This document shows, piece by piece, positions 1 to 43,639 of a stretch of DNA of 43,639 nucleotides. How positions within the stretch are numbered: position 1 is the first letter of the stretch; the number at the start of each line of letters is the position of its first letter. The stretch lies in the IMG/VR virus record IMGVR_UViG_2617270952_000006, one strand, 5' to 3'. The DNA comes from a virus. Taxonomy: Duplodnaviria; Heunggongvirae; Uroviricota; Caudoviricetes. The translations under genes were made by a program, and so were the position numbers. Below the pieces are notes generated by a model. The model saw only the letters and a list, made by a program, of their open reading frames with translations, had not been told where the DNA came from and ran no database searches.

Positions 1-162
1 TGGCAACTGCAGTTCACTTACACCGCTTCTCAACCCGGTACGCACCAGAAAATCATTGATATGGCCATGAATGGCGTTGGATGCCGGGCAACTGCCCGCA
101 TTATGGGCGTTGGCCTCAACACGATTTTACGTCACTTAAAAAACTCAGGCCGCAGTCGGTAA
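1..162 (+). CDS. insA: IS1 InsA, 3' fragment (5' end outside window)
   Basis: Frame 1 from position 1 translates to the InsA C-terminal sequence ending [10 protein letters not shown] then TAA at 160-162. Confidence 0.7.
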
Positions 163-584
163 CCTCGCGCATACAGCCGGGCAGTGACGTCATCGTCTGC
201 GCGGAAATGGACGAACAGTGGGGCTATGTCGGGGCTAAATCGCGCCAGCGCTGGCTGTTTTACGCGTATGACAGTCTCCGGAAGACGGTTGTTGCGCACG
301 TATTCGGTGAACGCACTATGGCGACGCTGGGGCGTCTTATGAGCCTGCTGTCACCCTTTGACGTGGTGATATGGATGACGGATGGCTGGCCGCTGTATGA
401 ATCCCGCCTGAAGGGAAAGCTGCACGTAATCAGCAAGCGATATACGCAGCGAATTGAGCGGCATAACCTGAATCTGAGGCAGCACCTGGCACGGCTGGGA
501 CGGAAGTCGCTGTCGTTCTCAAAATCGGTGGAGCTGCATGACAAAGTCATCGGGTATTATCTGAACATAAAACACTATCAATAA
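81..584 (+). CDS. insB: IS1 transposase InsB reading frame (normally expressed as InsAB' fusion by -1 frameshift)
   Basis: ORF-track 167-aa product contains the InsB sequence (..[41 protein letters not shown]..). Confidence 0.8.
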
Positions 585-601
585 GTTGGAGTCATTACCA
601 G

Positions 602-715
602 CATTTTAAGGATCTCGAAGGTAAAATTGAAGAAAGGCTTCAAAATCGCCAGGCTGAATATCAAAATGAAATTAATCAACCATCTGCGCCAGGTGTTAAT
701 TTTGATGATATTTAA
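602..715 (+). pseudogene. 3' remnant of an ORF apparently truncated by the IS1 insertion
   Basis: Open frame begins directly at the IS1 end with no start codon or RBS and runs 38 codons to TAA at 713-715; a hairpin terminator follows. Confidence 0.35.
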
Positions 716-861
716 AATTATTTTTCCAGTTTTTTGATTTTTCAACAGCTGAATATCGGAAATAGTCAGTGACGAACATCAGTATTTTTACATAATTACG
801 TCTAGGTCATTGTCGGTTTATCTCCTTTTACTTGTGGTAATTGAGGGATAACAACAAAAAA

Positions 862-888
862 GGTGAGTTTTGCGACTCACCTTTTTTA
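862..888. terminator. Bidirectional rho-independent terminator between the truncated ORF and mlaA
   Basis: Perfect hairpin aggtgagt/actcacct (861-868 and 875-882) flanked by an A-run upstream and a T-run downstream. Confidence 0.55.
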
Positions 889-896
889 TTTGTTTC

Positions 897-1652
897 TTAT
901 TCAGAATCAATATCTTTTAAATCATCCTGAATCGCTTGTGCGTTCGGATTTTCCTGCGGTTTGAGTTCGCCGCCATTAGCGATGAAATCATGACGCTGGA
1001 AGTACGCTTCGCGCACCATAATATAAGGATCGGACGACTGACGCAGCAGACCATCGGAATCCAGCAGCTGAGCGCGGGTTTCGATCCCTTCAAGCGTCCA
1101 TTTACCCACAGACATCGGCCAGGTCAGCCAGGAAAGAACCGGGTAAAGACCATCCGCCATATCACCACCGTCATCACGCAGCGTGAAGCTACCGTAGAAC
1201 GGTAACTGAACGTAAGGCCCATAACCCACGCCATAATGACCAAGCGTACTACCGAAGCGGTGAGGTTCAGTCCGTTGCAGTTTCGGGTTCGCCATCCCTG
1301 CAACATCAATAAAACCGCCCATCCCCAAAATGGTGTTCAGGAAAAAGCGGGTAAAGTGGACCATCCCCTGATAAGGGTCGCCCTGCAAGAAGTAGTTAAC
1401 CATCACCGCAGGTTCTTCAAGGTTGCCAGTAAAGTTGCTCAAACCGTTACGCGCCGGTTGCGGAACATAATCACGCCAGGCGACAGCGACCGGTCGAACA
1501 ATATACGGGTCTAATACATTGAAGTTGAAGTTGTACATGGTGCGGTTGAACCCTTCTAACGGGTCAGAACGCCCTTGCTGATCTGTACCGGAACTCGCAC
1601 ACCCCACCAGAAGCGTAGTTCCCAGAGCAAGCGCCGACAGGCGAAGCTTCAT
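897..1652 (-). CDS. mlaA: MlaA (VacJ) outer-membrane lipoprotein, phospholipid asymmetry maintenance
   Basis: 251-aa product with lipoprotein signal (..LLVGCASSG) and sequence recognised as E. coli MlaA/VacJ; synteny with yfdC and argW as in E. coli K-12. Confidence 0.9.
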   Translation of the reverse strand: MKLRLSALALGTTLLVGCASSGTDQQGRSDPLEGFNRTMYNFNFNVLDPYIVRPVAVAWRDYVPQPARNGLSNFTGNLEEPAVMVNYFLQGDPYQGMVHFTRFFLNTILGMGGFIDVAGMANPKLQRTEPHRFGSTLGHYGVGYGPYVQLPFYGSFTLRDDGGDMADGLYPVLSWLTWPMSVGKWTLEGIETRAQLLDSDGLLRQSSDPYIMVREAYFQRHDFIANGGELKPQENPNAQAIQDDLKDIDSE

Positions 1653-1945
1653 AAATGTCTCCCTGTTTTTTTATGGCTTATGCAGTTTGCCATCCATGAC
1701 GGAACGATACCGTATCCGCCTGTTTAGGTGTGGGCGATTGTAACAGCACGTCAACTGATGTCCAGACGCCCTGATTTGCTGATTTGATCATAGCCTGGTA
1801 ATCGCCGCCCTGTAGGCTACTTGATTCTATAGAAACAGAAAAAGGCAAACGCAGCCTTTTCTACATTTTCAGAGTAACTCCCGTCAGTTGCGAGCAAAAA
1901 AGCCGCTACGCTTTAGCTATACGTGCTAATTCAAGAGAAGAGACC

Positions 1946-2878
1946 ATGGACAACGACAAAATTGATCAACACAGCGACGAAATTGAAGTTGAGAGCGAAG
2001 AAAAAGAGCGCGGCAAAAAAATAGAAATAGATGAAGACCGACTCCCCTCCCGGGCGATGGCAATTCATGAGCATATCCGCCAGGATGGTGAAAAAGAGCT
2101 GGAACGCGACGCAATGGCGCTACTGTGGTCAGCCATTGCGGCGGGGCTGTCGATGGGCGCTTCGTTACTGGCAAAAGGGATATTTCAAGTCGAACTGGAA
2201 GGTGTGCCGGGCAGCTTCTTGCTGGAGAATCTCGGTTATACCTTTGGTTTTATTATCGTCATTATGGCCCGCCAGCAATTATTTACCGAAAATACCGTGA
2301 CTGCGGTACTACCCGTCATGCAAAAACCGACAATGAGCAACGTCGGCTTACTTATACGGTTATGGGGCGTCGTGCTGCTGGGTAATATTCTCGGGACAGG
2401 TATTGCGGCGTGGGCATTTGAATATATGCCTATCTTCAATGAAGAAACTCGCGATGCATTTGTCAAAATCGGCATGGATGTGATGAAGAACACCCCCAGC
2501 GAGATGTTTGCCAACGCGATCATTTCCGGCTGGCTGATCGCCACTATGGTTTGGATGTTTCCTGCAGCGGGTGCGGCAAAGATTGTGGTGATTATATTGA
2601 TGACCTGGCTTATTGCCCTGGGTGACACCACCCATATCGTGGTCGGTTCTGTTGAAATCCTCTATCTGGTGTTTAACGGTACGCTGCACTGGAGCGATTT
2701 CATCTGGCCCTTCGCACTACCTACTTTAGCGGGGAACATCTGCGGCGGCACCTTTATCTTCGCGTTAATGAGTCATGCACAGATTCGTAACGACATGAGC
2801 AATAAGCGTAAAGCAGAAGCACGCCAAAAAGCAGAACGTGCGGAAAACATTAAGAAAAATTATAAAAACCCGGCATAA
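1946..2878 (+). CDS. yfdC: Formate/nitrite transporter family inner membrane protein YfdC
   Basis: 310-aa polytopic membrane protein; sequence and position between mlaA and argW match E. coli yfdC. Confidence 0.85.
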   Translation: MDNDKIDQHSDEIEVESEEKERGKKIEIDEDRLPSRAMAIHEHIRQDGEKELERDAMALLWSAIAAGLSMGASLLAKGIFQVELEGVPGSFLLENLGYTFGFIIVIMARQQLFTENTVTAVLPVMQKPTMSNVGLLIRLWGVVLLGNILGTGIAAWAFEYMPIFNEETRDAFVKIGMDVMKNTPSEMFANAIISGWLIATMVWMFPAAGAAKIVVIILMTWLIALGDTTHIVVGSVEILYLVFNGTLHWSDFIWPFALPTLAGNICGGTFIFALMSHAQIRNDMSNKRKAEARQKAERAENIKKNYKNPA

Positions 2879-2953
2879 ATGGCGAGGGTTTAAGCAATCG
2901 AGCGGCAGCGTACTTACCCCGCACTCCATTAGCGGGTATACTCATGCCGCATT

Positions 2954-3028
2954 GTCCTCTTAGTTAAATGGATATAACGAGCCCCTCCTAAGGGCTAATT
3001 GCAGGTTCGATTCCTGCAGGGGACACCA
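2954..3028 (+). tRNA. argW: tRNA-Arg (anticodon CCU)
   Basis: 75-nt sequence gtcctcttagttaaatggatataacgagcccctcctaagggctaattgcaggttcgattcctgcaggggacacca with anticodon loop ctCCTaa and 3' terminal CCA-like end; known integration site for Sf6/CUS-3/KplE1-type prophages. Confidence 0.9.
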
Positions 3029-3189
3029 TTTATCAGTTCGCTCCCATCCGTACCAGTCCGCAAAATCCCCTGAATATCAAGCCTTCCGTAGATTCACAGT
3101 TCGTAATGGTTCGCGTCAGATCGTTGACAGCCGCACTCCATGACGGGTAAAAAGTGGATAAAATAATTTTACCCACCGGATTTTTACCC

Positions 3190-4347
3190 ATGCTCACCGT
3201 TAAGCAGATTGAAGCAGCAAAGCCGAAAGAAAAACCATACCGCCTACTCGATGGTAATGGCCTGTACCTTTATGTCCCTGTGTCAGGGAAAAAGGTATGG
3301 CAGCTTCGCTACAAGATTGACGGTAAGGAGAAAATCCTGACCGTAGGAAAATATCCGCTAATGACTTTGCAGGAGGCAAGAGATAAAGCATGGACCGCGA
3401 GGAAAGACATCTCGGTTGGCATCGATCCGGTAAAAGCGAAAAAGGCTTCGTCTAACAACAATTCCTTTAGTGCAATTTACAAGGAATGGTACGAACACAA
3501 GAAGCAAGTCTGGTCAGTAGGGTATGCGACTGAACTTGCAAAAATGTTTGATGACGACATTTTACCCATCATCGGCGGTCTTGAGATTCAGGATATTGAG
3601 CCGATGCAACTGCTGGAAGTAATCCGCAGATTTGAAGATCGCGGTGCAATGGAGCGAGCCAACAAAGCCCGCAGAAGATGCGGCGAGGTTTTCCGTTACG
3701 CTATTGTCACTGGTAGGGCTAAATATAACCCGGCACCTGACCTTGCAGACGCCATGAAAGGATACCGCAAGAAGAACTTCCCGTTTCTTCCTGCAGACCA
3801 GATCCCTGCATTCAACAAAGCACTGGCAACATTTTCAGGAAGCATCGTATCGCTCATTGCGACCAAAGTTTTACGCTACACAGCCCTAAGAACGAAAGAG
3901 CTTCGTTCCATGCAATGGAAGAACGTCGATTTTGAAAACAGGATTATCACTATCGACGCCAGTGTGATGAAGGGCCGCAAGATTCATGTTGTTCCTATGT
4001 CAGACCAGGTGGTTGAACTTCTCACTACGCTAAGCTCCATCACTAAACCAGTATCAGAGTTTGTTTTTGCCGGGCGCAACGATAAGAAGAAGCCAATCTG
4101 CGAGAACGCGGTATTGCTTGTTATCAAACAAATCGGCTATGAGGGTCTGGAAAGCGGTCACGGATTCAGGCATGAATTCAGCACAATTATGAACGAGCAC
4201 GAATGGCCTGCTGACGCTATTGAAGTGCAACTGGCACATGCCAACGGCGGATCTGTGCGTGGAATTTACAACCATGCTCAGTATCTCGATAAGCGCAGAG
4301 AAATGATGCAGTGGTGGGCGGACTGGCTTGATGAAAAGGGGGAGTGA
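3190..4347 (+). CDS. intS: Tyrosine integrase, P4 family (IntS-like)
   Basis: 385-aa product from ATG 3190 (ORF track extends to 3154 from GTG); N-terminal arm-binding domain and C-terminal catalytic region (..HGFRHEF..LAHANG..RGIYNHAQY); immediately downstream of argW as in E. coli K-12 KplE1/CPS-53. Confidence 0.9.
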   Translation: MLTVKQIEAAKPKEKPYRLLDGNGLYLYVPVSGKKVWQLRYKIDGKEKILTVGKYPLMTLQEARDKAWTARKDISVGIDPVKAKKASSNNNSFSAIYKEWYEHKKQVWSVGYATELAKMFDDDILPIIGGLEIQDIEPMQLLEVIRRFEDRGAMERANKARRRCGEVFRYAIVTGRAKYNPAPDLADAMKGYRKKNFPFLPADQIPAFNKALATFSGSIVSLIATKVLRYTALRTKELRSMQWKNVDFENRIITIDASVMKGRKIHVVPMSDQVVELLTTLSSITKPVSEFVFAGRNDKKKPICENAVLLVIKQIGYEGLESGHGFRHEFSTIMNEHEWPADAIEVQLAHANGGSVRGIYNHAQYLDKRREMMQWWADWLDEKGE

Positions 4348-4438
4348 CCAACCTTAACCACTATCGGATAGTACAAAGCTTTGCAATCCAGACAAGGCTT
4401 TGTTTTGTCTAAGTTTGGTCACATTAGATGTGAAATCT

Positions 4439-6451
4439 TCAAATCAGCCCATAAATAACATTATGCAAATGAAGAGAGCCTGCTTCACCGGAAACATCAA
4501 AATCAATCCTAACTTTGCTTGCTCCAGGAGGAACAATATCTATTAATGCGTAGAAATTCCATGTGGAGCCTGATGGAATTGTAAATGTTGCTTTTCCCTG
4601 AACAGAGTTCCCTTCTTTATCAAAAAACTCAATACCAGAGATTGTTGTCACTTGATTCTTAGCCCAAAAACCTAACTGGAAATATCGTCCTGGTGAGCAG
4701 TCTGAGCACTCCTGATAAAATTTTGCAGATGCTCCTATAGATGGTATTGCTACATACAAAGACCTGGAAAACATAATATCATTTGGAACATCAGAATCCG
4801 TTCCTGCTGTAACAACACCTGAACCAGTTTGTTGAAGGCTCCAGTTAGAGTAGTTTAAAAACTGTCCACTTCCATTTGATAGCGAATTTATGTATGGACT
4901 AACTATGTTCCCTTTATCCCACTGAGTTGTTATAAATCCAGATCGTGGATAGCATCCATATGACATTATTTTTTTACTATTACCTCCAACTACCTGTCTA
5001 GTTGCTGATCCTGTCGCCAAATCCATTTGGTCAAATAAAGGCAATGAGCAATTTGTTAATGAAAGTACTGAATCATCATTTACAACAAACGGAACTGAAC
5101 TATATCCAGAGGGAGTAAGTAGCGTTGTATCTTTAATGCTTATTCTTGTGCTTCCAGATGCAGAGAACGCCACAAAGCTTTGACCTGGCTGAAACTCAAT
5201 ATTTCCACTTGAGTAAACAACGGTTGCGTTATCTTCAATAAAAACAGTAGAATCAAAATAACCTTCTTTCTTACCTGCTGGCATAGAGCAACAGTTAAAA
5301 ATAAATTGACCATTTCTAATTGTCAATGGACCTCCATTATCAACAACCCAACAATTATTAAATGTCATTACCTCGCCTGAGTTTGATGGAGAATTAAATA
5401 TAATTGTGTTGTTTAGACATCTTGATATTGTTACTTTGTCAAATAAAATTCTATATGAATTATCAAGAAACTCAATTCCAGCAGATGATATGAATGAAGA
5501 ATTACTTATTCTTAACTCTGATAATTCACCAGTGCCAATACCTCCAAGTAAAATCTTTTTAGATCCTAGCATCTTAAAAGATATGCCATCTAAAATTGAT
5601 GTTGCATTTATTTCATCCCTATTATCATAAGAAATATTAGAGTTACTTAACCTAATTGCATAATCACCTGATATCCCATTAATCTCAGTTAAAACGCATT
5701 TATTCGATCCTCTTAACCCACCTTTCGCGAAATCAATATCAATTAAAGACGAGAATTCTCCACTACATGGAACAACGCAATCATAACCTAGAGAGTTTAT
5801 TTTATTAATAAATAATGCAATATCCCCAGCGCCGCTGTAACCAGCGTCATATACAGAAAACTCAAGGCTTGGGTTTATTCTCTTCCAATTTACACCGTTA
5901 CCTTCTAAAACCATTACGTTATCAACTGCAATTGACTTGTCTACAGCTACAACAAACCCACCACCAAGTTCGAGTCCGGATACGTATGATTTTAAATATA
6001 ATTTATCAGATATCGACATTCCTTGTATATCTTTAAGGGAGTTAGCGCTCTCTACCATTCCAATGTATTTGTATCCAATATTACTTGATAGTTTTATAGA
6101 TAACTGATCAGGATCATACTTCAGCACATTAGGAAAATAGAACTGCTGCGCACCGTACGCATCATAAACAGCCATAGAATGGCCTTGCACGGTTACGAAT
6201 TTGGCAATCTGTCCGTTATATACCGGGTAACCAGCAGCGTTAATGATGATTGGTTGCGATACAGGAACGTGAGAACCGTCTTCGTTCTCTACATAAACCT
6301 GAATCTGGTTTTCAGGATTTACCGGGTCAGTGTCAATTTTTCCGATATAAATTTTGCCATTGGCATTTGCTTTAAACGAGCGAGCTAAAGTAAATAACTG
6401 ACTTGGTTGTGAAACAACAACGTTGTATAATTGTTCTGGCATAATAAACAT
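4439..6451 (-). CDS. Tailspike protein: P22 gp9-like N-terminal head-binding domain fused to a distinct beta-helix receptor-binding/depolymerase domain
   Basis: N-terminal ~110 aa align with P22 tailspike (..NVVVS.P...F...[34 protein letters not shown]....P.IINAAG...YNGQ......VQGHSMA.YDA.G.Q......NVLKYDPDQ); remainder is N/S/G-rich repeat-like sequence typical of parallel beta-helix; visibly A+T-rich. Confidence 0.85.
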
Positions 6452-6464
6452 TCCGGAGAAAATA

Positions 6465-6965
6465 ATGAGTAAGAGACGTCACGAGGTAGTAACTCGGGAG
6501 CGCCTTATGGAGGTTCTCGATTACAATAAAGAAACAGGAATTTTCACTTGGAAAAAGAAATTAAGCGCCAGAGGTGCTGTTGGGAAAGTTGCTGGCACAA
6601 TTTCTTATGGATATAACGCAATTAATATTGATGGCGTAAGATATTTTGCACATAGACTTGCCTGGCTGTATGTATATGGCGAATGGCCCAAACAAGAGAT
6701 TGACCACATTGATAGAAACAGAAGAAATAACGCAATCTCAAACCTTAGGGATGTCAGCAGAGTCGTAAATGCATTAAATGTCGGACCTCGAAATAGCAAT
6801 GCTGGAATCAAGGGGGTAACTTTCTGTCAAGCCAGAAATCAATGGCAAGCTCAGATAAATGTCTCAGGTAAAAACATAACCCTTGGGAGATTCAACACCA
6901 TTGATGAAGCGGCTATAGCTTATAAGGCAGCAAACATGGTTGCTGACCATCTGTTGAGTAGGTAA
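6465..6965 (+). CDS. HNH endonuclease with C-terminal AP2-like DNA-binding domain (free-standing homing-endonuclease type)
   Basis: Motifs ..[17 protein letters not shown].. (HNH) and ..[40 protein letters not shown].. (AP2-like); ATG 6465 preceded by GGAG RBS; A+T-rich; opposite strand to flanking late genes. Confidence 0.7.
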
Positions 6966-7032
6966 TGTCTGTCATTTAATTTGCTCCAGATGCAAGGAAT
7001 CGCCGCAGCATGGCTACGGTGAATTTTGGGCA

Positions 7033-7056
7033 TAAAAAAACCCAGCCGAAGCTGGG
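7033..7056 (-). terminator. Rho-independent terminator downstream of ant
   Basis: Hairpin cccagc-cgaa-gctggg with a 7-nt T-run on the minus strand immediately 3' of it. Confidence 0.5.
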
Positions 7057-7075
7057 TCGTTGCGTTGGTTATCTG

Positions 7076-8011
7076 TCAGTAGTTATGTACTGAAGGAGGT
7101 AATTCTTTATTCTTAAGTCTCATCCATGCGGAAAGATTCGTTGGTCCGTCTGGCTCATTAATATCAACATCTCGTGTGCGATTGATTAAAACGTCTCTCG
7201 CCATTCCGATAACATACGAGAACTCATGACCGTAGTCGTAGCATCTGCCTGAATAGTTCGATTGAATTTGTTTTAGCGCCGGATACAGTTCGCGGAATAA
7301 TGCCTGTGAGCGGTTGGCATAATCCCATAACCATACAAGGCTGTTTACTTCTTTTGCAGAAAGCTCGTTGGTTTTCTTCTCTTGTTTGCCAATGAACTCA
7401 CCTTCAAGTGGAACTCGAGCTGCAAGTGATAGTGCTTCGGTAAACTGCTCCTCACTGATTTCTTTGTATGAACATCCAAAATGGGATTTCAGTGACGACC
7501 ACATGGTGATCATCGCCTTAGCCTGTTTTTCCTTTGGCAGAGACTGACCGCGACTCATGACGAGTTGTTTAATGGCTTCCTGCTGTTCAGTGGTGATTTT
7601 ACCCGGCAACGCCTTTTTAGCTTTGCGCGGGTTAACTACATGGCCTTTAGTCCAGTAGTCATGCAGCACGCTAAAGCATTCCTCCTGGTACTGAATCAGT
7701 TTATCGCGGATGTCAGCACGAACTTTCTCAGGGTTGATGCTGAACAGCCATCCATTTAACTTCTTCAAAGGAAGGCAGAGTAGCTTACGAAGCTTTCCAT
7801 CAGCAGCAACCATATTCATATGAATACATTTGAACTTATCTAGTTGTTTCATAAGTTTTTGTTGCTGAGTACCCCAGCTCATTCCGAGGTTTTCAACGAT
7901 TGGCTTCATCGCAACATATGCAACTCCGGCAGCCATGGCGGTGATAATTTGCTGACCGTTGAATGGTACGTAAGAGGTGTTCACTGCTTCTAAAATTGCT
8001 ATACTATTCAT
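7076..8011 (-). CDS. ant: Antirepressor Ant (P22 immI-type)
   Basis: Large ORF immediately downstream of arc on the same strand; start taken at ATG 8011 ([17 protein letters not shown]..); ORF track extends to a GTG at 8077 that overlaps the upstream ORF. Confidence 0.7.
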
Positions 8012-8073
8012 GTTGGTTTTTCTCCACGGATTTACTGACAACCGAAGCCCTGACTGTTCCCGCAGTTGGGGCT

Positions 8074-8256
8074 TCACTGTTTTATGTTCACATCTAACAT
8101 TGTTTTTCTAGAATTTAACTCTTTCCCCATCGCTTCAACGCAAAGAGATACACAACTACTACAGATAAATATCTCTGCTTTAGCGCGAATCAACATTGCA
8201 CATTCATGCTGAGGCTTTCCGCAGAAGGAGCACTTAAAGCCATCTTCTTTATTCAT
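8074..8256 (-). CDS. 60-aa protein with ClpX-type C4 zinc-ribbon (ZBD-like) motif
   Basis: [43 protein letters not shown].. parallels the ClpX N-terminal zinc-binding domain (CSFCGK.QHE..LI......IC..CV.LC); start ATG overlaps arc stop (ATGA); preceded by GGGGGTGG RBS. Confidence 0.6.
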
Positions 8257-8405
8257 ATCGCCACCCCCTCTTTCTTCAGGCTGTCTATCAGGCGCTTGAT
8301 AACCTCTGAGTTAAACGACCTGCACTCTTCCTTTGCCCTGCTACCGATAGCATCCTTTAACGACTGCGGCATCCTTACCAAAATCTTACTTATTTCTTTC
8401 TCCAT
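8253..8405 (-). CDS. arc: Arc-like ribbon-helix-helix repressor
   Basis: 50-aa product [50 protein letters not shown]; RHH signature (..RSFNSE..) as in P22 Arc; GGAGGG RBS upstream of ATG 8405. Confidence 0.7.
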   Translation of the reverse strand: MEKEISKILVRMPQSLKDAIGSRAKEECRSFNSEVIKRLIDSLKKEGVAI

Positions 8406-8519
8406 GTTACCCTCCACACAAACAACTCTTTTCGAATACAAAAGATAGCAAAGTGAGTATATCTAGTCAAAATTTTTTTGCATACACTTTGATATCAAAT
8501 TGAATACCAAAGGTGTGTT
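8406..8519. promoter_or_regulatory. Divergent mnt/arc control region (Pant/Pmnt analog) containing a perfect 12-bp palindrome TTTGATATCAAA at 8488-8499
   Basis: Intergenic region between divergently oriented RHH repressor genes; palindrome seen directly; A+T-rich. Confidence 0.4.
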
Positions 8520-8768
8520 ATGGCAAAGGGTGTGTCAATTTCTCCAACTACGGTAAGAATCCCTGAATCTTTACGCGAGGCTCTTGCTGTTAGAGCATCA
8601 AAAAATGGTCGCTCTGTTAACTCCGAGATCGTCATGATTTTGCAAGCCGCGATTGATGAAGATAGGTCGCCAAAGTCAGTTGAGTCATTTGCTCAGCAAG
8701 AAGCTGACAAATTCAAAGAGGCGCTGCTGGAGACGCTGAAAACCATGTATGGTAAGGATGATAAATAA
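8520..8768 (+). CDS. mnt: Mnt-like ribbon-helix-helix repressor
   Basis: 82-aa product with N-terminal RHH (..RIPESLREALAVRASKNGRSVNSEIV..) and C-terminal helical region, divergent from arc as in P22 immI. Confidence 0.75.
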   Translation: MAKGVSISPTTVRIPESLREALAVRASKNGRSVNSEIVMILQAAIDEDRSPKSVESFAQQEADKFKEALLETLKTMYGKDDK

Positions 8769-9304
8769 TGCTGCACACAATTCATTTCTTATGCCCCGTT
8801 AACACCGCCACTGTTGGGCAACTTCAGAACCACTGTCTCACCGCATTATCTCAAGGCGCAACTGAATTAAATATCCATATATCAAGTCAGGGAGGGGAAA
8901 CTGCCGCTGGTTTTACTGCGTATAACTTTCTTAAGTCACTCCCTGTTACCGTTAGAACTCACAACATAAGCAATGTTGAATCCATAGCTAATATCGTTTT
9001 CCTGGCTGGCTCAGAACGTTTCGCAAACCCATTATCAAGATTCCTGTTACATCCTCTATTATGGGGCTTTGCCTCCCCAGCCGCCGACCATGCCAGACTG
9101 AGAGAGTACGGGAAATGCCTCGATAACGATCTTGATCGCTTCGTTGAGACGTTCAATATCGACATCGGAACCCATATTAGGTGGGCATCCCTGATAGCAG
9201 ACTCGACCATTTTGGATGCTAACAAGGCTCTTGAGCATGGCATAATTAATTCCATAAAAACTGCAAGGCTGGCATCCAATCAGGCAAACTGGTGGGTTGT
9301 TTGA
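8768..9304 (+). CDS. ClpP-family (peptidase S14-like) serine peptidase homolog
   Basis: By-eye alignment to E. coli ClpP: IHISSQGGETAAG vs INSPGGVITAG; NVESIANIVFLAGSERFANPLSRFLLHPL vs [31 protein letters not shown] (candidate Ser and His aligned); start ATG overlaps mnt stop (TAATG). Confidence 0.65.
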   Translation: MLHTIHFLCPVNTATVGQLQNHCLTALSQGATELNIHISSQGGETAAGFTAYNFLKSLPVTVRTHNISNVESIANIVFLAGSERFANPLSRFLLHPLLWGFASPAADHARLREYGKCLDNDLDRFVETFNIDIGTHIRWASLIADSTILDANKALEHGIINSIKTARLASNQANWWVV

Positions 9305-9360
9305 TGGGTAAATCATGATTACTCCTTATAAAAAACCCACCTGACGGTGGGGTTCATTTC

Positions 9361-9780
9361 TTAATCTTGCTTCGTGGAAGGTATAAGAGATGCATTTGCC
9401 TCTTTTGGCTTCAATGTATACATCCCACCATTAAATGGATCAACAGCAAGCCAACCAATTAACCCACCAAACACAAGGTTTCCACCAATATACCAACCAT
9501 TAGCATTGGCTTTGATTGGCAGGGTAACTGGTTCGTACCCATCCTTCTCCATAGTGATCTGGTAGCTCTTTTTGCCAAAATAGCTACCATCTGACTTGGC
9601 GAGTGTTACACCTTGTGGAGTCTTACCTTGCGCAACAATCACACCCGATTCATCTTTTACCTTAAAGCTCGCGCCAGAAGGATTGCTGTTCACTTGCACA
9701 AGTTGCGTTTCATCACCAACAATAGTTGCGCACCCAGATAACATGATAACGCCAGCAACGACGCTAATAATCCTCTTCAT
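9361..9780 (-). CDS. Lipoprotein with PEGA-like domain and C-terminal glycine-zipper hydrophobic segment
   Basis: Signal peptide with lipobox (MKRIISVVAGVIMLSGC); PEGA-like stretch (..VQVNSNPSGASFKV..GKTPQGVTL..DGYEP..); C-terminal ..WYIGGNLVFGGLIGWLAV..; A+T-rich. Confidence 0.55.
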   Translation of the reverse strand: MKRIISVVAGVIMLSGCATIVGDETQLVQVNSNPSGASFKVKDESGVIVAQGKTPQGVTLAKSDGSYFGKKSYQITMEKDGYEPVTLPIKANANGWYIGGNLVFGGLIGWLAVDPFNGGMYTLKPKEANASLIPSTKQD

Positions 9781-9897
9781 ATCAATTTCCATATTTAAAA
9801 AACCGGAAACATCCTAATGACAAAACATTCAAATGTGAAGTAGGCAAAAGATGTTTACTTTTTTCATGGTATCCTGCTCAAAACTAAGGAGGTTGGT

Positions 9898-10125
9898 GTG
9901 AAGCGATGGTTCCTCATAATTACTGTTTTCGCGATCATTTACACTATTTTCCCTGCATTAAAAGCACCAATGCAAATAATTTCACTAGCAATAATTTCGA
10001 TTGGTGCTTTCATTGCAGTAGCCGTACTTGTGTTTAAGGTTTTAAAGTTTTTAGTTTGGCTATCAAAAGATGATGGATGCAAAGTTCATCAAGAAAAAGA
10101 AGGCAAAATAACCAAAGTTGACTAA
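9898..10125 (+). CDS. Small predicted 2-TM membrane protein
   Basis: 75-aa product with two hydrophobic helices; GTG start 7 nt after AAGGAGG RBS. Confidence 0.45.
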   Translation: MKRWFLIITVFAIIYTIFPALKAPMQIISLAIISIGAFIAVAVLVFKVLKFLVWLSKDDGCKVHQEKEGKITKVD

Positions 10126-12245
10126 CTGTCACTAGCGAGCCATGTAATAATCCCCGTGCGGGCAATGGTTTTTGCTTCATCTGTTGATAAGGTTTTCTCC
10201 CATCTCTTAAATGCCCCAGATTGCATCAGTTTCCTTTCTATTGCGCGTCTCACTTCTGCTCTGTCTACTGGTGCGTTTTGCAGGCGAAATAGCATTGATT
10301 TAAACTCAGGAGAAGATAGCAGAGCATCAGCAGCCTTTATCCTGCTTGTTTTCCCTGACATCAATGCAGACGTTATCACCCCTGTTGCACCTACACCAGG
10401 GAGACCAGATAAGCTTGTAATACCTTCCGCCGCAGCAGCTTTTGAGGCTATTCCATAAATTTTTGCGAGACTACCCTTTTCTTTCAGAAAGTTATTAACT
10501 TGCTGATCCACAAGACTACTAGCATACTGCTTACCAGTATTGAGTCTATTCATAGCCTTAGCTGCTTGATAAATCGTATCAAGGCGCTTTGATGCATCTG
10601 TGCCAATAGCATCACGGAGAGCCTTCATATTGGCCCCATTGCGTGACATTCCGTTATACCATTTTACAAATCCATCAACTCCTAATTGCTGACCAGGTGA
10701 TTTGGCATAGCTGGTAAATGCTTTATTCATTGAGGTGAGCGCAACTTCCTGCCGCATATCCTTTGGAATCGACTTCATTAATTGCCTAAAGTCGCCACCG
10801 TTTCCTTTTGCCATATTAACAACAGCACTTTCAACTTTTGGAATTGCTGATTGCTGAAGTTTTCTACCCAAGACGGTTACAGCATCATCTTCAATGGATT
10901 TTCGTTTTTTTACCAACTCCTTACCAAGCGTCCATAATTCCCCTGCGCCATATTTTTCTGCGACAGCCTGTTGGTCATCTGTTATGGCTGCATATAACTT
11001 TTTAAGAACACCTGTTTCTTCATCCTTGAATGGACCAGAGCCTTTGCCAATAGCTTGTCCAACCTGCTTTCTAGCGAGATCTAAACGCCCATACGTTGGC
11101 AAGGTGTTTGGATCAAGTCGGTTCAATGTCCGCTTCATTATTGGAGATAATTCATCAATTCCACCTATGTCATCAGCAAAATCCTCTAAAAAATTCAATG
11201 TATTAGTTGCCTCAATCCGGTCTCTTACAGGAACCTTTTCGGCAATTTTGTTGTAGATGTTATCTGACTGATTTTGTAATGATGAAATGGTTTTATCAAA
11301 ATTATCTGCAAGCCTGTCAGAAACCAGTTGCTTATCAAGGCTTCCCCCAAATGAAGTTATCATTTCATCAGCTTTTCTTCCTAATTCAGTAATAAAACGC
11401 TTATGCGCCTCACTAATCTCTGTTCCAGGGAGACTTGCCACTGCATTATCAAGAGCCCTGACAGCAGGATTATTAGAGATCATGCCTGGAGTGGCATAAT
11501 TTTCCAGTTCTAGCTCACGAATAGCATTTATCGCGTTAAAATCAGGATTAACTTCATCGGCGAAATCTTGAATAGCTCGTTGCCCGCCGATAAATTTATT
11601 GTCCATTGCGCCAGCAGCTTTCTTTAACGTTGCTTTAGATGATTTACTACCCATCCCTACGGATGAGCGATAAATATCTCCGGCACTATTTTTAATTTTT
11701 CCTGCAATCTTCCCAAGCGCTGGACCAACAATCTCGGCTACAGGGCCAGCCACAGCGCCAATAGCAGCGCCGGAAGCAACATCGCTATTTGTTCCATTGG
11801 CTACAATAGCCCCTTCTCCAGCACCAAGCCCTGCGGCGGCAGCCAGCCTTGCCGCCCCTTTCGGAACCTGAGAAATAATCCCACCACCACTAACAAATGG
11901 CGCTGCTTGTCCAACGAACTCACCAACATCTTGTGCGGTTGATGGTTTTGCCGCTAACTTCTGCTGTAGAGACTGAATTGCGGCTTGCTCTTCTGGTGTC
12001 ATGTCCTGAAACAGGCCAACACCTTTACCAACATCCATCAATCCACTGAGAACGCCATACATAAAACGGTCGAAGCCGTTAGCATTATTAACAACATTTT
12101 CCTGTCTGGAATTTTCCTCTAGTGAAACCAAAGGAGATTGCTGCTGTTCTGGTTGTGCATCAAGCACAAAGCCATCAGGAAGCTGTGAGTTATCAGGCTG
12201 TTCATCCAGAACAAACCCCTCTGGTAAACCTACATTGGTTGCCAT
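10122..12245 (-). CDS. Ejection (E) protein, P22 gp16-like by position and size
   Basis: 707-aa ORF at the distal end of the virion gene block, following gp20-like and gp7-like genes in P22 order. Confidence 0.7.
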
Positions 12246-13579
12246 TGTCCGTTCCTGTAAATAATTTTCTGACCAGTTTTAGGATTTTTCGCGGTCATAC
12301 CTTCTCGAAATGTTTGACCGCCAGATGTTGCTTGTTGTGTCTGTTGTTGCGCAGGCTGCTGAATATCTTCATACAGCTTGGCTTTTCTGGATTGCAATTG
12401 CTTAGTTAGTCCGCTGGGGAGAGAATCCCCATAAGTTGAAAGATAATCATCCATTTGCTGATTAAACTTTTCTCCTTCAGTATTTGCCATCAGTTTTGAG
12501 GTGTTGATTAAGTCTTGGACTTGCTCATTATTCAGCATCTTGCCGTTAGATAATTGGCTAACATAGTTACCAAGTGTGCCAAATATTCCATCAGTGCGTT
12601 TTACCTGCACTTGCTCACCTTCGCGTACCACAGATTGCGGATCCAGCGATTTCATATAGTTGAAAATCATTCCCAACTGCGCGGCTGGAGTGTTGCGCTT
12701 CCCAAGGGCTTGTAGGTTGTCAGAAGCACTGCGCATTGCAGAATAATTCTTTGAGAACCCATTAATATCACTATTCAGATCTCGAACAAGTTTTGGGTCA
12801 ATCTTTCCGCTTTCCTGTTGTTTCATCCCTAATTCCTGCAACTTCAGGGCTACGTTATCATTATGCATTTGTGCCCGCTGAGCCCTGTCTAGTTGAGCGT
12901 TTTGGATATTTGCCCATCCTCTCGCGTTCTCCATGTCAGCCTGACGAATGCTTTCATCCAATCGCCCTTTCTCAAGTTGGCGACCAACCATCTTATCCTG
13001 ATAATCCAGCATTTTATCCGGACCAACAGCCCCTAGCGTCATAGTAGTCAGCATGTGTGATAGCTGCTCTGGATTCTGAATACCTGTCTGAATCATCCAG
13101 TCAGCATTCGCCCCCACGCGATTTAACCTGTCCTTGTTGTCAGTAATGAATTTACTGTAGGCTTCCGGTCCCTGAGAAAGAGCGACGTTAGCCCTCATGG
13201 CTAAATCGCCCATATCGTTGCGTTGCTGCTCATTAAGACCGGAAAACGCCTGTTGTGCCTGTGCAACAAACGCTGGATTTTCCTGGGCAAACTTAAATAG
13301 TCCCGATGGATCACCAGAAGCCCATGCATCAGCGTGAACCTTATTGAACGCACTAATCGCTTTCTGTTGCTGTTCCTGATTGTAAATATCAGCAACTCCA
13401 GCCAGACCACGTAACGCGGTCAGACCAACGTTATTTGCCCCTGAGCGAGCCAGTTCATTGTTTTCGCGGATCAGACCAAGCGTTGCGTTAATGTCGCTTG
13501 CCTTTGGCGCATTCTCATTTTGCGTACCGATGCCAGCCAGAAAACCACCAGAATTAATACCCTGTTGCCACGTAGCCAT
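12230..13579 (-). CDS. Ejection protein, P22 gp20-like
   Basis: 449-aa ORF between gp7-like and gp16-like genes; Q/N/A-rich composition typical of P22-like internal proteins. Confidence 0.7.
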
Positions 13580-13589
13580 TGATTACCCC

Positions 13590-14282
13590 TTAAAACAACG
13601 AGCCAAGCAGACCAAGACCAGCACCGATACCAGCACCCCACGGAGTTGATAGCTCGAGAGCACTGGCTATGCCACCACCCAAAAGCGCACCGGATGCAGC
13701 ACCACTAACCCCCTGCTGCAATGCTGACGGTCGGTTGGCGTTTGCCGCTGCAAGAGCCGCGCTTTGCTGTGAAATCTGACTCATGTTGTTGGCATATGTT
13801 TGCCCGGCGTTTGCCTGACCTTGCAGTGCGCCAAGACCAATATTTGCCAGATTCTGGTAGTTGTTCATCTGACCAGATAGCCATTGCTGACCAAGCGTTG
13901 GTGCGATTGTTGCTAACTGATTACTGGTTGCGGTGGAACCCAATCCACCTGTTGCTTCCGCTGCCGCCAGACTCTGATAGCGAGCCTGACCAGCAAGATC
14001 TTTGTACTGCTGAGAGTTGTAATACTGGTTAAGCGCCTGACCTTGCCCCTCCAGAGACGATAAGTTTTCGAGGCTTACGACATACTTATCAGCCAGAGGA
14101 GTAAACGGCTTCAGGTTGTTCATGATGGTGTTGAACTGCTGATTTTGCAGGTCTGCTGCATACTTCTGAGCTTCTGCGGCATACTTTGCGCTTTTATCAG
14201 AACTGCCACCTTTCCCACCCTTTTCAGGGCAATAAGGTTCCTCGCCGCGCAGTTTTCTGCCCAGCTTAAATGCATATAACAT
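13590..14282 (-). CDS. Ejection protein, P22 gp7-like
   Basis: 230-aa G/A/Q-rich protein (P22 gp7 is ~229 aa) in conserved position. Confidence 0.7.
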   Translation of the reverse strand: MLYAFKLGRKLRGEEPYCPEKGGKGGSSDKSAKYAAEAQKYAADLQNQQFNTIMNNLKPFTPLADKYVVSLENLSSLEGQGQALNQYYNSQQYKDLAGQARYQSLAAAEATGGLGSTATSNQLATIAPTLGQQWLSGQMNNYQNLANIGLGALQGQANAGQTYANNMSQISQQSAALAAANANRPSALQQGVSGAASGALLGGGIASALELSTPWGAGIGAGLGLLGSLF

Positions 14283-14284
14283 GG

Positions 14285-14740
14285 CTATCTCCCGTGATTC
14301 AGGAAGTCGATTAGTTCTTCGCGTGTGGCGCTGTAAAACGTCACGTCATCCACGCCTTTGAAGTATTTCTTGATGGTTCCTACACGCTTAAGGCCAATCA
14401 TTGCGCAGTACATCTGCCCGTGGCGGAATTTGCGCGCAGCGAACGATGTGACGCACTGAACGGTGGTGTTAGTCAGAATGTATCGCCAGAACGCCAGCCC
14501 GATTTCCTTGCTGAATCCACGAACCTCTGGCAGGTACATGGCGTGGCAATCAAAGGTCAAAGGCTGAATCTCCTGATAGTAAACAATGCCGCCGAACTGC
14601 CCGTGCACGTTCACCTCGAAGTAACGGCATTCAGGCTTGTAGTCGTATCCATCACCGTTGTTGCTCCCGGCGATAATGTCGGGGGGATTTCCCACGGCTT
14701 CTATCAGGTCGATGTTTCGCGTTGGTTTGAACTGAATCAT
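14285..14740 (-). CDS. gp14-like virion assembly/ejection-associated protein (assigned by position)
   Basis: 151-aa ORF between tail needle and gp7-like genes, start overlapping needle stop. Confidence 0.5.
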   Translation of the reverse strand: MIQFKPTRNIDLIEAVGNPPDIIAGSNNGDGYDYKPECRYFEVNVHGQFGGIVYYQEIQPLTFDCHAMYLPEVRGFSKEIGLAFWRYILTNTTVQCVTSFAARKFRHGQMYCAMIGLKRVGTIKKYFKGVDDVTFYSATREELIDFLNHGR

Positions 14741-15588
14741 TACTGCTCCGCGATTATCTTGATGGTTGTGGCAGTAAACGCCGCACCATTCGACTGAATG
14801 GTTAACGTGCTGCCATTTGTGGCAAGAAAGCCGTCTTTATCCACGCTGAAGAACGTAGCTAACAGGATGTTGTCGGTTGTTGTCGCCGCATTACGACTGC
14901 TGACCAACGTGTCAGGAACAGAGCCGGAAAAGGTTAGCTGCATTGACCTGTTGGCGGTTCCGCTGGGCCACGTCCCGACGATCGACAGCTTGAAGAACAA
15001 GGTTTTGTTCTCGTTGAACACAACCATCTTGTTGTTAACGGTGTCGAAGAATGGTGCCAACGTGCCGGATGACGGCGTGAGCGTTTTCAGCAGGCTAACA
15101 AGGTTGGTCGGCGCTGTCGGGATGGTTACAGATACGCCAGAGTAAACAACCTCTGACTTCTTGCGAGTAGTGGCATACTCCAGAGCATCGATGCGCGTTT
15201 CATGGTCTGAAAGCGTATTTTGAATGGCGACAACTTCATCCGTCAGGTAATCAATATCGTTTTCTGCTGTCGTTAATCGTGAATCAAGGCCGACTATCGC
15301 CGCTTCTGCGTTAGTGATCCTTGTTTCGTGGTCCTGAATCTTAGTTTCAGCTGATGCCAGTCGAATTTCGTGATCGACAAGAATCACATCCTGCTCATCG
15401 TTCCTGACTTGTGCGTCATAAGCGCCCTGTCCGGCCTCGTTGGCTTTGTTAGCCACGTTACCAACATCAGTGCCCTGTGCGATAACGTAAAGCAGATACG
15501 ACTGCGAGAAGATATTGCGTGGAAGGACTGATGTGTCGAGCCGTGTAGCCTGAATGATTACCGGCACATTGAGATTCGAATCCGCCAT
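14740..15588 (-). CDS. Tail needle (P22 gp26-like) with C-terminal knob domain
   Basis: N-terminus [62 protein letters not shown] closely parallels P22 gp26; 282 aa with extra C-terminal domain as in Sf6-type needles. Confidence 0.85.
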
Positions 15589-17015
15589 TACTCAATCCTT
15601 ATCTGAGCGCCAGACAGAGTGACAGGTGACTTCGTGATAACGCGCAATTTGAAGCCGACATTTTTCCTGATGCGTCCGACACGCTTCCACAAAACGCGTT
15701 TGTCGTAAACGAACGGTTCATTCTGCTCAATCATCTGCTCACGACCGTAATTGATGCCGTCAGTGGTTGCAGAGAGGAACAGGCGGTCAGCATACTGCGC
15801 AACACCAGTCGATGATTCCACCTCCAGATCAAAGCATCTGGCGTTATCCGCTTTGAACAACGGAGTAAACAGCAGGTGTTCCTGCTGCTTGTCGTACTGG
15901 CTGCTGATATCGAACTGTAATTTCCCGGTCACGGATTCCAGCTTATCGCCGCACGTTATCTGATTGCCTTCGTAAATGAAGTCGATAGCGCGGTACACAT
16001 CGTCATACAGTCCTGTTTTCAGTACGCACCATTGCGGACCATTGGCGCTTGAAGATGCGTCGTACACGAGAACATGGCGCGGAAGGTGGATAATCAGCAA
16101 CTCATGAGCATCAAATCGCAGCGATTCCATCACACCATCAGCCAGCTCATCAGCAGTGTAGGAGCGGAGTATTTTCTCAATGCTCGCGCTGGCGATTGGT
16201 GACACCTGACCGGAGCCGATAATGTATACAGACGGCGCACCCGTTGCCGGATTGCTGATAAACGCATAGGAATCAGCAAACGGCGTTTTGCAGTAAGTTC
16301 CGGCGATGCCTTTTTGCACCATCAGTGATGGCTGTGCGACATACAAAGCAGCACCAACGGTGGTTGCGCCAGTCAGGGAGAAATATTCAATCGTCGATGA
16401 ACCAAAGCAGACGATGAAGTCTCGCCATGTGCCGATACCGATGATGCCGTCCGGCTGCGACTCGGCACGATATTGTGCGCTGTAACGGTCAGGATGCGAT
16501 TCGTCTTCAAGGTCAGTGATAAACCATGAATCAGTGCCGTCTTTTGACCACGCATAACGCCCACGCAAGCGCGTAATGTCACGAACCGAACCTAACTCAT
16601 ACTGAGTGAATCCGCTATCTGCAGGCCAGTTTGAGACGGTTTTAACCGTTCCATCATAGCGATACTCGACCAGTTGACCATTAAAGCCTACAGCCTGAGA
16701 TGTTCGACCATGCGCCATTGATACGCGACCACTTCCGGCAACATCACCGACCTCGCTTTCGCCCTTATACAGCTTGCCACCACACACGCGATAAACAGCA
16801 TTCTGCGCCATGTTGTACTCGACGCCTCGCGATACGCCGTTCACATCAGAACGTTTGGCAATGCCCGGGAATGAGCGAAGATATCCCGATGAATTCAACA
16901 CCTCCTTGGGCGTAGCTAAAAGATTGACTGGAAGTTGGTCTATATAATCAGCATTAACCGAACTTTTCCCCAAGCCCTTCATTAGTGGTAGTTGTTGTAT
17001 TGCCATTGGAATCAA
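15588..17015 (-). CDS. Tail hub protein (P22 gp10-like)
   Basis: 475-aa product matching P22 gp10 along its length (..IQQLP.MKG.GK...[29 protein letters not shown]..); exact start uncertain. Confidence 0.9.
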
Positions 17016-17538
17016 CCTTTATATGAACCCAGTTAGCATCACGCTTTAGCCTACTTGCCCAGGTCTTAGATATCCCGTACTTAGCCGCAATTACTGACAA
17101 GCTTTCTTTTGATGACTTGATTGCAAGAACATCGTCATCACTCAACTTGTGTTTTGGGTGCTTGGTTCCGAAAAACTTGATTGGTTTCTTTAATCCGGTG
17201 GCGTATGCATGTTTTATGTTTTCGCTTTGAGTGCACCACTCAAGATTATTGACGTTATTATTGAGTGGATTGCCATCAATATGATTTACCTGAGGCTTGT
17301 TTTCAGGATTTGGCAGGAATGTCATTGCAACGATTCGATGGGCAAAAGTCCATTTTGCTCCGATATTATAAAGCACCCTTCCCTGATTGATTTTAGGCTT
17401 TAACCAGCGCCCCTTTCTGAGTTGCGTGCTGCCATGCGCAGCCTTAACAACACGTGAGTGAGAATATACCCTGCCATCTTCTGTTACGGCATAAACACCT
17501 TCAAATCCAGGTATATCTTTAGCATTCTCAGAAAGCAT
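16954..17538 (-). CDS. HNH homing endonuclease (free-standing, inserted between gp4 and gp10 genes)
   Basis: 194-aa product with ..IPGFEGVYAVTEDGRVYS.. N-terminal motif and HNH core ..NHIDGNPLNNNVNNLEWCTQSEN..; 3' end overlaps gp10 start by ~60 nt. Confidence 0.75.
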   Translation of the reverse strand: MLSENAKDIPGFEGVYAVTEDGRVYSHSRVVKAAHGSTQLRKGRWLKPKINQGRVLYNIGAKWTFAHRIVAMTFLPNPENKPQVNHIDGNPLNNNVNNLEWCTQSENIKHAYATGLKKPIKFFGTKHPKHKLSDDDVLAIKSSKESLSVIAAKYGISKTWASRLKRDANWVHIKVDSNGNTTTTTNEGLGEKFG

Positions 17539-17687
17539 ATCTACTCCTTAAAGTTTCGATTTTTCATGTACTTATTATATCAAAATTGCCAACATATTCA
17601 CTGGCAGATAGTCGATATAGTCGGCGTTTCGAAAGTCTTTGCCGACACCTTTCATAAGCGGAAGTTGCTGAATAGTCATTTATTCAC

Positions 17688-18170
17688 CTATGCGTTTGGG
17701 ATATCGCCATCAATCAGAGGGAGATCGCGTGGATAATATCGGTCAGATGTGAACACGTCATATTTATTACCCTGTCCTACAGGAAAATCTCCACGTCGTC
17801 GTATTGAAGGAACAACCAGAGTGTCGGTCATCAAGGCATCATATGAGCGTTGGGCGTTACTGAGAACTTGCGGAGTTGGTTCAAGGCTGTAATCAGATAG
17901 CATTCTCAGCAATAACTGATAGCCTACAGCGTGTTTGTATTTTCTTGGAAGACCTGACTCATCATCTGGTAATGGCTGCTCATCTCCAGTTGCGAAAGCG
18001 TAACCAATGTCGCCGGGGTTAATCATCCACTCGGACATCATATCTTCCAGATCAATTACACCATCTTCAATTGATTGCGGCTCAACATCAGTCAGCGATG
18101 CATTAGAAGCAATAGCAAACTTACGAAGCGCAAAAAGGACGATCTCACCCTTTGTCAGTACTGTTGCCAT
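17688..18170 (-). CDS. Head completion / tail adaptor protein (P22 gp4-like)
   Basis: 160-aa product in conserved position after coat gene, similar size to P22 gp4. Confidence 0.8.
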   Translation of the reverse strand: MATVLTKGEIVLFALRKFAIASNASLTDVEPQSIEDGVIDLEDMMSEWMINPGDIGYAFATGDEQPLPDDESGLPRKYKHAVGYQLLLRMLSDYSLEPTPQVLSNAQRSYDALMTDTLVVPSIRRRGDFPVGQGNKYDVFTSDRYYPRDLPLIDGDIPNA

Positions 18171-18330
18171 TGTCTGCCGCCTTACGACCTCGCTTACTGG
18201 TCGGTTTCAATTCATCAACTGAGGCAACAAAGCCCAACTTTTCGAAAAACTGGAAGTCTTTTTCTGCGATAACGGCCTGTACATGCCCGGATTCGTTATC
18301 TGCGGCAAGGAATACACTCATGCGATCCAT
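18145..18330 (-). CDS. Small hypothetical protein between coat and gp4 genes
   Basis: 61-aa ORF filling the coat-gp4 gap on the coding strand; no recognisable motif. Confidence 0.4.
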   Translation of the reverse strand: MDRMSVFLAADNESGHVQAVIAEKDFQFFEKLGFVASVDELKPTSKRGRKAADNGNSTDKG

Positions 18331-18372
18331 ATTGTTTCCTTAAAACATAAAAGGGGCGGAAGCCCCTTGTTA

Positions 18373-19644
18373 TTACGGATTACCGAAGAACTGACCGCCC
18401 ATGTGAGGGTTAAAGCACACATATGCAGGCAGTAAGTCGAAGCGCATTTTTTGCACGTTGGCATCGCCATCTGCGTATTTATGTACGCGGATGGAGAAAC
18501 CTTCATATGTTGCAACAGCAGAATCAATACTGTGCAGTTTCGGCAGTGGGATAGAGCCAAGTCCACAGAAGAACTTGTTATAGAACAGGTTTGGCTTCAT
18601 TGTCTGGCTAGCAGTGCCTACTACAGATACGGCATCGCCTGCCGCTACCTGACGACTTACAGAGTTGTACTGCGGGTTTGTAGTGTCATAAATCGGAACA
18701 CCAGAAAGCGTAACCGTCACATCGCCACTGCTGTCTGAATTAGCATCAGCAGTAACCGTTGCAGTGAAGCTAATTGGTGTGGCTCCGTTATACAACGCCT
18801 GTTTGGTCTGCTGTTGCAGCCAGTAGGTATTGGTGAATTTAACCTGATCACCAGCTTTCAGAAAACCTGTAACGCTGGCTGTCGCTCCGGTCAATGTTAC
18901 AGTGAACTGGTATGAGTCTTTAACTGCGTTATAGGTAACAGTTGGCTGTGTTTTGACTGTCAGTGTTCCGCCAAATGCCCCCTGCGTACGAGAGGCAAGC
19001 CCATTAGACATCAGTGCGCGAATGCCGCCAAAATTGGTTGGGATCTGCGCATTCTCCCATGCAGTACGAACCAATTGATCTGAAGCGTGCAAACCAGTCT
19101 GCGCATCAGCAAGTCGCTGTGCAGACCATGGATCCATTACAGCATAGTTTTCACCTTCATTAACGCCGAGATCTTTCAGGAAAGATGCCGTCTGCGCAAC
19201 ATCAGACCATTTGGTGATTGGAGTATTGGGGCTACCAAGTGACAACGCACCGTTATTCATCATGAAGTGAGCAAGCTCTGTTTCAAGGTCGGTAACGATT
19301 CGCTGGCGAACCGGCGCGAGAATTTCTTCCAGTTGGTTAAGCTTGATCGCTTCCTCCAGTTGCTGATATTCAACAGCAACAGTGATGTAGTTACCTACAC
19401 GCCCCGTTGCTTTACCTGAGTTCAGGTTGTTTTTATTTTGCCCTGAAATATCACCAGTGGGAGTACGGAGGGATGAGAATTGATGCGGACGTTTAAAGCT
19501 AACGCTATCGCCAGTGCTGGAGTTGATTTCACCTGCCAGCAACTGACGGTCTACGGTTTTCGCCAGAACTAAATCTGACATAAAACCAGGAAGGAATTTT
19601 TTCAGAACGATTTGACTGACGTTACTGTCGAGATTGTTAGGCAT
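18373..19644 (-). CDS. Major coat protein (P22/Sf6-type)
   Basis: 423-aa ORF in coat position after the scaffold gene; size matches Sf6-type coat proteins. Confidence 0.85.
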   Translation of the reverse strand: MPNNLDSNVSQIVLKKFLPGFMSDLVLAKTVDRQLLAGEINSSTGDSVSFKRPHQFSSLRTPTGDISGQNKNNLNSGKATGRVGNYITVAVEYQQLEEAIKLNQLEEILAPVRQRIVTDLETELAHFMMNNGALSLGSPNTPITKWSDVAQTASFLKDLGVNEGENYAVMDPWSAQRLADAQTGLHASDQLVRTAWENAQIPTNFGGIRALMSNGLASRTQGAFGGTLTVKTQPTVTYNAVKDSYQFTVTLTGATASVTGFLKAGDQVKFTNTYWLQQQTKQALYNGATPISFTATVTADANSDSSGDVTVTLSGVPIYDTTNPQYNSVSRQVAAGDAVSVVGTASQTMKPNLFYNKFFCGLGSIPLPKLHSIDSAVATYEGFSIRVHKYADGDANVQKMRFDLLPAYVCFNPHMGGQFFGNP

Positions 19645-19655
19645 TTATCTTTTCC

Positions 19656-20540
19656 TTATTCGATTTTTGCGCCGGGGCATAATTTGTTGAATTCGTCTTG
19701 TTTCGCATCAGCACCGCCACCACGTACTTCCGGCTCTGGCTTGATGGCTTTCTTTGGTTTTGGAGCAAGGCTTACCTGTTTGCTAATCTGCCCCAAGAGG
19801 AATGCTGCGCGAATTGGATCTGTCTCAGCGGCTACACGCTGGCGTAATTGCTGGCTCTTACCTAAGCCATAGGCGAGTAGTTCAGAGCCTTCGTCTGCAC
19901 AGTGAATGATGATTTCCTGCTGAATTGGTGGTAGCTCACTAAGAACAATGGCCTCCATTTCCTGATAATCTTTCACAGGAAGTTTGGCTGCCCGTTGTTT
20001 ATGCGCTTCTACCCTTTGCTGGAAACGCTGTTGGTATTCCTGTTGCTGACGTAGTTTTTGTTGCTGCTGCTGTTCGACACGGCCTTTTTTCTCATGCCAA
20101 TCAGTCAATGCCTGTTCAAACGCCTGTTCGTCATAATCACACGACTCAAGAGTCGGTTTTGGTGGAATAGCGTCTGGTTGTGGTTGCTGATGTTCCGCAG
20201 GCTTGGCTAATGCTTCCTCAAGCTGGCGGCGCAACTCACGGTTTTCTTTCTGTGTTTCTTTGAAGCCTTTGCGAAGATCTTTCACCCATTGCGGTGCAGG
20301 TTGCCCGTCAATGTGATCATCATCGTCAGCGTTAAGCTGAATTTCTTCATCACCAATACGCAAGGCGTAATCTTCTGGTGTCTCTTCGGTTTTTTCAGGC
20401 TCAGTTGCCACCTCTTTACCGTTGTCATCCTGGCTTTCATTCTCAGGCTGTGACTCTGTTTGGATGATGGTTTCTTCTGCATTTTCCTGTGTTTCAGACA
20501 GGCCAATAACCTGACCGTCGATGATCAGTTCGTTTTCCAT
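19656..20540 (-). CDS. Scaffolding protein
   Basis: 294-aa highly charged, Q/E-rich helical protein between portal and coat genes. Confidence 0.8.
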   Translation of the reverse strand: MENELIIDGQVIGLSETQENAEETIIQTESQPENESQDDNGKEVATEPEKTEETPEDYALRIGDEEIQLNADDDDHIDGQPAPQWVKDLRKGFKETQKENRELRRQLEEALAKPAEHQQPQPDAIPPKPTLESCDYDEQAFEQALTDWHEKKGRVEQQQQQKLRQQQEYQQRFQQRVEAHKQRAAKLPVKDYQEMEAIVLSELPPIQQEIIIHCADEGSELLAYGLGKSQQLRQRVAAETDPIRAAFLLGQISKQVSLAPKPKKAIKPEPEVRGGGADAKQDEFNKLCPGAKIE

Positions 20541-20553
20541 TGATTACTCCTAG

Positions 20554-22680
20554 TTAACTCGGCATTAAGTCTGCCGGAGACTGTGGTGGTGACTGGAATT
20601 GCTGTTGTTGTGACTCGGAGACATCTTTCAGAAGGCGTATTGCCTCCATCACTGCTTTGTCATCGATGTTTCTGGCTTGGGCCAGTTTATAGACAGTGTT
20701 TGCCTGACTCTCCATCGCATCCTGCTGGGCAGTAAATGCTTTGATTTGAGTTTGAGCAGTTTCGTTAGTTGCTTTTTGCGCTTCTGCCTGCGCTGCTACC
20801 ATTTGCGCCTGAGCGAGAACCATTTCAGGATTTGGCTGGCTTTGTGCTGCCATTTGCGCCTGTTGAACAATCTGCTGCTCTTTCTCATTGCGTGGTTTTG
20901 CAATACCAGATATCAGCAGTTGGTTTCGGTTGTACTCTTTGAAGTCATCAAGGCCTTCGCCATCGATATTGTCCAGAATAATACCCTGAATTGCCGGGCG
21001 CATTGGGTCTGTTGGAAGCATAGAGCTAAGGACATTTGTCAGTACAGAAACCGTTGCATCACGTCGTGCTGTGTAGCTTGGTCCAACATCAACCGTCACA
21101 TCGTATCGACCGACAGAAAGGTCATTTAACGCAACAACAGCCCCTGTTTGCCTGTCAACAACCTGTGCGCTCAGGACAGCGATATCATCACTTCCATCTT
21201 CGTTAACGATGCGCACTTCACGTTCTGAACCGTACACTTCACGCGCCATTGACAGCCATACTTCACCAGCGCGTTTAAGACTTTTCGCCATATTGTCCAG
21301 ATAGATAAACGAAGCCATATCTGCTCTGTTCATCAAGTTGTTAACCGTTTCCTGAGCAATATTACTTGGCATCTGCTGCATGGCCTGACTGCCGCCTGTA
21401 ACCTCCTGAATATCTGCACTGGTTTGCTGTAGTAATGCAGCCAATGCCTGATTCATAACCGCAGGCTGTGTATATCCTGCCGGGGTAGCTCCAGCGATAA
21501 TGTTGCCAGATTTATCTCTCACTTCGCGCAACGGCAAGAACGCTGGGCGTTTCTTGTTGCGAGCCTCCCAGTGCTTCTCAAGTCCACGAATTTGCTCCAT
21601 GCCAACTATAGGAATCTGACCGGGGTCTTGCGCTGCAGTATCAGCCAGCATTGAAACCTGAAGGTTGTACAAACGCTGTGGATCCATTGCTTTTGCAATG
21701 TGCCCTTCGACACGCTCAATGTCATCAATGAACCAGCGTTTTCCATAAACCGGGATGAGTGGGATATGCTCACCAGGAATACGTCGAGGGTTCTCAAGGA
21801 AACCATCACCATCCACTACGGATACATACACACGACGGCGCTTCACTGAGCGCCTTGCCACTTCATGAAATCCAGCTATTGCCAGTTCATCTTCAATATC
21901 TTCAACCTGATCACTGTCGTATGTTGCAATCTCTCCAGTGATTGGATGTCGATAACTGATGACGTCAACAGACTCTTTACGAACTTCGTAATACTTCGCT
22001 ATGTAAATAACATCTGCACCAAACCAGTTATATTCCCAACTGGTCATAGACGTTACATCCAGAGAAGTAGGAGGTTTCTTTCCGTATTCAGCCTCATATT
22101 TTTCAGGTGACAACGAATACATACAGAACGCCCACAACGCGTCAGATTTGTCGTACTTCTTAGCGTCAGGGTCAAACCACACAGAGCGCGACGGGTCGTA
22201 TATTGGTTCAATAGCAATACGCTGACGATCGTCCATGGGGTCGTATTCATTGACCAGCATCGACGTCAAACGGAAGCAACCGAAACCACCAGTAGCAGCG
22301 TCGTCAAATGCATTATCGCAAGCCTCACCGCCATCAGTTTCTTCGTAGTCAGCACGGAACAGACCATTTAATTTATTGGCTAACTCTTCGCTTGCCTCTC
22401 TGTCACCAGGACGAAACTTAACGGTTATTCTGTTATTGCGGTATTCTGCAATGATGCGGTTAAGTTCAGTTGCTACCTTATTGATTTCAAACTTAGGATA
22501 CTTCTCGAACTGCTCATCAAGCTTAGTTCCAGCCGCCGTTGCTCCTTCCCATTGACCTCCGGGGACACGAGCAAACCTCGTAGCTTCAATGCACTTTTCG
22601 CGCACTTCCTTCTGTGGAGAATAGGCGCGGTCAAACCTGAGCATGATCCGCTCATGTTTTTTCTCTAATGTCTCTGCCAT
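20554..22680 (-). CDS. Portal protein (P22 gp1 / Sf6 gp3-like)
   Basis: 708-aa product from ATG 22680 (MAETLEKKHERIMLRFD..), with conserved portal core (..VKRRRVY..GEHIP..PV.G) and Q/A-rich C-terminal barrel region. Confidence 0.9.
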   Translation of the reverse strand: MAETLEKKHERIMLRFDRAYSPQKEVREKCIEATRFARVPGGQWEGATAAGTKLDEQFEKYPKFEINKVATELNRIIAEYRNNRITVKFRPGDREASEELANKLNGLFRADYEETDGGEACDNAFDDAATGGFGCFRLTSMLVNEYDPMDDRQRIAIEPIYDPSRSVWFDPDAKKYDKSDALWAFCMYSLSPEKYEAEYGKKPPTSLDVTSMTSWEYNWFGADVIYIAKYYEVRKESVDVISYRHPITGEIATYDSDQVEDIEDELAIAGFHEVARRSVKRRRVYVSVVDGDGFLENPRRIPGEHIPLIPVYGKRWFIDDIERVEGHIAKAMDPQRLYNLQVSMLADTAAQDPGQIPIVGMEQIRGLEKHWEARNKKRPAFLPLREVRDKSGNIIAGATPAGYTQPAVMNQALAALLQQTSADIQEVTGGSQAMQQMPSNIAQETVNNLMNRADMASFIYLDNMAKSLKRAGEVWLSMAREVYGSEREVRIVNEDGSDDIAVLSAQVVDRQTGAVVALNDLSVGRYDVTVDVGPSYTARRDATVSVLTNVLSSMLPTDPMRPAIQGIILDNIDGEGLDDFKEYNRNQLLISGIAKPRNEKEQQIVQQAQMAAQSQPNPEMVLAQAQMVAAQAEAQKATNETAQTQIKAFTAQQDAMESQANTVYKLAQARNIDDKAVMEAIRLLKDVSESQQQQFQSPPQSPADLMPS

Positions 22681-22682
22681 GT

Positions 22683-24095
22683 TTACCAACCGGAGGATGA
22701 GGGAACGTATATTTCTGCTTCTTCGCGGACCAATGCCGGGCAATGCATACACATCATCAGCGCATCAGCCAGGTTAGGAGATGGAATACCGAGCTTCTGC
22801 TTCATTTCGACCTTAGTCATAAGCTCCAGCTTCCCGTTATTATTGAATTTGCGCTGAATCTGCGTCAGTTCTGCAAACAGCTTCTCCAGCATCTTCTCGC
22901 CTATCGCTTCTTTGTCGAAACTCAGCATGTCGTCTGGGTCTGCATACTCACCGTGGACAACCGCCCGATATGTCAGATACAGCCTGTCAGCCAGCGCGTA
23001 ATAGAATTGCGCTCGCTTATTGCGGAATACATCGCCAATAGTGCGAACGTTGTCGCCCTGCACGACTTCATCAGCCCATGCTCCGGCCTGATACGGCGCA
23101 TCTTCATCGAATGGCGATTCGCTGCCCTTGAACATCGTGGCGGTGATTTTCTTGCCGGAGAACGCTTCCGTTGTCTGTCTGCGTAGTCCGGCACCGACAC
23201 CATCACCATCCCACAGGTAGTGGTCAGCGCCGTCTTCAATCGCCAGCGAAGTAGCCCAGTCAGCGCCCTCGTTGATGTCCATCAGCAGACCTTCGGCAAT
23301 ACGCTTAACTACCGAACCGTGACGCGATGCGTAACCTTTAGCATCTGGACCTGTATCTGACGGGTCATGCGCAGAGACAACGGCGCCTTTCGCCTTCCAT
23401 CCGAGTTTCTTGTGCGCATCGGTTGCGGCTTCAAGCCATTCACGTTTGATAATTGCCATATCACTTGCGCTCACTGGCTCACCAAGCCAGATGTGACGAT
23501 ACAGTGTCGGGGTTCTGCGTTTACACTCTTCCATCTCCAGACGGAGGACTTCAGGAAAGTGCGGGTTGTCGGTGTAGTTCACTGTCAGCAGACAAATATC
23601 ATCGGGAGGATTTACAACGAATCGCTGATAGGTATCGTCGAGTATGTTCTTCGGGTTAAAGCTCACCCATATTTCAGAGAACGGCTTACGGATGGTTGGT
23701 ATCAGGATATCCCATGATTCCTTCGTTACCGCTTCCGCTTCTTCCACCCAGCAGATATCAATGCCTTCGAGCGATTTAATCTTCGTCGGGTTGTTTTTGA
23801 TGCCGTAGAACATGAATTCAGCATTCGTTCCGAGATGACGAATCATTGAACGCTGAATTTCAAACTCAGCCGAATACCCTTCCCGCTCGATGGTGTCTTC
23901 AAGCAACCGAATTACCGAATCGCTGATACTGTTTTGCAGTTCACGAGCGCAGAGTATGCGCACCGGCTGCCGACGCGCCGCTTCAACAAGCAGCCTCGCA
24001 ATTGCCCATGATTTACCGCTACCTCGACCGCCTTTGGCGACTTTGTAGCGATGCGCCTCAATGAACGGTTCAAAGATAGGATTAATCGAGGTCAT
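22683..24095 (-). CDS. Terminase large subunit
   Basis: 470-aa product with Walker A (..KGGRGSGKSWA..) and C-terminal nuclease region; start overlaps TerS stop. Confidence 0.9.
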   Translation of the reverse strand: MTSINPIFEPFIEAHRYKVAKGGRGSGKSWAIARLLVEAARRQPVRILCARELQNSISDSVIRLLEDTIEREGYSAEFEIQRSMIRHLGTNAEFMFYGIKNNPTKIKSLEGIDICWVEEAEAVTKESWDILIPTIRKPFSEIWVSFNPKNILDDTYQRFVVNPPDDICLLTVNYTDNPHFPEVLRLEMEECKRRTPTLYRHIWLGEPVSASDMAIIKREWLEAATDAHKKLGWKAKGAVVSAHDPSDTGPDAKGYASRHGSVVKRIAEGLLMDINEGADWATSLAIEDGADHYLWDGDGVGAGLRRQTTEAFSGKKITATMFKGSESPFDEDAPYQAGAWADEVVQGDNVRTIGDVFRNKRAQFYYALADRLYLTYRAVVHGEYADPDDMLSFDKEAIGEKMLEKLFAELTQIQRKFNNNGKLELMTKVEMKQKLGIPSPNLADALMMCMHCPALVREEAEIYVPSSSGW

Positions 24096-24517
24096 TTTCC
24101 GAATAGAGTGCTCATCGGTGATGTTTCAATCTGAATTGCGCCGCCGTCTTTGCCGACAAGCTCGTTAGTTACTTTGTCGCCATACTTACGGGGATTCATT
24201 CGGGCCAGCGCCCATTTGCGGGTATCAACGCGAAGTCTTGCCTTTGCCACCTCAGCAGCATCTGGAATCGCAGTGTCAGCAATTTCGAATATCTCTTCGA
24301 AAATAGAATCAGCTCGTGCCTCAGTTGCCTTCGCGTACTTGTCTCTAAATTCTTCATGCTCTGACAGCCAGCGAAATACAGTAGCCTTTGCTGGCATGCC
24401 GGGGCGCTTGCAAACCTTAACCAGACTTTCCCCGGAGGCAAGCAGCGCACAGATATCATCAGCCACCTCCGGTAGGTAATCCGAAGGGCGACCGACATTC
24501 TTTTTCTCAGTCGCCAT
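24092..24517 (-). CDS. Terminase small subunit (Sf6 gp1-type)
   Basis: 141-aa product (MATEKKNVGRPSDY.PEVADDIC.LL.SGESL.KVCKRPGMP....) recognised as Sf6-type small terminase. Confidence 0.85.
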   Translation of the reverse strand: MATEKKNVGRPSDYLPEVADDICALLASGESLVKVCKRPGMPAKATVFRWLSEHEEFRDKYAKATEARADSIFEEIFEIADTAIPDAAEVAKARLRVDTRKWALARMNPRKYGDKVTNELVGKDGGAIQIETSPMSTLFGK

Positions 24518-24596
24518 ATTGATTATTTCCCTTCTGCTTGCTTATCCCATTCATCGCGGAATTTGGATGGGTTGTCGAAACCTTGAGTTGCCATGT

Positions 24597-24839
24597 TTAT
24601 GCTCCGGTAGTGAACAGGTCTAACGCTTCCTTCGATTTACGCACCGCTTCGATAGTGCGGGTCGTGATATCTGAATTAGCGCCACCTGACTGGAAGTGAA
24701 TCTTGAATAGCTCAAGCTTCAGCTCGTCAGTGCCAATGAATTGAAATGCTTCTTCTGCGGCTGCGTTCTGGTTCATGACCAGTTTGTAAATCTCTAACTG
24801 GAATTTCTGTTCTTCAGTCATGGGAATAATCTCTGCCAT
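24597..24839 (-). CDS. Hypothetical protein (80 aa) upstream of terminase genes
   Basis: ORF on the late-gene strand; no recognised motif. Confidence 0.5.
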   Translation of the reverse strand: MAEIIPMTEEQKFQLEIYKLVMNQNAAAEEAFQFIGTDELKLELFKIHFQSGGANSDITTRTIEAVRKSKEALDLFTTGA

Positions 24840-24942
24840 TGTTGGCTCCGTTTATCCGTTAAAAGGGATATCAGTTAAGTTATCCCGTGTAGGGTATAAG
24901 CCATTATCAAAGCCACTCTGTAGGGAATGGCTTTTGTAATAA

Positions 24943-25317
24943 CTACTGTTCGCTTAGCTTCTGCTTCAGCAAGTAACCTTCGAGCATCCAGATTTTGTTT
25001 ACAGCATTCTGCCGGGCAATCTTCCGACCAATTTCTGCATCAAAGTTTTCCGGGCTTGCACAGGCACTCTCTCCGGTAACGGTGAAGCCATTCTTCAGTA
25101 CCAATACGCAGAAAGTGAGAAGGTGCAGAGCATCAGGGGTGGCTTCGACATAAGGCTCCGGATTATAAATAAGGTCATCTTCTTTAGCCTGGTGGTCACC
25201 CTGCGCAGCAGTGAAAAAATGCTCACTGCAAATGAGGCCTTCAATTTTCTCGGGTGTTACACGCGGTGCCGTTTTGCCTTTCTCAACGATTTCTTTTTCG
25301 ATTTGCTGGTCGTTCAT
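24943..25317 (-). CDS. Hypothetical protein (124 aa)
   Basis: ORF on the late-gene strand between Rha and terminase genes. Confidence 0.5.
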   Translation of the reverse strand: MNDQQIEKEIVEKGKTAPRVTPEKIEGLICSEHFFTAAQGDHQAKEDDLIYNPEPYVEATPDALHLLTFCVLVLKNGFTVTGESACASPENFDAEIGRKIARQNAVNKIWMLEGYLLKQKLSEQ

Positions 25318-25600
25318 AATTATGCCCCTGTGGAGTGGTTGCTTGATTAGGATGTCTTTCCATCAGTCCGCCACCACAAAGAATCTTTTTTGCCATAAGG
25401 CAGGAGGTTCATCTTTCAGTGGCTGCCAGTGTTATTTCCCCACTTTCTGGCTTGGGTTGCTTCGTGGTACTGCCGTAACTGGTGGTGCACAGATTTAGTT
25501 AAATCTGTTCTCGCCTGAACTATCTTTTACATACCCGGATTGTGGGGATGTAAATCACGGTTTCATTATCAAGCCCACCCGTAGATGGGCTTTGGAATGG

Positions 25601-26119
25601 TCACTTTGGCAGTCCGGGGATCGATATTTGCGCCTGCTGCTCAAGCCTTTCGATTCTTGCTATGAGTTGCAGTTTTTTGACCCTGCCCCAGCGGTTCAGC
25701 AAGCGTCCTGACATACTGGCAACATCCTTTTCCTTCATGAACTCCAGCATTAACTCGTTGTGCTCTCTTTGGTATGAGTGAGCCATCTCCATCAGCCTGT
25801 CACGCATCCAATTAAATGCTTTGATAAACGCCTCTTTGATGGCGGCAGCTTTTTTGCCGGTAAACGACATGATGATGTACATCGCACCGTCTTTGGAAAT
25901 TTCATATTCAACATACTGATTACCCTTGTGTTCATAGGTAACCCGCGAAAAGTTGCTGGTTAGAAATTCATCAGAACAGTCTAGCTTTTCGATTTTCTGA
26001 ATGATGTGGTGATGCTGCTTGTCGAAGTAAGCTGCTACCTTGCGGGAGGTTGTGATCACGCGATCACCAGAAACAACCACCATGTCCCGGAAATCGAGAT
26101 TAGCCAATTGATGATTCAT
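25601..26119 (-). CDS. rha: Rha-family phage regulatory protein
   Basis: Start taken at MNHQLANLDFRDMVVVSGDRVITTSRKVAAYF..; position between lysis and terminase genes as for P22 rha; ORF track extends upstream to 26275. Confidence 0.7.
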   Translation of the reverse strand: MNHQLANLDFRDMVVVSGDRVITTSRKVAAYFDKQHHHIIQKIEKLDCSDEFLTSNFSRVTYEHKGNQYVEYEISKDGAMYIIMSFTGKKAAAIKEAFIKAFNWMRDRLMEMAHSYQREHNELMLEFMKEKDVASMSGRLLNRWGRVKKLQLIARIERLEQQAQISIPGLPK

Positions 26120-26460
26120 AGCGTCTTTACCTTTTAGAAAGTGAGCCTGTCTCACAGAAAAGCCGCCCGAGAGAGGTCGCCACCTATAACGGCATTTCTC
26201 AGGCTCGCTTACTGAAAGGCTCTCGTTAATATGCGCGTGAGATGCGCTGTGAAATACAGATATAAAAAGCCCCACGAATGCGAGGCTAAATCCTGGTATT
26301 TGTAATGACTGGCTCTTATCTCAACGCAGCCCCTTACCGCGCGCCAGATGCTCAATATCAAGCATCAGCAATGAGATGTTTAATCTGGATTCACTCCAGA
26401 AGTGATCACCACCCTGTCTACAGAGCCAGATGTGAAGGATGATGAGTAAAATTATCGCTA

Positions 26461-26898
26461 TCATCGAAGGCATTGCGTCCTGATGTACTCCTGCAGGTAG
26501 TTAACCTGCGCGGTTATCCTGTCGATTCCACTTCTGAGACGGTAATAATTGAGTTCAGCATCTGCTGTAAGTCTTGGGCTTTCTCCATCGCCCATGCTGC
26601 TGGCTCCGGTCGTTGGCTTTGCACAGGTGGCGGCGACTTGCAGGCGCTTACGACCAGCAGAAACATCAGCACGGAGGCTTTCGATAGTCGCGTTAGCATC
26701 AGCAAGCTCCTTTGTGTATCTGGCGTCGAGTTCTGCTACATCACGTTGACGCTTCTGCATATCAGCGATTGTGGATGCGGCTTTGTCGCGCTGGGCTTTG
26801 TAGGCGATGGCGTTATCACGGTAATGATTAACAGCCCATGACAGACAGACGATGATGCAAATAACCAGAGCGGAGATAATCGCAGTTACCCTGCTCAT
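26461..26898 (-). CDS. Rz: Rz i-spanin
   Basis: N-terminal TM anchor ([21 protein letters not shown]) then coiled-coil periplasmic domain; start overlaps endolysin stop (ATGA). Confidence 0.8.
26514..26705 (-). CDS. Rz1: Rz1 o-spanin, embedded in Rz in alternate frame
   Basis: Lipoprotein signal (..[10 protein letters not shown]) followed by proline-rich short mature region, entirely within Rz. Confidence 0.7.
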
Positions 26899-27398
26899 TG
26901 TTGCCCCCACAAACAGACCTCACGCTCAATCTCACGACGAGTCATCAGGCCTTTCCATTGCTTACCGCCAGCGTATGCCCAGCGACGTAGCTGGTCACAT
27001 GCGCCCTTGATATCGCCCTGGTTTATTTTGCGAAGAAGAGTAGATGTTCTGAAATTGCCTGCGCCCACGTTATAGACGAACGAGTAAAGAGCGCCGCGCG
27101 TTGTTTCCGGTATATCGACTTTGATGTACGGGTTAATTTGTCTGGCTACCGTGGCAAGGTCTTTATTCAGGAGGGCTTTGCATTCTGCTTCGGTATACGT
27201 TTTACCGGGAATGATGTCTTTTCCTGTATGCCCGTGACATACAGTCCATACGCCAACAATATCTTTGTATGGTATGTAGCTGACACCTTCCAGACCATCG
27301 TTACCACTTGGCCCAGTGATTAACACAGATGCTATAGCAATAGCCCCGCCACTTATCGCCGCTATTACGCTATTTCGTAGTGCCGGTGACATTGCCAT
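26895..27398 (-). CDS. SAR endolysin (glycoside hydrolase family 24 lysozyme with N-terminal signal-anchor-release domain)
   Basis: Gly/Ala-rich weakly hydrophobic N-terminus (..[19 protein letters not shown]..) then lysozyme catalytic E-8x-D-5x-T pattern (..[23 protein letters not shown]..). Confidence 0.85.
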
Positions 27399-27573
27399 TC
27401 AATCTGTCCTCGCGCTCTTTGCGCTTGTAGTACCAGTTGATGCCAAATGTGCCGACAGTACAAAGAATACCAATGATGACAGCCCAGTCATTCAGGGAGA
27501 GAATGCCACCCATCGCAGTCAGTCCTCCGAAGCTGTAACTGAACCATTCTCTGATTTTGTCCATACGGTACAT
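27370..27573 (-). CDS. Pinholin-type class II holin with dual-start motif
   Basis: 67-aa protein MYRMDKI.. with two TM segments and charged C-terminus; overlaps SAR endolysin start, as in phage 21-type lysis cassettes. Confidence 0.75.
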
Positions 27574-27971
27574 GCTCTACCCCTTCATTGAGGGGATTTG
27601 CTCTATTTAATTAGGAATAAGGTCGATTACTGATAGAACAAATCCAGGCTACTGTGTTTAGTAATCAGATTTGTTCGTGACCGATATGCACGGGCAAAAC
27701 GGCAGGAGGTTGTTAGCGCAACCTCTTGCCACCCGTTTTCACGAAGGTCATGTGTAGAAGGCCGCAGCGTAACTATCACTGATGAATTCAGGATAGCCAG
27801 TGGCTACGGCTCAGTTTGGGTTGTGCTGTTGCTGGGCGGCGATGACGCCTGTACGCATTTGTTGATCCGGTTCTGCTTCCGGTATTCGCTTAATTCAGCA
27901 CAACGGAAAGAGCACTCGGTGCATTTAAGCCAAGCCCCATAAGGGAGAATGCCCTTACCTGTTGTGCAGAT

Positions 27972-28029
27972 ATAAAAAATCCCGAAACCGTTATGCAGGC
28001 TCTAACTATTACCTGCGAACTGTTTCGGG
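27972..28029 (-). terminator. tR'-like late terminator
   Basis: Minus-strand hairpin cccgaaac..gtttcggg followed by T-run; sequence recognised as near-identical to phage lambda tR'. Confidence 0.6.
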
Positions 28030-28164
28030 ATTGCATTTTGCAGACCTCTCAGCCTGCGATGGTTGGAGTTCCAGACGATACGTCGAAGTGACCAACTAGG
28101 CGGAATCGGTAGTAAGCGCCGCCTCTTTTTATCTCACTACCACAACGAGCGAATTAACCCATCG
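27972..28164 (-). ncRNA. 6S-like short late leader transcript (pR' to tR')
   Basis: Interval from predicted pR' start to tR' is ~190 nt and lambda-like in sequence; qut region expected at its 5' end. Confidence 0.45.
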
Positions 28165-28200
28165 TTGGGTCAAATTTACCCAACTTTATTCAAAAAGTCA
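28165..28200 (-). promoter_or_regulatory. Late promoter pR' (-35 TTGACT, 17-nt spacer, -10 TAAATT) with adjacent Q-utilisation region
   Basis: Minus-strand sequence ttgactttttgaataaagttgggtaaatt just downstream of Q; matches lambda pR' architecture. Confidence 0.6.
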
Positions 28201-28243
28201 ATATCATGCCGTTAATATGTTGCCATCCGTGGCAATCATGCTG

Positions 28244-28867
28244 CTAACGTGTGACCGCATTCAAAATGTTGTCTGCGATTGACTCTTCTTTGTGGCATTG
28301 CACCACCAGAGCGTCATACAGCGGCTTAACAGTGCGTGACCAGGTGGGTTGGGTAAGGTTTGGGATTAGCATCGTTACAGCGCGATATGCGGCGCTTGCT
28401 GGCATCCTTGAATAGCCGACGCCTTTGCATCTTCCGCACTCTTTCTCAACAACTCTCCCCCACTGCTCCGTTTTGGCTATATCAACCGCACGGCCTGTAC
28501 CGTGGCAATCTCTGCATCTTGCGCCCGGCGTCGCGGCACTACGGCAATAATCCGCATAAGCGAATGTTGCGAGCACTTGCAGTACCTTTGCCTTAGTATT
28601 TCCTTCAAGCTTTGCCACACCACGGTATTTCCCCGATACCTTGTGTGCAAATTGCATCAGATAGTTGATAGCCTTTTGTTTGTCGTTCTGGCTGAGTTCA
28701 TGCTTACCGCAGAATGCAGCCATTCCGAATCCGGCTTGTGATTGCGCCATCCCCATAGCAGCCATCACATCAGTACCGGAAAGAGAGTCAGAAGCCGTAG
28801 CCCGTGGTGAGTCGCTCATCATCGGGCTTTTTGGCGAATGAAATTTAGCTACGCTTTCGAGTCTCAT
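28244..28867 (-). CDS. Q: Late antiterminator Q (lambda-type)
   Basis: 207-aa product MRLESVAKFHSPKSPMMSDSPRATASDSLSGTDVMAAMGMAQSQAGFGMAAFCGKHELSQNDKQKAINYLMQFAHK.. recognised as lambda Q. Confidence 0.9.
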   Translation of the reverse strand: MRLESVAKFHSPKSPMMSDSPRATASDSLSGTDVMAAMGMAQSQAGFGMAAFCGKHELSQNDKQKAINYLMQFAHKVSGKYRGVAKLEGNTKAKVLQVLATFAYADYCRSAATPGARCRDCHGTGRAVDIAKTEQWGRVVEKECGRCKGVGYSRMPASAAYRAVTMLIPNLTQPTWSRTVKPLYDALVVQCHKEESIADNILNAVTR

Positions 28868-29052
28868 CGTCTTCCTCTCTTGCCCTGTTTGACCATCAGG
28901 ACGCCGTTAACTATTACGTGACGTTCGCCTTTGCTGTCTCGGTTGTACTTGAGCACCGTTCCTCTTGCGCAGGAAAGCATCCTCGCCACTTCGGTCTGAT
29001 TGCCTCGTGTCTGGATAAGAAGCTCTGGTATCGTTTGAATTGTGGCGTTCAT
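28864..29052 (-). CDS. ninH: NinH-like protein
   Basis: 62-aa product with HTH-like ..GNQTEVARMLSCARGTVLKY.. immediately upstream of Q, overlapping stops/starts. Confidence 0.65.
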   Translation of the reverse strand: MNATIQTIPELLIQTRGNQTEVARMLSCARGTVLKYNRDSKGERHVIVNGVLMVKQGKRGRR

Positions 29053-29411
29053 ACGTTCTCCAGTTCGGTGATTTTTATTCCAAGCCTTCCGCCTGGTACT
29101 TTCACGCCACGAATTACGCGAATGTCATCGAATTGCTCGTCGTCTTCCGCAAATCCGGCGTGGATAAGGGAGTCGAGTAAACCTTTAAGAATGTTGTCGA
29201 GGTCGCGGCGGCGGGAGTCTGGAACGTCTGCGATGACTTTGATTCGTAGTCGTGATTTGGTGAAAATGTCTAACTTGAGTTGGCGGATGATTTGCTGAAC
29301 GTCTTTTCGGTATTTCTGGCCTTTATCGCTGATGTAGTATTGGCTTCCCCGTCTTCGCCAGTAGGTGTTCACCGACGGCGGGTATGGAAGCACAAACTGA
29401 TATTCGTTCAT
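29049..29411 (-). CDS. rusA: Holliday junction resolvase RusA
   Basis: 120-aa product MNEYQFVLPYPPSVNTYWRRRG..DVPDSRRRDLDNILKGLLDSL.. matches RusA family. Confidence 0.85.
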   Translation of the reverse strand: MNEYQFVLPYPPSVNTYWRRRGSQYYISDKGQKYRKDVQQIIRQLKLDIFTKSRLRIKVIADVPDSRRRDLDNILKGLLDSLIHAGFAEDDEQFDDIRVIRGVKVPGGRLGIKITELENV

Positions 29412-29698
29412 GACTTAATCTTCCCCTCCTTCAGCAGTATCGCCTGCGTCCTGATCACGCCTTCGAGGTGGTAAAGTCTGGCGTCTTTGTTGTCGAGATT
29501 ATAGGTGCGTCGGTCGATTTCATCGTGACACGCGCTACAAGCCCATGCGCCGATCAGGTCGTCAGGCTTCATTCCCGTTCCGCAAATTCCAGCCATCCGG
29601 TAATGTGCCAGAACTGTAGTTTCAGGATTGCCATTGCATACGCCGTAAATACGTACCTGGCATTCTCTGCCGCGTGCTTCTTTGCGTAGATTAGCCAT
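29408..29698 (-). CDS. DUF1364 (YbcO-like) Cys-rich putative nuclease
   Basis: 96-aa product with conserved Cys/His pattern (..CQVRIYGVCNGNPETTVLAHYR..CSACHDEID..); nin-region position. Confidence 0.6.
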   Translation of the reverse strand: MANLRKEARGRECQVRIYGVCNGNPETTVLAHYRMAGICGTGMKPDDLIGAWACSACHDEIDRRTYNLDNKDARLYHLEGVIRTQAILLKEGKIKS

Positions 29699-30420
29699 TA
29701 AGCAGCCTCCCCTGTTACTTTCAGCATTCCGTTATCGAGCAGCTTTCTGGTCAGCCACTGTTGACCACGCCCGGTGATTTTTGTGGTGAACGATATCTGT
29801 ATCCCGTGATTTGTGTTGACCGCTGTTTCTTTCACTGTGAAATAGCCGCGATCCATATATTCCTGCATTGGCACATTGCGCCGGGAACCTGAAGCAATAA
29901 GGATTTTGTGATCGCGCATCCACGCAAACAGTTTGTTTGGACCAATTCCAACAACCTTTGCAAAGTTTCCAATCAAAATTCCGCTGGCCTCGCCAACGCG
30001 ATCGGCAAACTCAACTTTAGGTGCGGCAATTGCGAGCTGGTTTTCCAGTTGCATTTTCTTCTCGGCAAGATCAGCAGCAAGGCGCAACGCTTCCGGTAGC
30101 GTTTTGGGGATATTAACCGCAGCTTCTTCAAGCTCTCGCCAGCGGTCAACAAGGCGAGCGGTGAATTCCGGCGACAACTGGGCAACAACAACAATACTAT
30201 CTCGCTTACCTTGTTCGCCTTCGAAGACGTAATGCTCGTACTGAACATTGAACCCTAAGTTATTGATTCTTTCGGAAACCTCAATTTGAGGAAGCCGGAT
30301 AACACCATTTTTAGCCAGCGTTTCGATGGTACGTTTCACATTGTCATGACGCTTACCAACCAACTCAGCGATTTCAATGCTTGTCATTTTTATGGCATTG
30401 CCATTTATTAACTCATTCAT
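29698..30420 (-). CDS. Antirepressor-like protein (N-terminal Rha/ORF6N-type DNA-binding domain plus C-terminal KilAC-like domain); Roi-like position
   Basis: N-terminal ..MTSIEIAELVGKRHDNVKRTIETL.. motif; 240 aa; located in nin region. Confidence 0.6.
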   Translation of the reverse strand: MNELINGNAIKMTSIEIAELVGKRHDNVKRTIETLAKNGVIRLPQIEVSERINNLGFNVQYEHYVFEGEQGKRDSIVVVAQLSPEFTARLVDRWRELEEAAVNIPKTLPEALRLAADLAEKKMQLENQLAIAAPKVEFADRVGEASGILIGNFAKVVGIGPNKLFAWMRDHKILIASGSRRNVPMQEYMDRGYFTVKETAVNTNHGIQISFTTKITGRGQQWLTRKLLDNGMLKVTGEAA

Positions 30421-30589
30421 CGTCTTCTTCCTCGTACATTGAGCTATTCGGATCGCTCATCAGTTCTGCGCAGCAGTGCTCACACACGTGAACTTCCAGC
30501 ACATGCAGCTTCTTACCGCAGTTAGCGCACGTTAAAGCTCGCTCGACGCTTTCTTTCTGGTATTGGAGGGATTGGGATGGGCTAAGCAT
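30413..30589 (-). CDS. ninF: NinF-like small Cys-rich protein (58 aa; below ORF-track size cutoff)
   Basis: Translation [58 protein letters not shown]; stop overlaps next gene start. Confidence 0.6.
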   Translation of the reverse strand: MLSPSQSLQYQKESVERALTCANCGKKLHVLEVHVCEHCCAELMSDPNSSMYEEEDDE

Positions 30590-30941
30590 TATTGGCGTCC
30601 TGCATCATGAGAAAGACAATCATGGCGGCGCGGAGGGAATTTTCATGTATAGCTCGCTTAGATTTACAGTCGGCCACACCACGTGCACCCCACTCGTCTT
30701 CATCGAGATTGATAATGCTAATCCTGTACTTCTCAATAATCGGCCATGAGGCGCTAGGATCATTGCAGTAGTCAGGTAAAGGGTTTAATGGCTCAAAAGT
30801 TGTATCAGCATTTCCGTAATACCATTTGTTGGTGTTATTCCCTGATGTTTCCGGTTTACATGCCCAAAGGCCTTTAAAAATTATGTCTCCTACCATTCTG
30901 TTAATTTCAAAATCACTTAACTGTGAATAATCCATTGTCAT
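30582..30941 (-). CDS. NinX-like (DUF2591-type) protein, tentative
   Basis: ~119-aa ORF (start taken at [19 protein letters not shown]..) in nin region; ATGA overlap with ninE stop. Confidence 0.45.
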
Positions 30942-31114
30942 TTCCTCGCACGATATCTTAGCCACCGGATATCCCACAGGTGAGCTGTGTAATTGAAGGT
31001 TTTTACGTCAGATTCTTTTGGGATTGGCTTGCGTTTATTTCTGGAGCGTTTCGTTGGAAGGTATTTGCAGTTTTCGCAGATGATGTCGGTGAAACTTCGT
31101 CGCTGTCGCCTCAT
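30938..31114 (-). CDS. ninE: NinE
   Basis: Product [58 protein letters not shown] recognised as lambda NinE; ORF track extends upstream in-frame. Confidence 0.75.
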
Positions 31115-31638
31115 GCCGCCCTCCTGACGCCCTGCCCGATCGCCATCAATGCCGCTTTGGATACGGTAGTAAACATCCGTCGAGGACTGATGAACGGTCG
31201 CCAAATCAGCAGCATGGAGCCTTTGCTGTTTCCCTTCTTCTCCAGCCCTGTCGATGGTTCGATAAAATTAATCCGTCCATCAGTGATAATGCGAACTTCG
31301 TCGACACTCTCCAGAGCCTTGCTGAACCATCCGACTGACATATCCTCTGGCACAAGCATAACTACCGTCTGTCGCTGTTGTATGCACTGCTCAGCGGCTT
31401 TTTCCACCCACGGCCTGATATTGCTGTACGGTGGGTTATTCCAGATTGCACCGTGGCTTACCCACTCAGAATTGAGCGCGTCGTCGGCCTCAGTTAGCCA
31501 GTGAGCACACAGAGCATTTTTGTCGCTCGCTGCCGAATCCAGCCAGAATCCAAACTCAATATCCAGTGCATCAAAAAGCCAAAGCGGCGTTTGCCAGCAG
31601 TCCTTGTCGTGTGCTGGCGTATTTGATTTGATAGTCAT
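31111..31638 (-). CDS. DNA N6-adenine methyltransferase (phage Dam-type, orphan)
   Basis: ~175-aa product from [23 protein letters not shown].. with NPPY catalytic motif (..[10 protein letters not shown]..); no adjacent restriction endonuclease gene. Confidence 0.8.
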
Positions 31639-32075
31639 GCTGCCCGATCTCCCCATCGCGCTTTCCATTCGAGAGCCAGTCGCGCTTCGTCTGACCACTT
31701 AACGCCACGCTCTGTACCGAATGCCTGTATAAGCTCTAATAGCTCCGCAAATTCGCTTACACGCATCCTGCTGGTTGACTGGCCTATTACCACAAAGCCA
31801 TTCCCGGCAAGGTTAGGAACAACATCCTGCTGCTTTAATGCTGCGGTAAACACACACTTCCAGCTTTCTGCATCCAGCCAGCGACCATGCCATTCAACCT
31901 GACGCGAAACGTCACCAAGGCAAGCCCAAAGCTTTCGATTCTGGTCTAAGCTGCGGTTGCGTTCCTGAATGGTTACTACGATTGGTTTGGTTGGGTCTGG
32001 AAGGATTTGCTGTACTGCGTGAATAGCGTTTTGCTGATGTGCTGGAGATCGAATTTCAAAGGTTAGTTTTTTCAT
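31635..32075 (-). CDS. ninB: NinB recombination protein
   Basis: 146-aa product MKKLTFEIRSPAHQQNAIHAVQQILPDPTKPIVVTIQERNRSLDQNRKLWACLGD.. recognised as lambda NinB. Confidence 0.85.
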   Translation of the reverse strand: MKKLTFEIRSPAHQQNAIHAVQQILPDPTKPIVVTIQERNRSLDQNRKLWACLGDVSRQVEWHGRWLDAESWKCVFTAALKQQDVVPNLAGNGFVVIGQSTSRMRVSEFAELLELIQAFGTERGVKWSDEARLALEWKARWGDRAA

Positions 32076-32090
32076 GACTTCCCTCTCCCC

Positions 32091-32122
32091 CAAATAAAAA
32101 GGCCTGCGATTACCAGCAGGCC
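32091..32122 (-). terminator. tR2-like rho-independent terminator between helicase gene and ninB
   Basis: Minus-strand 7-bp hairpin (ggcctgc/gcaggcc) followed by T-run. Confidence 0.5.
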
Positions 32123-32148
32123 TGTTACAAGCTCAGTGATGTAGATGG

Positions 32149-33525
32149 TCATACGTCCGCCCCTTGTGCATATCGTCTGCCACGCGCAGCAGGTGCATTT
32201 GATGCTGTGCAAATCTGTCTGGCTTCATCCTGGTCACATGCAACAAAGTGTCCGTTGCAGAACCGCTGGTAAACCGTACCAAGCGAGCCAAAACGGTTTT
32301 TCGTCACGATGATTTCAGCAAATGGCGCGGCGCTACTGTTCTCGTCATATACCGCTTCCCGATAGAGCATGATGATTGAGTCTGCGTCCTGCTCAATGCT
32401 TCCTGAATCACGCAAATCTGCGTTTGTCGGGCGTTTGTTTGGTCGCTTCTCAACATCGCGCGAAAGCTGACTTAGGGAGATAACAGGCGTTTTCAAGTCT
32501 TTCGCCATCGCCTTCAGGCTTCCTGAGATGTGAGCAATTGCGAGGTCGTTGCGGTCTGCTTTCGGCTTCTCAATCAGGCCAAGATAATCCGCCATGATGA
32601 GTGAGAGGTTTGGATTTTCCTGTTTGTGCCGTTCTGCGATTGAGCGTATTTCTTCGACCGATAACCGCGAGGCATCGACTACCCATACATCCAAATCTGC
32701 AAGCTGACTCATGCCGTTAGCAACACGTGCCCAGCCCTCGTCATCCATTGATGCAGGATTTCGCAGTACGCTAACCGACATCCTCCCGGCGTTGGCAATG
32801 CTTCGCTCTGCAATCTGCAATGCGCTCATTTCCATTGAGAAAATCAATACTCCGCGCCGGACGTCAGAACCAGGAATAACGCGGCTTGCAACGCCTTCGG
32901 CAATCTTCAGCGCCAGTTCGGTTTTCCCCATACCAGGACGAGCAGCGATTATCACCAGGTCTTCCGCGTTCATCCCTCCGGTGATGGCATCAAGTTCTTC
33001 GATTCCGGTCTTCAGGGTATCTGACTCTTCTCCGTTCCTCAGACGCCTGTCAAGCGTGTCGGTGTAGTCAGTGATGATTTCCCCTAAGCGTACCGGTTTA
33101 ACCTCGTCACGGGGCTTTCTGATGGCTGAGAGACGCTTTACAAGTTCATCCATCGCCTGACTCGATGCGTCGATGGTTCCGCTCTGAATTGGTTCACGCA
33201 TTTCATCCATGATTTCCAGCACCAGACGGCGGTGATAGTTATCCGCGACCATTCCGGCATATCCCTTCAGGTTTGCGGCACTCGGGCAGTTTTTGCTGGT
33301 CATCAGGATTGACGTGAAATGCTCCTCTCCGCACGCCTCGGCAACCATCAGCGCATCGATTAGGTTTCTGTTTCTCGCCTGCTTGCGGATAACCTCGAAG
33401 GCTTTCCGGTAGAGTGGAATTGAAAACGCTTCCGGATCCAGCGTTGCCAGAACGTCGCTGGCGGTTGGTGTTAATCCACCAATCAGCAGGCCACCGATAA
33501 CGCTCGCTTCGATATCCTGTCTCAT
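32149..33525 (-). CDS. Replicative DNA helicase, DnaB family (P22 gene 12-like)
   Basis: 458-aa product with DnaB N-domain and RecA-like core: Walker A ..[12 protein letters not shown].., ..LIFSMEMS.., ..IIMLYRE.. Confidence 0.9.
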
Positions 33526-34469
33526 GCAATCCCCCTGTCTGCAAACTTCCCTTCCCGAACTCCCGTTAACGAGTCTTCCCTCAGCAGGTAATCAAAATCT
33601 GCCGTCCAGCCCGTGTCGTTGTCTCCGAAGTAAAACGGCTTGGCCTGATGCACAAACGCCCTGACATACGCTCTGAAACCGTCCACGTTTGGCGTTTTCA
33701 GTTGCGGAATGATTTTCTTCAGGCGGCGTTTGCGTTTCTCGTTGACCGCAACAGCGTGTGGCAGTCTGTCACCGACTTCGGTGTTGTAGGCGTTCAGGAA
33801 GGATTCGTAGTCGATTCGTTCTGCCTTGCGACGTTCAGGTTTAACCTGCCCATCGCCTCCCCCATTGGGGGGTAGGGGGGTATTATTTATATTCTTGTTA
33901 ATACCTTCTTGTTCATGATGTGCGGTTGTTTGTGCGGCTTCATGTGCGCTTTCATGTGCGGCATGTGCGCTGAAAGCCGCGCCATTACTGGCTTCTCCAT
34001 GTGCGGCATCATGTGCGGTTGTTTGTGCGGCTTCATGTGCGGGTAAATTGTCCATTTTTTGAGCATATTCATGGTAATTTGTGATGGTTATCACACGACC
34101 TTTTTGCTTCTCTCCATCAATGGAGATCATCCCCTCTTTCACAAAAACCTGAAGCATCCGCTCAACCTGATCACGGCTTGCTGGCTTGCCATGTCTGTCG
34201 CATAACTGAAGACCTAAATCAGCTGCTGTCACAACCAGTTGACCGGGTTGCAGATGCCATTCATGACCTTTGAAATTCGCTTTGTATGGCTTTCTGGCGG
34301 CATTCAGGAGAAGGTTTTCCCACAGGGTGCGAAGATAAACATCTTTCGCCCATGACTGTTTCAGAATGCTCCGGTACAACGGAATGTAACCAGTTTTCTG
34401 GTTCTCCATCCTGTTGCTCCTGCGCTCGTGTGCGGCGCTGAAATCGTAGATTTTTGCTGTATTGCTCAT
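33522..34469 (-). CDS. Replication initiator (lambda O / P22 gp18-like) containing the origin iterons
   Basis: 315-aa product upstream of helicase; internal His/Ala-rich repeat encoded by DNA iterons; N-terminal region O-like. Confidence 0.75.
33880..34045. repeat. Replication origin-like iteron array within the initiator gene, with adjacent A+T-rich tract
   Basis: Direct repeats: ~35-bp unit tcatgatgtgcggttgtttgtgcggcttcatgtgcg (33913-33948) repeated at 34007-34041, plus shorter catgtgcgg copies between; A+T-rich 33880-33905. Confidence 0.6.
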
Positions 34470-34471
34470 AA

Positions 34472-34744
34472 CTACCTGCCTTGACGAAAGACCTTAAGAA
34501 CATCGTTAAACTGACTTACGGATATGTCTTCTTTGAGAAGCTTTTCCAGAAATGCGTTTGGAATGAACGTATATCCCTCCTCTTTTGGTAGAGACGGGAG
34601 CAACGCCCTCGCCTCAGCCTTCAGAAGCTCAGTTCTGGCAACTTTCACAAAAGAGATTTGAGTTCTTTCATCAATGGAACGAAGGAAGCGCAAACGCTTA
34701 GCTTCTTTGTGTGTATCAGGTGGATTAAAGCCTTTGTTTCGCAT
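34472..34744 (-). CDS. Hypothetical 90-aa protein inserted between cII and the initiator gene
   Basis: ATG 34744 preceded by GAGG RBS; stop 2 nt before initiator start; ORF-track 193-aa version overlaps cII and is likely overextended. Confidence 0.45.
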   Translation of the reverse strand: MRNKGFNPPDTHKEAKRLRFLRSIDERTQISFVKVARTELLKAEARALLPSLPKEEGYTFIPNAFLEKLLKEDISVSQFNDVLKVFRQGR

Positions 34745-34766
34745 ATAATTACCTCGTTGGATGTTA

Positions 34767-35060
34767 TTAAAATTCCATTTGTATTTGATCAGAACGCTCG
34801 GTTGCCGCCGGGCGTTTTTTATTGGTGAGAATCGAAGCAACTTGTCGTGCCAATCGAGCCATGTCGTCGTCGACGACACCCCATTCAAGAACAGCAAGCA
34901 GCATTGAGAACTTTGGAATCCAATCCCTCTTCCACCTGCTGATCTGCGACTTATCAACTCCCACAGCTTCCGCTGTCTTCTCAGTTCCAAGCATTGCGAT
35001 TTTGTTAAGCAACGCACTCTCGATTCGTAGAGCCTCGTTGCGTTTGTTTGCACGAACCAT
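34767..35060 (-). CDS. cII: Transcriptional activator CII (lambda-type)
   Basis: 97-aa product MVRANKRNEALRIESALLNKIAMLGTEKTAEAVGVDKSQISRWKRDWIPKFSMLLAVLEWGVVDDDMARLARQVA.. recognised as lambda CII. Confidence 0.9.
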   Translation of the reverse strand: MVRANKRNEALRIESALLNKIAMLGTEKTAEAVGVDKSQISRWKRDWIPKFSMLLAVLEWGVVDDDMARLARQVASILTNKKRPAATERSDQIQMEF

Positions 35061-35179
35061 ATGTAAGTATTTCCTTAGATAACAATTGATTGAATGTATG
35101 CAAATAAATGCATACACCATAGGTGTGGTTTAATTTGATGCCCTTTTTCAGGGCTGGGATGTGTAAGAGCGGGAATGTC

Positions 35180-35395
35180 TTAAGCGGCTTTGTGTTCCGG
35201 CGGGAACACGTCATCAAGACTGACTTTTGCGCCTAACTTGTTTAGGCACTCAACAAGAGCACGGCATGTTTTAAGGTCTGGGAAGCGACGACCAGATTCC
35301 CAATGTCCGATAGCTCCCTGTGTGCATCCAACTGCCTTAGCAAGTGTTGTTTGAGAGATATTCAGTGACTCTCGATATTTTCGTAGGTTGCTCAT
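35180..35395 (-). CDS. cro: Cro-like HTH repressor
   Basis: 71-aa product MSNLRKYRESLNISQTTLAKAVGCTQGAIGHWESGRR.. with Cro/C1-type HTH, divergent from cI. Confidence 0.8.
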   Translation of the reverse strand: MSNLRKYRESLNISQTTLAKAVGCTQGAIGHWESGRRFPDLKTCRALVECLNKLGAKVSLDDVFPPEHKAA

Positions 35396-35506
35396 ATGCC
35401 CTCCATAGTAACCATGAAACAATAATACGATATGTACTTTTAGAATGCAAACAAAAAATACATCTTGTGCATGGATGGTTTTAGTACAGAGCGTAATAAT
35501 AAGGGT
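35396..35506. promoter_or_regulatory. OR region: divergent pR/pRM with operator copy at 35422-35440
   Basis: Minus-strand reading gives -35 TTGCAT, 17-nt spacer, -10 TATTAT before cro; 19-bp motif AAAGTACATATCGTATTAT nearly identical to the pL operator copy. Confidence 0.45.
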
Positions 35507-36166
35507 ATGAAAATGAAATGGTATGAACTGGCTAGATCCAGAATGAAAGAGCTCGGCATAACTCAAGAGAAGTTAGCTGAAGAGCTTGGTATGACGCAGG
35601 GTGGAATTGGTCACTGGTTGCGCGGATCTCGTCATCCATCTCTTGACGAGATTGGTGTGGTGTTTAAATACCTTGGTATTGATAACGTCTCATTCAACCA
35701 CGACGGTACATTTTCACCTGTTGGCGAATACTCATCTGCCCCCGTTAAAAAACAATATGAGTACCCTGTTTTTTCTCATGTTCAGGCCGGGATGTTCTCG
35801 CCTGAGCTTAGAACCTTTACCAAAGGTGATGCGGAGAGATGGGTCAGCACAACCAAAAAAGCCAGTGATTGTGCGTTTTGGCTTGAAGTTGAAGGTAATT
35901 CCATGACCGCGCCAACAGGATCCAAGCCAAGCTTTCCTGACGGGATGTTAATTCTCGTTGACCCTGATCAGGCTGTTGAGCCAGGTGATTTCTGCATAGC
36001 CAGACTTGGTGGTGACGAGTTTACCTTTAAGAAACTGATCAGGGATAGCGGTCAGGTGTTCCTCCAGCCACTAAACCCGCAATATCCAATGATTCCATGC
36101 AATGATAGCTGTTCCGTAGTAGGGAAAGTTATCGCCAGCCAGTGGCCTGAAGAGACATTTAGTTAA
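35507..36166 (+). CDS. cI: CI-type prophage repressor (LexA-like, RecA-stimulated autocleavage)
   Basis: N-terminal HTH (..[22 protein letters not shown]..), C-terminal S24 peptidase motifs (..GNSMTAP.. and ..FKKL..); ORF track extends upstream to 35465. Confidence 0.85.
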
Positions 36167-36198
36167 CAGCCTCACCACTCTAAAACACACAACAATAA

Positions 36199-36226
36199 CC
36201 CGACCTTAGCGTCGGGTTTTCTTTTT
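36199..36226 (+). terminator. Rho-independent terminator downstream of cI
   Basis: Hairpin cccgac-cttagc-gtcggg followed by ttttcttttt. Confidence 0.5.
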
Positions 36227-36291
36227 CCAAAATATAAACCCATTAAATACAAAGCGTTATAAAAAACTAATTATATTTAGAACATTTTGTA

Positions 36292-36320
36292 TTGACTCGA
36301 TAAAGTACAAATCGTACTAT
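36292..36320 (+). promoter_or_regulatory. pL promoter with overlapping operator (OL)
   Basis: -35 TTGACT (36292-36297), 17-nt spacer, -10 TACTAT (36315-36320); 19-bp motif AAAGTACAAATCGTACTAT (36302-36320) shared with OR. Confidence 0.5.
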
Positions 36321-36359
36321 TTAGCCATCAGCAGGACGCACTGACCACCATGAAGGTGA

Positions 36360-36390
36360 TGCTCTTAAAAATTAAGCCCTGAAGAAGGGC
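36360..36390 (+). promoter_or_regulatory. nutL site (boxA plus boxB hairpin)
   Basis: tgctcttaaaaattaa followed by gccctgaagaagggc, matching lambda nutL boxA/boxB. Confidence 0.7.
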
Positions 36391-36562
36391 AACCTTCAAA
36401 GCAGAAGGCTTTGGGGTGTGGTGAAGGGTTCATGGATGGGAATATGTCGCACGTAAAGCGGCGAGGCCTGCGGAACTATTGCCGAATTGAAGTCGGCCGA
36501 AGCAGGTCGAAATGGGTCTCCCACCTACCACACCACCAAAGCTAACTGACAGGAGAATCCAG

Positions 36563-36889
36563 ATGGATGCACAAACACGCCGCCGCGAACGTCGCGCAGA
36601 GAAACAGGCTCAATGGAAAGCAGCAAATCCCCTGTTGGTTGGGGTAAGCGCAAAACCAGTTAACCGCCCTATTCTCTCGCTGAATCGCAAACCGAAATCA
36701 CGAGTAGAAAGCGCACTGAATCCGATAGACCTTACAGTGCTGGCTGAATACCACGAACAGATTGAAAGCAACCTGCAACGTATTGAGCGCAAGAATCAGC
36801 GCACATGGTACAGCAAGCCACGCAGTGAAATGGGTGTAACTTGTGTTGGTCGCCAGAAAATGAAATTAGGCAGTAAACCACTTATTTGA
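36563..36889 (+). CDS. N: Antiterminator N (lambda-type)
   Basis: Product MDAQTRRRERRAEKQAQWKAANPLLVGVSAKPVNRPILSLNRKPKSRVESALNPIDLTVLAEYHEQIESNLQRIERKNQRTWYSKP.. recognised as lambda N with arginine-rich motif; AGGAG RBS. Confidence 0.85.
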   Translation: MDAQTRRRERRAEKQAQWKAANPLLVGVSAKPVNRPILSLNRKPKSRVESALNPIDLTVLAEYHEQIESNLQRIERKNQRTWYSKPRSEMGVTCVGRQKMKLGSKPLI

Positions 36890-36897
36890 GGTGAGAT

Positions 36898-37221
36898 ATG
36901 GAAGCATTAGTAGTAGAGCGAAGCGAGGATGGCTACTGGACGCACCCAGAATACGCCAACCTGTTTGGGGATAGAGAGGTAATTTCAGCTGATGAGTTCA
37001 GATCTTTCTGCAAGCAGCATGGCATTGAATCATCAATTGTTGAAATGGAAAACGACAACAATCAAACGGTAATTGACGCGTATTTTGAAGATGGGAATCA
37101 AAACATCAGTGGATGGGAGCCAAGCATGCCAGATGGAGAAGGATGGTTTGTCGGTTCGATTCACGATACAGAAGACGGTCCGATCTGCGTTTGGTTCAGG
37201 AATGTAGATAAGGCCGAATAG
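36898..37221 (+). CDS. Acidic 107-aa hypothetical protein immediately downstream of N
   Basis: Strongly D/E-rich product; GGTGAG RBS; stop codon sits in the loop of a terminator hairpin. Confidence 0.6.
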   Translation: MEALVVERSEDGYWTHPEYANLFGDREVISADEFRSFCKQHGIESSIVEMENDNNQTVIDAYFEDGNQNISGWEPSMPDGEGWFVGSIHDTEDGPICVWFRNVDKAE

Positions 37222-37236
37222 TCGGCCTTTATTTTT
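37212..37236 (+). terminator. Rho-independent terminator (tL1-like)
   Basis: Hairpin ggccga-atag-tcggcc followed by tttattttt. Confidence 0.55.
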
Positions 37237-37355
37237 GGCATAAACAACAGAATAAACACTGCACTGTGTATTCATTCCAACGAGTGAATACACGGAGCAA
37301 TGTCGCTCGTAACTAAACAGGAGCCGACTTGTTCTGATTATTGGAAATCTTCTTT

Positions 37356-37381
37356 GCCCTCCAATGTGAGGGCATTTTTTT
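37356..37381 (+). terminator. Second rho-independent terminator upstream of the 322-aa gene
   Basis: Hairpin gccctc-caatgt-gagggc followed by 8-nt T-run. Confidence 0.55.
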
Positions 37382-37393
37382 GATGGAGGATAT

Positions 37394-38362
37394 ATGAGTG
37401 AAGTAACAGATTTAGTTGTTATTGAAAAAGCAAATGCAATGACTGTATTTCAGTCTGCCGACCAGATTGAAGAAATCCTTCAAAAGGTTGAACGTGAAGT
37501 TATGTCCTTTGTGCCTGATATCACAACGGCAAAGGGCAGAAAGGAGATCGCTTCTCTGGCGTATAAAGTTGCGCAGACGAAAACATATCTCGATGGTCTT
37601 GGCAAAGACCTTGTTGCTGAACTGAAGGAAATTCCAAAGCTAATTGATGCTAACCGCAAGACAGTGCGTGATCGCCTTGATGAGCTGAAAGCCAAGGCGC
37701 GCCAGCCTCTTACTGATTATGAGGAAGAACAGGCGCGGATTAAAGCCGAAGAAGAAGCTAAGGCAGCAGCTGAAGCTCTCGCAAAGCAAATTGAGTCTGA
37801 CCATGAAATAGCTATTTTGATGGATCGCGAATTTGACCGCCAAAGAGAAGAGGCAAGACTCAAAGCGGAGCAGGAAAAGCGAGAGCATGAAGAACGATTA
37901 AAAAGAGAAGCTGAAGAGAAAGCCAGAGCAGAAGCCGAAGCAAAGGCAAAAGCCGAAATTGAAGCAGCAGCAAGGCGAGAAGCAGAAGCTAAGGCCGCAG
38001 CGGAACGTGCAGAGCGTGAACGCATTGAAGCCGAGCAACGAGCACAGCGCGAAGCAAAAGAGGCAGCAGAACGAGCTGAAAGAGAAAAGCAGGCAGCAAT
38101 TGAAGCAGAACGCAGAAAAGCACAGGAGGAGGCTGAACGAATCCGTCGCGAGGCTGAAGCAAAAGAGCAAGCCAGAATAGCAGAAGAAAAAAGAATCAAG
38201 GACGAAGAAGAGCGTAGAGCAAAGGATAAAGCTCACCGGAAAGAAGTAAATAACAAAATACTTGCTGACCTTATCAAGGTTGGCGCATCAGAAGATGTTG
38301 CTAAAAATATCATAACAGCCATCGTAAAAGGCGAAGTATTCGCAACAAAAATAACCTACTAA
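37394..38362 (+). CDS. Hypothetical 322-aa protein with N-terminal globular region and long E/A/K/R-rich coiled-coil-like low-complexity region
   Basis: Central ~150 aa are almost purely E/A/K/R (..EAEEKARAEAEAKAKAEIEAAARREAEAKAAAERAERE..), resembling TolA domain II-type helices; GGAGGA RBS. Confidence 0.65.
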   Translation: MSEVTDLVVIEKANAMTVFQSADQIEEILQKVEREVMSFVPDITTAKGRKEIASLAYKVAQTKTYLDGLGKDLVAELKEIPKLIDANRKTVRDRLDELKAKARQPLTDYEEEQARIKAEEEAKAAAEALAKQIESDHEIAILMDREFDRQREEARLKAEQEKREHEERLKREAEEKARAEAEAKAKAEIEAAARREAEAKAAAERAERERIEAEQRAQREAKEAAERAEREKQAAIEAERRKAQEEAERIRREAEAKEQARIAEEKRIKDEEERRAKDKAHRKEVNNKILADLIKVGASEDVAKNIITAIVKGEVFATKITY

Positions 38363-38386
38363 TAAAACCAACATAAGGAACCACCC

Positions 38387-38518
38387 ATGATTTACGCAAT
38401 CGCGGGAGGCGCTCGCATGGGTGCCTTCCAACTAAATGAATCTTTACTTGAACGAATCACCCGTAAATTGCGTGACGGATGGAAAAGAGTTGAGGTCTTA
38501 TTATGCGCAATGAAATAG
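38387..38518 (+). CDS. cIII: CIII-like protease inhibitor (43 aa; below ORF-track size cutoff)
   Basis: Translation MIYAIAGGARMGAFQLNESLLERITRKLRDGWKRVEVLLCAMK shares the ESLLERITRKLRDGWKR core with lambda CIII; AAGGAA RBS. Confidence 0.7.
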   Translation: MIYAIAGGARMGAFQLNESLLERITRKLRDGWKRVEVLLCAMK

Positions 38519-38655
38519 CCATCAATCACCAGATGCTTCGTGCAGCACAAAACAAAGCAGTAATAGCCAGATTTATTGGTGATTCAAAAATGTGGCTTGA
38601 AGCAAATAAAGCGATGAAATCAGCTATCAACCTTCCGTGGTATCGCAGGAAATGA
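38503..38655 (+). CDS. kil: Kil-like host cell-division inhibitor (50 aa)
   Basis: Translation MRNEIAINHQMLRAAQNKAVIARFIGDSKMWLEANKAMKSAINLPWYRRK; core ..IA.FIGD.KM..EA.. resembles lambda Kil; overlaps cIII 3' end. Confidence 0.6.
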   Translation: MRNEIAINHQMLRAAQNKAVIARFIGDSKMWLEANKAMKSAINLPWYRRK

Positions 38656-38822
38656 GTTTTACAGATAACTGGTCAGACGAAGAATTCATTCGTCAGATGA
38701 AAGAATTAATCGGTAACGAAGGAGATATTCATGTCACTTGCAACCACAGTGAAGGAGAGCAAGTTACAGAGACGCATGTACACGCAGCAGGCGTTAATGT
38801 ATCGCCAGAAGGGAGATCGTGA
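38652..38822 (+). CDS. Candidate small acidic protein (56 aa), frame A
   Basis: ATG overlaps kil stop (ATGA); MSFTDNWSDEEFIRQMKELIGNEGDIH..; overlaps alternative frame B by ~90 nt, so only one may be real. Confidence 0.3.
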   Translation: MSFTDNWSDEEFIRQMKELIGNEGDIHVTCNHSEGEQVTETHVHAAGVNVSPEGRS

Positions 38823-38901
38823 AGGTGTTCGCGTATTTTTAAATGCGGCAAAGACTGAAGTATTAAATCAGCGTTATTTCCTTGGGCCATGTCCATTCTG
38901 A
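38731..38901 (+). CDS. Candidate small basic protein (56 aa), frame B (Arf-like position before erf)
   Basis: ATG 38731 with GGAG RBS 6 nt upstream; MSLATTVKESKLQRRMYTQQALMYRQKGDREGVRVFLNAAK..; ends 10 nt before erf. Confidence 0.3.
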   Translation: MSLATTVKESKLQRRMYTQQALMYRQKGDREGVRVFLNAAKTEVLNQRYFLGPCPF

Positions 38902-38911
38902 GAACAATCAT

Positions 38912-39517
38912 ATGAGCAAAGAATTTTACGCAAGACTGGCAGCTATTCAGGAGAATCTGAACGCGCCAAAGAATCAGTACAACTCATTCGGCAAATATAA
39001 ATACAGAAGCTGCGAAGACATTCTTGAAAGCGTTAAGCCGTTACTGAATGGCCTGTTTTTATCAATCAGCGATGAAGTTGTGTTGATTGGTGATCGGTAT
39101 TACGTGAAAGCCACGGCAACTATTACCGATGGCGAAAACAGTCATACGGCAACCGCTCTTGCACGAGAGGAAGAAAGCAAGAAAGGAATGGATTCTGCAC
39201 AAGTTACGGGAGCTACAAGCTCTTATGCACGCAAGTATTGCCTCAATGGTTTATTCGGCATTGATGATGCGAAAGATGCAGATACCGACGAGCATAAACA
39301 TCAGCAGAACGCAGCAGCAAAGCAATCAAAACCATCACCTACGCCTGAACAGGTTCTAAAAGCATTCACTGACGCAGCAATGCAGAAAAACACCGTGGAA
39401 GAGCTTAAACAGGCGTTCGCCAAAGCGTGGAAGATGCTCGAAGGCACACCGGAGCAGCACAAAGCGCAGGACGTTTACAACATCAGACGAGACGAATTAG
39501 AAGGGGCAACTGCTTAA
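38912..39517 (+). CDS. erf: Erf single-strand annealing recombinase (P22 Erf-like)
   Basis: Product MSKEFYARLAAIQENLNAPKNQYNSFGKYKYRSCEDILESVKPLLNGLFLSISDEVVLIGDRYYVKATATITDGENSH.. recognised as P22 Erf. Confidence 0.9.
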   Translation: MSKEFYARLAAIQENLNAPKNQYNSFGKYKYRSCEDILESVKPLLNGLFLSISDEVVLIGDRYYVKATATITDGENSHTATALAREEESKKGMDSAQVTGATSSYARKYCLNGLFGIDDAKDADTDEHKHQQNAAAKQSKPSPTPEQVLKAFTDAAMQKNTVEELKQAFAKAWKMLEGTPEQHKAQDVYNIRRDELEGATA

Positions 39518-39900
39518 TGGCACATTCGATTACAGTAAGACTAAACAAGCCCGCAAGAGAGTTTCAGGCCGGGGAAAATATCGGATTCAACATCCGTGCT
39601 GGCGTTCAGTATTACGATCGCCAGACAAAAAAGAAAGAATGGACAAACTACAGCGCCGTTGTATTTGCCAAGCCGGGAGCGCAAGCGGATTACTACCGTA
39701 GTGTTCTTGTTGAAGGTGGCATTGTGGAAATTACCGGAGAAAACATCAGGGTAGATGTTTATCAGGGGCAAAATGGTCAATCAATCACTCTTGAATTACT
39801 GAATGCAAAGATTGGATTTGCAACTTCAGGAAACAGCCAACAGCAGCAAAGTAGCAATCATCAAAATCATCCTGAATACGACGATTCAATCCCCTTCTAG
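39517..39900 (+). CDS. Phage SSB-like protein with acidic C-terminal tip
   Basis: 127-aa product from ATG overlapping erf stop; ends ..PEYDDSIPF, the hallmark SSB C-terminal motif; Q/S-rich linker before it. Confidence 0.65.
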   Translation: MAHSITVRLNKPAREFQAGENIGFNIRAGVQYYDRQTKKKEWTNYSAVVFAKPGAQADYYRSVLVEGGIVEITGENIRVDVYQGQNGQSITLELLNAKIGFATSGNSQQQQSSNHQNHPEYDDSIPF

Positions 39901-39923
39901 ATTAGCAAAATAAGGATTCCATT

Positions 39924-40217
39924 ATGCCAGCGCCTCTGTATGGTGCGGATGACCCGCGCCGCTGTTCCGGCAATTCCGTATCGGAGGTGCTGGATAAATT
40001 CAGAAAAAACTACGATCGGATAATGTCGCTACCGCAGGAAACGAAAGAGGAAAAGGAATTTCGCCACTGCATATGGCTTGCAGAGAAAGAAGAGCGCGAG
40101 CGAATTTACCAGACATCAATCCGACCATTCCGCAAAGCCACATATACCCACTTCCCTGAAATTGACCCGCGCCTGCGTAATTACCGCTCACGTTATGGCG
40201 CTATCAGTAATGACTGA
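39924..40217 (+). CDS. Hypothetical protein (97 aa)
   Basis: ORF with AAGGA RBS 6 nt upstream of ATG. Confidence 0.5.
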
Positions 40218-40395
40218 GGAATTTACCATGAGAGGACTTGCATACAATCCCGGCATTCTTCCGGCAGAAATGATTATTCGCCAACGCGTAAAGCCAATGC
40301 CATCGAGAGAGGAATTGCTTAAGAGAAATTCTTTTCCATCAGTGAATCAAAACAAATATCTGAATGCGATGTGGCGCAAAGGAGGCAACCAGTGA
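40210..40395 (+). CDS. Hypothetical protein (61 aa)
   Basis: ATG overlaps upstream stop (ATGA); ORF track lists a longer in-frame version from 40078. Confidence 0.4.
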
Positions 40396-41054
40396 GCAAG
40401 ATTAACTATCAGGCACTACGTGATGCGGCAGAAAAGGCAACACAGGGTGAATGGGTCGCATTTATTTCGCCGGGCAAATACGGCACGTACGCCGTACACA
40501 CACCAGGTGATAATCATCACGGAGATATTGTCGACTGGCCAGGATTCGACGAACAGAAAAACGCAGAGAACAACGCTCGTTATATCGCAGCTTTCAACCC
40601 TGAAGTAGTGCAGGCGCTGCTGGATGAACGGGAAAGAAACCAGCAATACATCAAATCACGCGACAAGGAGAACGAGGAAATTGCGCTAACGGTAGGGAAG
40701 CTGCGTGTTGAGCTGGAAGCCGCAGAGAAGCGCAACGCAAAATTACAAAGCGAGAATGCATACATCCGCAACCGGTTCAAAGAACTGGACCTGTTAATCG
40801 GGAAAAACATTCTGGTCATGCAGGCTGCCATTATCGAATGGCAGGCAACTGGCGACGCTAAGAGCGGACTGGCATGGATTTATAACACACTGTTTGGCCC
40901 TGGCGAATTACCGGACGAATCTGAGAAAGATGCTCAGGCCTACTTTAATCGCAAATATGCACCGATTGACGAAAAGCTTATGGAGCTTCACAAGTGGTTT
41001 TGGGAACAAAGTGAAGCCGAGCGCGCTGCTGGTATTCGCATCAAAGGAGAGTGA
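40392..41054 (+). CDS. Ead/Ea22-like family protein
   Basis: Start assigned to GTG 40392 (6 nt after GGAGG RBS; ORF track starts 40371); coiled-coil-containing product of a type common in lambdoid early-left regions. Confidence 0.55.
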
Positions 41055-41055
41055 T

Positions 41056-41622
41056 ATGAGCGCTATAACCAAAGAACGTATCGAATTATTCATTAAAAAT
41101 CCGCTTGATAACGGACTTACCCGTGGCGAACAAATGGAACTGGCACGAATTGCACTGGCATCACTGGCAGCAGTATCGGATGAACGAGCAGCCTATGAAT
41201 TATTTATGGAGAAGCGTTTCGGGGAATCTGTAGATCGCCGCAGGGCGAAAAATGGCGATAGAGAATACATGGCATGGGATATGGCGCTTGGCTGGATTAT
41301 CTGGTGTCACCGCGCCGCCATGCTTCAGACTGGAAACTTTCGGGAAAATAAGGATTCGTCAACCAATAATTTTCGGGAAACCTCGGAAACGTCAACCAAC
41401 TCTCCGGTAACTCCGGATAGTTGGATAAGCTGTAGTGAGCGGATGCCAGAGGACGGTCAGCACGTAATTATTTTATGTGATGGCGCATTCGTTCTTTATG
41501 CGCAATATCGAGACGGTGAGTTTTTTGATGTCGTCCGCAATGGTGAGGAGTTCTTCGAAACGCAGAGCCGCAATGTAACCGACTGGATGCCTCTACCAGA
41601 ACCGCCGCAGGAGGTGAAGTGA
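41056..41622 (+). CDS. DUF551-domain phage protein
   Basis: C-terminal region ..WISCSERMPEDGQHVIILCDGAFVLYAQYRDGEFFDVVRNGEEFFETQSRNVTDWMPLPEPP.. fits DUF551; AAGGAGA RBS; contains short internal tandem repeat. Confidence 0.6.
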   Translation: MSAITKERIELFIKNPLDNGLTRGEQMELARIALASLAAVSDERAAYELFMEKRFGESVDRRRAKNGDREYMAWDMALGWIIWCHRAAMLQTGNFRENKDSSTNNFRETSETSTNSPVTPDSWISCSERMPEDGQHVIILCDGAFVLYAQYRDGEFFDVVRNGEEFFETQSRNVTDWMPLPEPPQEVK

Positions 41623-41900
41623 TGGACTCCTTCGCGAAATATACGATCATTGACTGGATAGCATTCCTTCAGGTTTTGCTCATCTGGTTTTATATGGCTT
41701 ACAGGAGTGGGCAGTGGATTGTCAACATGGCCTGTAGCAGGGGATGGCGTTGGTGGAACCGAAAGAATAAAAAAGCACTGGCATTGGATTCGTTTTACGA
41801 AGCATTCAATCTTAACAGCCTTCAGCCTGGTTCTGTCATTGTAGTCACCACTCAAAGCGGCATGACCATTCAGATTCATAAACCAAAAGAGGAAAAATGA
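41622..41900 (+). CDS. Hypothetical small membrane protein (92 aa)
   Basis: ATG overlaps DUF551 stop; one hydrophobic helix (..IIDWIAFLQVLLIWFYMAY..). Confidence 0.45.
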   Translation: MDSFAKYTIIDWIAFLQVLLIWFYMAYRSGQWIVNMACSRGWRWWNRKNKKALALDSFYEAFNLNSLQPGSVIVVTTQSGMTIQIHKPKEEK

Positions 41901-41986
41901 TGTGGCCTATATGTGTTAATTGCGGACGGATGTGCCTATCTGGATGGTGCCGAAAGTGCGACAAATGCACGAAGCAAAGACAATAA
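41897..41986 (+). CDS. Candidate 29-aa Cys-rich mini-ORF (zinc-ribbon-like)
   Basis: MMWPICVNCGRMCLSGWCRKCDKCTKQRQ; ATG overlaps upstream stop; followed by hairpin/T-tract. Confidence 0.3.
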   Translation: MMWPICVNCGRMCLSGWCRKCDKCTKQRQ

Positions 41987-42028
41987 CAATCCTCGCACTC
42001 GCGGGGATTTCTTTTATATGGGGATAAT

Positions 42029-42829
42029 ATGACCATCCACTTTCACGGCAGCCCAATATGGGGTGATGAGCATGCCCCTACAGATATGCTGATTAAAGCC
42101 CTTTACCGTGATGGTGGGGCTTTTGTTTCATTTGCCAGACCAGAGCAGATGAAAAAGATTGCCATGTTCCCTTGTGATATACGCCTTGATAACGGTGCTT
42201 TTAGCGACTGGATGAAAGCATTAAAGAAAGGCACTCCGGTAGACTGGAGTAAGAGACGAGCAAAATTCTACGACTTTGTTGGGACGTGGTTCAGCAGAAT
42301 TGAATGGTTTCTTATACCTGACGTTATCGAAGGGACAGAGGCAGAAAACGACGAGCAGATTGAGTTGGTTCCTGATTGGCTAAAATCAAAAGCGGTTCCG
42401 GTCTGGCATACCGACGAATCAATTGAACGTCTTTTACGCCTTTCTGGCAAATTTGAATGGGTGGCGATTGGATGCTGCGGCCCACACAGGCACATACGCT
42501 CTAAATGGTGGGAACAGAGAATGGATGAAGTTTTTACTGAGATTTATATCAATCGTAATTTGAAAGTGAAAATTCATGGTCTTCGAATGCTCGACGTGAG
42601 AGTTCTTGGTATGTATCCGTTCGCCAGTGCGGATTCTACTAATGTTGCTGTTAACGTACCGAAGACAGAGAAGCGATTTCCTGAGATTACCGACAAACTG
42701 GCACGTACAGCTGTACTTCGCGCAGCTATTGAAAAGGTGCACCCACCATCGATATCAGCATGGGTAGACAGAAAGAGGAGAGAGCCGGCGCAAGCCGGTT
42801 TTTTATTTGAATTCACCGACGCCGCTTAA
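42029..42829 (+). CDS. Hypothetical 266-aa protein (moron-like cassette)
   Basis: Stand-alone ORF bounded on both sides by hairpin/T-tract elements; no motif confidently recognised. Confidence 0.6.
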   Translation: MTIHFHGSPIWGDEHAPTDMLIKALYRDGGAFVSFARPEQMKKIAMFPCDIRLDNGAFSDWMKALKKGTPVDWSKRRAKFYDFVGTWFSRIEWFLIPDVIEGTEAENDEQIELVPDWLKSKAVPVWHTDESIERLLRLSGKFEWVAIGCCGPHRHIRSKWWEQRMDEVFTEIYINRNLKVKIHGLRMLDVRVLGMYPFASADSTNVAVNVPKTEKRFPEITDKLARTAVLRAAIEKVHPPSISAWVDRKRREPAQAGFLFEFTDAA

Positions 42830-42886
42830 TGCGGATTTCTTTTATCTGAACTCGCTACGGCGGGTTTTGTTTTATGGAGATGATAA

Positions 42887-43054
42887 ATGCACTTCCGAGT
42901 CACAGGTGAATGGAATGGAGAGCCATTCAACAGGGTTATCGAAGCAGAGGACATCAACGACTGCTATAACCACTGGATGATATGGGCGCAGATAGCGCAT
43001 GCAGACGTAACCAATATTCGAATTGAAGAACTGAAAGAACACCAAGACGCCTGA
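42887..43054 (+). CDS. Candidate 55-aa protein (below ORF-track cutoff)
   Basis: ATG 42887 preceded by GGAG; MHFRVTGEWNGEPFNRVIEAEDINDCYNHWMIWAQIAHADVTNIRIEELKEHQDA. Confidence 0.35.
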   Translation: MHFRVTGEWNGEPFNRVIEAEDINDCYNHWMIWAQIAHADVTNIRIEELKEHQDA

Positions 43055-43078
43055 TGGCGGTTTTTTTGGGGGTAGTAG

Positions 43079-43294
43079 ATGGCTGCAATTCACATTGTAT
43101 CAATAACATGCAATGCAATTCAGATAGTTGCTTGCATTATCTTTGTTTTCTCAATCCTTCGCTCCCGACGATATTCTCCAGCAATTAACCGACATCCTGC
43201 ACAAGTTGAAGCCGTCAGGATGGCTATAGAGCTACGAAATGAGATGAATAAGGCATTAATGGAGATGGAGAAACCATTCACTGACAAACATTAA
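43079..43294 (+). CDS. Hypothetical small membrane protein (71 aa)
   Basis: N-terminal hydrophobic helix (..IVSITCNAIQIVACIIFVFSIL..). Confidence 0.4.
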   Translation: MAAIHIVSITCNAIQIVACIIFVFSILRSRRYSPAINRHPAQVEAVRMAIELRNEMNKALMEMEKPFTDKH

Positions 43295-43372
43295 GAGTGG
43301 AAATAAAGAAATCACACCGCCTCACACTCGATGAGGCATTTTCATTTATCAAGATATCCAGACCTACCATCG

Positions 43373-43394
43373 CCGCATCAATGCGGTTTTTTTA
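43373..43394 (+). terminator. Rho-independent terminator upstream of excisionase gene
   Basis: Hairpin ccgcat-ca-atgcgg followed by 7-nt T-run. Confidence 0.5.
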
Positions 43395-43438
43395 TTGCCT
43401 GATTTGCAGGTTTGATTCCCTATTTGGAGATAGCACTC

Positions 43439-43639
43439 ATGCAACACGAACTACAGCCTGATTCACTGGTTGATTTGAAATTCATCATGGCCGATACTGG
43501 CTTCGGTAAAACCTTCATCTATGACCGGATTAAGTCCGGCGACCTGCCTAAAGCCAAAGTTATCCACGGACGAGCAAGATGGTTATATCGTGACCATTGT
43601 GAATTCAAAAATAAGCTCTTAAGCCGCGCCAATGGGTAA
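43439..43639 (+). CDS. torI: Excisionase / recombination directionality factor, AlpA-TorI family
   Basis: 66-aa product MQHELQPDSLVDLKFIMADTGFGKTFIYDRIKSGDLPKAKVIHGRARWLYRDHCEFKNKLLSRANG recognised as TorI-like (KplE1 excisionase); stop at window end. Confidence 0.8.
   Translation: MQHELQPDSLVDLKFIMADTGFGKTFIYDRIKSGDLPKAKVIHGRARWLYRDHCEFKNKLLSRANG

Follow-up and report, generated by a model that had tools for sequence, protein, structure and literature searches.

RESULTS

The prophage is bounded by intS at argW and by torI next to dsdC

Here, we present an analysis of a window of 43,639 nt, in which ARAGORN detected an argW gene for tRNA-Arg(CCU) (positions 2954 to 3028, plus strand; anticodon CCT) that is identical to K-12 argW when aligned. 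The 3' end of argW carries the 16-nt attL core CTGCAGGGGACACCAT (3014 to 3029, plus strand), and the next gene is intS (3190 to 4347, plus strand), which encodes a tyrosine integrase of 385 aa with 99% identity to IntS of Escherichia coli K-12 and to Int of Sf6 and CUS-3. The same core has been published for KplE1 (PMC2951348) and is also annotated in the CUS-3 and Sf6 records. At the opposite end, torI (43439 to 43639, plus strand) encodes a recombination directionality factor (excisionase) of 66 aa that is 100% identical to K-12 TorI and Sf6 gp18. The core is present as a single copy in the window, and a search of the whole window allowing up to two mismatches gave no second one. Because the window ends exactly at the torI stop codon, attR lies outside it. 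The source contig JNMB01000022.1, which matches window positions 31056 to 43639 without a mismatch (100% identity over 12,584 bases), contains the attR core CTGCAGGGGACACCAT at 12658 to 12673, i.e., 74 nt past the torI stop codon and followed by dsdC; placed via this contig, attR has the window-equivalent coordinates 43713 to 43728. Thus, the prophage extends from 3014 to about 90 bases beyond the window end and is ~40.7 kb long. The original prediction had placed a prophage at argW with the integrase and a torI-like xis at its two ends and had called for a direct repeat of the argW 3' end downstream of xis; all of these features were found. As read on the source contig, the torI stop codon overlaps the first P-arm copy of GGGTAAAA.

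attL contains the intS promoter together with predicted TorI and IntS binding sites

Upstream of intS, GGGTAAAA is present at 3145 to 3152 (plus strand), and its complement TTTTACCC at 3167 to 3174 and 3182 to 3189, the last copy abutting the intS ATG at 3190. A degenerate fourth copy, GGATAAAA (3157 to 3164), forms an 11-nt near-palindrome with 3166 to 3176. Five exact copies of GGGTAAAA/TTTTACCC occur in the whole window compared with 1.08 expected (none of 100 shuffles reached five), and three of the five are packed into 45 bp. The inverted repeats that had been noted upstream of int are, therefore, real and enriched, except that the last copy had been given one base short, as 3183 to 3189. 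The proposal that they are binding sites for the recombinase or an accessory protein agrees with their position in the attL stretch that holds the IntS P' sites in K-12 (PMC2951348): alignment columns 201 to 261, which contain the repeats, are invariant across K-12 KplE1, Sf6, CUS-3, and EC45. TAAA is conserved among the arm-type P' sites of K-12, one of which, P'1, overlaps the −10 box (PMC2951348). We consider GGGTAAAA, GGATAAAA, and the two copies of TTTTACCC (3145 to 3189), which are conserved with K-12, as putative arm-type (P') sites of IntS.

The published TorI site motifs are GTTCG, GATCG, and GTCCG (PMC2951348), and five such pentamers lie in attL in two predicted blocks, for which the numbering I1 to I5 is our own mapping of the published description. 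Block I1;2 (3036 to 3060, plus strand) has GTTCG at 3036 to 3040 and GTCCG at 3056 to 3060 and is invariant with the K-12 attL; block I3;4;5 (3099 to 3123, plus strand) has GTTCG at 3099, GTTCG at 3109, and GATCG at 3119 with a 10-bp phasing and abuts the −35 box. The promoter PintS (3124 to 3153, plus strand; −35 TTGACA at 3124 to 3129 and −10 TAAAAA at 3148 to 3153) was assigned based on its sequence identity with K-12, where the hexamers were published as TTGACA and TAaAAa (PMC2951348); a scan for the generic sigma-70 consensus missed it because of the weak −10 box. The int promoter is overlapped by attL, and its two boxes are flanked by the TorI sites on one side and the P' sites on the other. 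Over about 260 bp, attL differs from that of K-12 KplE1 at four positions, none of which falls within the five TorI pentamers, the two promoter hexamers, or any arm-type site.

At the right end, a copy of the argW T-arm, TTGCAGGTTCGATTCC (43404 to 43419, plus strand), is located about 20 nt 5' of the torI start codon. This copy is exact (16/16 nt) in K-12, MB50, and Sf6 and has one change in the prophage described here (15/16 nt); the TorI-type pentamer within it reads GTTTG rather than the GTTCG of those three.

A syntenic set of P22-like virion genes is interrupted only by an HNH cassette

The virion genes are full length and in the order TerS-TerL-portal-scaffold-coat-gp4-gp10-gp26-gp14-gp7-gp20-gp16, all on the minus strand. 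The head gene block (17688 to 24517) comprises genes for TerS (24092 to 24517), TerL (22683 to 24095; TIGR01547), portal (20554 to 22680), scaffold (19656 to 20540), coat (18373 to 19644), a gp4-like protein, and a small ORF, with 91 to 100% full-length amino acid matches to Sf6 genes 1 to 7. The terminase family is consistent with a predicted short-tailed virion and headful (pac) packaging. The genes for the gp10-like head-closure protein (15588 to 17006), the gp26-like tail needle (14740 to 15588), and the gp14-like protein (14285 to 14740) have full-length matches among Sf6 genes 10, 9, and 8. The ejection (DNA transfer) proteins, i.e., gp7-like of 230 aa, gp20-like of 449 aa, and gp16-like of 707 aa (10122 to 14282; phrog_6704/770), match those of EC45/CUS-3 over their full length at 97 to 100%, with gp20-like and gp16-like at 99 to 100% relative to EC45. 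The Sf6-type coat-scaffold-portal block is present at ≥80% coverage in 221 of 5426 complete E. coli genomes.

The only break in this order is a 580-bp insertion (17008 to 17587) between gp4 and gp10 with an HNH/NUMOD4 homing-endonuclease gene (16954 to 17538, minus strand), which recodes gp10 at its 5' end; a truncated duplicate of that end remains upstream of the cassette (17590 to 17678, minus strand). This cassette is annotated in 18 of the 5426 E. coli genomes. A second, free-standing HNH endonuclease gene (6465 to 6965, plus strand; PF13392 and AP2, phrog_99) is divergent from the tailspike start. Both insertions lie in or beside the late operon, and an effect on late gene expression is possible.

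The tailspike of 670 aa (4439 to 6451, minus strand) has an N-terminal P22-type head-binding domain (PF09008 at residues 4 to 116, E = 2e-64) and a divergent receptor-binding part; it matches phrog_4217 over its full length, and the nearest phage record has 63% amino acid identity. An immI-type region (7076 to 8768; phrog_245 and Arc-like phrogs) encodes the antirepressor Ant (7076 to 8077, minus strand; 75 to 77% amino acid identity to CUS-3/EC45 Ant), a small ORF (8074 to 8256, minus strand), an Arc-like protein (8253 to 8441, minus strand), and a Mnt/Arc-like protein (8520 to 8768, plus strand). It is followed by a block of accessory ORFs (8768 to 10125) for a ClpP-like protease (8768 to 9304, plus strand), a phrog_6823 protein (9361 to 9792, minus strand), and a phrog_7294 protein (9898 to 10125, plus strand), among which PADLOC gave no match to defence systems.

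Lysis, replication, and regulatory genes are of lambdoid type

Beyond terS, the minus strand encodes a DUF2560 protein (24597 to 24839), a phrog_322 ORF (24943 to 25317), a Rha/ORF11CD3 regulator (25601 to 26275), and a lysis cassette (26461 to 27573) of Rz (26461 to 26910), endolysin (26895 to 27398), and holin (27370 to 27573); the Rz1 lipoprotein embedded in Rz has an intact frame with an LLVVSAC lipobox. The late antiterminator Q (28244 to 28867) and the nin region, together 28244 to 32093 on the minus strand (NinH, RusA, DUF1364, Roi, NinF, NinX, NinE, a Dam methylase at 31111 to 31638, and NinB; phrog_111), match MB50, CUS-3, and Sf6 at 96 to 100%. The DnaB-type helicase P (32149 to 33525) and the initiator O (33522 to 34469), also on the minus strand, are full-length matches to the CUS-3 pair at 99 to 100%. 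The immunity region (34767 to 36889) has cII (34767 to 35060) and cro (35180 to 35395) on the minus strand and cI (35471 to 36166) and N (36563 to 36889) on the plus strand; using Pfam on the identical source contig, cI was found to have a Peptidase_S24 domain, and its C-terminal domain is LexA-like. The early-left operon (36898 to 43294, plus strand) encodes a gene-33-like ORF, cIII, kil, Erf, an SSB-like protein, Abc2, DUF2737, Ead/Ea22, DUF551, and DUF4752 proteins, a phrog_887 protein (42029 to 42829), and two small ORFs. An ORF of 71 aa at 43079 to 43294 encodes a protein that is also found, in exact form, in unrelated lambdoid contigs with three other integrase types. Altogether, these genes form a lambdoid cI (S24, self-cleaving)/cro/cII/cIII/N/Q circuit with divergent early operons. 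The original prediction described a mosaic of lambda-type regulators and P22/Sf6-type virion genes; both are present, but they represent the ordinary make-up of P22-like lambdoid phages rather than a special mosaic.

The prophage is apparently intact

All essential genes are full length compared with the functional phages Sf6 and CUS-3, and the virion, lysis, replication, and regulatory genes each match a counterpart in Sf6, CUS-3, EC45, or MB50 end to end. No IS element and no frameshift were found inside the prophage; the only transposase in the window is an IS1 fragment at 81 to 584, outside the prophage, and we attribute the many plasmid matches of the window to it. Unlike Sf6 and EC45, the prophage has no phage tRNA genes. 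Truncations and frameshifts in essential genes, defined beforehand as the observations that would speak against a full-length prophage, were absent, and the claim of such a prophage held, with "complete" referring to sequence integrity, to which missense defects are invisible.

Function is, however, beyond proof from sequence alone, and an intact-looking prophage could be cryptic because of a missense change, a defect in regulation, or polarity exerted by the HNH insertions, while possibly still excising like KplE1. The recoded 5' end of gp10 with an HNH gene ahead of it, the second HNH gene directly upstream of the tailspike start in antisense orientation, and the GTTCG to GTTTG change upstream of torI, which is not seen in K-12, MB50, or Sf6, all fit with this idea. 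We nevertheless consider it unlikely, because all ORFs are full length and 86 to 100% identical to those of functional phages, the element lacks IS elements, stop codons, and frameshifts, and the same gp4/gp10 HNH cassette is present at 99% identity in 18 other genomes in which gp10 is annotated as intact.

Coverage of either half of the window stayed below 80% for every complete E. coli genome and phage record, and hence we do not equate the prophage with any named phage. The mosaic nature of the element, for which the best single reference covers ≤76% of either half, and its origin in a draft assembly with a contig that starts in an IS1 fragment could reflect an assembly chimera or a composite of two elements, e.g., a tandem prophage or a prophage with a satellite. 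Such an origin is highly improbable, given that there is one non-redundant phage gene set in the canonical CUS-3 order, exactly one att core within the window, a length of ~40.7 kb that is typical of the group (39.0 kb for Sf6 and 40.2 kb for CUS-3), and agreement over 12.6 kb with two independent assemblies (no mismatch to GCA_000700205.1 and one to GCA_000700185.1).

DISCUSSION

Our findings support, with a probability of roughly 85%, that the element is a temperate P22-like prophage (Lederbergvirus, Sf6/HK620/CUS-3 group) of ~40.7 kb that was integrated at the 3' end of argW by IntS. CUS-3 of E. coli K1 strain RS218 (CP000711) is also located at argW with the same 16-nt core, and has the same gene order and orientation, i.e., attL-int-tailspike-ant/mnt-virion genes-lysis-Q-nin-P-O-cII-cro and then cI-N-early left-attR; its Int, P, O, Roi, RusA, Erf, and TerL are 97 to 100% identical to those described here. 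In contrast, the tailspike of CUS-3 is an endosialidase, its cI differs, its coat, scaffold, and portal proteins are of another type (33 to 55% amino acid identity), and it carries the neuO moron but neither HNH insertion. The two also differ at the extreme right end, where the match ends at window position 43066. The CUS-3 record names no xis/torI gene. Shigella phage Sf6 (NC_005344), which is grouped with coliphage HK620, matches in its virion genes 1 to 11 over their full length at 86 to 100% amino acid identity, in Int (99%) and gp18/TorI (100%), and in the sequence of the attP core and both arms; however, its oac O-acetylase moron, endorhamnosidase tailspike, 434-like immunity region, different helicase/initiator pair, IS911 in ninG, and two tRNA genes are absent here. 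Salmonella phage P22, the type Lederbergvirus, shares the podovirus virion gene set and order, the PF09008 tailspike domain, the immI ant/arc/mnt region, and the lambdoid early region. Whereas P22 has int next to xis and integrates at thrW, the prophage described here uses argW, with int and xis separated by the attachment site. According to published work, the KplE1/Sf6/HK620/CUS-3 recombination module is characterized by int at one end of the prophage and the excisionase gene at the other.

KplE1 (CPS-53) of K-12 occupies the same argW-to-dsdC locus with the same att core, a near-identical attL, and IntS and TorI that are 99% and 100% identical, respectively. As the original prediction correctly stated, K-12 has only a degraded remnant there: 10.2 kb bounded by intS and torI, with gtr-type genes beside intS and without repressor, replication, virion, and lysis genes, while the element described here is full length. 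The binding sites and the autoregulation of intS were established experimentally in KplE1, where excision requires IntS, TorI, and IHF, and where IntS and TorI both repress PintS (PMC2951348). Based on the near-identity with KplE1, we infer that excision and PintS repression operate in the same way here; the roles given to the binding and regulatory sites are those from the K-12 experiments, the sites and proteins being identical or near-identical. According to this model, attP would lie between torI and intS on the circular phage genome, so that insertion into the argW 3' end by IntS would leave torI at one end of the prophage and intS at the other. The intS promoter, which then lies inside attL, would be kept at low activity in the lysogen by both proteins: IntS would occupy the GGGTAAAA-type arm sites, including one that overlaps the −10 box, and TorI the GTTCG-type sites adjoining the −35 box. 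Upon inactivation of the LexA-like cI repressor, torI, which ends the leftward early operon, would be expressed, and TorI, IntS, and IHF would then recombine the two 16-nt cores to excise the phage. Presumably, the prophage would also be inducible and produce virions.

We speculate that the T-arm copy upstream of torI is not a relic. Since its GTTCG-type pentamer lies inside the uncharacterized torI promoter region, it could be an operator for TorI autoregulation or, instead, indicate that attP once had a longer homology to the tRNA gene, into which torI was inserted. Either is a long shot; if correct, the GTTCG to GTTTG change would alter torI control in this prophage.

The prophage is a new mosaic member of the P22-like (Sf6/HK620/CUS-3-type) prophages but adds no new biology, because its integration machinery has already been worked out experimentally in E. 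coli K-12. Intact argW-dsdC relatives have already been documented (CUS-3, Sf6, HK620, and Kapi1), and the importance beyond annotation is small. The receptor-binding part of the tailspike is only about 63% identical to that of any sequenced phage, suggesting a possible new O-antigen specificity. At the locus where K-12 has a 10-kb remnant, this sequence-intact relative has the same integration machinery, and its practical value is to provide the well-studied IntS/TorI module in a full-length prophage of natural origin.

Results

The only tRNA gene in the window is argW, tRNA-Arg(CCU) at 2954-3028 (ARAGORN), and upstream of it lie mlaA and yfdC, whose products are 99-100% identical to E. coli proteins. 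From 3190 through the final base, the window is filled with phage DNA. Here, intS (3190-4347, plus strand) is followed by a minus-strand block in the order tailspike, ant/arc/mnt, ejection proteins, tail needle, head-completion proteins, coat, scaffold, portal, TerL, TerS, lysis cassette, Q, nin genes, P, O, cII, and cro, and then by a plus-strand block comprising cI, N, cIII, kil, erf, abc2, ea-type genes, and, last, torI (43439-43639, plus strand), the stop codon of which is the end of the window. This order and orientation match those annotated for CUS-3 (attL, int, tailspike ... early-left genes, attR). In K-12, intS and torI likewise bound a CPS-53/KplE1 remnant of 10.2 kb. Outside the prophage, the source contig opens (1-604) with a fragment of IS1 InsB (81-584), where the annotated E. 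coli prophage EC45 has yfdF; this fragment probably accounts for the thousands of plasmid matches in the first similarity search.

The window contains a single copy of the 16-nt att core CTGCAGGGGACACCAT; this copy spans 3014-3029 and overlaps the argW 3' end. Because the window stops at the torI stop codon, attR cannot lie within it. A search for proteins identical to the DUF551 protein (41056-41622) led to contig JNMB01000022.1 of assembly GCA_000700205.1, which is 100% identical to 31056-43639 of the window over 12,584 bases and is, therefore, the source of the window or its clone. The original prediction of a complete prophage at argW stated, as the main point that would speak against it, that the argW 3' end is not repeated past the excisionase gene; we found this repeat on JNMB01000022.1, where a second CTGCAGGGGACACCAT core is located 74 nt past the torI stop codon. 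Thus, the prophage spans ~40.7 kb; Sf6 measures 39.0 kb, and CUS-3 measures 40.2 kb. The attR core is followed by dsdC, dsdX, dsdA, and emrYK, the same succession that borders K-12 KplE1 on its right side.

Gene integrity was assessed by comparing the translation of every candidate gene with Sf6, CUS-3, and two annotated prophages of E. coli, EC45 and MB50; the essential genes all aligned with their counterparts from the first to the last residue. Identity to Sf6 is 91-100% for TerS, TerL, portal, scaffold, coat, and gp4, 97% for gp10, 86% for the tail needle, and 98% for gp14; gp7, gp20, and gp16 are 97-100% identical to CUS-3 or EC45. Among the regulatory and replication proteins, cI is 100% identical to that of MB50, and Q (100%), P and O (99-100%), and cIII and kil (100%) match their counterparts at the levels given. 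The lysis genes for holin, endolysin, and Rz are present with an open embedded Rz1 lipoprotein frame, and the tailspike has a P22 head-binding domain and a phrog_4217 match spanning its entire length. We saw neither a transposase nor a premature stop or frameshift within the prophage, in agreement with its predicted completeness.

An alignment of the window with the Sf6 attP arm and the attL regions of K-12 KplE1, CUS-3, and EC45 shows no variation over its final 61 columns, which run up to and into intS, and the 260-bp attL differs from that of K-12 at four positions. In K-12 attL, Panis et al. (PLoS Genet 2010; PMC2951348) described five TorI sites (GTTCG, GATCG, GTCCG) in two blocks, IntS arm-type P' sites with a common TAAA, and an intS promoter (-35 TTGACA, -10 TAaAAa) whose -10 box is overlapped by P'1; intS is repressed by IntS and by the TorI sites closest to the -35 box (PMC2951348). 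All of these elements could be located by sequence in the window. By correspondence to K-12, the TorI pentamers are at 3036, 3056, 3099, 3109, and 3119, and the -35 and -10 boxes are at 3124-3129 and 3148-3153, respectively. The repeat GGGTAAAA or its complement is found at 3145-3152, 3167-3174, and 3182-3189, with a fourth, degenerate copy at 3157-3164; window-wide, there are five copies versus 1.08 expected, and no shuffle reached five. Because the published elements all map onto the window, with the repeats falling on the K-12 IntS arm-type sites, the guess that the repeats upstream of int are recombinase binding sites was correct, and this nature is already known. Past torI on JNMB01000022.1, the P arm contains two direct copies of GGGTAAAA, the first overlapping the torI stop codon.

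A 16-nt copy of the argW T-arm (2999-3014), TTGCAGGTTCGATTCC, is located at 43404-43419, with ~20 nt between it and the torI start codon downstream. K-12, MB50, and Sf6 have the exact copy, while 15 of 16 positions are conserved in the window; no match was expected by chance, and none occurred in 100 shuffles. The copy holds a TorI-type GTTCG pentamer, which the single change in the window destroys. In the Sf6 record, a possible promoter, "pI," is annotated just upstream of the torI homologue.

Two free-standing HNH genes were observed. gp4 and gp10 are separated by a 580-bp HNH/NUMOD4 homing-endonuclease cassette (17008-17587), which has a gp10 5' end on both sides and recurs in 18 of 5426 complete E. 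coli genomes. The upstream copy (17590-17678) is Sf6-like and truncated, while the copy fused to the functional gene (16915-17006) is recoded, with about three-quarters nucleotide identity as counted from the alignment. Such a pattern is what a homing endonuclease that carries along a cleavage-resistant target should leave. The second gene (HNH plus AP2 domain; 6465-6965) separates ant from the tailspike gene, whose ATG is 13 bp away; it diverges from the tailspike gene on the opposite strand and is thus antisense to the late transcript.

Beside the immI region (8768-9792), there are two accessory ORFs, one for a 178-aa ClpP-like serine protease and one for a 143-aa phrog_6823 protein with a weak PEGA match; neither matched PADLOC defence models. 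An early-left ORF of 266 aa (42029-42829) has a full-length match to phrog_887, annotated "queuine tRNA-ribosyltransferase" (moron category); no Pfam family is on record for the identical gene on JNMB01000022.1. Directly before torI, a 71-aa phrog_15342 ORF (43079-43294) is found in identical form in lambdoid contigs from metagenomes, where its neighbours are integrases of at least three other types, and, therefore, marks an exchange boundary of the recombination module.

Discussion

Identity to the K-12 proteins is 99% for IntS and 100% for TorI, and TorI is also 100% identical to Sf6 gp18. Based on the Sf6 annotation, attP is flanked by torI and intS when the genome is circular and, consequently, integration parts the two genes to opposite ends. 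Transcription of int and the RDF gene is uncoupled in this "unusual organization" of KplE1, HK620, Sf6, and CUS-3 (PMC2951348). Because torI is the last gene of the leftward early operon, we predict that it is switched on once cI, a LexA-like Peptidase_S24 protein, is inactivated; IntS and TorI together with IHF would then excise the prophage.

Only 91 bp (4348-4438) separate intS from the tailspike stop codon; the phage, therefore, has no serotype-converting moron at this position. By contrast, Sf6 has oac here, CUS-3 neuO, EC45 a Wzy-like polymerase, and K-12 KplE1 the gtr-like yfdGHI. The receptor-binding part of the tailspike (4439-6100) has ~63% protein identity to the nearest phage record (vB_EcoM-ep3/ECOO78 depolymerase), which suggests an O-antigen specificity that may be unrepresented among sequenced phages.

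No complete E. coli genome or phage record reached 80% coverage of either half of the window, which is the usual mosaicism. The individual modules are nevertheless common: of 5426 complete E. coli genomes, 221 carry the coat-scaffold-portal block (≥80% coverage, ≥95% identity). The proposed mosaic of lambda-type regulators and P22-type virion genes is indeed present; however, it is not special to this prophage, as this combination defines P22-like lambdoid phages. A further relative integrated at argW, Kapi1, has been described.

Altogether, the argW tRNA, the intS and torI ends, the full gene set, and attR on JNMB01000022.1 confirm the original observation and support its interpretation. We conclude that, at the level of sequence, the prophage is an intact new mosaic member of the Sf6/HK620/CUS-3 group with a KplE1-type argW recombination module, the anatomy and regulation of which have already been published.

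Follow-up and report, generated by a model that had tools for sequence, protein, structure and literature searches.

That the tailspikes of P22-like phages are modular is textbook knowledge. The tailspikes of P22 (gp9) and Sf6 (gp14) have like N-terminal head-binding domains, their receptor domains are endorhamnosidases, and in both genomes the gene follows ant where the late region ends. The Sf6 prophage is found at argW, and in the Sf6 genome int presumably adjoins the tailspike end. Between tailspike and int, P22 has gtrABC and Sf6 has oac. The Lederbergvirus vB_EcoP_Kapi1 (MT813197) likewise integrates at argW and has the gene order ant, antisense HNH gene, tailspike and int; its junction of tailspike and int holds no recognisable conversion gene but does hold a 34-aa ORF in the gap. 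Lysogens of Kapi1 have an altered O-antigen, which the candidate genes tested do not explain (PMC8787464).

Tailspike 4 (TSP4; orf213, PDB 5W6H) of the Kuttervirus CBA120 is O78 specific. It is reported to cleave the Escherichia coli O78 O-antigen (PMC8825819; PMC10408124, in passages citing Plattner et al. 2019), a target that, by a review's account of the work, Plattner et al. deduced from the tailspikes of prophages whose hosts had been typed (PMC6966330). The TSP4 body is made up of four parts: the neck, a D3' module present as an insert, the beta-helix D3, which is catalytic, and the large D4 beta-sandwich (PMC7506556, PMC8825819). Its N terminus serves the branched baseplate complex of a myovirus and comprises a D1-D2 head in addition to an anchor and gp10-like XD domains. 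Members of this module family are found in O78 phages belonging to seven genera or more (tblastn; PMC10408124), and tailspike receptor subtypes are reported to hold serogroup specificity down to ~30% identity (Pas et al. 2023, PMC10408124). Furthermore, a Lederbergvirus prophage tailspike of the O78 subtype has been published, that of RHB17-C10 (CP057690.1; Pas et al. 2023, Virol J 20:174; PMC10408124, Table S1), in which a P22-like anchor of ~123 aa precedes a receptor domain assigned to the O78 subtype by homology to TSP4.

The gene described here belongs to this published category, being another instance of an Sf6/Kapi1-type anchor with an O78-subtype body, and it leaves the current understanding of tailspike modularity unchanged. 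It lies in a stretch of 43,639 nucleotides (the window). Taken together, the comparisons make it quite probable that the gene encodes an O78-type P22-like tailspike with a swapped-in cassette of the TSP4 family, without a recognisable conversion gene and with O78 as the most probable target. The N-terminal ~113 to 116 residues would plug the trimer into a P22-type tail hub, and everything past ...YDPDQ would be a horizontally exchanged cassette forming a trimeric beta-helix endoglycosidase. By binding and cleaving an O-antigen, most probably that of E. coli O78, this enzyme may open the way of the virion to the outer membrane and thereby set host range.

The prophage at argW

The window holds an apparently complete P22-like prophage (Lederbergvirus, Sf6/Kapi1 type) that is integrated at argW. 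At its start are, in order, an IS1 transposase gene, mlaA, yfdC and the tRNA-Arg (CCU) gene argW (Pfam, ARAGORN), the last of which (2954 to 3028, plus strand) is the left-end attachment site of the prophage. The gene for an IntS-type tyrosine integrase follows at 3190 to 4347 on the plus strand (Pfam Arm-DNA-bind_3, Phage_int_M and Phage_integrase); its longest ORF begins at 3154, and the start at 3190 is derived from the length of the 385-aa form chosen by gene callers. The gene is annotated as intS in relatives, all of which have the order yfdC-argW-intS. An excisionase homologue (Kapi1 xis) is located at the end of the window, and the prophage keeps int, immI, ejection, tail, head, terminase, lysis, Q, replication, repressor, recombination and xis modules. 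The 6.2 kb compared (2801 to 9000) are 100% identical to contig JNMB01000022.1 of GCA_000700205.1.

The tailspike gene closes the late region of a P22-type virion gene set and is downstream of immI/ant. Its neighbours encode Ant, Arc, ejection proteins of the P22 gp7, gp20 and gp16 types, a tail needle knob and a gp10-like Phage_stabilise protein. The P22-type antirepressor gene of the immI region, ant (7076 to 8077, minus strand; Pfam P22_AR_N and P22_AR_C), is upstream of the tailspike gene in the direction of late transcription, and a gene resembling HNH_3 plus AP2 homing endonucleases (6465 to 6965, plus strand; Pfam HNH_3, E = 2.5e-16; phrog_99, E = 7e-63) is inserted in antisense orientation between the two. 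The HNH protein has 100% amino acid identity to Kapi1_066 of Kapi1. The HNH gene is missing in the 14 genomes that share the receptor module, and in NC22 and ACN001, the two compared, the stretch corresponding to 6395 to 6967 is reduced to 43 bp. A terminator-like site lies near ant at 7058 to 7039 on the minus strand; in the scan of 4200 to 7200, promoter and terminator sites were no commoner than in shuffled sequence.

Tailspike gene and receptor module

The tailspike coding sequence occupies 4439 to 6442 on the minus strand and is convergent with int, an orientation that corrects the preliminary description. That description was right about the existence of the gene, but its start at 4348 took in the intergenic gap. 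With the ATG at 6442, the start chosen by gene callers on identical contigs, the product has 667 aa; another ATG in frame lies upstream at 6451 and would extend it to 670 aa. An identical protein, WP_032246858.1, is recorded from E. coli 3-105-05_S3_C2. Its 90%-identity cluster has 152 members, and all of those listed are from E. coli and generically annotated.

The virion-attachment domain (6104 to 6442, minus strand; aa 1 to 113 of the 667-aa form) is of the P22/Sf6 head-binding type. Pfam Head_binding (PF09008) matches aa 4 to 116 with E = 2e-64 over profile positions 1 to 113 of 113, in agreement with the earlier suggestion that only the N-terminal ~110 aa resemble P22 gp9. In PDB, the N terminus matches Sf6 gp14 (E = 3e-61) and the P22 head-binding domain 1LKT (E = 8e-44); in the comparison with the two tailspikes, the E values were 3e-61 for Sf6 gp14 and ~1e-48 for P22 gp9. 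The DNA of the domain is 98.3% identical to that of Kapi1 and 86 to 89% identical to that of other argW prophages. The P22 and Sf6 tailspike structures align to aa ~7 to 153 only. Kinship of the remainder to the P22 endorhamnosidase was considered and rejected: P22 chains 2XC1, 8TVR and 5GAI align only to aa 9 to 153 and none beyond, so the remainder does differ from P22 gp9, as had been proposed, and the endorhamnosidases of Sf6 and P22 are unrelated to this receptor domain.

The exchangeable receptor-binding module (4439 to 6103, minus strand) belongs instead to the CBA120 TSP4/O78 O-antigen depolymerase family. Residues 116 to 670 match residues 144 to 697 of PDB 5W6H with E = 3e-213, and the module is homologous to the TSP4 body (neck, D3', D3 and D4) along its whole length. 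The two proteins differ wholly at their N termini, the 113-aa P22-type head-binding domain standing in place of the anchor, XD domains and D1-D2 head of TSP4. Identity of the module is 58% to TSP4 over 545 aa (blastp), 64% to ep3 gp41, 56% to phiWAO78-1 gp35 and 72% to a prophage remnant in H10407, well above the rule of ≥30% identity and ≥60% coverage used for receptor subtypes (PMC10408124). A tblastn search of 50,697 phage records found the module at 53 to 64% identity, with recorded hosts mostly E. coli O78: matches from O78-host phages were vB_EcoM_ECOO78, EC1-UPM, phiWAO78-1, AVIO78A, ASO78B, phiHAO78-1 and XT18/32/73, and further matches were ep3, PhAPEC5/7 and Bp4. By homology, the module would comprise a neck, a D3' insert, a D3 beta-helix and a D4 beta-sandwich; a trimeric beta-helix fold with catalytic sites between subunits is predicted for it from its identity to the solved TSP4 structure, as are glycosidase activity and an O78 target. 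Approximately 190 positions, including many Asp and Glu, are invariant among five members of the family, and dN/dS is 0.16 between the window allele and the 93%-identical allele of ZY22049; together, these values indicate that the module is a constrained, functional protein.

Searched alone, the C-terminal 554 aa had no match in Pfam, even at E ≤ 0.1. The module is recognised only through comparison with PDB and with phages, and the domain search of the C-terminal ~550 aa that the preliminary description had proposed was thus blank in Pfam and led by way of 5W6H to a family that the description had not named.

The module is A+T rich, with 35.3% G+C and 23% at third codon positions (GC3). Elsewhere in the prophage, windows of the same size have a mean G+C content of 47.3% (standard deviation, 2.7; minimum, 40.2%), and the head-binding part and HNH gene have 40.8% and 41.3%, respectively; a base-composition scan therefore bears out the earlier remark that the DNA becomes A+T rich from the receptor module through the HNH gene. 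The same tendency is seen in homologues. The G+C content of the module compared with its flanks is 39.5 versus 43% in CBA120, 42 versus 49% in ep3, 46 versus 48 to 51% in phiWAO78-1 and 41 versus 54% in the H10407 remnant. Low G+C is a trait of the TSP4/O78 module family, the module being below its own flanks in every phage examined, and that of the window is more A+T rich than CBA120 TSP4 (35 versus 39.5%).

Cassette boundaries and the int-tailspike junction

Comparison with prophages carrying other tailspikes delimits the module sharply. DNA homology to Kapi1 continues through int to 4333 and returns at exactly 6104, from where the block of head-binding domain, HNH gene and ant is 98.3% identical; much of the early and late regions is common to both as well. 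Between these points the receptor modules differ, Kapi1 having a 792-aa tailspike whose homology to that of the window ends at 6104. The breaks relative to A2 and EC45 are at 4339 and 6099, and homology to the gtrABC carrier PSJ-36 extends to 4403. Apart from that carrier, homology to relatives stops 8 to 14 nt before the end of int. The exchangeable cassette, at about 4334/4340 to 6103, consists of receptor module, spacer and terminator, with the terminal part of int at one limit and the ...YDPDQ sequence that closes the head-binding domain at the other. These breakpoints fit the modular replacement of the host-range determinant that had been suggested from the sequence.

Recombination at these two limits, both of which are conserved and would have acted as anchors, probably brought in the cassette together with its 91-bp spacer and terminator. 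In ZY22049, a short duplicate of the int 3' end is kept beside the cassette, and this remnant is a footprint of such an exchange. The locus is thus a clean example of cassette exchange, with exact breakpoints and a footprint in one relative.

The spacer between the convergent genes (4348 to 4438) separates the int stop at 4347 from the tailspike stop codon at 4439 to 4441. It folds with -29.2 kcal/mol (z = -4.17) into a stable hairpin that is followed by TTTTGT on the plus (int) strand, probably the int terminator, and it is conserved along with the module in 14 genomes. Listing of ORFs down to 20 aa found none longer than 25 aa in the gap; the early reading of ~90 bp from stop to stop with nothing in between therefore stands, and no small conversion gene had been overlooked there.

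The search was extended to the rest of the prophage. PHROG and Pfam comparisons of unassigned ORFs found no Gtr, Oac, Wzy, acyltransferase, glycosyltransferase or other conversion family prophage-wide, and among all ORFs of ≥50 aa there was none of ≥150 aa with more than two hydrophobic segments. One 112-aa ORF (37898 to 38236, minus strand) has five hydrophobic segments; it is antisense to a well-supported phage gene, has no family match and was rejected as spurious. Unlike P22 and Sf6, the prophage therefore has neither gtrABC nor oac between tailspike and int.

The weight that the preliminary description placed on this missing gene is not justified, however. Among the eight intact tailspike types of argW P22-like prophages, int directly abuts the tailspike gene in five: the junction is devoid of genes, or has at most a 34-aa ORF, in the window type, A2, AST215, 400660 and Kapi1. 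The other junctions contain gtrABC (PSJ-36), a hypothetical ORF and a WzyE-like polymerase gene (EC45), or a hypothetical ORF along with genes for a GDSL esterase and a DUF1796 protein (EC19). Nord122, a ninth prophage, is degraded and was left out of the count of eight. An empty junction is not unusual, because five of the eight intact types also lack a junction gene, and int and tailspike are natural neighbours in argW prophages of the Sf6/Kapi1 type.

Nor can an absent conversion function, one of two possibilities raised earlier, be concluded, since Kapi1 modifies the O-antigen despite an equally gene-less junction (PMC8787464), and lack of a recognisable gene does not prove lack of the function. 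The gene-less junction could mislead if, as in Kapi1, lysogenic conversion were brought about by genes that lie elsewhere in the prophage and go unrecognised, but this is an unlikely reading. Kapi1 shares with the window prophage its argW site, the gene-less junction, the 98.3%-identical block and large early and late parts, and its lysogens owe their altered O-antigen to none of the candidates tested (PMC8787464). In addition, the immI region of the window includes several morons without an assigned function, namely phrog_6823, phrog_7294 (75 aa, three transmembrane segments) and a ClpP-like gene. However, the receptor module, and hence the O-antigen concerned, differs from that of Kapi1, much of the genome is not shared, and the PHROG and Pfam comparisons of the prophage turned up neither acyltransferases or glycosyltransferases nor Gtr or Wzy families. 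For Kapi1, modification of the O-antigen was demonstrated by experiment.

Host O-serogroup and the predicted target

Association of the module with host serogroup was assessed in 5,426 complete E. coli genomes with the O78 wzx-wzy segment of APEC ACN001 as the query. The segment is present in 40 genomes of the whole collection, in 5 of the 14 carriers of the window tailspike (hypergeometric P = 3e-8) and in 9 of the 18 carriers of any module homologue (P = 1e-15), an enrichment of O78 hosts of ~50-fold over background. All 14 carriers share the same intS junction, and the module is 99.5 to 99.7% identical in 13 of them and 93% identical in one. Those with the O78 segment are ACN001, H3, TW14425, VTB97022v and ZY22049. 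The four divergent homologues (70 to 80% nucleotide identity), which are in other prophages, are all in O78 genomes: H10407 (ETEC), SEC470, E7 and APEC17.

Host serogroup and module do not match perfectly, as nine of the 14 carriers are non-O78. NC22 is O145, XB2 is O35, and isolateD and Survcare253 have an O100 cluster with an O154 remnant; the other five were assigned by absence of the O78 cluster only, and we suspect that they belong to the O100/O154-remnant lineage. The TSP4 fold may have been kept while the target is no longer O78, or not O78 alone, but includes a glycan common to several hosts or a different O-antigen. In favour of this are the nine non-O78 carriers (O145, O35 and O100/O154 where typed) and the identity to TSP4 of no more than 58%, at which the specificity of the module could have drifted. 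The idea is nevertheless improbable, given the ~50-fold enrichment of O78 hosts, the occurrence of every divergent E. coli chromosomal homologue in an O78 strain, the origin of phage homologues from O78 phages and the persistence of serogroup specificity in receptor subtypes down to ~30% identity (PMC10408124).

Furthermore, the non-O78 carriers fall into only about three lineages, and one of them is clonal with an O78 carrier outside rfb. XB2 (O35) and ACN001 (O78) have 0 mismatches over 4.5 kb outside his-rfb and then 13 to 60 per kb through it, the pattern expected of an O-antigen switch by recombination within a clone, after or around lysogeny. The mismatch between host and module is therefore at least partly explained with O78 specificity retained. 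A within-clone switch explains at least one mismatch, and the nine of 14 complete-genome carriers with another O-antigen cluster advise caution in predicting serogroup from prophage tailspikes.

The mismatches between host serogroup and tailspike could be connected with a cryptic, Kapi1-style modification of the O-antigen if unrecognised genes altered or masked the O-antigen as in Kapi1 and the gene-less junction marked a second route to seroconversion or superinfection protection; this extension, drawn by analogy with Kapi1, is quite doubtful, and if true, the mismatch between O78 tailspike and host O-antigen might reflect more than passive O-antigen switching. A defective prophage whose tailspike gene is decaying and no longer has a function is very improbable, as the ORF is intact, dN/dS is 0.16 and the prophage modules are retained, even though the gene of VTB97022v is interrupted by IS2 and H10407 has only a truncated 484-aa homologue beside an IS66 element.

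An O78-directed tailspike of the TSP4 family would thus account best for the locus, and its assignment to the O78 receptor subtype is of use for annotation and host-range prediction across the 152-member cluster, as well as for the design of serogroup-targeted phages or tailocins against avian-pathogenic and enterotoxigenic O78 strains. The present label of that cluster reads only "phage head-binding domain-containing protein".

Exchange of the tailspike receptor module

The int/tailspike gap is 398 bp in ZY22049 (2694-3091 of its locus), versus 91 bp in the window, and holds a remnant of ~60 bp of an int 3' end immediately upstream of the conserved spacer. This remnant is the footprint of a cassette exchange within int. 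Homologues of the O78-type module also occur in other phage backgrounds. The tail protein of Jilinvirus ep3 (gp41) is alignable from residue 70 of the window tailspike (aa 70 to 667), and ep3 therefore retains the last ~45 residues of a P22-type head-binding domain. This alignment suggests that a P22-like phage was the source of the O78 module in ep3 and that the crossover fell within the head-binding domain. The homologue in H10407 (ETEC, O78:H11; 3997-5451 of its locus) is truncated to 484 aa and is 72% identical, and the IS66-family element and phage lysis genes alongside it indicate that it is left over from another prophage, now degraded. The P22-type copy in VTB97022v is interrupted by IS2.

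An HNH insertion at the tailspike start

A homing-endonuclease-like gene with HNH_3 and AP2 domains (6465-6965, plus strand) separates ant from the tailspike gene, in antisense orientation and with a distance of 22 bp to the tailspike start codon, and its product is 100% identical to Kapi1_066, the HNH protein of phage Kapi1. The alignment continues past 6394 in none of the 14 complete genomes with the same receptor module, and in two of them (NC22 and ACN001) the 573 bp at 6395-6967 are replaced by 43 bp. Since this stretch includes the first 19 tailspike codons, these codons covary with the HNH insertion, as expected for homing with coconversion.

Host O antigen and the O78-type module

The O78 cluster is missing in 9 of 14 complete genomes with the 99.5 to 99.7% identical O78-type module. 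The typed non-O78 carriers (NC22, XB2, isolateD, and Survcare253, compared with ACN001) are O145, O35, and O100/O154. XB2 and ACN001 are identical across 4.5 kb from sbcB to plaP, whereas his-rfb differs by 13 to 60 mismatches per kb, a sequence pattern indicating a probable O-antigen switch by recombination inside one clone.

Accessory genes and the left end

The immI region contains several accessory genes (8520-10125): a ClpP-like protease gene (8768-9304), a zf-C4_ClpX-like open reading frame (ORF) recognized from gene calls on identical contigs, a phrog_6823 ORF (9361-9792) with one hydrophobic segment, and a 75-aa phrog_7294 ORF (9898-10125) with three. Their position corresponds to that of sieA in P22, which makes them candidates for exclusion genes or morons. 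An Arc-like repressor is also encoded among them. In the early-left region, a 266-aa ORF (42029-42829, plus strand) matches phrog_887, “queuine tRNA-ribosyltransferase” (E value, 5e-102), with no Pfam match, and may be a Tgt/DpdA-like DNA modification moron. At the left end, an IS1 transposase gene (81-584) takes the position of yfdF, which lies upstream of mlaA in other E. coli genomes, and contigs identical to the window terminate at this IS1.

Follow-up and report, generated by a model that had tools for sequence, protein, structure and literature searches.

The seg and mob genes of the T-even phages are free-standing homing endonuclease genes (HEGs) that lie between conserved genes or at their ends and occur sporadically among relatives, and their products cut the HEG-less allele nearby, with the HEG+ genome protected by target polymorphism and the flanking markers being co-converted. 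The seg enzymes are of the GIY-YIG type and the mob enzymes are HNH nucleases without an AP2 domain, both of them found in lytic phages, and the homing enzyme I-HmuI of phage SPO1 nicks one strand. A different role is played by the small HNH proteins of the HK97 gp74 type, whose genes are found beside the terminase and which assist cos cleavage; the P22-like phages package their DNA by a headful mechanism. The combination of an HNH nuclease with a C-terminal AP2 domain is a described HEG architecture (Magnani et al. 2004, cited in PMC10448857), and such nuclease genes were found to sit at genetic exchange boundaries (Barth et al. 2023, PMC10448857). In P22-like phages, the homing endonucleases in the papers that we retrieved are located at sites other than the one described below, namely gene 31 of epsilon34 and the interval from terminase to portal in SEN22. 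Phage homing has been studied almost entirely in lytic phages of the T4, T5, SPO1, and ICP1 types.

Here, we analyze an HNH-AP2 gene at the tailspike start of a P22-like prophage, carried on a stretch of viral DNA of 43,639 nucleotides (IMG/VR record IMGVR_UViG_2617270952_000006), hereafter called the window. We suggest, with a probability of roughly 0.6 and from comparative sequence evidence, that this gene is an active free-standing HNH_3-AP2 HEG specialized for the first few dozen bases of the P22-type tailspike gene.

Prophage Setting and Coding Sequence

The window contains a P22-like (Lederbergvirus-type) prophage adjoining an IS1 element, mlaA, a yfdC-like gene, and an IntS-type integrase gene. 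Its virion genes, together with ant (7076-8077) and the tailspike gene (4439-6442), are all on the minus strand, and the two genes flanking the HNH gene were recognized by Pfam as a P22-type tailspike (Head_binding, E 2e-64) and as ant (P22_AR_N/C). The tailspike gene runs from a head-binding part that extends to about 6098 into the distal receptor domain at 4439-6097, and has a further in-frame ATG at 6451. After ant, an intrinsic terminator is present on the minus strand at 7039-7058 (GACCCAGC-TTCG-GCTGGGTT followed by a T run), which is annotated at the same place in epsilon34 and conserved in HNH-less phages, and its hairpin is at the same time some 75 nt past the stop codon of the HNH gene.

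On the plus strand, convergent with ant and antisense to the late transcript, the HNH-AP2 open reading frame occupies positions 6465-6965, from its ATG at 6465 to a TAA at 6963-6965, and its product of 166 amino acids is 100% identical to Kapi1_066 of phage Kapi1. An earlier note made from the letters of this DNA had placed a free-standing HNH-AP2 gene at exactly these coordinates, on the strand opposite to the late genes, between ant and the tailspike and divergent from the latter, and this description was correct. The distance of about 14 bp that it gave between the two start codons depends on which tailspike start is counted, being 13 nt with the ATG at 6451 and 22 nt with the ATG at 6442, which is the one aligned with the canonical start and annotated in Kapi1. 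The long start of the HNH gene at 6465 is backed by residues 6-14 (HEVLTRERL), conserved across lineages whose synonymous sites are saturated; the RefSeq PGAP call for this gene is a shorter form starting at M15. A Shine-Dalgarno GGAG is found at 6455-6458 (plus strand) within a CCGGAG that is conserved in most lineages, and its TCCGGA core doubles, on the other strand, with a weak GGA upstream of the tailspike start.

The surroundings had also been called an A+T-rich stretch contiguous with the receptor module of the tailspike. The first part of this statement is only mildly true, the HNH gene having a GC content of 0.413 where the window as a whole has 0.467, ant 0.444, the neighboring head-binding part 0.424, and the distal tailspike 0.353. 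The second part has to be dropped, given that the gene touches the conserved head-binding module and the receptor module only begins some 345 nt away.

The HNH reading frame is real and intact, and it is not a chance frame because its orthologues in several genera show saturated synonymous sites and a dN/dS of at most 0.07. The gene belongs to a well-known family and is not new to the databases either, since GenBank and RefSeq already contain it, annotated as "HNH endonuclease", in phage Kapi1 (100% amino acid identity) and in E. coli genomes of RefSeq.

The Predicted Nuclease and Its DNA-Binding Domain

The nuclease core is of the HNH_3 type (His-Me finger, I-HmuI-like) and covers residues 60-103, encoded at 6642-6773 on the plus strand, where Pfam HNH_3 (PF13392) matches with an E-value of 2.1e-16 and 59.7 bits, well above the cut-off of 24.8; phmmer and Foldseek point to the same core. 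The PHROG 99 family, named "HNH endonuclease", matches the protein at E 7e-63, and an NCBIfam search of the protein returned no family. The catalytic residues D80-H81, N89, and N93 lie inside the HNH_3 span, with N102 and N105 at its end or just past it (6768-6782). In phmmer, residues 57-126 align with I-HmuI (1U3E) in matching DH..NN..N..N order, with a weak overall similarity (E 0.07). The loss of catalytic residues that the earlier note had allowed for was not seen in alignments of 20 and 36 homologues, in which D80, H81, N89, N93, and N105 are invariant and N102 is at least 90% conserved.

The AP2-type DNA-binding domain is assigned to residues 114-156 (6804-6932, plus strand) from the predicted fold and from a Pfam AP2 match (PF00847; E 3.6e-6, 27.6 bits) that stays below the gathering score of 33.3, and a precomputed PF00847 match is present in many homologues. 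An AlphaFold model built on the 36-sequence alignment reached a mean pLDDT of 87.6. In this model, the nuclease part folds as a beta-beta-alpha unit with strands at 78-81 and 94-97 and a helix at 99-104, and the AP2 part as a three-stranded sheet plus helix, with strands at 118-121, 126-133, and 136-143 and the helix at 146-165. The top Foldseek match was again I-HmuI (1u3e; probability 1.00, 96 columns, 25% identity, E-value only 2e-3), covering the N-terminal two-thirds. The AP2 part (residues 114-166) superposes on the AP2 domain of TEM1 (7et5) with an rmsd of 1.5 A over 42 columns (probability 1.00), and on that of AtERF1 (1gcc) with an rmsd of 1.4 A over 51 columns and a TMt of 0.68. These Foldseek E-values are modest (2e-3 to 9e-2), yet they are in accord with the sequence evidence, and the architecture of HNH nuclease plus AP2-type domain read earlier from the letters finds support in the alignments and the model fold.

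An Insertion Inside the Tailspike 5' End

The earlier note had proposed a comparison with relatives lacking the gene as a way of defining the insertion boundaries and any target site, and of these two, the comparison delivered the boundaries. By alignment with the HNH-less phages CUS-3, epsilon34, and N7, and by codon-by-codon comparison, the insert is a cassette of 600 nt (6362-6961, spanning features on both strands) that replaces nt 15-81 (67 nt) of the canonical tailspike gene, the distance from ribosome-binding site (RBS) to anchor being 626 nt in the window versus 93 nt in the HNH-less form. It contains the HNH gene, the 22-nt divergent spacer, and replacement tailspike codons 1-27. Three points that the earlier note had not seen emerge from these alignments: the insert is located inside the tailspike 5' end and not simply in an intergenic gap, it carries the first 27 tailspike codons with it, and an RBS and a start codon remain beside it as a vestige.

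The tailspike gene of HNH-less phages starts with GGAGCAAATTAA-ATG ACA GAC ATT ACA GCC and so on, and the same start is still readable in the window on the minus strand at 6962-6987, where the RBS GGAGC (6983-6987), the ATG (6973-6975), and 11 nt after it match the canonical start exactly and are overlapped by the last HNH codon and stop (AGG TAA, 6960-6965). The working tailspike start at 6442 lies 533 nt further on and has different first codons. Every lineage retains such a vestige, consisting of GGAG, 6-9 nt, an ATG, and 3-7 tailspike codons under the HNH stop. In the window, it opens a 20-codon frame without a conserved product, and a conserved small protein was considered and rejected here, since the upstream frames in the different lineages vary from 8 to 48 amino acids and only their first 3-5 residues are common.

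The replacement, or recoded, codons 1-27 (6362-6442, minus strand) travel with the HNH gene. Compared with the canonical MTDITANVIVSMPSQLFTMARSFKAVA, 5 of the 27 are identical, 13 carry synonymous changes, and 9 change the residue, and from codon 28 (AAT GGC AAA, from 6361 of the window downward), the tailspike is of the ordinary E. coli type again. The patch resembles the natural tailspike N-terminus (MPEQ[LS]YNVVVSQPS) of the lineages L018 and L021, whose HNH proteins are about 80-81% identical to that of the window, and the E. coli cassette therefore probably came from an unsampled relative of these lineages.

A putative sigma-70 promoter of the HNH gene was located by eye on the plus strand at 6403-6431, with TTGGTT at 6403-6408, a 17-nt spacer, and TATAAT at 6426-6431; it sits antisense inside tailspike codons 4-14, with the TATAAT antisense to codons 4-6. 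A consensus promoter scan with a threshold of four matches out of six per hexamer gave none on the plus strand upstream of the HNH gene. Of 9 sampled clade copies, which represent fewer independent lineages, 8 have either TATAAT or TATGAT some 33 nt before the HNH ATG, and the exception is the Mixta copy L015, which has GATATT there. The unrelated HNH gene of L010 also keeps the box at a matching distance from its ATG. Because the element is conserved between lineages whose neutral sites are saturated, we infer that it is the -10 box of the putative HNH promoter, and such a promoter within the first tailspike codons would explain why these codons travel with the HNH gene.

Distribution, Conservation, and a Second Gene at the Same Junction

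According to a search for encoding contigs and IMG/VR, from which the taxonomic breadth was taken, proteins 76-84% identical to the HNH protein are encoded in prophages of Salmonella, Citrobacter, a genome annotated as Mixta calida, and Escherichia sp. ESNIH1, and in unassigned contigs from metagenomes or IMG/VR. All of the roughly 47 sampled loci with an HNH protein at least 76% identical have the gene 22-45 nt divergent from a Head_binding tailspike, and homologues at 47% identity or less are located elsewhere. Between lineages, pS is 0.68-0.92 and pN is 0.10-0.19, with a dN/dS of 0.04-0.07 where computable. One copy, L052, is frameshifted, and another, 30COLEC, has its 3' end replaced.

The view of the gene as an insertion, which the earlier note held, agrees with its polymorphism, since it is absent from CUS-3, epsilon34, and N7 and, at its one fixed site, occurs only sporadically among close relatives. 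A set of 5426 complete E. coli genomes contained 832 with this tailspike 5' end, of which 15 also had the cassette, at 98.6-100% identity; 5 of 80 tailspike loci sampled from IMG/VR are positive; and among phage isolates, only Kapi1 has the gene, with the other 3208 phage records that have a homologue all being below 60% identity. The gene is therefore not a conserved constituent of this position, about 98% of the relatives being without it. Among the E. coli genomes, the 15 HNH+ ones and no others have the patch with all its 27 codons, and in the IMG/VR sample, it is present in 5 of 5 HNH+ and in 0 of 75 HNH- loci. Partial cases are an HNH-less chimera in strain GF43, where an HK620-type start is fused to patch codons 9-27, and, in strains MLI104K1 and MLI104K2, a remnant cut short by IS1. 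The hybrid RBS GGAGCAAATTAAAATG in HK620-type starts is an example of a candidate scar of HNH loss.

Kapi1, with an identical cassette, is a viable plaque-forming phage (PMC8787464), and the cassette arrangement is therefore compatible with tailspike production. The Kapi1 papers leave the HNH gene unmentioned, and in the literature open to our search, we found no description of the tailspike-start-specific clade, its vestigial start, or its recoded codons. A terminase-associated HNH role was considered as well and was rejected on the position between ant and the tailspike and on the sporadic distribution; the presumed terminase genes, assigned by position only, are some 16 kb away, near 22.7-24.5 kb.

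The same data bear on the idea of a domesticated AP2 regulator, a transcription factor or antisense element acting on the expression of the tailspike or ant, whose AP2 domain would bind close to the junction of these two genes and whose nuclease would be inactive or irrelevant. AP2 domains did become transcription factors in plants and apicomplexans, and a gene convergent with ant and antisense to the late transcript could interfere by its transcription alone. We nevertheless find this explanation very improbable, as the conservation of the catalytic residues, five of them invariant and N102 at least 90% conserved, is unexpected for a dispensable nuclease, and about 98% of the related phages manage without the gene.

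At the very same junction, a second and unrelated HNH-AP2 gene (34% amino acid identity) was found in 15 complete E. coli genomes, that of GDSC2227PM among them; it adjoins the same vestigial start of 18 nt, ATGACAGACATTACCTAC, and has its own TATAAT. It is also present in two IMG/VR contigs (L108 and L133), and a search among phage isolates showed it to be absent from them. Both HNH-AP2 lineages together account for about 30 of the 832 eligible E. coli loci. With two unrelated HNH-AP2 genes at one junction, the site recurs as a landing pad for such genes.

Cassette and Mosaic Backgrounds

The relation between the cassette and its flanks was followed in 28 E. coli-type loci whose HNH genes are at least 99% identical, namely the window, Kapi1, five RefSeq genomes, and 21 IMG/VR contigs. 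These loci fall into 20 distal tailspike domain clusters, and the right-hand neighbor of the cassette also varies, being ant, an Arc/Mnt-family gene only, the ejection-protein genes directly (without an immI region), or an unrelated element. Nucleotide diversity is 0-0.01 in the cassette, reaches 0.04-0.15 across the head-binding region, and exceeds 0.5 past the domain junction. HNH+ and HNH- loci diverge from each other by 0.32-0.53 within codons 1-27, but by 0.03 directly behind them, and from nt 82 on, this divergence equals that within the groups (0.03-0.10), so that no hitch-hiking beyond the cassette is detectable; between nt 82 and 250 of the tailspike gene, there is no site with an HNH+/HNH- frequency difference above 0.3. 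The flank diversity of the HNH+ loci is the baseline of the 75 HNH- loci. The diversity of the HNH+ loci rises with distance from the cassette, and a co-conversion gradient was considered for this rise and rejected, since the 75 HNH-less loci show the same profile.

The cassette is consequently a block with sharp limits and hardly any variation, and the backgrounds around it are completely intermixed with the rest of the population, a pattern that fits a mobile cassette with crossovers near its edges. The earlier note had gone further and proposed that the gene could drive exchange of the host-range-determining distal domain, and this is not supported. The same cassette occurs with 20 distal types, but linkage ends at codon 27/28, so that its movement, or the recombination around it, is independent of the distal domain, which is 345 nt off, and the comparative data limit the original idea in that the receptor-binding domain is not carried along.

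These mixed flanks could also be expected if the gene were a passive passenger that lies between two extremely conserved stretches, the head-binding domain on one side and the ant terminator/RBS region on the other, and is moved among backgrounds by the frequent homologous recombination usual in P22-like phages, with the patch being a remnant of the foreign donor allele. Such an account agrees with the resemblance of the patch to the L018/L021 N-terminus, in which lineages the divergence from the E. coli type continues downstream, with the single left boundary of all the E. coli copies, and with the HNH-less chimera of GF43 and its patch codons 9-27. What it leaves unexplained is the strong purifying selection on the catalytic residues and on the whole protein in every lineage, the exact position kept by every clade member, and the arrival of two unrelated HNH-AP2 genes at the same nucleotide junction, and we hold it to be quite improbable.

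Proposed Mechanism

The homing reading would work as follows. Transcription of the HNH gene would start at a promoter of its own, lying antisense within the first codons of the tailspike. During co-infection, or on superinfection of a lysogen by an HNH-less P22-like phage, the enzyme would use its AP2 domain together with its beta-rich N-terminal region to place the His-Me finger on the canonical tailspike 5' end of the HNH-less genome. The enzyme would then nick or cut this conserved 5' end, and repair from the HNH+ genome would copy the 600-nt cassette into the broken genome, with crossovers very near its edges. The HNH+ genome would itself be immune on two grounds, the insertion splitting one copy of the site after nt 14, which is now the vestigial start, and the working codons 1-27 coming from a very divergent tailspike allele unlike the target. 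That 22 of the 27 codons of the HNH+ allele differ from the canonical ones, and that the other copy of the start is split after nt 14, is consistent with such protection. A search of the literature found no cleavage assay for this HNH-AP2 protein or for others of its clade.

The comparative evidence has the standard signature of a free-standing HEG, which consists of an intact nuclease from a known homing family, sporadic occupation of a fixed site, near-identical copies in divergent backgrounds, a strongly divergent patch at the place where the target is expected, and the reuse of the site by another such gene. Several observations go against homing. A frequency of about 2% in eligible E. coli prophages is unexpected for an efficient drive, with the caveat that co-infection opportunities among temperate phages may be few. 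The long-term purifying selection across genera exceeds the classical cycle of invasion, decay, and loss, and could mean another benefit for the phage. The mosaicism could come from ordinary homologous recombination, the flanks being among the most conserved stretches of P22-like genomes. The AP2 match below the Pfam gathering score and the empty promoter scan also count against it. Finally, one left boundary is common to all E. coli copies, which suggests a single entry followed by spread rather than repeated conversions with variable tracts. Our probability stays near 0.6 because of the low frequency, the single left boundary in E. coli, and the strong long-term purifying selection.

Another benefit for the phage could be exclusion or competition. 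The prophage would then express the nuclease, and P22-like phages that superinfect or co-infect the cell without having the recoded allele would be cut at their tailspike 5' end and give a lower yield, with the spread of the cassette being a by-product. This would be similar to the partial marker exclusion exerted by the seg and mob endonucleases of T4 and by the intron HNH enzymes of SPO1/SP82. The low dN/dS with saturated synonymous sites and the strict retention of position across genera agree with it, and so do the conserved TATAAT of the gene itself, its orientation against the late operon, as is usual for prophage-expressed accessory genes, and its location in the immI/tailspike accessory region; a weak further point is that the Kapi1 genes reported to be undetected by RNA-seq of a lysogen do not include Kapi1_066, the gene being unnamed there. 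In place of a purely selfish drive, we think exclusion unlikely, since about 2% is a low frequency for a useful exclusion function, and since it rests on the same putative cleavage step as the homing reading. The two are compatible with each other.

A broader reading, which we put forward tentatively and regard as rather doubtful, joins the two by taking the tailspike start as a contested landing site for at least two unrelated HNH-AP2 genes, each being both a prophage-expressed drive and an exclusion weapon aimed at a virion gene that is essential and very conserved. We are just as tentative about its other part, by which each cassette would bring a promoter in its replacement codons, an immunizing recoded N-terminus, and a decoy RBS and start.

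If the enzyme is active as a homing endonuclease, the locus would offer a simple example, easy to work with, of intronless homing among temperate phages of enterobacteria, and the enzyme would target the best-conserved portion of a gene that sets host range at its opposite end. Kapi1 is cultivable with the identical cassette and there are many natural HNH-less targets, making a ready experimental system. Such an enzyme could influence recombination and exclusion among phages in E. coli, Shigella, and Salmonella populations, and could supply a natural sequence-specific nuclease for the tailspike junction.

Comparison with Known Systems

I-HmuI of SPO1 (1U3E) is similar to the HNH-AP2 protein in its N-terminal beta-rich region, its His-Me finger with the DH...N...N order, and its being a phage-borne homing enzyme, as the present protein would be. 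It differs in being encoded by a group I intron and in having a C-terminal helix-turn-helix, whereas the present gene is free-standing and its product has a C-terminal AP2 domain.

The T-even HEGs co-convert their flanking markers, whereas for the present cassette, co-conversion beyond its edges is undetectable. The HK97 gp74 type likewise consists of small phage HNH proteins, but the present gene encodes an HNH_3 protein, lies at the far end of the late operon, and is missing from about 98% of the relatives.

The present protein has the architecture of the family of HNH-AP2 proteins that includes the ICP1 "IPA-HNH" (PMC10448857), with an N-terminal HNH and a C-terminal AP2 domain, a length of about 160-180 amino acids, and a free-standing gene; thousands of homologues at 40-50% identity occur in T5-like, T4-like, Felix-like, and many other phages. 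Compared with the ICP1 IPA-HNH, which the standard HNH_3 Pfam profile leaves unmatched (PMC10448857), the present clade is matched by that profile and is tied to one site in temperate P22-like prophages.

A second HNH-AP2 gene at the tailspike start

At exactly the site occupied by the HNH-AP2 gene of the window, we found a second, unrelated HNH-AP2 gene (WP_001104356.1), whose product is only 34% identical in amino acid sequence to the window protein and which lies at 3735-4244 of locus L010, from E. coli GDSC2227PM. It is also present in the sampled loci L108 and L133, and in 15 E. coli genomes in all. Like the window HNH gene, it abuts ATGACAGACATTACCTAC, the 18-nt vestige of the canonical tailspike start, and the working tailspike start beside it is of the HK620 type (MTDSINAN).

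In two HNH-less IMG/VR loci with the HK620-type tailspike start, L063 and L069, the tailspike ATG is preceded at a distance of about 16 nt by the RBS GGAGCAAATTAAAATG. The second HNH cassette has two RBSs, GGAGCAAATTAAATG at its vestigial start and GAGAAATTAAAATG at its working start, and GGAGCAAATTAAAATG looks like a hybrid of them; we speculate that it may be the scar of an HNH loss in which the two direct repeats recombined. Another HNH-less prophage, that of E. coli GF43, has a chimeric tailspike 5' end (1470-1700 of locus L137), in which the canonical RBS is followed by HK620-type codons 1-8 and then by codons 9-27 of the patch, the replacement tailspike codons linked to the window HNH gene. 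Such a chimera would be a natural substrate of use in mapping the nuclease target.

Start codon of the window HNH gene

In all the E. coli genomes examined, the RefSeq PGAP annotation begins this ORF at the internal Met15 (window 6507), giving 459 nt, and the Kapi1 annotation has the 501-nt form, which corresponds to a start at window 6465. Given that residues 6-14 are conserved across lineages whose synonymous sites are saturated, and that GGAG precedes 6465, the sequence favours 6465 as the true start, and hence the long form rather than that from 6507.

Neighbouring genes and attachment site

The ORF between the arc-like gene and ant (8074-8256, minus strand) encodes 60 aa and contains a ClpX-type C4 zinc finger, and a ClpP-like protease ORF (8768-9304, plus strand) directly follows the mnt-like RHH gene; neither of these immI-region ORFs has a counterpart in the compared regions of Kapi1, CUS-3, epsilon34 and N7. 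The ORF that separates the immI region from the ejection-protein genes (9361-9792, minus strand) encodes 143 aa, the N-terminus of which is lipoprotein-like, and gave a weak, below-threshold PEGA-domain match (E 0.004). Its position suggests that it may serve in lysogenic conversion or exclusion.

The host flank (81-4347) runs from an IS1 transposase through mlaA and a yfdC-like transporter to an IntS-type integrase. Since intS is also present in the HNH-bearing prophages of Combat2C1, VE-T9 and GF66.2, and the tRNA gene argW is the reported integration site of Kapi1 (PMC8787464), the window prophage may share its attachment site with Kapi1 and these intS-bearing prophages.

Follow-up and report, generated by a model that had tools for sequence, protein, structure and literature searches.

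The window analysed here, a stretch of DNA of 43,639 nucleotides (IMG/VR record IMGVR_UViG_2617270952_000006), holds a P22-like prophage of the E. coli type. Its left flank carries mlaA, a gene for a formate/nitrite transporter and an IntS-type integrase, after which come tailspike, injection, head, lysis, nin, replication and immC genes. The immI region is of the P22 type (Table 1): mnt is divergent from arc and ant, the repressors are ribbon-helix-helix (RHH) proteins and the antirepressor is of the P22 type according to Pfam, and a sar antisense RNA identified with Rfam spans the ribosome-binding site of ant. While mnt, arc, sar and ant are found in the canonical order and orientation of P22 immI, there is one extra cistron: instead of leading directly into the sar/ant leader, arc is followed by 183 nt that encode a small protein, which we call mini-ZBD after ClpX's zinc-binding domain (ZBD). 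In RefSeq homologues arc is annotated at the same coordinates. The candidate promoter found upstream of arc would correspond, by its position, to P22 Pant.

Table 1. Features of the immI region and the replication initiator gene; positions are those of the window.
Feature	Position	Strand	Description
ant	7076..8011	-	311 aa antirepressor, ATG at 8011; P22_AR_N 151 bits, P22_AR_C 100 bits; phrog_245
sar antisense RNA	8012..8085	+	Rfam RF00262 at 8012..8078, plus terminator hairpin 8044..8075 and U-tract
mini-ZBD gene	8074..8256	-	60 aa, stand-alone ClpX-type C4 zinc ribbon; Cys9, 12, 32 and 35; lies in the arc-sar slot
arc	8253..8405	-	50 aa ribbon-helix-helix repressor; Pfam Arc 47.8 bits
Pant-like sigma-70 promoter, candidate	8442..8470	-	TTGACT-17-TATCTT with TG; upstream of arc; from a consensus scan only
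mnt	8520..8768	+	82 aa, divergent from arc; Pfam Arc/FitA-like RHH; phrog_2685
lambda-O-like replication initiator	33522..34469	-	Pfam Phage_rep_O 56.9 bits; N-terminus with SNTAKIY

The original prediction placed a 60-residue open reading frame between arc and ant, with its start overlapping the arc stop and a good ribosome-binding site, and both the sequence and the list of reading frames agree with it. The junction reads ..GCG ATA TGA / ATG AAT.. with a 4-nt overlap (ATGA), and GAGGGGG is found ~8 nt upstream of the ATG. The gene ends with ..AAA CAG TGA (stop codon at 8074-8076), the complement of the sar terminator U-tract. The sar RNA matches RF00262 over its full length at 87.7 bits (gathering score 43, E 4.8e-19), its hairpin and the U-tract that follows were located by a terminator scan, and the sar/ant leader takes up the 62 nt of 8012..8073. 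The cistron could in principle have been only the 5' leader of ant, or sar, with ant initiated at an upstream GTG, and a mechanical open reading frame does extend from GTG 8077 into ant. However, that GTG is a mechanical start only; ant has a Shine-Dalgarno sequence of its own and begins at ATG 8011, exactly as in P22. The small frame ends at the sar terminator and precedes both sar and the first codon of ant, and so it is more than a stretch of ant leader. Furthermore, the 183-nt frame upstream of sar encodes a domain detected at E 4e-11 and is annotated by RefSeq in nine genomes. The Pfam domain match and the Rfam position of sar thus refute the leader-only reading, to which we attach hardly any probability, and we are highly confident that the frame is a genuine gene, that it encodes a ClpX-type ZBD and that it occupies a cassette slot (described below).

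The C4 pattern of mini-ZBD was initially noticed as tracking the ClpX ZBD, and profile comparison bears this out at a level well above chance. The protein matches Pfam PF06689 (zf-C4_ClpX) at 43 bits, above the gathering score of 27 (E 4.1e-11), over positions 2-36 of the 39 profile positions, and a Pfam scan at E up to 1 yielded no other family. Searching PDB sequences with mini-ZBD retrieved ClpX only, including the isolated ZBD structures 1OVX and 2DS5 at E about 1e-7. Identity to the E. coli ClpX ZBD is ~47% over 38-40 residues, and C9, C12, C32 and C35 fall on the zinc ligands of ClpX at the same spacing, in columns that are invariant in the alignments. ClpX unfoldases combine the ZBD with an AAA+ module in about 420 aa, whereas mini-ZBD has 60 aa only; NCBIfam ClpX equivalogs score it at 29-33 bits against cut-offs of 359-371.

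Structure prediction also agreed with the proposed fold, as the treble-clef AF2 model superposes on ClpX ZBD structures. When an alignment was supplied, pLDDT exceeded 90 for residues 11-40, and in Foldseek the core of the model matched 2DS5, 2DS6, 2DS7 and 2DS8 at RMSD 0.9-1.0 Å with target TM scores of 0.78-0.86 and a probability of 1.00. The alignment consisted of 36 rows, mostly ClpX N-termini with many apparently truncated clpX calls among them, and the model therefore leans towards ClpX. The model built from the single sequence was weak (pLDDT 63), with ClpX and the ZBD crystal forms still its top PDB matches. The 16 residues of the tail (45-60) were predicted with low confidence or as extended. 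Judged from profile and model together, mini-ZBD clearly belongs to the ClpX ZBD family, with a predicted treble-clef C4 zinc ribbon, and is not ClpX itself.

Residues shared with ClpX include the four cysteines, CSFCGK, Q16, L22, I23, I31, V36, L38 and C39, and the ClpX elements QHE, LI, IC, CV and LC are retained nearly verbatim. Hydrophobic core positions of the ClpX ZBD dimer are mostly kept in the alignment, and the fold, and probably the dimer core as well, is preserved. In contrast, ten positions that are near-invariant in ClpX are altered (V19C, A24R, G25A, P26K, V29I, D33S, E34S or G, I42A, I43M and E45K, numbered by alignment position): AGP is replaced by RAK with one extra loop residue, DE by SS (SG in most alleles) and II by AM. 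Trigger factor, lambda O, SspB and RssB share a hydrophobic pocket on ClpX formed by F16 and I46, and lambda O escapes degradation when the ClpX ZBD is missing (PMC7804408). The F16 equivalent is kept in mini-ZBD as Phe11, whereas the equivalent of I46 is Ala42, or Val in one further allele (P0001). Since these surface residues are replaced, the ligand specificity of mini-ZBD may differ from that of ClpX.

A megablast search found the mini-ZBD frame in 10 of 5426 complete E. coli genomes, in each case on the chromosome. The view that no such immI component had been described is not supported as it stands. The protein already bears a name from automatic annotation: it is called "ClpX C4-type zinc finger protein" by RefSeq/PGAP in nine of the ten genomes. 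IMG/VR contributed six more copies, as well as the P0001 allele on four contigs. Beyond these copies, an exhaustive HMMER scan of 1.84 billion representatives turned up relatives at about 54% identity at most. Among those with a single domain the best, P0143 (54%), is encoded in a phage-like array of small open reading frames, where it adjoins a Mom homologue; together with 70-aa proteins in L024 and L025, it is among the genuine free ZBDs found elsewhere. ZBD-like domains are also present in other temperate coliphages, for instance in a 110-aa protein of the P2-like phage P88 that is encoded after its replication gene, and in several PHROG families with no assigned function. Most of the other short "ZBD proteins" returned by the alignment search appear to be truncated clpX with canonical LIAGP, ICDEC and DII motifs; they were rejected as free ZBDs and used for the alignment only.

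The order arc, ZBD, ant was the same in all six genome loci inspected and on six IMG/VR contigs. These loci have two types of arc, and their ant genes are of the P22_AR_N type, a 292-aa type or the KilA-N type; with two kinds of arc and three or more of ant around it, the ZBD is not bound to a single Ant. The cargo beyond mnt differs as well, being a ClpP-like gene, P63C, Panacea or YafO. An obligate pairing of the ZBD with the ClpP-like gene beside mnt was considered and rejected: ClpP-like genes occur with every type of slot occupant and with empty slots, and in some loci the ZBD instead neighbours P63C, Panacea or YafO. A survey of the literature on the ClpX ZBD in the context of phages, antirepressors and zinc fingers revealed no study of the mini-ZBD protein or of the slot that holds it.

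We examined this slot by scanning IMG/VR for the sar hairpin and analysing the 113 loci with enough upstream sequence. The expectation that arc is normally followed directly by ant holds for P22 itself, with 7 nt between the end of arc and the hairpin, but for only about 58% of the sampled P22-like loci (65 loci, in which arc abuts the sar terminator), and the other 42% carry a small open reading frame. The 48 occupied slots fall into eight families, several of which are C4 zinc ribbons: Zn67 (17 loci), o57 (10), o73 (7), o89 (7; judged from its sequence, one segment is hydrophobic and may span the membrane), o80 (2), Zn74 (2), Zn63 (1) and the ClpX-type ZBD (2, one of them truncated). All 47 intact slot frames overlap the end of arc by 4 nt (ATGA or GTGA), an arrangement by which the cassettes are, as read from the sequence, translationally coupled to arc. 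On the other side, the junction AAA(C/G)(A/T)(G/T)TGA is fused to the hairpin and kept in 120 of 120 loci. Arc proteins encoded before an occupied slot share a C-terminus of the form ..DSLK(R/K)(E/D)G plus three nonpolar residues, whereas P22-type Arcs before an empty slot end with ..FKKEGRIGA. With arc coupling and hairpin junction shared in this way, the slot looks like a recombinational cassette site that reaches from the 3' end of arc to the sar terminator. The close relatives phiv205-1 and EC.P3, whose arc is near-identical to the one here, have different, unrelated frames in the slot, and the slot of PhiR12_1 is empty. The mini-ZBD gene is thus one of at least eight interchangeable cassettes in the Pant (arc-ant) operon of P22-like prophages.

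Zinc ribbons of the C4 type account for 22 of the 48 occupants (~45%), and their common ancestry is possible, with marginal support from the following comparisons. Zn67 corresponds to phrog_7150, and both Zn67 and the ZBD match phrog_5259 weakly. Against zf-C4_ClpX in Pfam (cut-off 27 bits), Zn63 scored 12 bits and Zn74 18.9 bits, with no ClpX match for Zn67; in hhalign, the ZBD profile gave a probability of 56% with the Zn67/Zn63 alignment and 21% with Zn74. A published account of the "ant moron" describes high flux at the level of genes, does not mention the slot and states that CUS-3 lacks arc (PMC2629481). We find that CUS-3 does have arc, followed by an ATGA-coupled Zn67 gene inside its unannotated "boundary sequence". 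The slot is a better-supported and more general result than any function of the ZBD.

As to what mini-ZBD does, the preferred reading, offered tentatively and with odds well short of even, is that it mimics the ClpX N-domain in soluble form and serves as a decoy. In P22, Mnt represses Pant in lysogens; right after infection the promoter fires strongly until Arc shuts it off, while sar blocks ant translation. Given this regulation and the Pant-like promoter before arc, mini-ZBD is expected to be made early and briefly, together with Arc. By analogy with P22 immI, the gene would be silent in the lysogen, where Mnt would repress Pant, and the protein would be made in a short, strong burst from Pant just after infection or on loss of Mnt, before Arc shuts the promoter off. 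It might then form dimers, as the ClpX N-domain does, and vie with host ClpX for the adaptors and substrates that depend on this domain (SspB, RssB, trigger factor and initiators of the lambda O type), and the N-domain-dependent branch of ClpXP proteolysis would be dampened transiently. The likely beneficiary would be the lambda-O-like initiator of the phage itself. Lambda O is reported to carry the N-terminal ClpX signal TNTAKI, which the SNTAKIY of the phage initiator resembles.

A decoy function is plausible because free ClpX ZBD added in trans inhibits the RssB-mediated breakdown of sigma-S by ClpXP in vitro (PMC7226468). Its plausibility is weakened by the replacement of ClpX surface residues and by the few alleles, in which no sign of purifying selection is seen, and the rarity of the ZBD allele (10 of 5426 genomes) also counts against it. 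Nor is the connection with the initiator specific. An initiator of the NTAKI type was found in three of the four prophages with an intact ZBD, the remaining one having a different initiator N-terminus, and is frequent also where the ZBD is missing, as in CUS-3 and Stx phages; the link to O is therefore not discriminating, and we rejected the notion that the ZBD is tied to such an initiator.

About as likely as the decoy is a reading that does not involve ClpX: mini-ZBD would be a small zinc-ribbon binder of some other host or phage target, an interchangeable accessory of the early burst with a role in anti-defence, host take-over or assistance to the antirepressor. What brings the two readings level is the combination of replaced ClpX surface residues, unrelated slot cassettes and the precedent of CsfB. 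Because unrelated proteins occupy the same slot, its logic need not involve ClpX, and the slot is an exchange site for eight families of arc-coupled cassettes between conserved flanks, whose other C4 ribbons resemble the ClpX profile marginally at most. CsfB shows that a dimeric treble clef similar to the ClpX N-domain can bind sigma factors (PMC5890618). Unlike the other slot ribbons, however, mini-ZBD scores well above the ClpX threshold and is close to the E. coli ZBD in sequence. A PADLOC search at E up to 0.01 found no family that matches mini-ZBD, which speaks against an independent binder to the extent that a library of defence rather than anti-defence proteins can. A strong early promoter combined with an autorepressor is the plan of anti-CRISPR/Aca operons, which the arc operon resembles. 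In the broadest version of these ideas, a diverse set of ClpX-ZBD-like zinc ribbons (mini-ZBD, Zn67 or phrog_7150, Zn63 and Zn74) would all be early-burst decoys, made by the phage to put the N-domain on which adaptors dock in host ClpX, or some other host target, out of action within minutes of infection, and the arc-sar junction would be a hotspot for the exchange of mini-protein cassettes, with Arc in a role like that of Aca; we regard this as speculative and rather unlikely as a whole. An adaptor or poison subunit is a good deal less probable still. In that case mini-ZBD would form heterodimers with the N-domain of host ClpX through the hydrophobic core and either hand a bound cargo over to ClpXP to be destroyed or disable N-domain movement. 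The ClpX positions that form the ZBD dimer, in the helix and hairpins (PMC5890618), are mostly conserved, and the 16-residue tail, extended in the model, might carry a second binding function; on the other hand, the I46 equivalent is Ala and there is no cargo candidate. Subunit exchange may also be slow, given that the ClpX ZBD dimer is described as constitutive.

The gene might also be a neutral or decaying passenger, a cassette that arrived through a recombination event bounded by the conserved 3' end of arc and the sar terminator and now has no function in this phage, which we hold to be unlikely. The 18 known ZBD copies represent five DNA alleles with six variable sites, none synonymous and six non-synonymous (G34S, A42V, S33N, N57S, C9Y, which removes the first zinc ligand, and a stop at G13), and there is no sign of purifying selection among these few alleles. 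The neighbouring ClpP-like gene has 8 synonymous and 5 non-synonymous changes. The scarcity of the ZBD allele and the 58% of loci that manage with no slot gene at all point in the same direction. However, the absence of synonymous changes among six is not significant, since with roughly three quarters of changes non-synonymous it would be expected with a probability of 0.75^6, or about 0.18. Both crippled alleles, moreover, sit in visibly decaying prophages, one with ant split by IS2 and a replication module of another type, the other with its replication, lysis and head genes deleted. The precise ATGA coupling has been retained, and the intact alleles have kept every family-invariant residue at an identity to the host ZBD of only ~47%, which implies long-term purifying selection on a free-standing protein.

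Several known systems are similar to mini-ZBD in part. The N-domain of ClpX (PF06689; 1OVX, 2DS5-2DS8) has the same C4 spacing, CSFCGK motif and beta-hairpin plus helix, whereas mini-ZBD has no AAA+ module and is encoded in a phage immunity operon rather than beside clpP. CsfB (Gin), an anti-sigma factor of Bacillus subtilis, is likewise a small, stand-alone, dimeric treble clef, is closest to the ClpX N-domain and inhibits by binding; its identity to ClpX is no more than some 20%, and kinship is doubted by its authors (PMC5890618). Its likeness is at the level of the fold only, while mini-ZBD, for which the Pfam scan returned no family but PF06689, is a member of the ClpX family by sequence. 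When the isolated ZBD of ClpX serves as a competitor in vitro, it shows the very activity proposed for the decoy, but it is a laboratory fragment of host ClpX (PMC7226468), and our literature searches found no natural free ZBD that acts as a ClpXP competitor. Phages are known to blunt host AAA+ proteases with modulators such as lambda RexB, T4 PinA and SPO1 Gp53, and the P1 immI region has a small open reading frame, icd, upstream of ant and translationally coupled to it. None of RexB, PinA, Gp53 and icd is known to be related to mini-ZBD in sequence or fold, and while icd is coupled to ant, mini-ZBD is coupled to arc and parted from ant by the sar leader.

How long phage replication initiators, repressor fragments, sigma-S and some antitoxins persist is controlled by ClpXP. 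If the decoy reading is true, a natural free docking domain of ClpX would be a new way for a phage to retune host proteolysis and a natural mimic of a kind not described so far for protease adaptors, and it would provide a ready-made tool that inhibits only N-domain-dependent ClpXP substrates. Whichever reading holds for the ZBD, the P22 immI operon has an overlooked variable cistron, present at about 40% of the sampled loci with this sar hairpin, often unannotated (as in CUS-3) and always coupled to arc, and its eight swap-in mini-proteins form a compact, genetically tractable set for the study of early host take-over or anti-defence.

Among the IMG/VR loci carrying a sar hairpin, the C-terminus of Arc varies with the state of the slot, the site between the arc stop and the sar terminator that is either empty or filled by one of several mini-ORF cassettes. 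Before an occupied slot, Arc ends in nonpolar residues (..REGITV, ..EGVAI, ..EGVMV or ..EGVVV), whereas the P22-type Arc before an empty slot ends in ..EGRIGA. The difference may be no more than a marker of the recombination flank; alternatively, it may influence how stable Arc is. Two unrelated slot cassettes, o73 and o80 (for example in L048 and L061), gave weak Pfam FlbD matches of 14.6 and 21.5 bits, below the 24.7-bit cut-off. In phage CUS-3, arc is followed by an ATGA-coupled 67-aa zinc-ribbon ORF (phrog_7150), and the sole annotation of this stretch is "bsq2; boundary sequence". According to the epsilon34 paper, arc is absent from CUS-3 (PMC2629481).

Coordinates of features in the window and in other phage and prophage loci
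Feature	Location	Strand	Details
ClpP-like serine protease gene	window 8768..9304	+	178 aa; Pfam CLP_protease, 46.6 bits
Promoter-like site	window 8087..8114	+	TTCACA-16-TAGAAT; 10/12 matches
HNH_3 + AP2 protein gene	window 6423..6965	+	180 aa; PADLOC "homing endonuclease" model, E 2.8e-7
Predicted lipoprotein gene	window 9361..9792	-	143 aa; ..VIMLSGCATIVG..
CUS-3 arc and 67-aa ORF	L147 2298..2704; CP000711 6505..6986		
O-like replication gene, start region	window 34410..34469; L160 7271..7331; L163 6169..6229		RefSeq start at an internal Met (MENQKTGY..)
ClpX-ZBD-like protein of P2-like phage P88 (KP063541)	L152 2324..2656		110 aa; domain C-terminal

The promoter-like site lies just beyond the sar terminator and is directed antisense through arc and the gene for the mini-ZBD, the stand-alone ClpX-type zinc-binding domain (ZBD). 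It could be a chance match, since two such sites were found where 1.5 were expected.

ClpX-ZBD-like domains also occur in other contexts. Many metagenome proteins (P0002-P0040) carry two to six tandem ClpX-type ZBD repeats and no AAA+ module, an architecture of which we know no description; P0002, for example, has four repeats in 226 aa. The P88 protein, misnamed "carboxylate-amine ligase", is encoded in an accessory region flanked by the replication gene on one side and the portal gene on the other.

Directly after mnt, whose stop overlaps the next start (TAATG), is the ClpP-like gene, found in about 33 related loci whatever the slot type and showing eight synonymous versus five non-synonymous changes. 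In an alignment, Ser72 and His95 of its product fall at the positions of the catalytic Ser and His in E. coli ClpP. Phage records label the gene "head maturation protease", while its actual site is the immunity/sieA-equivalent region.

The annotated start of the O-like replication gene is probably too short, judging from a reading frame that stays open for 20 codons further upstream; this extension is similar to the N-terminus of lambda O.

The HNH_3 + AP2 gene has the tailspike gene on one side and ant on the other, and its start overlaps the region in which the tailspike gene begins on the opposite strand. The predicted lipoprotein matched nothing in Pfam or PADLOC. Its gene holds the position occupied by sieA in P22, which makes it a candidate superinfection-exclusion or moron gene.

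Follow-up and report, generated by a model that had tools for sequence, protein, structure and literature searches.

The closest described counterpart of the locus considered here is the immI region of phage P22. In P22 (L006; loci collected for comparison are cited by number), read in the same orientation as our sequence, the order is arc, GGTCCACCGTGGACC, the Pant -10, ATAGTAGAGTGCTTCTATCAT, the Pant -35, 22 bp and then mnt. Of these elements, GGTCCACCGTGGACC (2720-2734) is Omnt, a single copy that lies towards arc and immediately 3' of the start of Pant, and Oarc fills the Pant spacer. P22 Arc represses both Pant and the mnt promoter.

Mnt is a known repressor of Pant (PMC2629481), and its C-terminal domain stabilises tetramers (PMC3325190). 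Ribbon-helix-helix (RHH) proteins generally bind as at least two dimers on regularly spaced adjacent sites, with a two-stranded ribbon directed into the major groove (PMC3413123), and the multi-site RHH operators are bound cooperatively by at least two dimers (PMC3413123, PMC3325190). The immI region and the variable 'ant moron' of P22-like phages have been described (PMC2629481, PMC8022706).

The window analysed here is a stretch of 43,639 nucleotides from IMG/VR virus record IMGVR_UViG_2617270952_000006, and it is about 98% identical over the part discussed to Escherichia phage phiv205-1 (Lederbergvirus). It contains a complete P22-type immI module (ant, sar RNA, an arc-like and a mnt-like gene) in a phiv205-1-like Lederbergvirus. 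The initial annotation had placed a palindrome in the divergent promoter region of an immI-type switch, and this setting is upheld: two RHH genes of the Arc family diverge from each other, arc is followed by an antirepressor gene of the P22 type, a sar RNA lies opposite the ant start, and there is a Pant-like promoter. The genes of the module and its surroundings are the following.

7076-8011, minus strand: ant antirepressor gene (P22_AR_N, E=2e-44; P22_AR_C, E=7e-29), with 85% DNA identity to P22 ant
8012-8078, plus strand: sar antisense RNA (Rfam RF00262), full length, 87.7 bits against a gathering score of 43
8074-8256, minus strand: ORF of 60 aa resembling the ClpX C4 zinc finger (PF06689, E=4e-11), between arc and sar/ant
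8253-8405, minus strand: arc-like gene, 50 aa, strand SKILVRMP (Pfam Arc PF03869, E=1e-12)
8520-8768, plus strand: mnt-like gene, 82 aa, with an RHH domain and, at the C-terminus, a helix that has its homologue in the tetramerisation region of Mnt (Pfam Arc PF03869, E=1e-10)
8768-9304, plus strand: ClpP-family protease-like gene, 178 aa (PF00574, E=5e-12; PHROG 94, 'head maturation protease'), with an ATG that overlaps the stop codon of mnt
9361-9792, minus strand: gene for a putative lipoprotein, 143 aa (weak PEGA-domain match, PHROG 6823)
9898-10125, plus strand: gene for a membrane-like protein, 75 aa (PHROG 7294)

The start of ant was set at the ATG (8011) of MNSIAIL..., which adjoins sar; the longest ORF extends to 8077. 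The mnt-like protein matches PDB 1mnt (E=2e-6 over residues 12-73), with V12-R13-I14-P15 aligned with F9-R10-M11-P12 of Mnt, and the PDB matches of the arc-like protein are Arc (1arr, 1par, 1baz) and AmrZ. Although an extra ORF has been inserted between arc and ant, the module thus keeps the sar antisense layer known from P22 immI. Both Clp-related genes that flank the switch are absent from P22, and a ClpP-like gene also lies 3' of another Mnt type in L157; products of the flanking genes may affect the proteolytic turnover of the repressor or antirepressor. The lipoprotein and membrane-like genes complete the 'ant moron' between the ClpP-like gene and a 707-aa ORF (10122-12245, minus strand), and it is possible that the 143-aa and 75-aa proteins are prophage-expressed cargo, for example with exclusion functions.

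The palindrome is TTTGATATCAAA at 8488-8499, within the 114-bp intergenic interval (8406-8519) that separates the divergent arc-like and mnt-like ORFs. It is perfect over its 12 bp, as had been claimed, and the distance to the mnt start, put at about 20 bp, measures 20 nt from the end of the palindrome to the ATG at 8520. The window holds seven perfect 12-bp palindromes where first-order Markov simulations give 12.6 +/- 3.7, so palindromy is weak evidence on its own, and for at least one such palindrome in a 114-bp stretch of the same AT-rich composition P = 0.044. The palindrome is real and well placed, and taken alone it exceeds chance only marginally. The longest perfect palindrome of the window, TATTCATATGAATA (14 bp, 7813-7826), lies inside the ant coding sequence.

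We therefore looked to the elements around the palindrome, which are given below together with the promoter features of the interval.

8442-8470, minus strand: Pant-like sigma-70 promoter, with -35 TTGACT (8470..8465), a 17-bp spacer (8448-8464) and a TG-extended -10 TATCTT (8447..8442)
8444-8455, plus strand: box A, GATAGCAAAGTG, whose core CAAAGTG (8449-8455, centre 8452) lies in the Pant-like spacer, the box overlapping the -10
8471-8483: shared A/T tract (AATTTTT) followed by TTGCAT (8478-8483), a candidate Pmnt -35 back to back with the Pant -35
8485-8502: extended dyad CACTTTGATATCAAATTG, 18 bp, symmetric at 16/18 positions, the proposed Mnt-like operator
8485-8491: core B, CACTTTG, centre 8488
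8496-8502: core C, CAAATTG, centre 8499
8508-8515, plus strand: degenerate core D, CAAAGGTG, centre about 8511.5, overlapping the mnt Shine-Dalgarno

The palindrome is the inner part of a longer repeated arrangement. From A to D the cores are spaced 36, 11 and 12.5 bp centre to centre. The left arm of the dyad reads GATATCAAAGTG on the minus strand and the right arm reads GATATCAAATTG; box A and the left arm (8485-8496) form an inverted repeat with 11/12 positions matching, and an inverted 12-mer pair with at most one mismatch arises in about 0.02-0.025 of simulated 114-mers. A degenerate 12-mer, GATAKCAAAKTG, with the 7-bp core CAAAGTG, has three exact matches in the 43.6 kb, all within 8444-8502, a count that is descriptive and not an independent test because the pattern was built from these very sites. 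Two inverted, overlapping copies make up the 18-bp dyad, and the remaining one is between the -10 and -35 of the Pant-like promoter. There is also a fourth copy, GAATACCAAAGGTG, which is degenerate and overlaps the Shine-Dalgarno of mnt, where GAATACCAAAG (8502-8512) is a direct repeat of GAATACAAAAG (8434-8444). Core D is the weakest of the boxes, and the ribosome-binding site (RBS) alone could explain it.

The Pant-like site was the only promoter-like call in a scan of 8200-8800. It is preceded by an A-tract, and its start is predicted near 8435, with transcription directed toward arc, sar and ant. When aligned by eye, 21/30 positions of 8441-8470 are identical to the P22 Pant/Oarc segment, which argues that Pant is homologous, and in the record of phage epsilon34 the equivalent 29 bp are annotated 'Pmnt/Pant' and 'arcO'. 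The sequence AGTCAAA is kept in all clades with the shared promoter core, and every one of the clades collected has the longer AGTCAAA(A/G)TTTTTTTG. On the mnt side, the -35-like hexamer is always TTGnnT across clades (TTGCAT, TTGAAT, TTGATT, TTGCCT, TTGACT or TTGTCT). The sole candidate for a Pmnt -10 is TTGAAT at 8500-8505, with a 16-bp spacer. A consistent Pmnt -10 was sought across clades and none was found in the L041- or L042-types, nor did the scan of 8200-8800 call Pmnt; with low confidence, Pmnt may be TTGCAT-N16-TTGAAT, which fits window-type and L002-type sequences only. A P22-style Pmnt that fully overlaps Pant was rejected, as the homologous hexamers (TACAAA/TATCTA) score 6/12 and the final T is missing.

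Close relatives were used to ask which part of the site is kept. The set comprised 34 near-identical IMG/VR contigs whose Arc and Mnt proteins are those of the window. Of the 34, 20 have the perfect palindrome, and the remaining 14 (41%) have TTTGCTATCAAA, the result of an A to C change at 8492; perfect palindromy is thus incidental. The change converts box B into GATAGCAAAGTG, which is exactly box A of the window. Box A in turn reads GATATC... in 4/34 contigs. The only common polymorphisms within the boxes are at 8448 in box A and 8492 in box B, both at box position 5 and both G/T, as though one recognised unit, in which a single position is free, had been copied into A and B. Position 2 of box C is also altered by the A to C change in the same 14/34 contigs, and this suggests that box C is less constrained than A and B and that the site may act as a single box B.

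One explanation for these patterns is that the palindrome has no binding function of its own: chance in AT-rich sequence, or a duplication, would have produced it in a promoter-rich interval, and the region would be kept by promoter, UP-element and RBS constraints. The shortage of 12-bp palindromes relative to expectation and the breakage of the perfect form in relatives favour this explanation, as do the frequency of GATATC in the window (22 observed, 12 expected) and the lack of a GATATC-centred dyad at this place in the L042-type clades described below. We nevertheless consider it unlikely. The flanking cores, rather than the centre, are conserved, and they change in concert with three other boxes while the spacing is kept. 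Promoter spacers are normally unconstrained, yet among the 34 contigs only 1/18 columns varies in the dyad (8485-8502), compared with 7/78 in 8442-8519 and 8/36 in 8406-8441, the most variable part of the intergenic region. In addition, every exact copy of the box is confined to 8406-8519.

Several other readings of the palindrome were dropped. Palindromy itself was given up as the main argument, given the below-expectation number of 12-mers and the lack of conservation of the perfect form. Avoidance of or selection for EcoRV sites was set aside, the count of GATATC being uninformative, and so was a terminator or hairpin, since the palindrome lacks a loop and nothing resembling a terminator occurs in 8200-8800.

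More distant relatives were recovered with the conserved core AGTCAAA(A/G)TTTTTTTGnnTACAC, which comprises the Pant -35, the shared A/T tract and TTGnnT, and with the window type they make four clades. A scan of IMG/VR Arc proteins and the promoter-core DNA scan of IMG/VR returned the same clades; a GTDB genome scan gave one relevant match, in Tatumella, and a metagenome scan gave 26 relevant loci with two new variants. A tblastn search of phage records found no further strand types close to that of the window. The clades are characterised as follows.

Window type, phiv205-1 and close relatives: CAAAGTG-type boxes; Mnt strand SPTTVRIP; Arc strand KILVRMP
L002 type (about 70% DNA identity), vB_EcoP-611R6 and O157:H7 prophages: CACCGTG, CACTGTG, CAATGTG and CACGGTG at the four positions of the window's boxes, spaced 36, 11 and 12 bp; Mnt strand APYSVRMP; Arc strand RILVRMP
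L041 type, L041: GTGATATCAC where the window has the palindrome, and close to arc a perfect TGTGATATCACA; Mnt strand SPYGVRMP; Arc strand DCIVRMS
L042 type, L042, L043 and Tatumella: four ACACnGTGT boxes; Mnt strand RDISP(L/M)GIR(I/V)P; Arc strand RDIAPLGIR(I/L)P

In place of the dyad, the diverged clades have CACTGTGATATCAATGTG or CACTGTGATATCAC, and at the position of core D there is CACGGTG in the L002 type and, in the L042 type, CACAGTG with a distinct AGGAG downstream of it. The spacer of Pant beside the -10 always holds a core. Within each genome all boxes change together and their positions are kept, as is expected of operators for one changing DNA-binding specificity. On this comparative evidence, the conserved unit is the GATAKCAAAKTG box and not the perfect palindrome. 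The suggestion in the initial annotation of a pair of operator half-sites therefore survives in part: two inverted half-sites are backed by the comparisons, and the region is a candidate repressor binding site, but the informative parts lie mostly outside the central GATATC, in the cores CACTTTG and CAAATTG 11 bp apart, and the site is one of several related boxes, the others being in the Pant spacer and, in degenerate form, at the mnt RBS.

The initial annotation had left the choice between Mnt and Arc undecided, and here the diverged clades are informative. Across about four clades, with the loci linked, the box sequence co-varies with the N-terminal residues of Mnt. Between the window and the L002 type the Arc strand is nearly the same and the boxes differ, as do the Mnt strand and arm (GVSISPTT in the window, VRDIAPYS in L002; residues 1-15 are MAKGVSISPTTVRIP and MTKVRDIAPYSVRMP, respectively). 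Loss of 'RD' from the Mnt arm (VRDI to GVSI) goes with loss of a C/G from the cores (CAC to CAA). Conversely, L041 and L002 have different Arc strands, similar Mnt strands and similar boxes. Two variants, L025 from IMG/VR and L254 from a metagenome, carry an Arc K7R change that makes the strand SRILVRMP, identical to that of L002, and their Mnt strand (SPTTVRIP) and boxes stay of the window type. In these comparisons the boxes follow Mnt and not Arc. The covariation draws on about four independent clades and the two informative variants, and linkage or co-inheritance could explain part of it.

Several side observations bear on the mosaic structure of mnt. There is a joint inside the gene (8520-8768; L053-L086 and L248), with an N-terminal DNA-binding half that varies by clade and a C-terminal segment, approximately FAQQEADKFKEALLETLKTMYGKDEK, common to many otherwise unrelated Mnt types. 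L248 is a hybrid of the window and L002 types within mnt, its recombination joint lying downstream of the DNA-binding half. One or two extra mnt-like RHH genes occur in tandem immediately 3' of mnt in L004 (2967-3227), L051 (1440-1691) and L052 (1440-1697 and 1721-1975), and three Arc-family genes are annotated in L004 by RefSeq. The tandem genes in these related prophages suggest stacked repressor specificities.

An alternative is that the Arc-like protein, by itself or alongside the Mnt-like protein, binds the palindrome and the other boxes, so that a single repressor made from Pant shuts off Pant (through box A) and the mnt promoter (through the palindrome) in lytic growth. P22 Arc has such dual action, and box A is at the position of the -10-proximal half of P22 Oarc, with 9/11 positions identical by eye (ATAGCAAAGTG and ATAGTAGAGTG), a likeness that is partly the shared -10 hexamer and lacks the P22 'TAGA' element. 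In the L042/L043 clade Arc and Mnt share nearly one N-terminal strand, and the near identity of RDIAPLGIRIP in Arc and RDISPLGIRIP in Mnt beside one type of box (L042, L043, L198) points to shared operators in this family; in the L042 type the two proteins probably do share them. The strand of the Arc-like protein, K-x-L-x-R, also resembles that of AmrZ, whose Lys and Arg read guanines (PMC3325190), and the cores contain the G/C positions needed. Against this, Arc proteins with identical DNA-facing residues (R7, L9, R11) are found beside boxes of the CAAAGTG type in L025 and L254 and of the CACnGTG type in L002 and L258, and the different Arc strand of L041 is accompanied by L002-like boxes. 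The sequence thus does not track the recognition residues at the Arc N-terminus, and we think binding by Arc, alone or with Mnt, rather improbable.

A separate Arc-like operator was considered at 8457-8466, where the segment (G/C)TATATC(T/A)AG is common to the window and L002 and differs in L041, but this candidate is undercut by L204 (OKVO01000245.1, a metagenome contig with its core near 3534 on the strand that was read). In L204 an L002-like Arc (SRIVVRMP) occurs together with a Mnt strand and an intergenic region of the L041 type, which makes it the only recombinant of Arc and Mnt types that was seen. Its mnt frame breaks after about 31 codons, by decay or assembly error.

The reading we favour, and hold to be probable by a modest degree, is that the Mnt-like RHH repressor encoded 20 nt downstream binds a two-fold symmetric operator of 18 bp (8485-8502), at the centre of which lies the palindrome. 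The symmetry of the dyad, the repetition of its arms, their conservation and the concerted change across clades, which follows the Mnt N-terminus, are observed directly in the sequences. Since RHH proteins bind as multiple dimers, 8485-8502 can be read as the site of a tetramer, and the centres of its cores, 8488 and 8499, are about one helical turn apart. The binder, the tetramer geometry, the position of Pmnt and the sign of regulation are inferred. The Mnt-like tetramer would consist of two RHH dimers joined by the C-terminal helical domain, and it would place one beta-ribbon per core in successive major grooves, on CACTTTG and CAAATTG, on one face of the DNA. The central ATAT would then serve as a spacer, and the palindrome would comprise this spacer and the inner part of both half-sites.

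Occupancy of box A, which sits in the spacer of the predicted promoter, would turn off Pant and hence arc, sar and ant in the lysogen, and the constant presence of a core in the Pant spacer fits the role of Mnt as repressor of Pant. Occupancy of the operator at the palindrome would throttle mnt, most likely as negative autoregulation. The dyad lies between the conserved TTGCAT and the mnt start and RBS, which makes control of mnt itself the most likely function, and its distance from the predicted start of Pant (roughly -50 to -68) rules out direct occlusion of that promoter. The autoregulatory step is weakly founded because there is no consistent Pmnt -10 across clades. Moreover, one protein acting on both Pant and the mnt promoter would, by analogy with P22, be the behaviour of Arc and not of Mnt. 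Bridging of boxes A and B by one tetramer was rejected as a simple model, as the centres are 36 bp apart (about 3.4 turns) and out of phase.

A broader possibility, which we put forward tentatively, is that the clade has a rebuilt immI, in which Pant and Pmnt stand back to back, share one A/T tract and are flanked on either side by arrays of cores at about 11-bp spacing for a single RHH specificity, maybe common to Mnt and Arc.

It has also to be asked whether the dyad serves a host factor, or acts as a roadblock that modulates minus-strand read-through of the late operon into arc, ant and the tailspike gene, and not on initiation at Pant or Pmnt. Relatives do carry arms resembling TGTGA..TCACA, but these are 1-2 bp apart instead of the 6 bp of CRP sites, and the version in the window has no such arms; a CRP-like site was rejected on these grounds. 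The concerted change with a phage-encoded repressor points to a phage protein, and a roadblock would need repressor binding in any case, which makes it an added function and not a true alternative. We consider this explanation very unlikely.

The palindrome is thus most likely an ordinary regulatory element with a new sequence specificity in the control region of a P22-type antirepressor, and it appears to represent an uncharacterised operator specificity in a well-known system. If our reading is correct, it provides the operator sequence for an uncharacterised Mnt-type repressor that is common in E. coli prophages, the arc-mnt region having matches in 544 of 5,426 complete genomes, including APEC/ExPEC strains, with a sister form in O157:H7. 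It would also mean that immI can be wired otherwise than in P22, the Pant -35 having copies of the operator to either side of it. Matched variants of protein and operator could be of use in studies of RHH specificity or as orthogonal repressor-operator pairs, and if the idea of a rebuilt immI holds, the series CACnGTG, GTGATATCAC, ACACnGTGT and CAAAGTG, together with the small changes in the Mnt arm and strand, would be a ready-made set of specificity swaps for the RHH recognition code. No new kind of biology is opened by these results; their value is modest and lies in a natural series of RHH proteins and operators and in an example of immI rewiring relative to P22.

The operators can be compared with those of P22. 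The resemblance to Mnt and Omnt is one of kind: a repressor of the same family with a C-terminal tetramerisation region, encoded divergently from arc-ant and expected to repress Pant in the lysogen, and an operator that is two-fold symmetric with half-sites about one helical turn apart. The dyad of the window and P22 Omnt have no sequence similarity, however, and the DNA-facing residues are P9/T11/R13 in the window as opposed to H6/N8/R10 in Mnt. The dyad is upstream of the Pant -35, towards mnt, and Omnt is on the arc side; the dyad is accompanied by related boxes, one in the spacer of Pant and one at the RBS of mnt, in contrast to the one copy of Omnt. The intergenic region is 114 bp instead of 90 bp, the approximately 24 extra bp being the A/T tract, TTGCAT and the dyad. 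At the place of Omnt in P22, in the Pant start region between Pant and arc, the L002 and L041 types do have a palindrome (the L002 type carries TTGTGAATCACAA there), and the window has only a weak CTTTT-N7-AAAAG / TTCGAA feature within 8406-8441, polymorphic at 8432 and 8433, which was rejected as a P22-like Omnt.

The P22 Oarc (ATAGTAGAGTGCTTCTATCAT, between the Pant -10 and -35, and 'arcO' in epsilon34) has its positional counterpart in box A, and the arc-like gene is homologous to P22 arc. The palindrome itself (8488-8499) is outside the Pant spacer (8448-8464), is fully symmetric where Oarc is only partly so, and has its half-sites reversed, with the GATA heads at the centre and not at the ends and without TAGA elements.

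In architecture the boxes resemble the multi-site operators of ParG, CopG, MetJ, omega and AmrZ, which are likewise made of short cores at fixed spacing, in direct or inverted orientation, with AT-rich spacers. Those proteins control plasmid partition or replication or chromosomal regulons, whereas here the array flanks a back-to-back pair of phage promoters in an antirepressor switch, and its cores are about 11 bp apart compared with 8 bp in met boxes.

Follow-up and report, generated by a model that had tools for sequence, protein, structure and literature searches.

The question raised by this locus is what a ClpP-like peptidase gene, placed directly behind the mnt repressor gene of a temperate phage, does for the phage that carries it. 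By gene content the window, meaning the whole 43,639-nucleotide stretch of DNA that was analysed, is the genome of a P22-like (Lederbergvirus-type) temperate phage. The head genes (terminase, portal, scaffold and coat) run uninterrupted on the minus strand from about 24095 to 18373. The genes for head completion and for the ejection proteins come next, ending with that of a gene-16-type DNA transfer protein (10122-12245), and the tailspike gene is found at 4439-6451. Between the tailspike gene and gene 16 is an immI region built as in P22, with ant and arc on the minus strand and mnt on the plus strand (Table 1). The P22 order is 9(-) ant(-) arc(-) mnt(+) ORF59(+) sieA(+) 16(-), and the window matches this frame, its ClpP-like gene coming after mnt on the side of immI that holds sieA in P22, which agrees with the first-pass annotation, made from the sequence alone, in assigning the gene to the slot where P22 carries sieA. 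The cargo of this slot shares its position and orientation (after mnt, before gene 16) and differs in identity among related phages. SieA is an inner-membrane protein, annotated in P22 as acting in superinfection exclusion; the ClpP-like protein has no sequence relationship to it and is a soluble protein of the ClpP fold.

The mnt-like and ClpP-like genes are the first and second genes of a two-gene unit. The second had been described as following directly on the first, and the sequence confirms this, the TAA of mnt and the ATG of the ClpP-like gene overlapping by one base to give TAATG, with AAGGA 9 nt upstream. A scan found no promoter-like site between mnt and the ClpP-like ORF, and the gene is not adjacent to clpX. 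The hairpin that follows it scored as terminator-like on both strands and is likely a two-way terminator forming the right edge of a conserved cassette. Because the gene is coupled to mnt, is followed by a terminator and has no promoter in between, it should be co-expressed with Mnt. P22 lysogens make Mnt, which keeps ant off. Judging from P22 immI biology and from the gene arrangement, it seems probable that the ClpP-like gene is expressed in lysogens, where the two proteins would be made together from Pmnt; a simple promoter scan of the region did not detect Pmnt.

Table 1. Features of the immI region and the ClpP-like gene in the window
Feature	Position	Strand	Basis
ant antirepressor gene	7076..8077	-	phrog_245, E 2.4e-98
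60-aa ClpX-type C4 zinc-binding-domain-only protein; overlaps arc and ant at both ends	8074..8256	-	Pfam zf-C4_ClpX
arc-like repressor gene, first of the divergent arc-ZnF-ant operon	8253..8441	-	Pfam Arc, E 2.5e-12
Pant-like promoter TTGACT-17-TATCTT over Arc-operator-like sequence, arc-mnt intergenic	8442..8470	-	sequence scan
mnt-like ribbon-helix-helix repressor gene, 82 aa	8520..8768	+	Pfam Arc, E 9.6e-11; phrog_2685; P22 layout
Conserved mobile block: mnt 3' end, ClpP-like gene and terminator	8676..9351	+	97-99% identity across phages
Coupling junction: AAGGA Shine-Dalgarno 8754-8758, mnt stop TAA 8766-8768, ATG 8768-8770	8754..8770	+	
Short ClpP-like serine peptidase gene, ATG start, 178 aa, stop included	8768..9304	+	
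GC-rich hairpin CCCACC-TGAC-GGTGGG between the ClpP-like gene and a convergent lipoprotein gene	9336..9351	.	terminator scan

Profile searches and structure prediction both identified the product as a ClpP-family homolog, far beyond chance, and so bear out the family assignment that had been made for this 178-aa protein from an alignment by eye. The Pfam profile CLP_protease (PF00574; peptidase S14) matched residues 24-165 over profile positions 37-180 of 182, with an E value of 4.8e-12 and a score of 46.6 bits against a curated cut-off of 20.2. The best solved relative in the PDB was 9uxt_A, matched over the full length at E 2.8e-35, and canonical ClpPs ranked behind it (E 1e-8 to 1e-4). An AlphaFold (AF2) monomer model built on 24 relatives had a mean pLDDT of 82.8, with its lowest values at residues 99-104 and in the handle region (pLDDT 51-76), and displayed the ClpP alpha/beta fold with its handle helix. 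In Foldseek comparisons this model superposed on 9uxt_A with a TM of 0.91 at 39% identity, and on E. coli and other canonical ClpPs with TM values of 0.74-0.81 at about 22% identity.

Compared to canonical ClpP (E. coli, MEROPS S14, PF00574), the window protein has the same fold, matches the same profile, and retains both the catalytic Ser and His and, in the handle helix, the HA+E motif. It lacks about 24 N-terminal residues that form the axial loops and gate, as well as the catalytic Asp and the greater part of the hydrophobic residues in the docking pocket. Ser72 and His95, which align with E. coli Ser97 and His122, were invariant among 24 family members and were each retained in 134 of 136 distant representatives, and the first-pass annotation was thus right to single out a conserved candidate Ser and His. 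The position of E. coli Asp171 is occupied by Ser146 here, by S, A or T in close relatives, and by S, A, T, P or G across the family; the adjoining Asp145 is not conserved, and the Ser-His-Asp triad of ClpP is incomplete, its Asp missing. Since the third position is variable, and Ser in the window, the conserved catalytic unit is the Ser-His pair and not a full triad. The start of the protein aligns with a point some 24 residues beyond the N-terminus of mature E. coli ClpP, and therefore the axial loops are gone; this loss had also been proposed earlier, and it is borne out by the Pfam match, which begins at profile position 37 of 182, and by a start that is conserved across the family, every member of which begins M-[LI]-H-T-[IV].

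For the docking pocket we relied on an E. coli ClpP sequence and a list of IGF-loop/ADEP pocket residues that we take to be correct; the alignment to that sequence agrees with the PDB matches. By this alignment the IGF/LGF-loop pocket has undergone the changes Y60N, Y62H, F82S, I90H, L114N and L189K, with only M92I and F112F retained, so that six of the eight listed residues are swapped for polar ones. Because the axial loops are absent and most of the pocket hydrophobics are lost, the protein is predicted to be unable to recruit ClpX or ClpA on its own.

The structure 9UXT is of PpClpP1 from Pseudomonas plecoglossicida, a divergent ClpP, truncated at the N-terminus, in which the catalytic residues are Ser73-His96-Pro151 (PMC12900304). 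PpClpP1 assembles into a homo-tetradecamer with an axial pore of 42.7 A, has measurable peptidase activity about 13-fold below that of the canonical paralog, and can dispense with its third catalytic residue for activity (PMC12900304). It does not bind ClpX, and alone degraded neither FITC-casein nor GFP-ssrA; together with canonical ClpP, it forms a stable hetero-tetradecamer that binds ClpX and is slightly more active (PMC12900304). The window protein is of this short type: it is similar to 9UXT over the full length (178 aa, compared to 183 for PpClpP1), lacks the N-terminal axial region, keeps Ser and His with a residue other than Asp at the third triad position, and has an IGF pocket that is not conserved. 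The two proteins differ at that third position (Pro151 in PpClpP1, Ser146 in the window) and at the C-terminus, which is NWWV in the window protein and of QWSVHA type in the Pseudomonas relatives. They also differ in setting. The Pseudomonas clade, with 213 matches of a uniform 183 aa, is chromosomal and occupies ordinary neighbourhoods adjoining KGG stress-protein and DUF6555 genes, whereas the window clade is phage-borne and, here, coupled to mnt. The idea that PpClpP1 is itself a prophage gene was rejected, as its Pseudomonas relatives are chromosomal and a scan of viral contigs returned only relatives of 50% identity or less. At 39% identity, the function of the phage clade may have diverged from that of PpClpP1.

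A subfamily profile search that covered 1.84 billion representative proteins returned 59 clusters at E<=1e-30 and 2,157 at E<=1e-10, with lengths mostly of 180-195 aa among the top 150. Among 136 representatives the third catalytic position was G, A, R, P or S, Asp not being among the common residues, and the overhang before the first strand had a median of 6.5 residues, compared to 40 in the E. coli precursor. The number of clusters, the retained Ser-His pair and the short N-termini place the window protein in a large, old subfamily of short Ser-His ClpPs. The short ClpP type has been known since 2026, and the domain is recognised by databases; PpClpP1 was the only characterised example that we found. 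Secondary ClpPs such as P. aeruginosa ClpP2, Listeria ClpP1 and the Mycobacterium ClpP1P2 system are paralogs that are weak or inactive alone and become functional when stacked on a canonical ring, which provides the contacts to the ATPase. Those isoforms are encoded by host chromosomes, whereas the window subunit is supplied by a phage and its partner ring would come from another genome. PaClpP2 was among the proteins compared with PpClpP1 by the authors of that study (PMC12900304).

Database names suggest another role. The best PHROG match is phrog_94, 'head maturation protease' (E 1.5e-21), the same name is given to the gene in the GenBank record of phage phiv205-1 (MN340231), and there is a match to NF045542 at E 4e-13, all of which could indicate a prohead protease. 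The NF045542 score, 49.6 bits, is far below the cut-off of 120, and the proteases of NF045542 and phrog_94, which have distant ClpP-core homology in common with the window protein, are encoded between the portal and capsid genes and in their orientation, whereas the window gene is not. It begins at 8768 on the plus strand, outside the head module and on the opposite strand to it, between mnt and the ejection-protein gene 16. Lambda-like phages carry the same gene amid tail genes, and copies are interrupted in some prophage-derived viral contigs (L044 and L047). The P22-type terminase, portal, scaffold and coat genes of the window are contiguous, with no slot for a protease, as in P22. Because this head module has none, the protein is not a head protease, as the first-pass annotation had anticipated for a P22-like phage, and a role in head maturation is extremely improbable. 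In complete E. coli genomes the gene goes by the PGAP name 'ATP-dependent Clp protease proteolytic subunit', beside an 'Arc family DNA-binding protein'. Databases thus mislabel it, either as a housekeeping ClpP subunit or as a head protease.

In Enterobacterales the short ClpP family is phage-borne. A scan of IMG/VR found relatives encoded on 115 viral contigs, 80 of which were kept for analysis, and a species-representative genome collection yielded only six loci. The gene was found in 128 of 5,426 complete E. coli genomes (2.4%), always on the chromosome. Near-identical (98%) copies occur in six deposited phages, and these were the only phage records with the gene, although 238 records share DNA with positions 7000-10200, mostly in the ant part. 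The P22-like carriers are phiv205-1, EC.P3 and E212; the lambda-like siphoviruses PhiR12_1, PhiR12_4 and PhiR12_5 have the whole ant-arc-mnt-clpP-like module between tail genes L and K.

Two kinds of genomic context were seen. All 35 copies of at least 94% identity sit behind an mnt-type gene with the same TAATG junction. The mnt alleles in front of the gene are divergent: compared with the window Mnt, their phmmer E values are 1e-48, 5e-28, 1e-18 and 1e-14. The ClpP-like gene itself remains 97-99% identical, and the coupling is kept behind at least four such alleles. The left joints of the conserved block fall upstream of arc (about 8245-8263) or inside the mnt 3' end (about 8676-8687 or about 8730), and its right end is at the hairpin (about 9326-9368). 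Given these joints in mnt and the end at the hairpin, the ClpP-like gene is exchanged as one unit together with its terminator and the 3' end of mnt.

No Arc, Mnt or Ant gene adjoins the relatives of 50-80% identity. They are placed between Rz-type spanin or endolysin genes and the small terminase subunit, or among tail genes, with a tape-measure gene on one side. Of the nearest ORFs of at least 100 aa, both lie on the strand opposite to the relative in 33 of 53 loci, and the downstream one does so in 48. Two of these copies, in L044 and L047, are interrupted. No general upstream partner of these lone relatives emerged: a single group has a 182-aa ORF (phrog_5483) directly upstream, with a weak Abi_2 match (E 0.04). 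Pairwise dN/dS values were 0.08-0.3, and the ClpP-like gene is under purifying selection. It has the characteristics of a moron, being patchy in related phages, found in differing slots, separately oriented and equipped with its own terminator, and it behaves as a selected but dispensable accessory gene, rather than as a structural or morphogenetic gene or a component of immI.

The same evidence bears on the idea of a regulator specific to immI, which would degrade Ant, Arc or Mnt and so sharpen the antirepressor switch. The tight mnt coupling in 35 of 35 near-identical copies is what such a regulator would lead one to expect. About 50 relatives (50-80% identity) are nevertheless found in phages that have no Arc, Mnt or Ant neighbour, Mnt alleles are freely swapped in front of an unchanged ClpP-like gene, and the protein has no means to recognise or unfold substrates. 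Since most phage-borne relatives have no link to mnt, a function specific to the immI switch is unlikely, and we regard degradation of these particular proteins as very improbable.

The explanation that we prefer, tentatively and at somewhat less than an even chance, is that the gene is accessory cargo encoding a PpClpP1-type ring subunit, catalytically competent and blind to the ATPase partners, which retunes host ClpXP and ClpAP in the lysogen. In this mechanism a phage-encoded heptamer would stack on, or mix with, the canonical ClpP heptamer of the host; the hybrid tetradecamer would still be driven by ClpX or ClpA through the host ring, with an altered proteolytic output, and ClpXP- and ClpAP-dependent turnover in the lysogen would be retuned as a result. 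A hybrid tetradecamer is the arrangement best supported by two considerations, that the protein appears not to engage ClpX or ClpA itself and that PpClpP1, inactive on protein substrates alone, assembles with canonical ClpP. That such a hybrid changes ClpXP/ClpAP output in lysogens is possible, though on the doubtful side; against the idea of a hybrid ring, the ClpX-driven gain of the PpClpP1 hybrid was described as slight (PMC12900304).

Two other activities deserve consideration alongside a hybrid ring. The missing N-terminal gate, together with the wide pore and measurable peptidase activity of the PpClpP1 homo-14-mer (PMC12900304), would also suit an open-pore peptidase that operates in the lysogen independently of an ATPase and without host ClpP. 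Its targets could be the ejection or early proteins of a superinfecting phage, leading to exclusion or abortive infection, and the position of the gene in the P22 sieA slot, where other cargo looks surface- or defence-related, fits this idea. It is weakened by the inability of PpClpP1 alone to degrade FITC-casein or GFP-ssrA and by its roughly 13-fold lower peptidase activity (PMC12900304), and, for exclusion, by searches of defence resources. In PADLOC-DB 2.0 the ClpP-like protein matched 0 families at E<=1, and mnt, the lipoprotein, the 75-aa membrane protein and the zinc-finger protein had no match beyond weak noise; membership in a known anti-phage defence system was rejected on the lack of a PADLOC match. 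The literature searched, including the DefensePredictor paper, contained nothing on this gene and no defence role for it. Considering both sides, a stand-alone peptidase seems unlikely. Of the functions suggested in the first-pass annotation, host protease modulation accordingly finds indirect support by analogy to PpClpP1, and exclusion or abortive infection finds none in PADLOC or the defence literature.

The subunit might instead act as a decoy or poison, making host ClpP rings less active or leaving one face undockable for ClpX and ClpA, so that reduced ClpXP/ClpAP capacity would stabilise repressors, replication proteins or antitoxins of the phage or host. The absence of docking loops and pocket is compatible with this, as are the low intrinsic activity of PpClpP1 (PMC12900304) and the presence in the same immI region of a protein consisting only of a ClpX zinc finger, a possible competitor. 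However, a pure decoy would not need the invariant catalytic Ser and His or the purifying selection, and the PpClpP1 hybrid had raised activity, not lowered it (PMC12900304). We consider a decoy distinctly unlikely.

If the preferred reading of a ring subunit that joins host ClpP is true, temperate enterobacterial phages supply a ClpP ring of their own and create a hybrid phage-host protease. ClpXP and ClpAP govern matters of consequence to temperate phages, such as replication-protein turnover, antitoxin stability, RpoS levels and the SOS response, and the literature that we found describes no case in which a ClpP subunit encoded by a phage retunes the host machine within a lysogen. Nor did any paper that we found point out that the clade exists in phages, that it is coupled to mnt, that it is distributed as morons are, or that it is mislabelled. 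The gene family is common, as the counts of viral contigs and E. coli genomes given above indicate, and conserved under selection, and the recently solved PpClpP1 now proves to belong to a wider family, one branch of which is carried by phages. Mixed rings with host ClpP are a concrete biochemical hypothesis, testable with standard E. coli ClpXP reagents.

A side finding concerns the 60-aa ORF between arc and ant. It matched zf-C4_ClpX at E 4.1e-11 with 43 bits, above the cut-off of 27, and, in the PDB, the ClpX zinc-binding domain structures 1ovx and 2ds5 (E 1e-7); its four Cys are all present. In vitro, the free zinc-binding domain of ClpX competes for SspB and for substrates, lambda O among them, and for this reason the phage copy, if expressed from Pant, could act as a ClpX decoy. 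The immI region might then toggle two manipulations of ClpXP, with the phage ClpP subunit acting on the host ring in lysogeny and the free ClpX zinc-binding domain acting on infection or derepression, a combination that we think rather unlikely. An obligatory pairing of the zinc finger with the ClpP-like gene was rejected, since only the window and one other locus, L010, carry the zinc-finger ORF. The ORF is rare and does not regularly accompany the ClpP-like gene, so that a link between the two is only a possibility; at other loci its slot is occupied by unrelated small ORFs (F27 and F31) with no Pfam match.

In siphoviruses the entire ant-arc-mnt-ClpP-like module was inserted between the lambda-type tail genes K and L, as in PhiR12_1 and in ten further loci carrying relatives of the ClpP-like gene (L020, L023-L025, L027, L029-L031, L033 and L039), which indicates that podovirus and siphovirus backbones exchange the immI module whole. 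Two or three mnt-like genes stood in tandem before the ClpP-like gene in L036 and L037. Copies of the ClpP-like gene were disrupted in L044 and L047, so this gene is dispensable. Coordinates of these and other features are collected in the table.

Features in the immI region of the window and at loci with ClpP-like relatives
Feature	Location	Strand	Remarks
ant-arc-mnt-ClpP-like module between K and L	L002 (PhiR12_1) 3525-5537		
Tandem mnt-like ribbon-helix-helix genes	L036 4219-5053		differing alleles, 5' of ClpP-like gene
Tandem mnt-like ribbon-helix-helix genes	L037 2017-2567		differing alleles, 5' of ClpP-like gene
Broken ClpP-like copy	L044 1403-1938		split ORF
Broken ClpP-like copy	L047 4147-5882		insertion with 326-aa ORF
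143-aa lipoprotein gene	window 9361..9792	-	phrog_6823; weak PEGA domain; Cor-like signal peptide
75-aa membrane protein gene	window 9898..10125	+	phrog_7294
182-aa ORF upstream of ClpP-like gene	L069 7374-7922	+	example of L069-L076
Convergent ORF 3' of ClpP-like gene	L001 4590-5084	-	phrog_8366
60-aa ORF, ClpX-type C4 zinc-binding domain only	window 8074..8256	-	Pfam and PDB matches

Besides the ClpP-like gene, the mnt-gene 16 slot of the window held two further cargo genes, encoding a lipoprotein and a small membrane protein, whose presence or absence in related loci was independent of the ClpP-like gene. Other neighbors were found in other phages. In one lambdoid prophage group (L069-L076) the ORF directly upstream, on the same strand and about 80 bases away, matched phrog_5483 and, weakly and below threshold, Pfam Abi_2 (E 0.04); this ORF may represent a second item of cargo, or else a partner for the ClpP-like gene. 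Downstream of the gene in phiv205-1-type phages (L001 and similar loci), the convergent ORF, of 139-164 aa, also matched the PADLOC model NsnC weakly (E 5.9e-6).

Flanked by arc and ant, and sharing bases with each, is the ORF for a zinc-binding protein that matched Pfam zf-C4_ClpX above the cut-off (E 4.1e-11) and PDB 1ovx/2ds5 (E 1e-7). Among the loci only the window and L010 carry it, and a search of deposited phages for a close homolog returned none. This phage-encoded protein may compete for ClpX adaptors and substrates.

Relatives of PpClpP1, the solved Pseudomonas plecoglossicida homolog, were found on Pseudomonas chromosomes (L093-L098; 65-89% identical to PpClpP1), always adjoining genes for a DUF6555 protein and for small stress proteins with KGG repeats, neighbors that suggest a stress-response role for this chromosomal clade, one absent from the discussion in the PpClpP1 paper (PMC12900304). 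Members of this clade have QWSVHA-type C-terminal endings, whereas the phage-borne clade has a conserved [NR]-W-W-V end in the family alignment (residues 174-178 of the window protein), where the structure model predicts a terminal beta-strand.

What the first reader, a model, noticed from the sequence alone, without database searches (positions are those of the whole stretch)
9361..10125. PEGA-like lipoprotein and convergent small 2-TM protein between the ejection-protein genes and immI
This A+T-rich interval breaks the otherwise co-linear minus-strand late gene block. It encodes a lipoprotein (lipobox LSGC) with a PEGA-like beta domain and a glycine-zipper C-terminal segment, and a 75-aa two-helix membrane protein on the opposite strand. 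Envelope-targeted lysogen proteins at this position are typical of superinfection exclusion (P22 sieA occupies the analogous locus), but these products do not resemble the exclusion proteins I can recall.
Basis: partly seen in the sequence, partly recalled or inferred. Interest (0 to 1): 0.5.

Follow-up and report, generated by a model that had tools for sequence, protein, structure and literature searches.

The report
Two envelope-protein morons beside ejection gene
A P22-like E. coli prophage carries two small accessory genes of untested function at the spot where phage P22 keeps its superinfection-exclusion gene sieA: an outer-membrane lipoprotein borrowed from a large, unstudied bacterial family, and a 75-residue two-helix membrane protein.

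Summary
Both ORFs are real and annotated by RefSeq. The two-helix protein is 9898-10125(+), 75 aa. The two genes diverge from a 117-bp A+T-rich spacer. Only the small gene converges on the gene-16-type ejection gene, overlapping it by 4 nt, which is the position and orientation of P22 sieA.

The lipoprotein is phage epsilon34 gp15 (PHROG 6823, function unknown). It has the lipobox LSGC with Ala at +2, a confidently modelled transthyretin-like beta-sandwich and a Gly-rich hairpin. It belongs to a very large proteobacterial family that sits in ordinary chromosomal contexts in many genera. It has also been captured by at least 75 P22-like contigs and by lambdoid siphophage prophages, including the HK97 gp15 exclusion-moron slot. 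It has a conserved promoter-like site and its own terminator.

The 75-aa gene (PHROG 7294) is confined to Escherichia and Salmonella. It is one of at least six interchangeable envelope-protein genes at this junction and travels with one 707-aa gene-16 type.

Neither protein resembles Cor, SieA, Imm, Bor or TraT. Superinfection exclusion is a reasonable hypothesis based on position, and it fits the small protein better than the lipoprotein. It is untested. I rate this an ordinary accessory locus of modest interest.

The parts
9336..9351 (.). Bidirectional intrinsic terminator, CCCACC-GTCA-GGTGGG followed by TTTTTT on the minus strand. It ends the lipoprotein transcript and, on the plus strand, the mnt-like/ClpP-like operon.
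   Evidence: The same element is annotated as a rho-independent terminator in epsilon34.
9361..9780 (-). Lipoprotein gene, 139 aa (epsilon34 gp15 family, PHROG 6823). It encodes signal peptide MKRIISVVAGVIMLSG|C, Ala at +2, a transthyretin-like beta-sandwich (residues 25-93 and 121-131) and a Gly-rich hairpin (95-113).
9811..9839 (-). Promoter-like site for the lipoprotein, TTCACA-N17-TAGGAT. It is conserved in every genomic context examined. The cassette homology starts exactly at the -35 hexamer when no small ORF is present.
   Evidence: alignment A2.
9781..9897 (.). A+T-rich divergent spacer (GC 0.325). It carries the lipoprotein promoter and the shared 5'UTR of the rightward gene. It includes a possible extended -10, TGgTATCCT, which is my reading and was not found by the scan.
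9885..9893 (+). Shine-Dalgarno sequence TAAGGAGGT, 5 nt upstream of the GTG start. The UTR, SD and GTG are shared by five unrelated alternative ORFs in related prophages.
9898..10125 (+). 75-aa two-helix membrane protein (PHROG 7294). It lies convergent to and overlaps the ejection gene by 4 nt, in the sieA position and orientation.
10122..12245 (-). Flank: 707-aa gene-16-type ejection (DNA transfer) protein (PHROG 6704). It is only about 23-24% identical to P22 and epsilon34 gp16. The 75-aa gene is nearly always linked to this type.
8520..9304 (+). Flank: mnt-like ribbon-helix-helix gene (8520-8768) coupled to a ClpP-like ORF (8768-9304). This is the immI side of the cargo island and is transcribed toward the shared terminator.

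Best explanation
The interval holds two independent accessory genes ('morons') in the hypervariable cargo island between ejection gene 16 and the immI region of a P22-like E. coli prophage. Both are probably expressed from the repressed prophage, and both place small proteins in the cell envelope.

Gene 1 is an outer-membrane lipoprotein. It was captured almost unchanged from a widespread proteobacterial chromosomal family. It has its own promoter-like site and terminator, and it has spread among short-tailed P22-like phages and long-tailed lambdoid phages.

Gene 2 is a 75-residue inner-membrane helical hairpin, predicted N-in/C-in with a 20-residue charged cytoplasmic tail. It occupies the sieA position and is co-inherited with one particular gene-16 allele.

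The most likely role is superinfection exclusion at the DNA-delivery step. The hairpin protein would act like P22 SieA, T4 Imm or HK97 gp15, disturbing assembly or function of the incoming ejection-protein conduit at the inner membrane. The lipoprotein would act at the periplasmic face of the outer membrane. It would be held there by its lipid and the Gly-rich hairpin, and would bind a conserved envelope component that incoming phages need.

Shown here: gene structure, targeting signals, fold, family distribution, cassette boundaries and positional equivalence.
Inferred: expression in lysogens, membrane location, and the exclusion function itself.

My separate estimates are 0.8 that these are lysogen-expressed envelope accessory genes, 0.4 that the 75-aa protein excludes phages, and 0.3 that the lipoprotein does.
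For: - Position: P22 sieA abuts gene 16 convergently, exactly as the 75-aa gene does here. [quoted passage not shown]
- Slot contents: in 75 P22-like contigs carrying the lipoprotein, the slot abutting gene 16 holds one of six unrelated small envelope proteins or nothing. These are a signal-peptide protein (18 contigs), a lipoprotein (16), two one-helix coiled-coil proteins including the HkcB-like one (11 each), a 62-aa two-helix protein (4) and the 75-aa protein (2). Nine contigs have nothing there, and four have extra or unresolved ORFs.
- Linkage: the 75-aa gene sits next to the 707-aa gp16 type in 21 of the 22 loci where the downstream gene is identifiable. Its other neighbour varies between loci.
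- Other phage types: lipoprotein homologues at 68-80% identity lie between the tail chaperone T and tape-measure genes of HK97-like E. coli prophages. That is the slot of the HK97 gp15 exclusion moron (PMC3594210). Others lie next to tape-measure, K/I or I/J tail-tip genes in other siphophage prophages.
- Moron signatures: the promoter-like TTCACA-N17-TAGGAT is conserved across all contexts, with homology starting exactly at the -35. The gene has its own terminator here, and its homologue has one in the ED1a prophage. Related phages show presence/absence and swap polymorphism.
- Not receptor-specific: the lipoprotein occurs with at least 16 tailspike sequence clusters plus 25 singletons. This fits a conserved target rather than one O-antigen.
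- Coding support for the 75-aa ORF: it is open in all 25 copies, has a strong SD, and its N-terminal variants carry only conservative hydrophobic changes.
Against: - No experiment or expression data bears on either gene.
- There is no detectable homology to Cor, SieA, Imm, gp15/YebO, Bor, TraT or any PADLOC defence model.
- The lipoprotein is 50-78% identical to chromosomal, non-phage homologues across Proteobacteria. It shows no obvious phage-specific divergence, unlike gp15 compared with YebO. This favours retention of a cellular envelope function.
- Adjacency to DNA-delivery genes may simply reflect where insertions are tolerated.
- Linkage of the 75-aa gene to one gp16 type is also explained by physical overlap, or by an antisense-RNA role.
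- dN/dS for the 75-aa ORF is uninformative, ranging from 0.07 to 1.3 at very low divergence.
- No consensus promoter was found for the 75-aa gene.
Confidence: 0.4

Rival explanations
1. The lipoprotein is a host-derived envelope-maintenance or fitness factor that the prophage supplies to E. coli, which lacks a core copy. It would work like lambda Bor/Iss (serum resistance) or the Gly-zipper outer-membrane stabilisers SlyB and YfgH. It would have no specific role against phages.
For: - The family is very large: 5715 50%-identity clusters at E<=1e-3.
- It sits in ordinary chromosomal contexts: rimJ-LIPO-murJ in Photorhabdus, mmuM-LIPO-acetyltransferase in Pantoea/Erwinia, ldhA-LIPO-ydbH (read from N-terminal sequences), and next to sap-like ABC transporter genes at 78% identity to the phage copy.
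- Conservation is high, with 30 invariant columns among 26 diverse members.
- In three Pasteurellaceae loci an OMP beta-barrel gene ends 10-17 bp upstream, and one protein is a fusion to an OmpA-type barrel.
- Gly-rich outer-membrane lipoproteins are known stress stabilisers (bioRxiv 10.64898/2025.12.22.696046).
Against: - There is no sequence or Pfam relation to Bor, SlyB or YfgH.
- Repeated capture by unrelated phage types at sites beside DNA-delivery genes, including the gp15 slot, is not predicted by a pure fitness role.
- The two roles are not mutually exclusive.
Confidence: 0.35
2. The rightward transcription unit acts mainly as a cis-antisense RNA against the 3' end of the gene-16 mRNA of incoming or resident phage. 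This would resemble STnc6030 of the P22-like prophage BTP1. The 75-aa ORF would be secondary or incidental.
For: - In BTP1, an antisense RNA over the 3' end of the DNA-injection gene confers phage-specific exclusion (PMC7067206).
- No intrinsic terminator follows the 75-aa stop codon before the transcript enters gene 16. The nearest weak candidate is about 200 nt inside the gene.
- The unit is almost always linked to one gene-16 allele.
Against: - The ORF has a strong SD, is open in all 25 copies, and keeps its two-helix hydrophobic character through N-terminal replacement.
- PGAP annotates it.
- Five alternative protein-coding genes use the same UTR, SD and GTG start, which argues for a slot that expresses proteins.
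Confidence: 0.1
3. The genes serve the phage's own lytic cycle. The lipoprotein would be a unimolecular spanin (N-terminal lipid anchor plus C-terminal hydrophobic segment, like T1 gp11), and the 75-aa protein a class II holin or antiholin.
For: - The architectures are superficially similar: a lipobox plus a late hydrophobic stretch in a protein of about 139 aa, and two helices with a charged tail in 75 aa.
Against: - The prophage already has a complete lysis cassette elsewhere: holin 27370-27573, SAR endolysin 26895-27398, Rz 26461-26910 and embedded Rz1 26514-26705.
- The lipoprotein has its own promoter-like site and terminator, and the 75-aa gene runs opposite to the late operon.
- The hydrophobic stretch is too weak for a transmembrane helix (hydropathy about 1.1). 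It is followed by strands that fold back onto the sandwich at pLDDT about 90.
- The family is mostly chromosomal.
Confidence: 0.03
4. One or both genes are silent hitch-hikers, recombination debris in a tolerant intergenic region with no selected function in the lysogen.
For: - The region is a mosaic hot-spot with many swaps.
- The pair co-occurs in only 4 of 5426 genomes.
- dN/dS for the small ORF is uninformative.
Against: - The lipoprotein variant is intact in 123 of 5426 complete E. coli genomes and at least 75 viral contigs at 96-100% amino-acid identity, with conserved promoter-like elements.
- The 75-aa ORF is intact in 34 E. coli genomes. One Salmonella-named cluster of it is seen on 619 contigs.
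Confidence: 0.1

Closest known systems
P22 SieA (inner-membrane superinfection-exclusion protein)
   Same: The 75-aa gene has the same genomic position and orientation: convergent to and abutting ejection gene 16, on the strand opposite the late operon. It is also a small polytopic membrane protein (PMC10883804).
   Different: There is no sequence similarity. It has 75 aa and 2 helices against 162-164 aa and 3 predicted helices. Its function is untested.
HK97 gp15 moron (YebO-derived exclusion protein between tail chaperone and tape measure)
   Same: Homologues of the lipoprotein occupy the same T|tape-measure slot in HK97-like prophages, with their own terminator. Like gp15, the gene derives from a bacterial chromosomal family (PMC3594210).
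   Different: The protein is unrelated: an outer-membrane lipoprotein with a beta-sandwich against a one-helix inner-membrane peptide. The phage copy has not visibly diverged from chromosomal copies, whereas gp15 has a diverged C-terminus.
Cor / T5 Llp / F-plasmid TraT (outer-membrane lipoproteins that block phage entry by binding an OM receptor protein)
   Same: It is a small lipoprotein encoded by a mobile element and predicted to be sorted to the outer membrane. It shows a weak genomic link to 8-stranded OM barrels in Pasteurellaceae and one fusion protein.
   Different: The only similarity to Cor is in the signal peptide: PHROG 1119 matches residues 5-24, and NCBIfam Cor scores 13 bits against a cut-off of 31. 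There is no Pfam TraT hit. It is not linked to any one receptor-binding protein.
epsilon34 gp15 / PHROG 6823 and PHROG 7294
   Same: These are direct orthologues. The lipoprotein matches PHROG 6823 at 2e-86 and epsilon34 at 96% nucleotide identity. The 75-aa protein matches PHROG 7294 at 1e-48.
   Different: Nothing differs. Both families are annotated 'unknown function'. [quoted passage not shown]
SlyB / YfgH glycine-zipper outer-membrane lipoproteins
   Same: It shares the parts: a lipid anchor, a Gly-rich hydrophobic hairpin and a small beta domain. A plausible role in the outer-membrane inner leaflet follows from that.
   Different: There is no sequence or Pfam relationship. The domain order is permuted, with the hairpin inserted inside the sandwich. 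It has only one GxxxG.
T4 Imm
   Same: By my recollection Imm is about 83 aa, very hydrophobic, has two membrane helices and blocks DNA injection. The 75-aa protein is similar in size and topology.
   Different: No PHROG or Pfam similarity was detected. Imm comes from a virulent myovirus and is expressed early in infection, not from a prophage.

Membership tests
Bacterial lipoprotein (SPase II substrate, Lol-sorted to the outer membrane) | Positively charged n-region, hydrophobic h-region, lipobox [LVI][ASTVI][GAS]C, and no Asp at +2 for outer-membrane sorting | tested here: met
   The sequence is MKRIISVVAGVIMLSG|C-A-T. Cys17 and Ala18 are invariant in 26 homologues. Lipidation and localisation themselves cannot be tested with these tools.
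Pfam PEGA (PF08308) / transthyretin-like fold | Score at or above the Pfam gathering threshold; prealbumin-like beta-sandwich | tested here: inconclusive
Moron (Juhala et al. 2000; PMC3594210) | Independent transcription unit with its own promoter and terminator | tested here: met
   For the lipoprotein, TTCACA-N17-TAGGAT is conserved in all contexts and the terminator is at 9336-9351. These are computational results only. The 75-aa gene has an SD and a shared UTR, but no consensus promoter or terminator was found.
Moron (Juhala et al. 2000; PMC3594210) | Present, absent or replaced among otherwise collinear relatives; composition differs from flanks | tested here: met
   Swaps and absences occur across 75 plus 24 viral contigs and sequenced phages. 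GC is 0.33-0.34 for the spacer and 75-aa gene, at the 1.3rd percentile. The lipoprotein CDS is 0.438, only slightly low.
P22 SieA family (types A-C) | Sequence homology to SieA; three predicted transmembrane helices; about 160-200 aa | tested here: not met
   BLASTP gives no alignment. The protein has 2 helices and 75 aa. P22 SieA found no homologue in any of the 104 related contigs.
P22 SieA family (types A-C) | Location between gene 16 and gene 9 of a P22-like prophage, convergent to gene 16 | tested here: met
   PMC10883804. This shows positional analogy only.
Cor exclusion lipoprotein (NCBIfam NF047972 / PHROG 1119) | Score above the equivalog cut-off over the mature protein | tested here: not met
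   It scores 13 bits against a cut-off of 31. The PHROG match covers only signal-peptide residues 5-24.
Known anti-phage defence proteins (PADLOC-DB) | Match to any defence-system model | tested here: not met
   There are no hits for the lipoprotein. For the 75-aa protein there is only a 10-bit, E 0.095 match to a generic 4TM effector.
Unimolecular spanin (T1 gp11 type) | Lipobox plus a genuine C-terminal transmembrane helix; gene in the lysis cassette; no separate Rz/Rz1 | tested here: not met
   The hydrophobic stretch is weak and folds back onto the sandwich. The gene lies outside the lysis cassette, and Rz/Rz1 are present at 26461-26910.
Gly-zipper OM lipoproteins (SlyB/YfgH; Pfam Gly-zipper families), Bor, TraT | Pfam family match | tested here: not met
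   No such family appears at E<=0.1.
Superinfection exclusion (functional class) | The prophage-expressed protein lowers infection by incoming phage at adsorption or DNA entry | not testable with these tools
   This needs plating-efficiency, adsorption and K+ efflux assays.

The most novel reading that the evidence does not exclude
The lipoprotein would found a new class of outer-membrane, lipoprotein-based blockers of phage genome delivery. A housekeeping proteobacterial envelope module would have been recruited unchanged by both short-tailed and long-tailed temperate phages and placed beside their DNA-delivery genes. It would act on a conserved envelope partner, possibly OmpA-type barrels, rather than on a specific receptor. 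The 75-aa hairpin would be a new SieA-like inner-membrane blocker matched to one gene-16 allele. The shared UTR/SD/GTG junction would be a dedicated swap site for exclusion cassettes.
Probability: 0.18. Interest if true: 0.6.

Novelty: new member of a known kind. Interest (0 to 1): 0.33.

Why it matters
If either protein blocks phage entry, it would add a new protein family to the few known exclusion systems that act at the genome-delivery step: SieA, gp15, Imm, Ltp and Cor. That would help explain why only about a third of P22-like phages carry sieA (PMC10883804). The others may carry functional substitutes in the same slot.

The lipoprotein also gives a route into a very large, wholly uncharacterised family of proteobacterial envelope lipoproteins. 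Its presence in 2.3% of complete E. coli genomes makes it relevant to predicting phage host range. If it proves to be a fitness factor instead, it would be one more lysogenic-conversion gene, and the finding would be routine.

Tried and rejected
**Searches that gave nothing informative**
- Sequence searches of the lipoprotein against PDB, as a single sequence and as a profile, gave only chance matches or generic beta-sandwich matches.
- Foldseek against PDB and BFVD gave nothing significant except one unnamed viral homologue. The afdb50 library was unavailable.
- Pfam scans of ten long family members looked for informative fusions. Nine have only Pro/Ala-rich tails, and one is fused to an OmpA-type barrel.
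- Cluster-name look-ups returned only 'hypothetical', 'PEGA domain-containing' and a doubtful JGI 'YceK' label.
- Literature searches for PEGA lipoproteins in prophages or outer membranes found nothing relevant.

**Analyses that led nowhere**
- The search for a conserved neighbourhood across 80 genomes found only lineage-specific synteny, so there is no operon partner to use for guilt by association.
- A jackhmmer search for OM barrels next to the gene found only the three Pasteurellaceae loci.
- dN/dS on the 75-aa ORF had too little divergence to be informative.

**Ideas rejected**
- The u-spanin or holin role, because a complete lysis cassette exists elsewhere.
- The idea that the two genes form one system, because they assort independently.
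Full report
**What is there**

The window is a P22-like (Sf6/HK620-type) prophage of E. coli. It is 99.9-100% identical over the finding to strain APEC20/16.

The gene order from right to left is:
- the late operon on the minus strand, ending with ejection genes 12230-13579 and 10122-12245;
- a 75-aa ORF, 9898-10125(+);
- a lipoprotein ORF, 9361-9792(-);
- a bidirectional terminator, 9336-9351;
- a ClpP-like ORF and an mnt-like gene on the plus strand, 8520-9304;
- arc, a ClpX-zinc-finger ORF, sar RNA and ant, 7076-8441;
- the tailspike, 4439-6451.

PGAP annotates both ORFs of the finding as hypothetical proteins. The lipoprotein starts at M5 of the long ORF, giving 139 aa and 9361-9780. PGAP, the PHROG match and all homologues agree on this.

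The two genes diverge from a 117-bp spacer. Only the 75-aa gene converges on the ejection gene, with a 4-nt overlap. The low G+C belongs to the spacer (0.325) and the 75-aa gene (0.342), which together fall at the 1.3rd percentile. The lipoprotein CDS is 0.438 against a window mean of 0.467.

**The lipoprotein**

The signal peptide and lipobox are MKRIISVVAGVIMLSG|CAT. Cys17 and Ala18 are invariant. Ala at +2 predicts Lol sorting to the outer membrane, by the established +2 rule.

AlphaFold with 26 homologues gives a mean pLDDT of 78.9:
- residues 25-93 form a confident beta-sandwich (pLDDT 83-97);
- residues 95-112 form a low-confidence helical hairpin made by the Gly-rich segment;
- residues 121-131 form two strands that return to the sandwich at pLDDT about 90.

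The protein is PHROG 6823, function unknown, at E 2e-86. At 96% nucleotide identity it is epsilon34 gp15. [quoted passage not shown]

**The family**

An exhaustive profile search finds 5715 50%-identity clusters at E<=1e-3 and 206 at E<=1e-30. A scan of species-representative genomes finds homologues at 50-78% identity. They occur in Enterobacterales, Pasteurellaceae, Halomonadaceae, Pseudomonadales, Betaproteobacteria and beyond.

The neighbourhood is conserved only within lineages, and it is ordinary chromosome in these cases:
- Photorhabdus: MFS transporter, GNAT acetyltransferase, LIPO, MurJ;
- Pantoea/Erwinia: amino-acid permease, homocysteine methyltransferase, LIPO, acetyltransferase;
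- Lonsdalea: EAL protein, LIPO, lipoprotein, MtfA-like;
- one Enterobacteriaceae genome: ldhA, LIPO, ydbH;
- an Erwiniaceae genome: next to sap-like ABC transporter genes, with a copy 78% identical to the phage copy.

The ldhA/ydbH, MtfA-like and sap-like labels are my reading of the ORF sequences and were not checked by Pfam.

In three Pasteurellaceae genomes an OMP beta-barrel gene ends 10-17 bp upstream of the lipoprotein gene. One metagenomic protein is a fusion to an OmpA-type barrel. This is a weak lead towards outer-membrane barrels.

All E. coli hits that I traced to a genomic context are prophage-borne, so E. coli appears to lack a core copy.

**Capture by phages**

The P22-like variant, at 96-100% amino-acid identity, is on at least 75 IMG/VR contigs. 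It always lies between the gene-16 homologue and mnt/arc/ant. It is intact in 123 of 5426 complete E. coli genomes.

More distant copies, at 68-80% identity, lie inside the tail operons of siphophage prophages:
- between tail chaperone T and the tape measure in HK97-like E. coli prophages (ED1a and others) and in IMG/VR contigs;
- upstream of the tape measure in Proteus;
- between I and J, or between K and I, in Pseudescherichia and Phytobacter prophages.

The T|tape-measure site is the slot of the first described moron, HK97 gene 15, which encodes an inner-membrane exclusion protein (PMC3594210).

The lipoprotein cassette has clear moron signatures:
- Its intrinsic terminator is at 9336-9351.
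- A terminator follows the ED1a homologue in mid tail operon (read directly from the sequence).
- A promoter-like TTCACA-N17-TAGGAT lies at 9839-9811.
- In an alignment of eight contexts this promoter-like site is conserved. Homology begins exactly at the -35 when gene 16 is the direct neighbour. A divergent copy keeps TTCACg and TAaGAT.

The lipoprotein occurs with at least 16 tailspike clusters plus 25 singletons, so it is not tied to one O-antigen receptor.

**The 75-aa protein**

It has two hydrophobic helices, 5-23 and 27-45 (the second stretch extends to about 55). The N-terminus is MKR, the loop is the short KAPMQ, and a 20-residue charged tail follows. The positive-inside rule therefore predicts an N-in/C-in inner-membrane hairpin.

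A strong SD, TAAGGAGGT, lies 5 nt before the GTG start.

It is PHROG 7294, function unknown. Only 21 close homologues were found among 5.8 billion proteins, and all those with a source name are from Escherichia or Salmonella. It is present in 34 of 5426 complete E. coli genomes and in phages EC.P3 and E212.

The ORF is open in all 25 copies. A variant N-terminus uses an ATG start and has 9-12 changes, all conservative and hydrophobic. dN/dS is uninformative.

It shows no similarity to SieA or to any other annotated family.

**The slot**

In P22, sieA lies convergent to and 22 nt from gene 16, followed by orf59a and mnt. The 75-aa gene therefore has exactly the sieA position and orientation. 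The lipoprotein does not.

[quoted passage not shown] Only 22 of 66 P22-like phages carry it (PMC10883804).

Among the 75 lipoprotein-bearing contigs, the ORF abutting gene 16 is one of six unrelated small proteins, all envelope-targeted:

| Slot occupant | Features | Contigs |
|---|---|---|
| 129-aa protein | signal peptide | 18 |
| 171-aa protein | lipoprotein | 16 |
| 107-aa HkcB-like protein | one helix plus coiled coil | 11 |
| 109-aa protein | one helix plus coiled coil | 11 |
| 62-aa protein | two helices | 4 |
| 75-aa protein | two helices | 2 |
| nothing | - | 9 |

The remaining four contigs carry one of the first three occupants together with extra or unresolved ORFs.

Five of these genes share an identical 5'UTR, SD and GTG start, and homology breaks at the start codon. 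This marks a fixed cassette-swap junction driven from the same divergent spacer.

The 75-aa gene is next to the same 707-aa gene-16 type in 21 of the 22 loci where the downstream gene is identifiable. That type is only 23-24% identical to P22 and epsilon34 gp16. Its other neighbour varies:
- the lipoprotein;
- an orf59a-like gene;
- a SocA/Panacea two-gene cassette, as in EC.P3, with Pfam 87 bits;
- antirepressor-like genes, by my reading;
- a C-terminally anchored coiled-coil protein.

The lipoprotein and the 75-aa gene co-occur in only 4 of 5426 genomes. They are independent cassettes, not one system.

**Interpretation**

The anatomy fits lysogen-expressed envelope accessory genes, and I put that at about 0.8.

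Superinfection exclusion at the DNA-delivery step is the most economical hypothesis for the 75-aa protein, at about 0.4. The grounds are its sieA position, its membrane-hairpin architecture (similar to T4 Imm, from my own knowledge) and its linkage to one gp16 allele.

For the lipoprotein, exclusion (about 0.3) competes evenly with a retained cellular envelope function supplied as a fitness factor (about 0.35). The phage copies are barely diverged from chromosomal ones.

Lesser rivals:
- An antisense-RNA role for the rightward transcript. The precedent is BTP1 STnc6030, which overlaps the 3' end of the injection gene and excludes BTP1 (PMC7067206). Here no terminator precedes gene 16.
- A lysis role. 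I reject this because a holin, SAR endolysin, Rz and Rz1 are present at 26461-27573.
- Silent hitch-hiking.

**Verdict**

The exclusion interpretation is a sound positional hypothesis. It applies better to the small protein than to the lipoprotein, and it is untested.

Both genes are already catalogued as unknown-function phage families, and the region is a known cargo hot-spot. This is therefore an ordinary accessory locus with some useful new context:
- the size and chromosomal origin of the lipoprotein family;
- its recurrence in the gp15 slot;
- the shared swap junction;
- the linkage of the 75-aa gene to one gp16 type.

Noticed in passing
window 8074-9304: The immI region is expanded. An mnt-like RHH gene (8520-8768, +) overlaps the start of a ClpP-like 178-aa ORF (8768-9304; PF00574, 46.6 bits). 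A 60-aa ORF that is only a ClpX C4 zinc finger (8074-8256, -; PF06689, 43 bits) lies between arc and ant. This may be a proteolysis-based layer on antirepressor control.
   Followed up: no
L006/L007 14376-15160 (E. coli ED1a-type HK97-like prophage): The same Arc-family plus ClpP-like gene pair sits inside the tail operon of a siphophage prophage, next to a Bro-N/P22_AR_C antirepressor. The immI-like module therefore moves between phage types.
   Followed up: no
window 8012-8078 (+): sar antisense RNA, Rfam RF00262 at 87.7 bits. This confirms a P22-type immI region.
   Followed up: yes
window 9867-9900; alignment A2 of L091-L106: Five unrelated small ORFs in related prophages share an identical 5'UTR, the SD TAAGGAGGT and the GTG start. 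Homology breaks exactly at the start codon, which marks a fixed junction for swapping envelope-protein cassettes.
   Followed up: partly
L002 2786-3663 (phage EC.P3): Where this window has the lipoprotein, EC.P3 has a two-gene cassette. One gene encodes a SocA/Panacea antitoxin-domain protein (PF13274, 87 bits) and the other a 140-aa partner of unknown family. This is probably a toxin-antitoxin or abortive-infection module.
   Followed up: partly
L006-L008 12261-13424: HK97-like E. coli prophages that carry the lipoprotein homologue also carry a porin gene (PF00267) inserted between the tail genes M and L.
   Followed up: no
L037, L038, L051 about 7400-8400; protein P0163: In Pasteurellaceae an OMP beta-barrel gene (PF13505) ends 10-17 bp upstream of the lipoprotein homologue. 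One metagenomic protein fuses the lipoprotein module to an OmpA-type barrel. This is a weak hint of a functional link to small OM barrels.
   Followed up: partly
window 10126-10350 (+): No intrinsic terminator follows the 75-aa gene, so its transcript should run antisense into the 3' end of the ejection gene. In prophage BTP1 an antisense RNA at the equivalent place confers exclusion (PMC7067206).
   Followed up: partly
window 26461-27573: A complete lysis cassette is present: a class II-like holin (27370-27573), a SAR endolysin (26895-27398), Rz (26461-26910) and embedded Rz1 with lipobox VSAC (26514-26705).
   Followed up: yes
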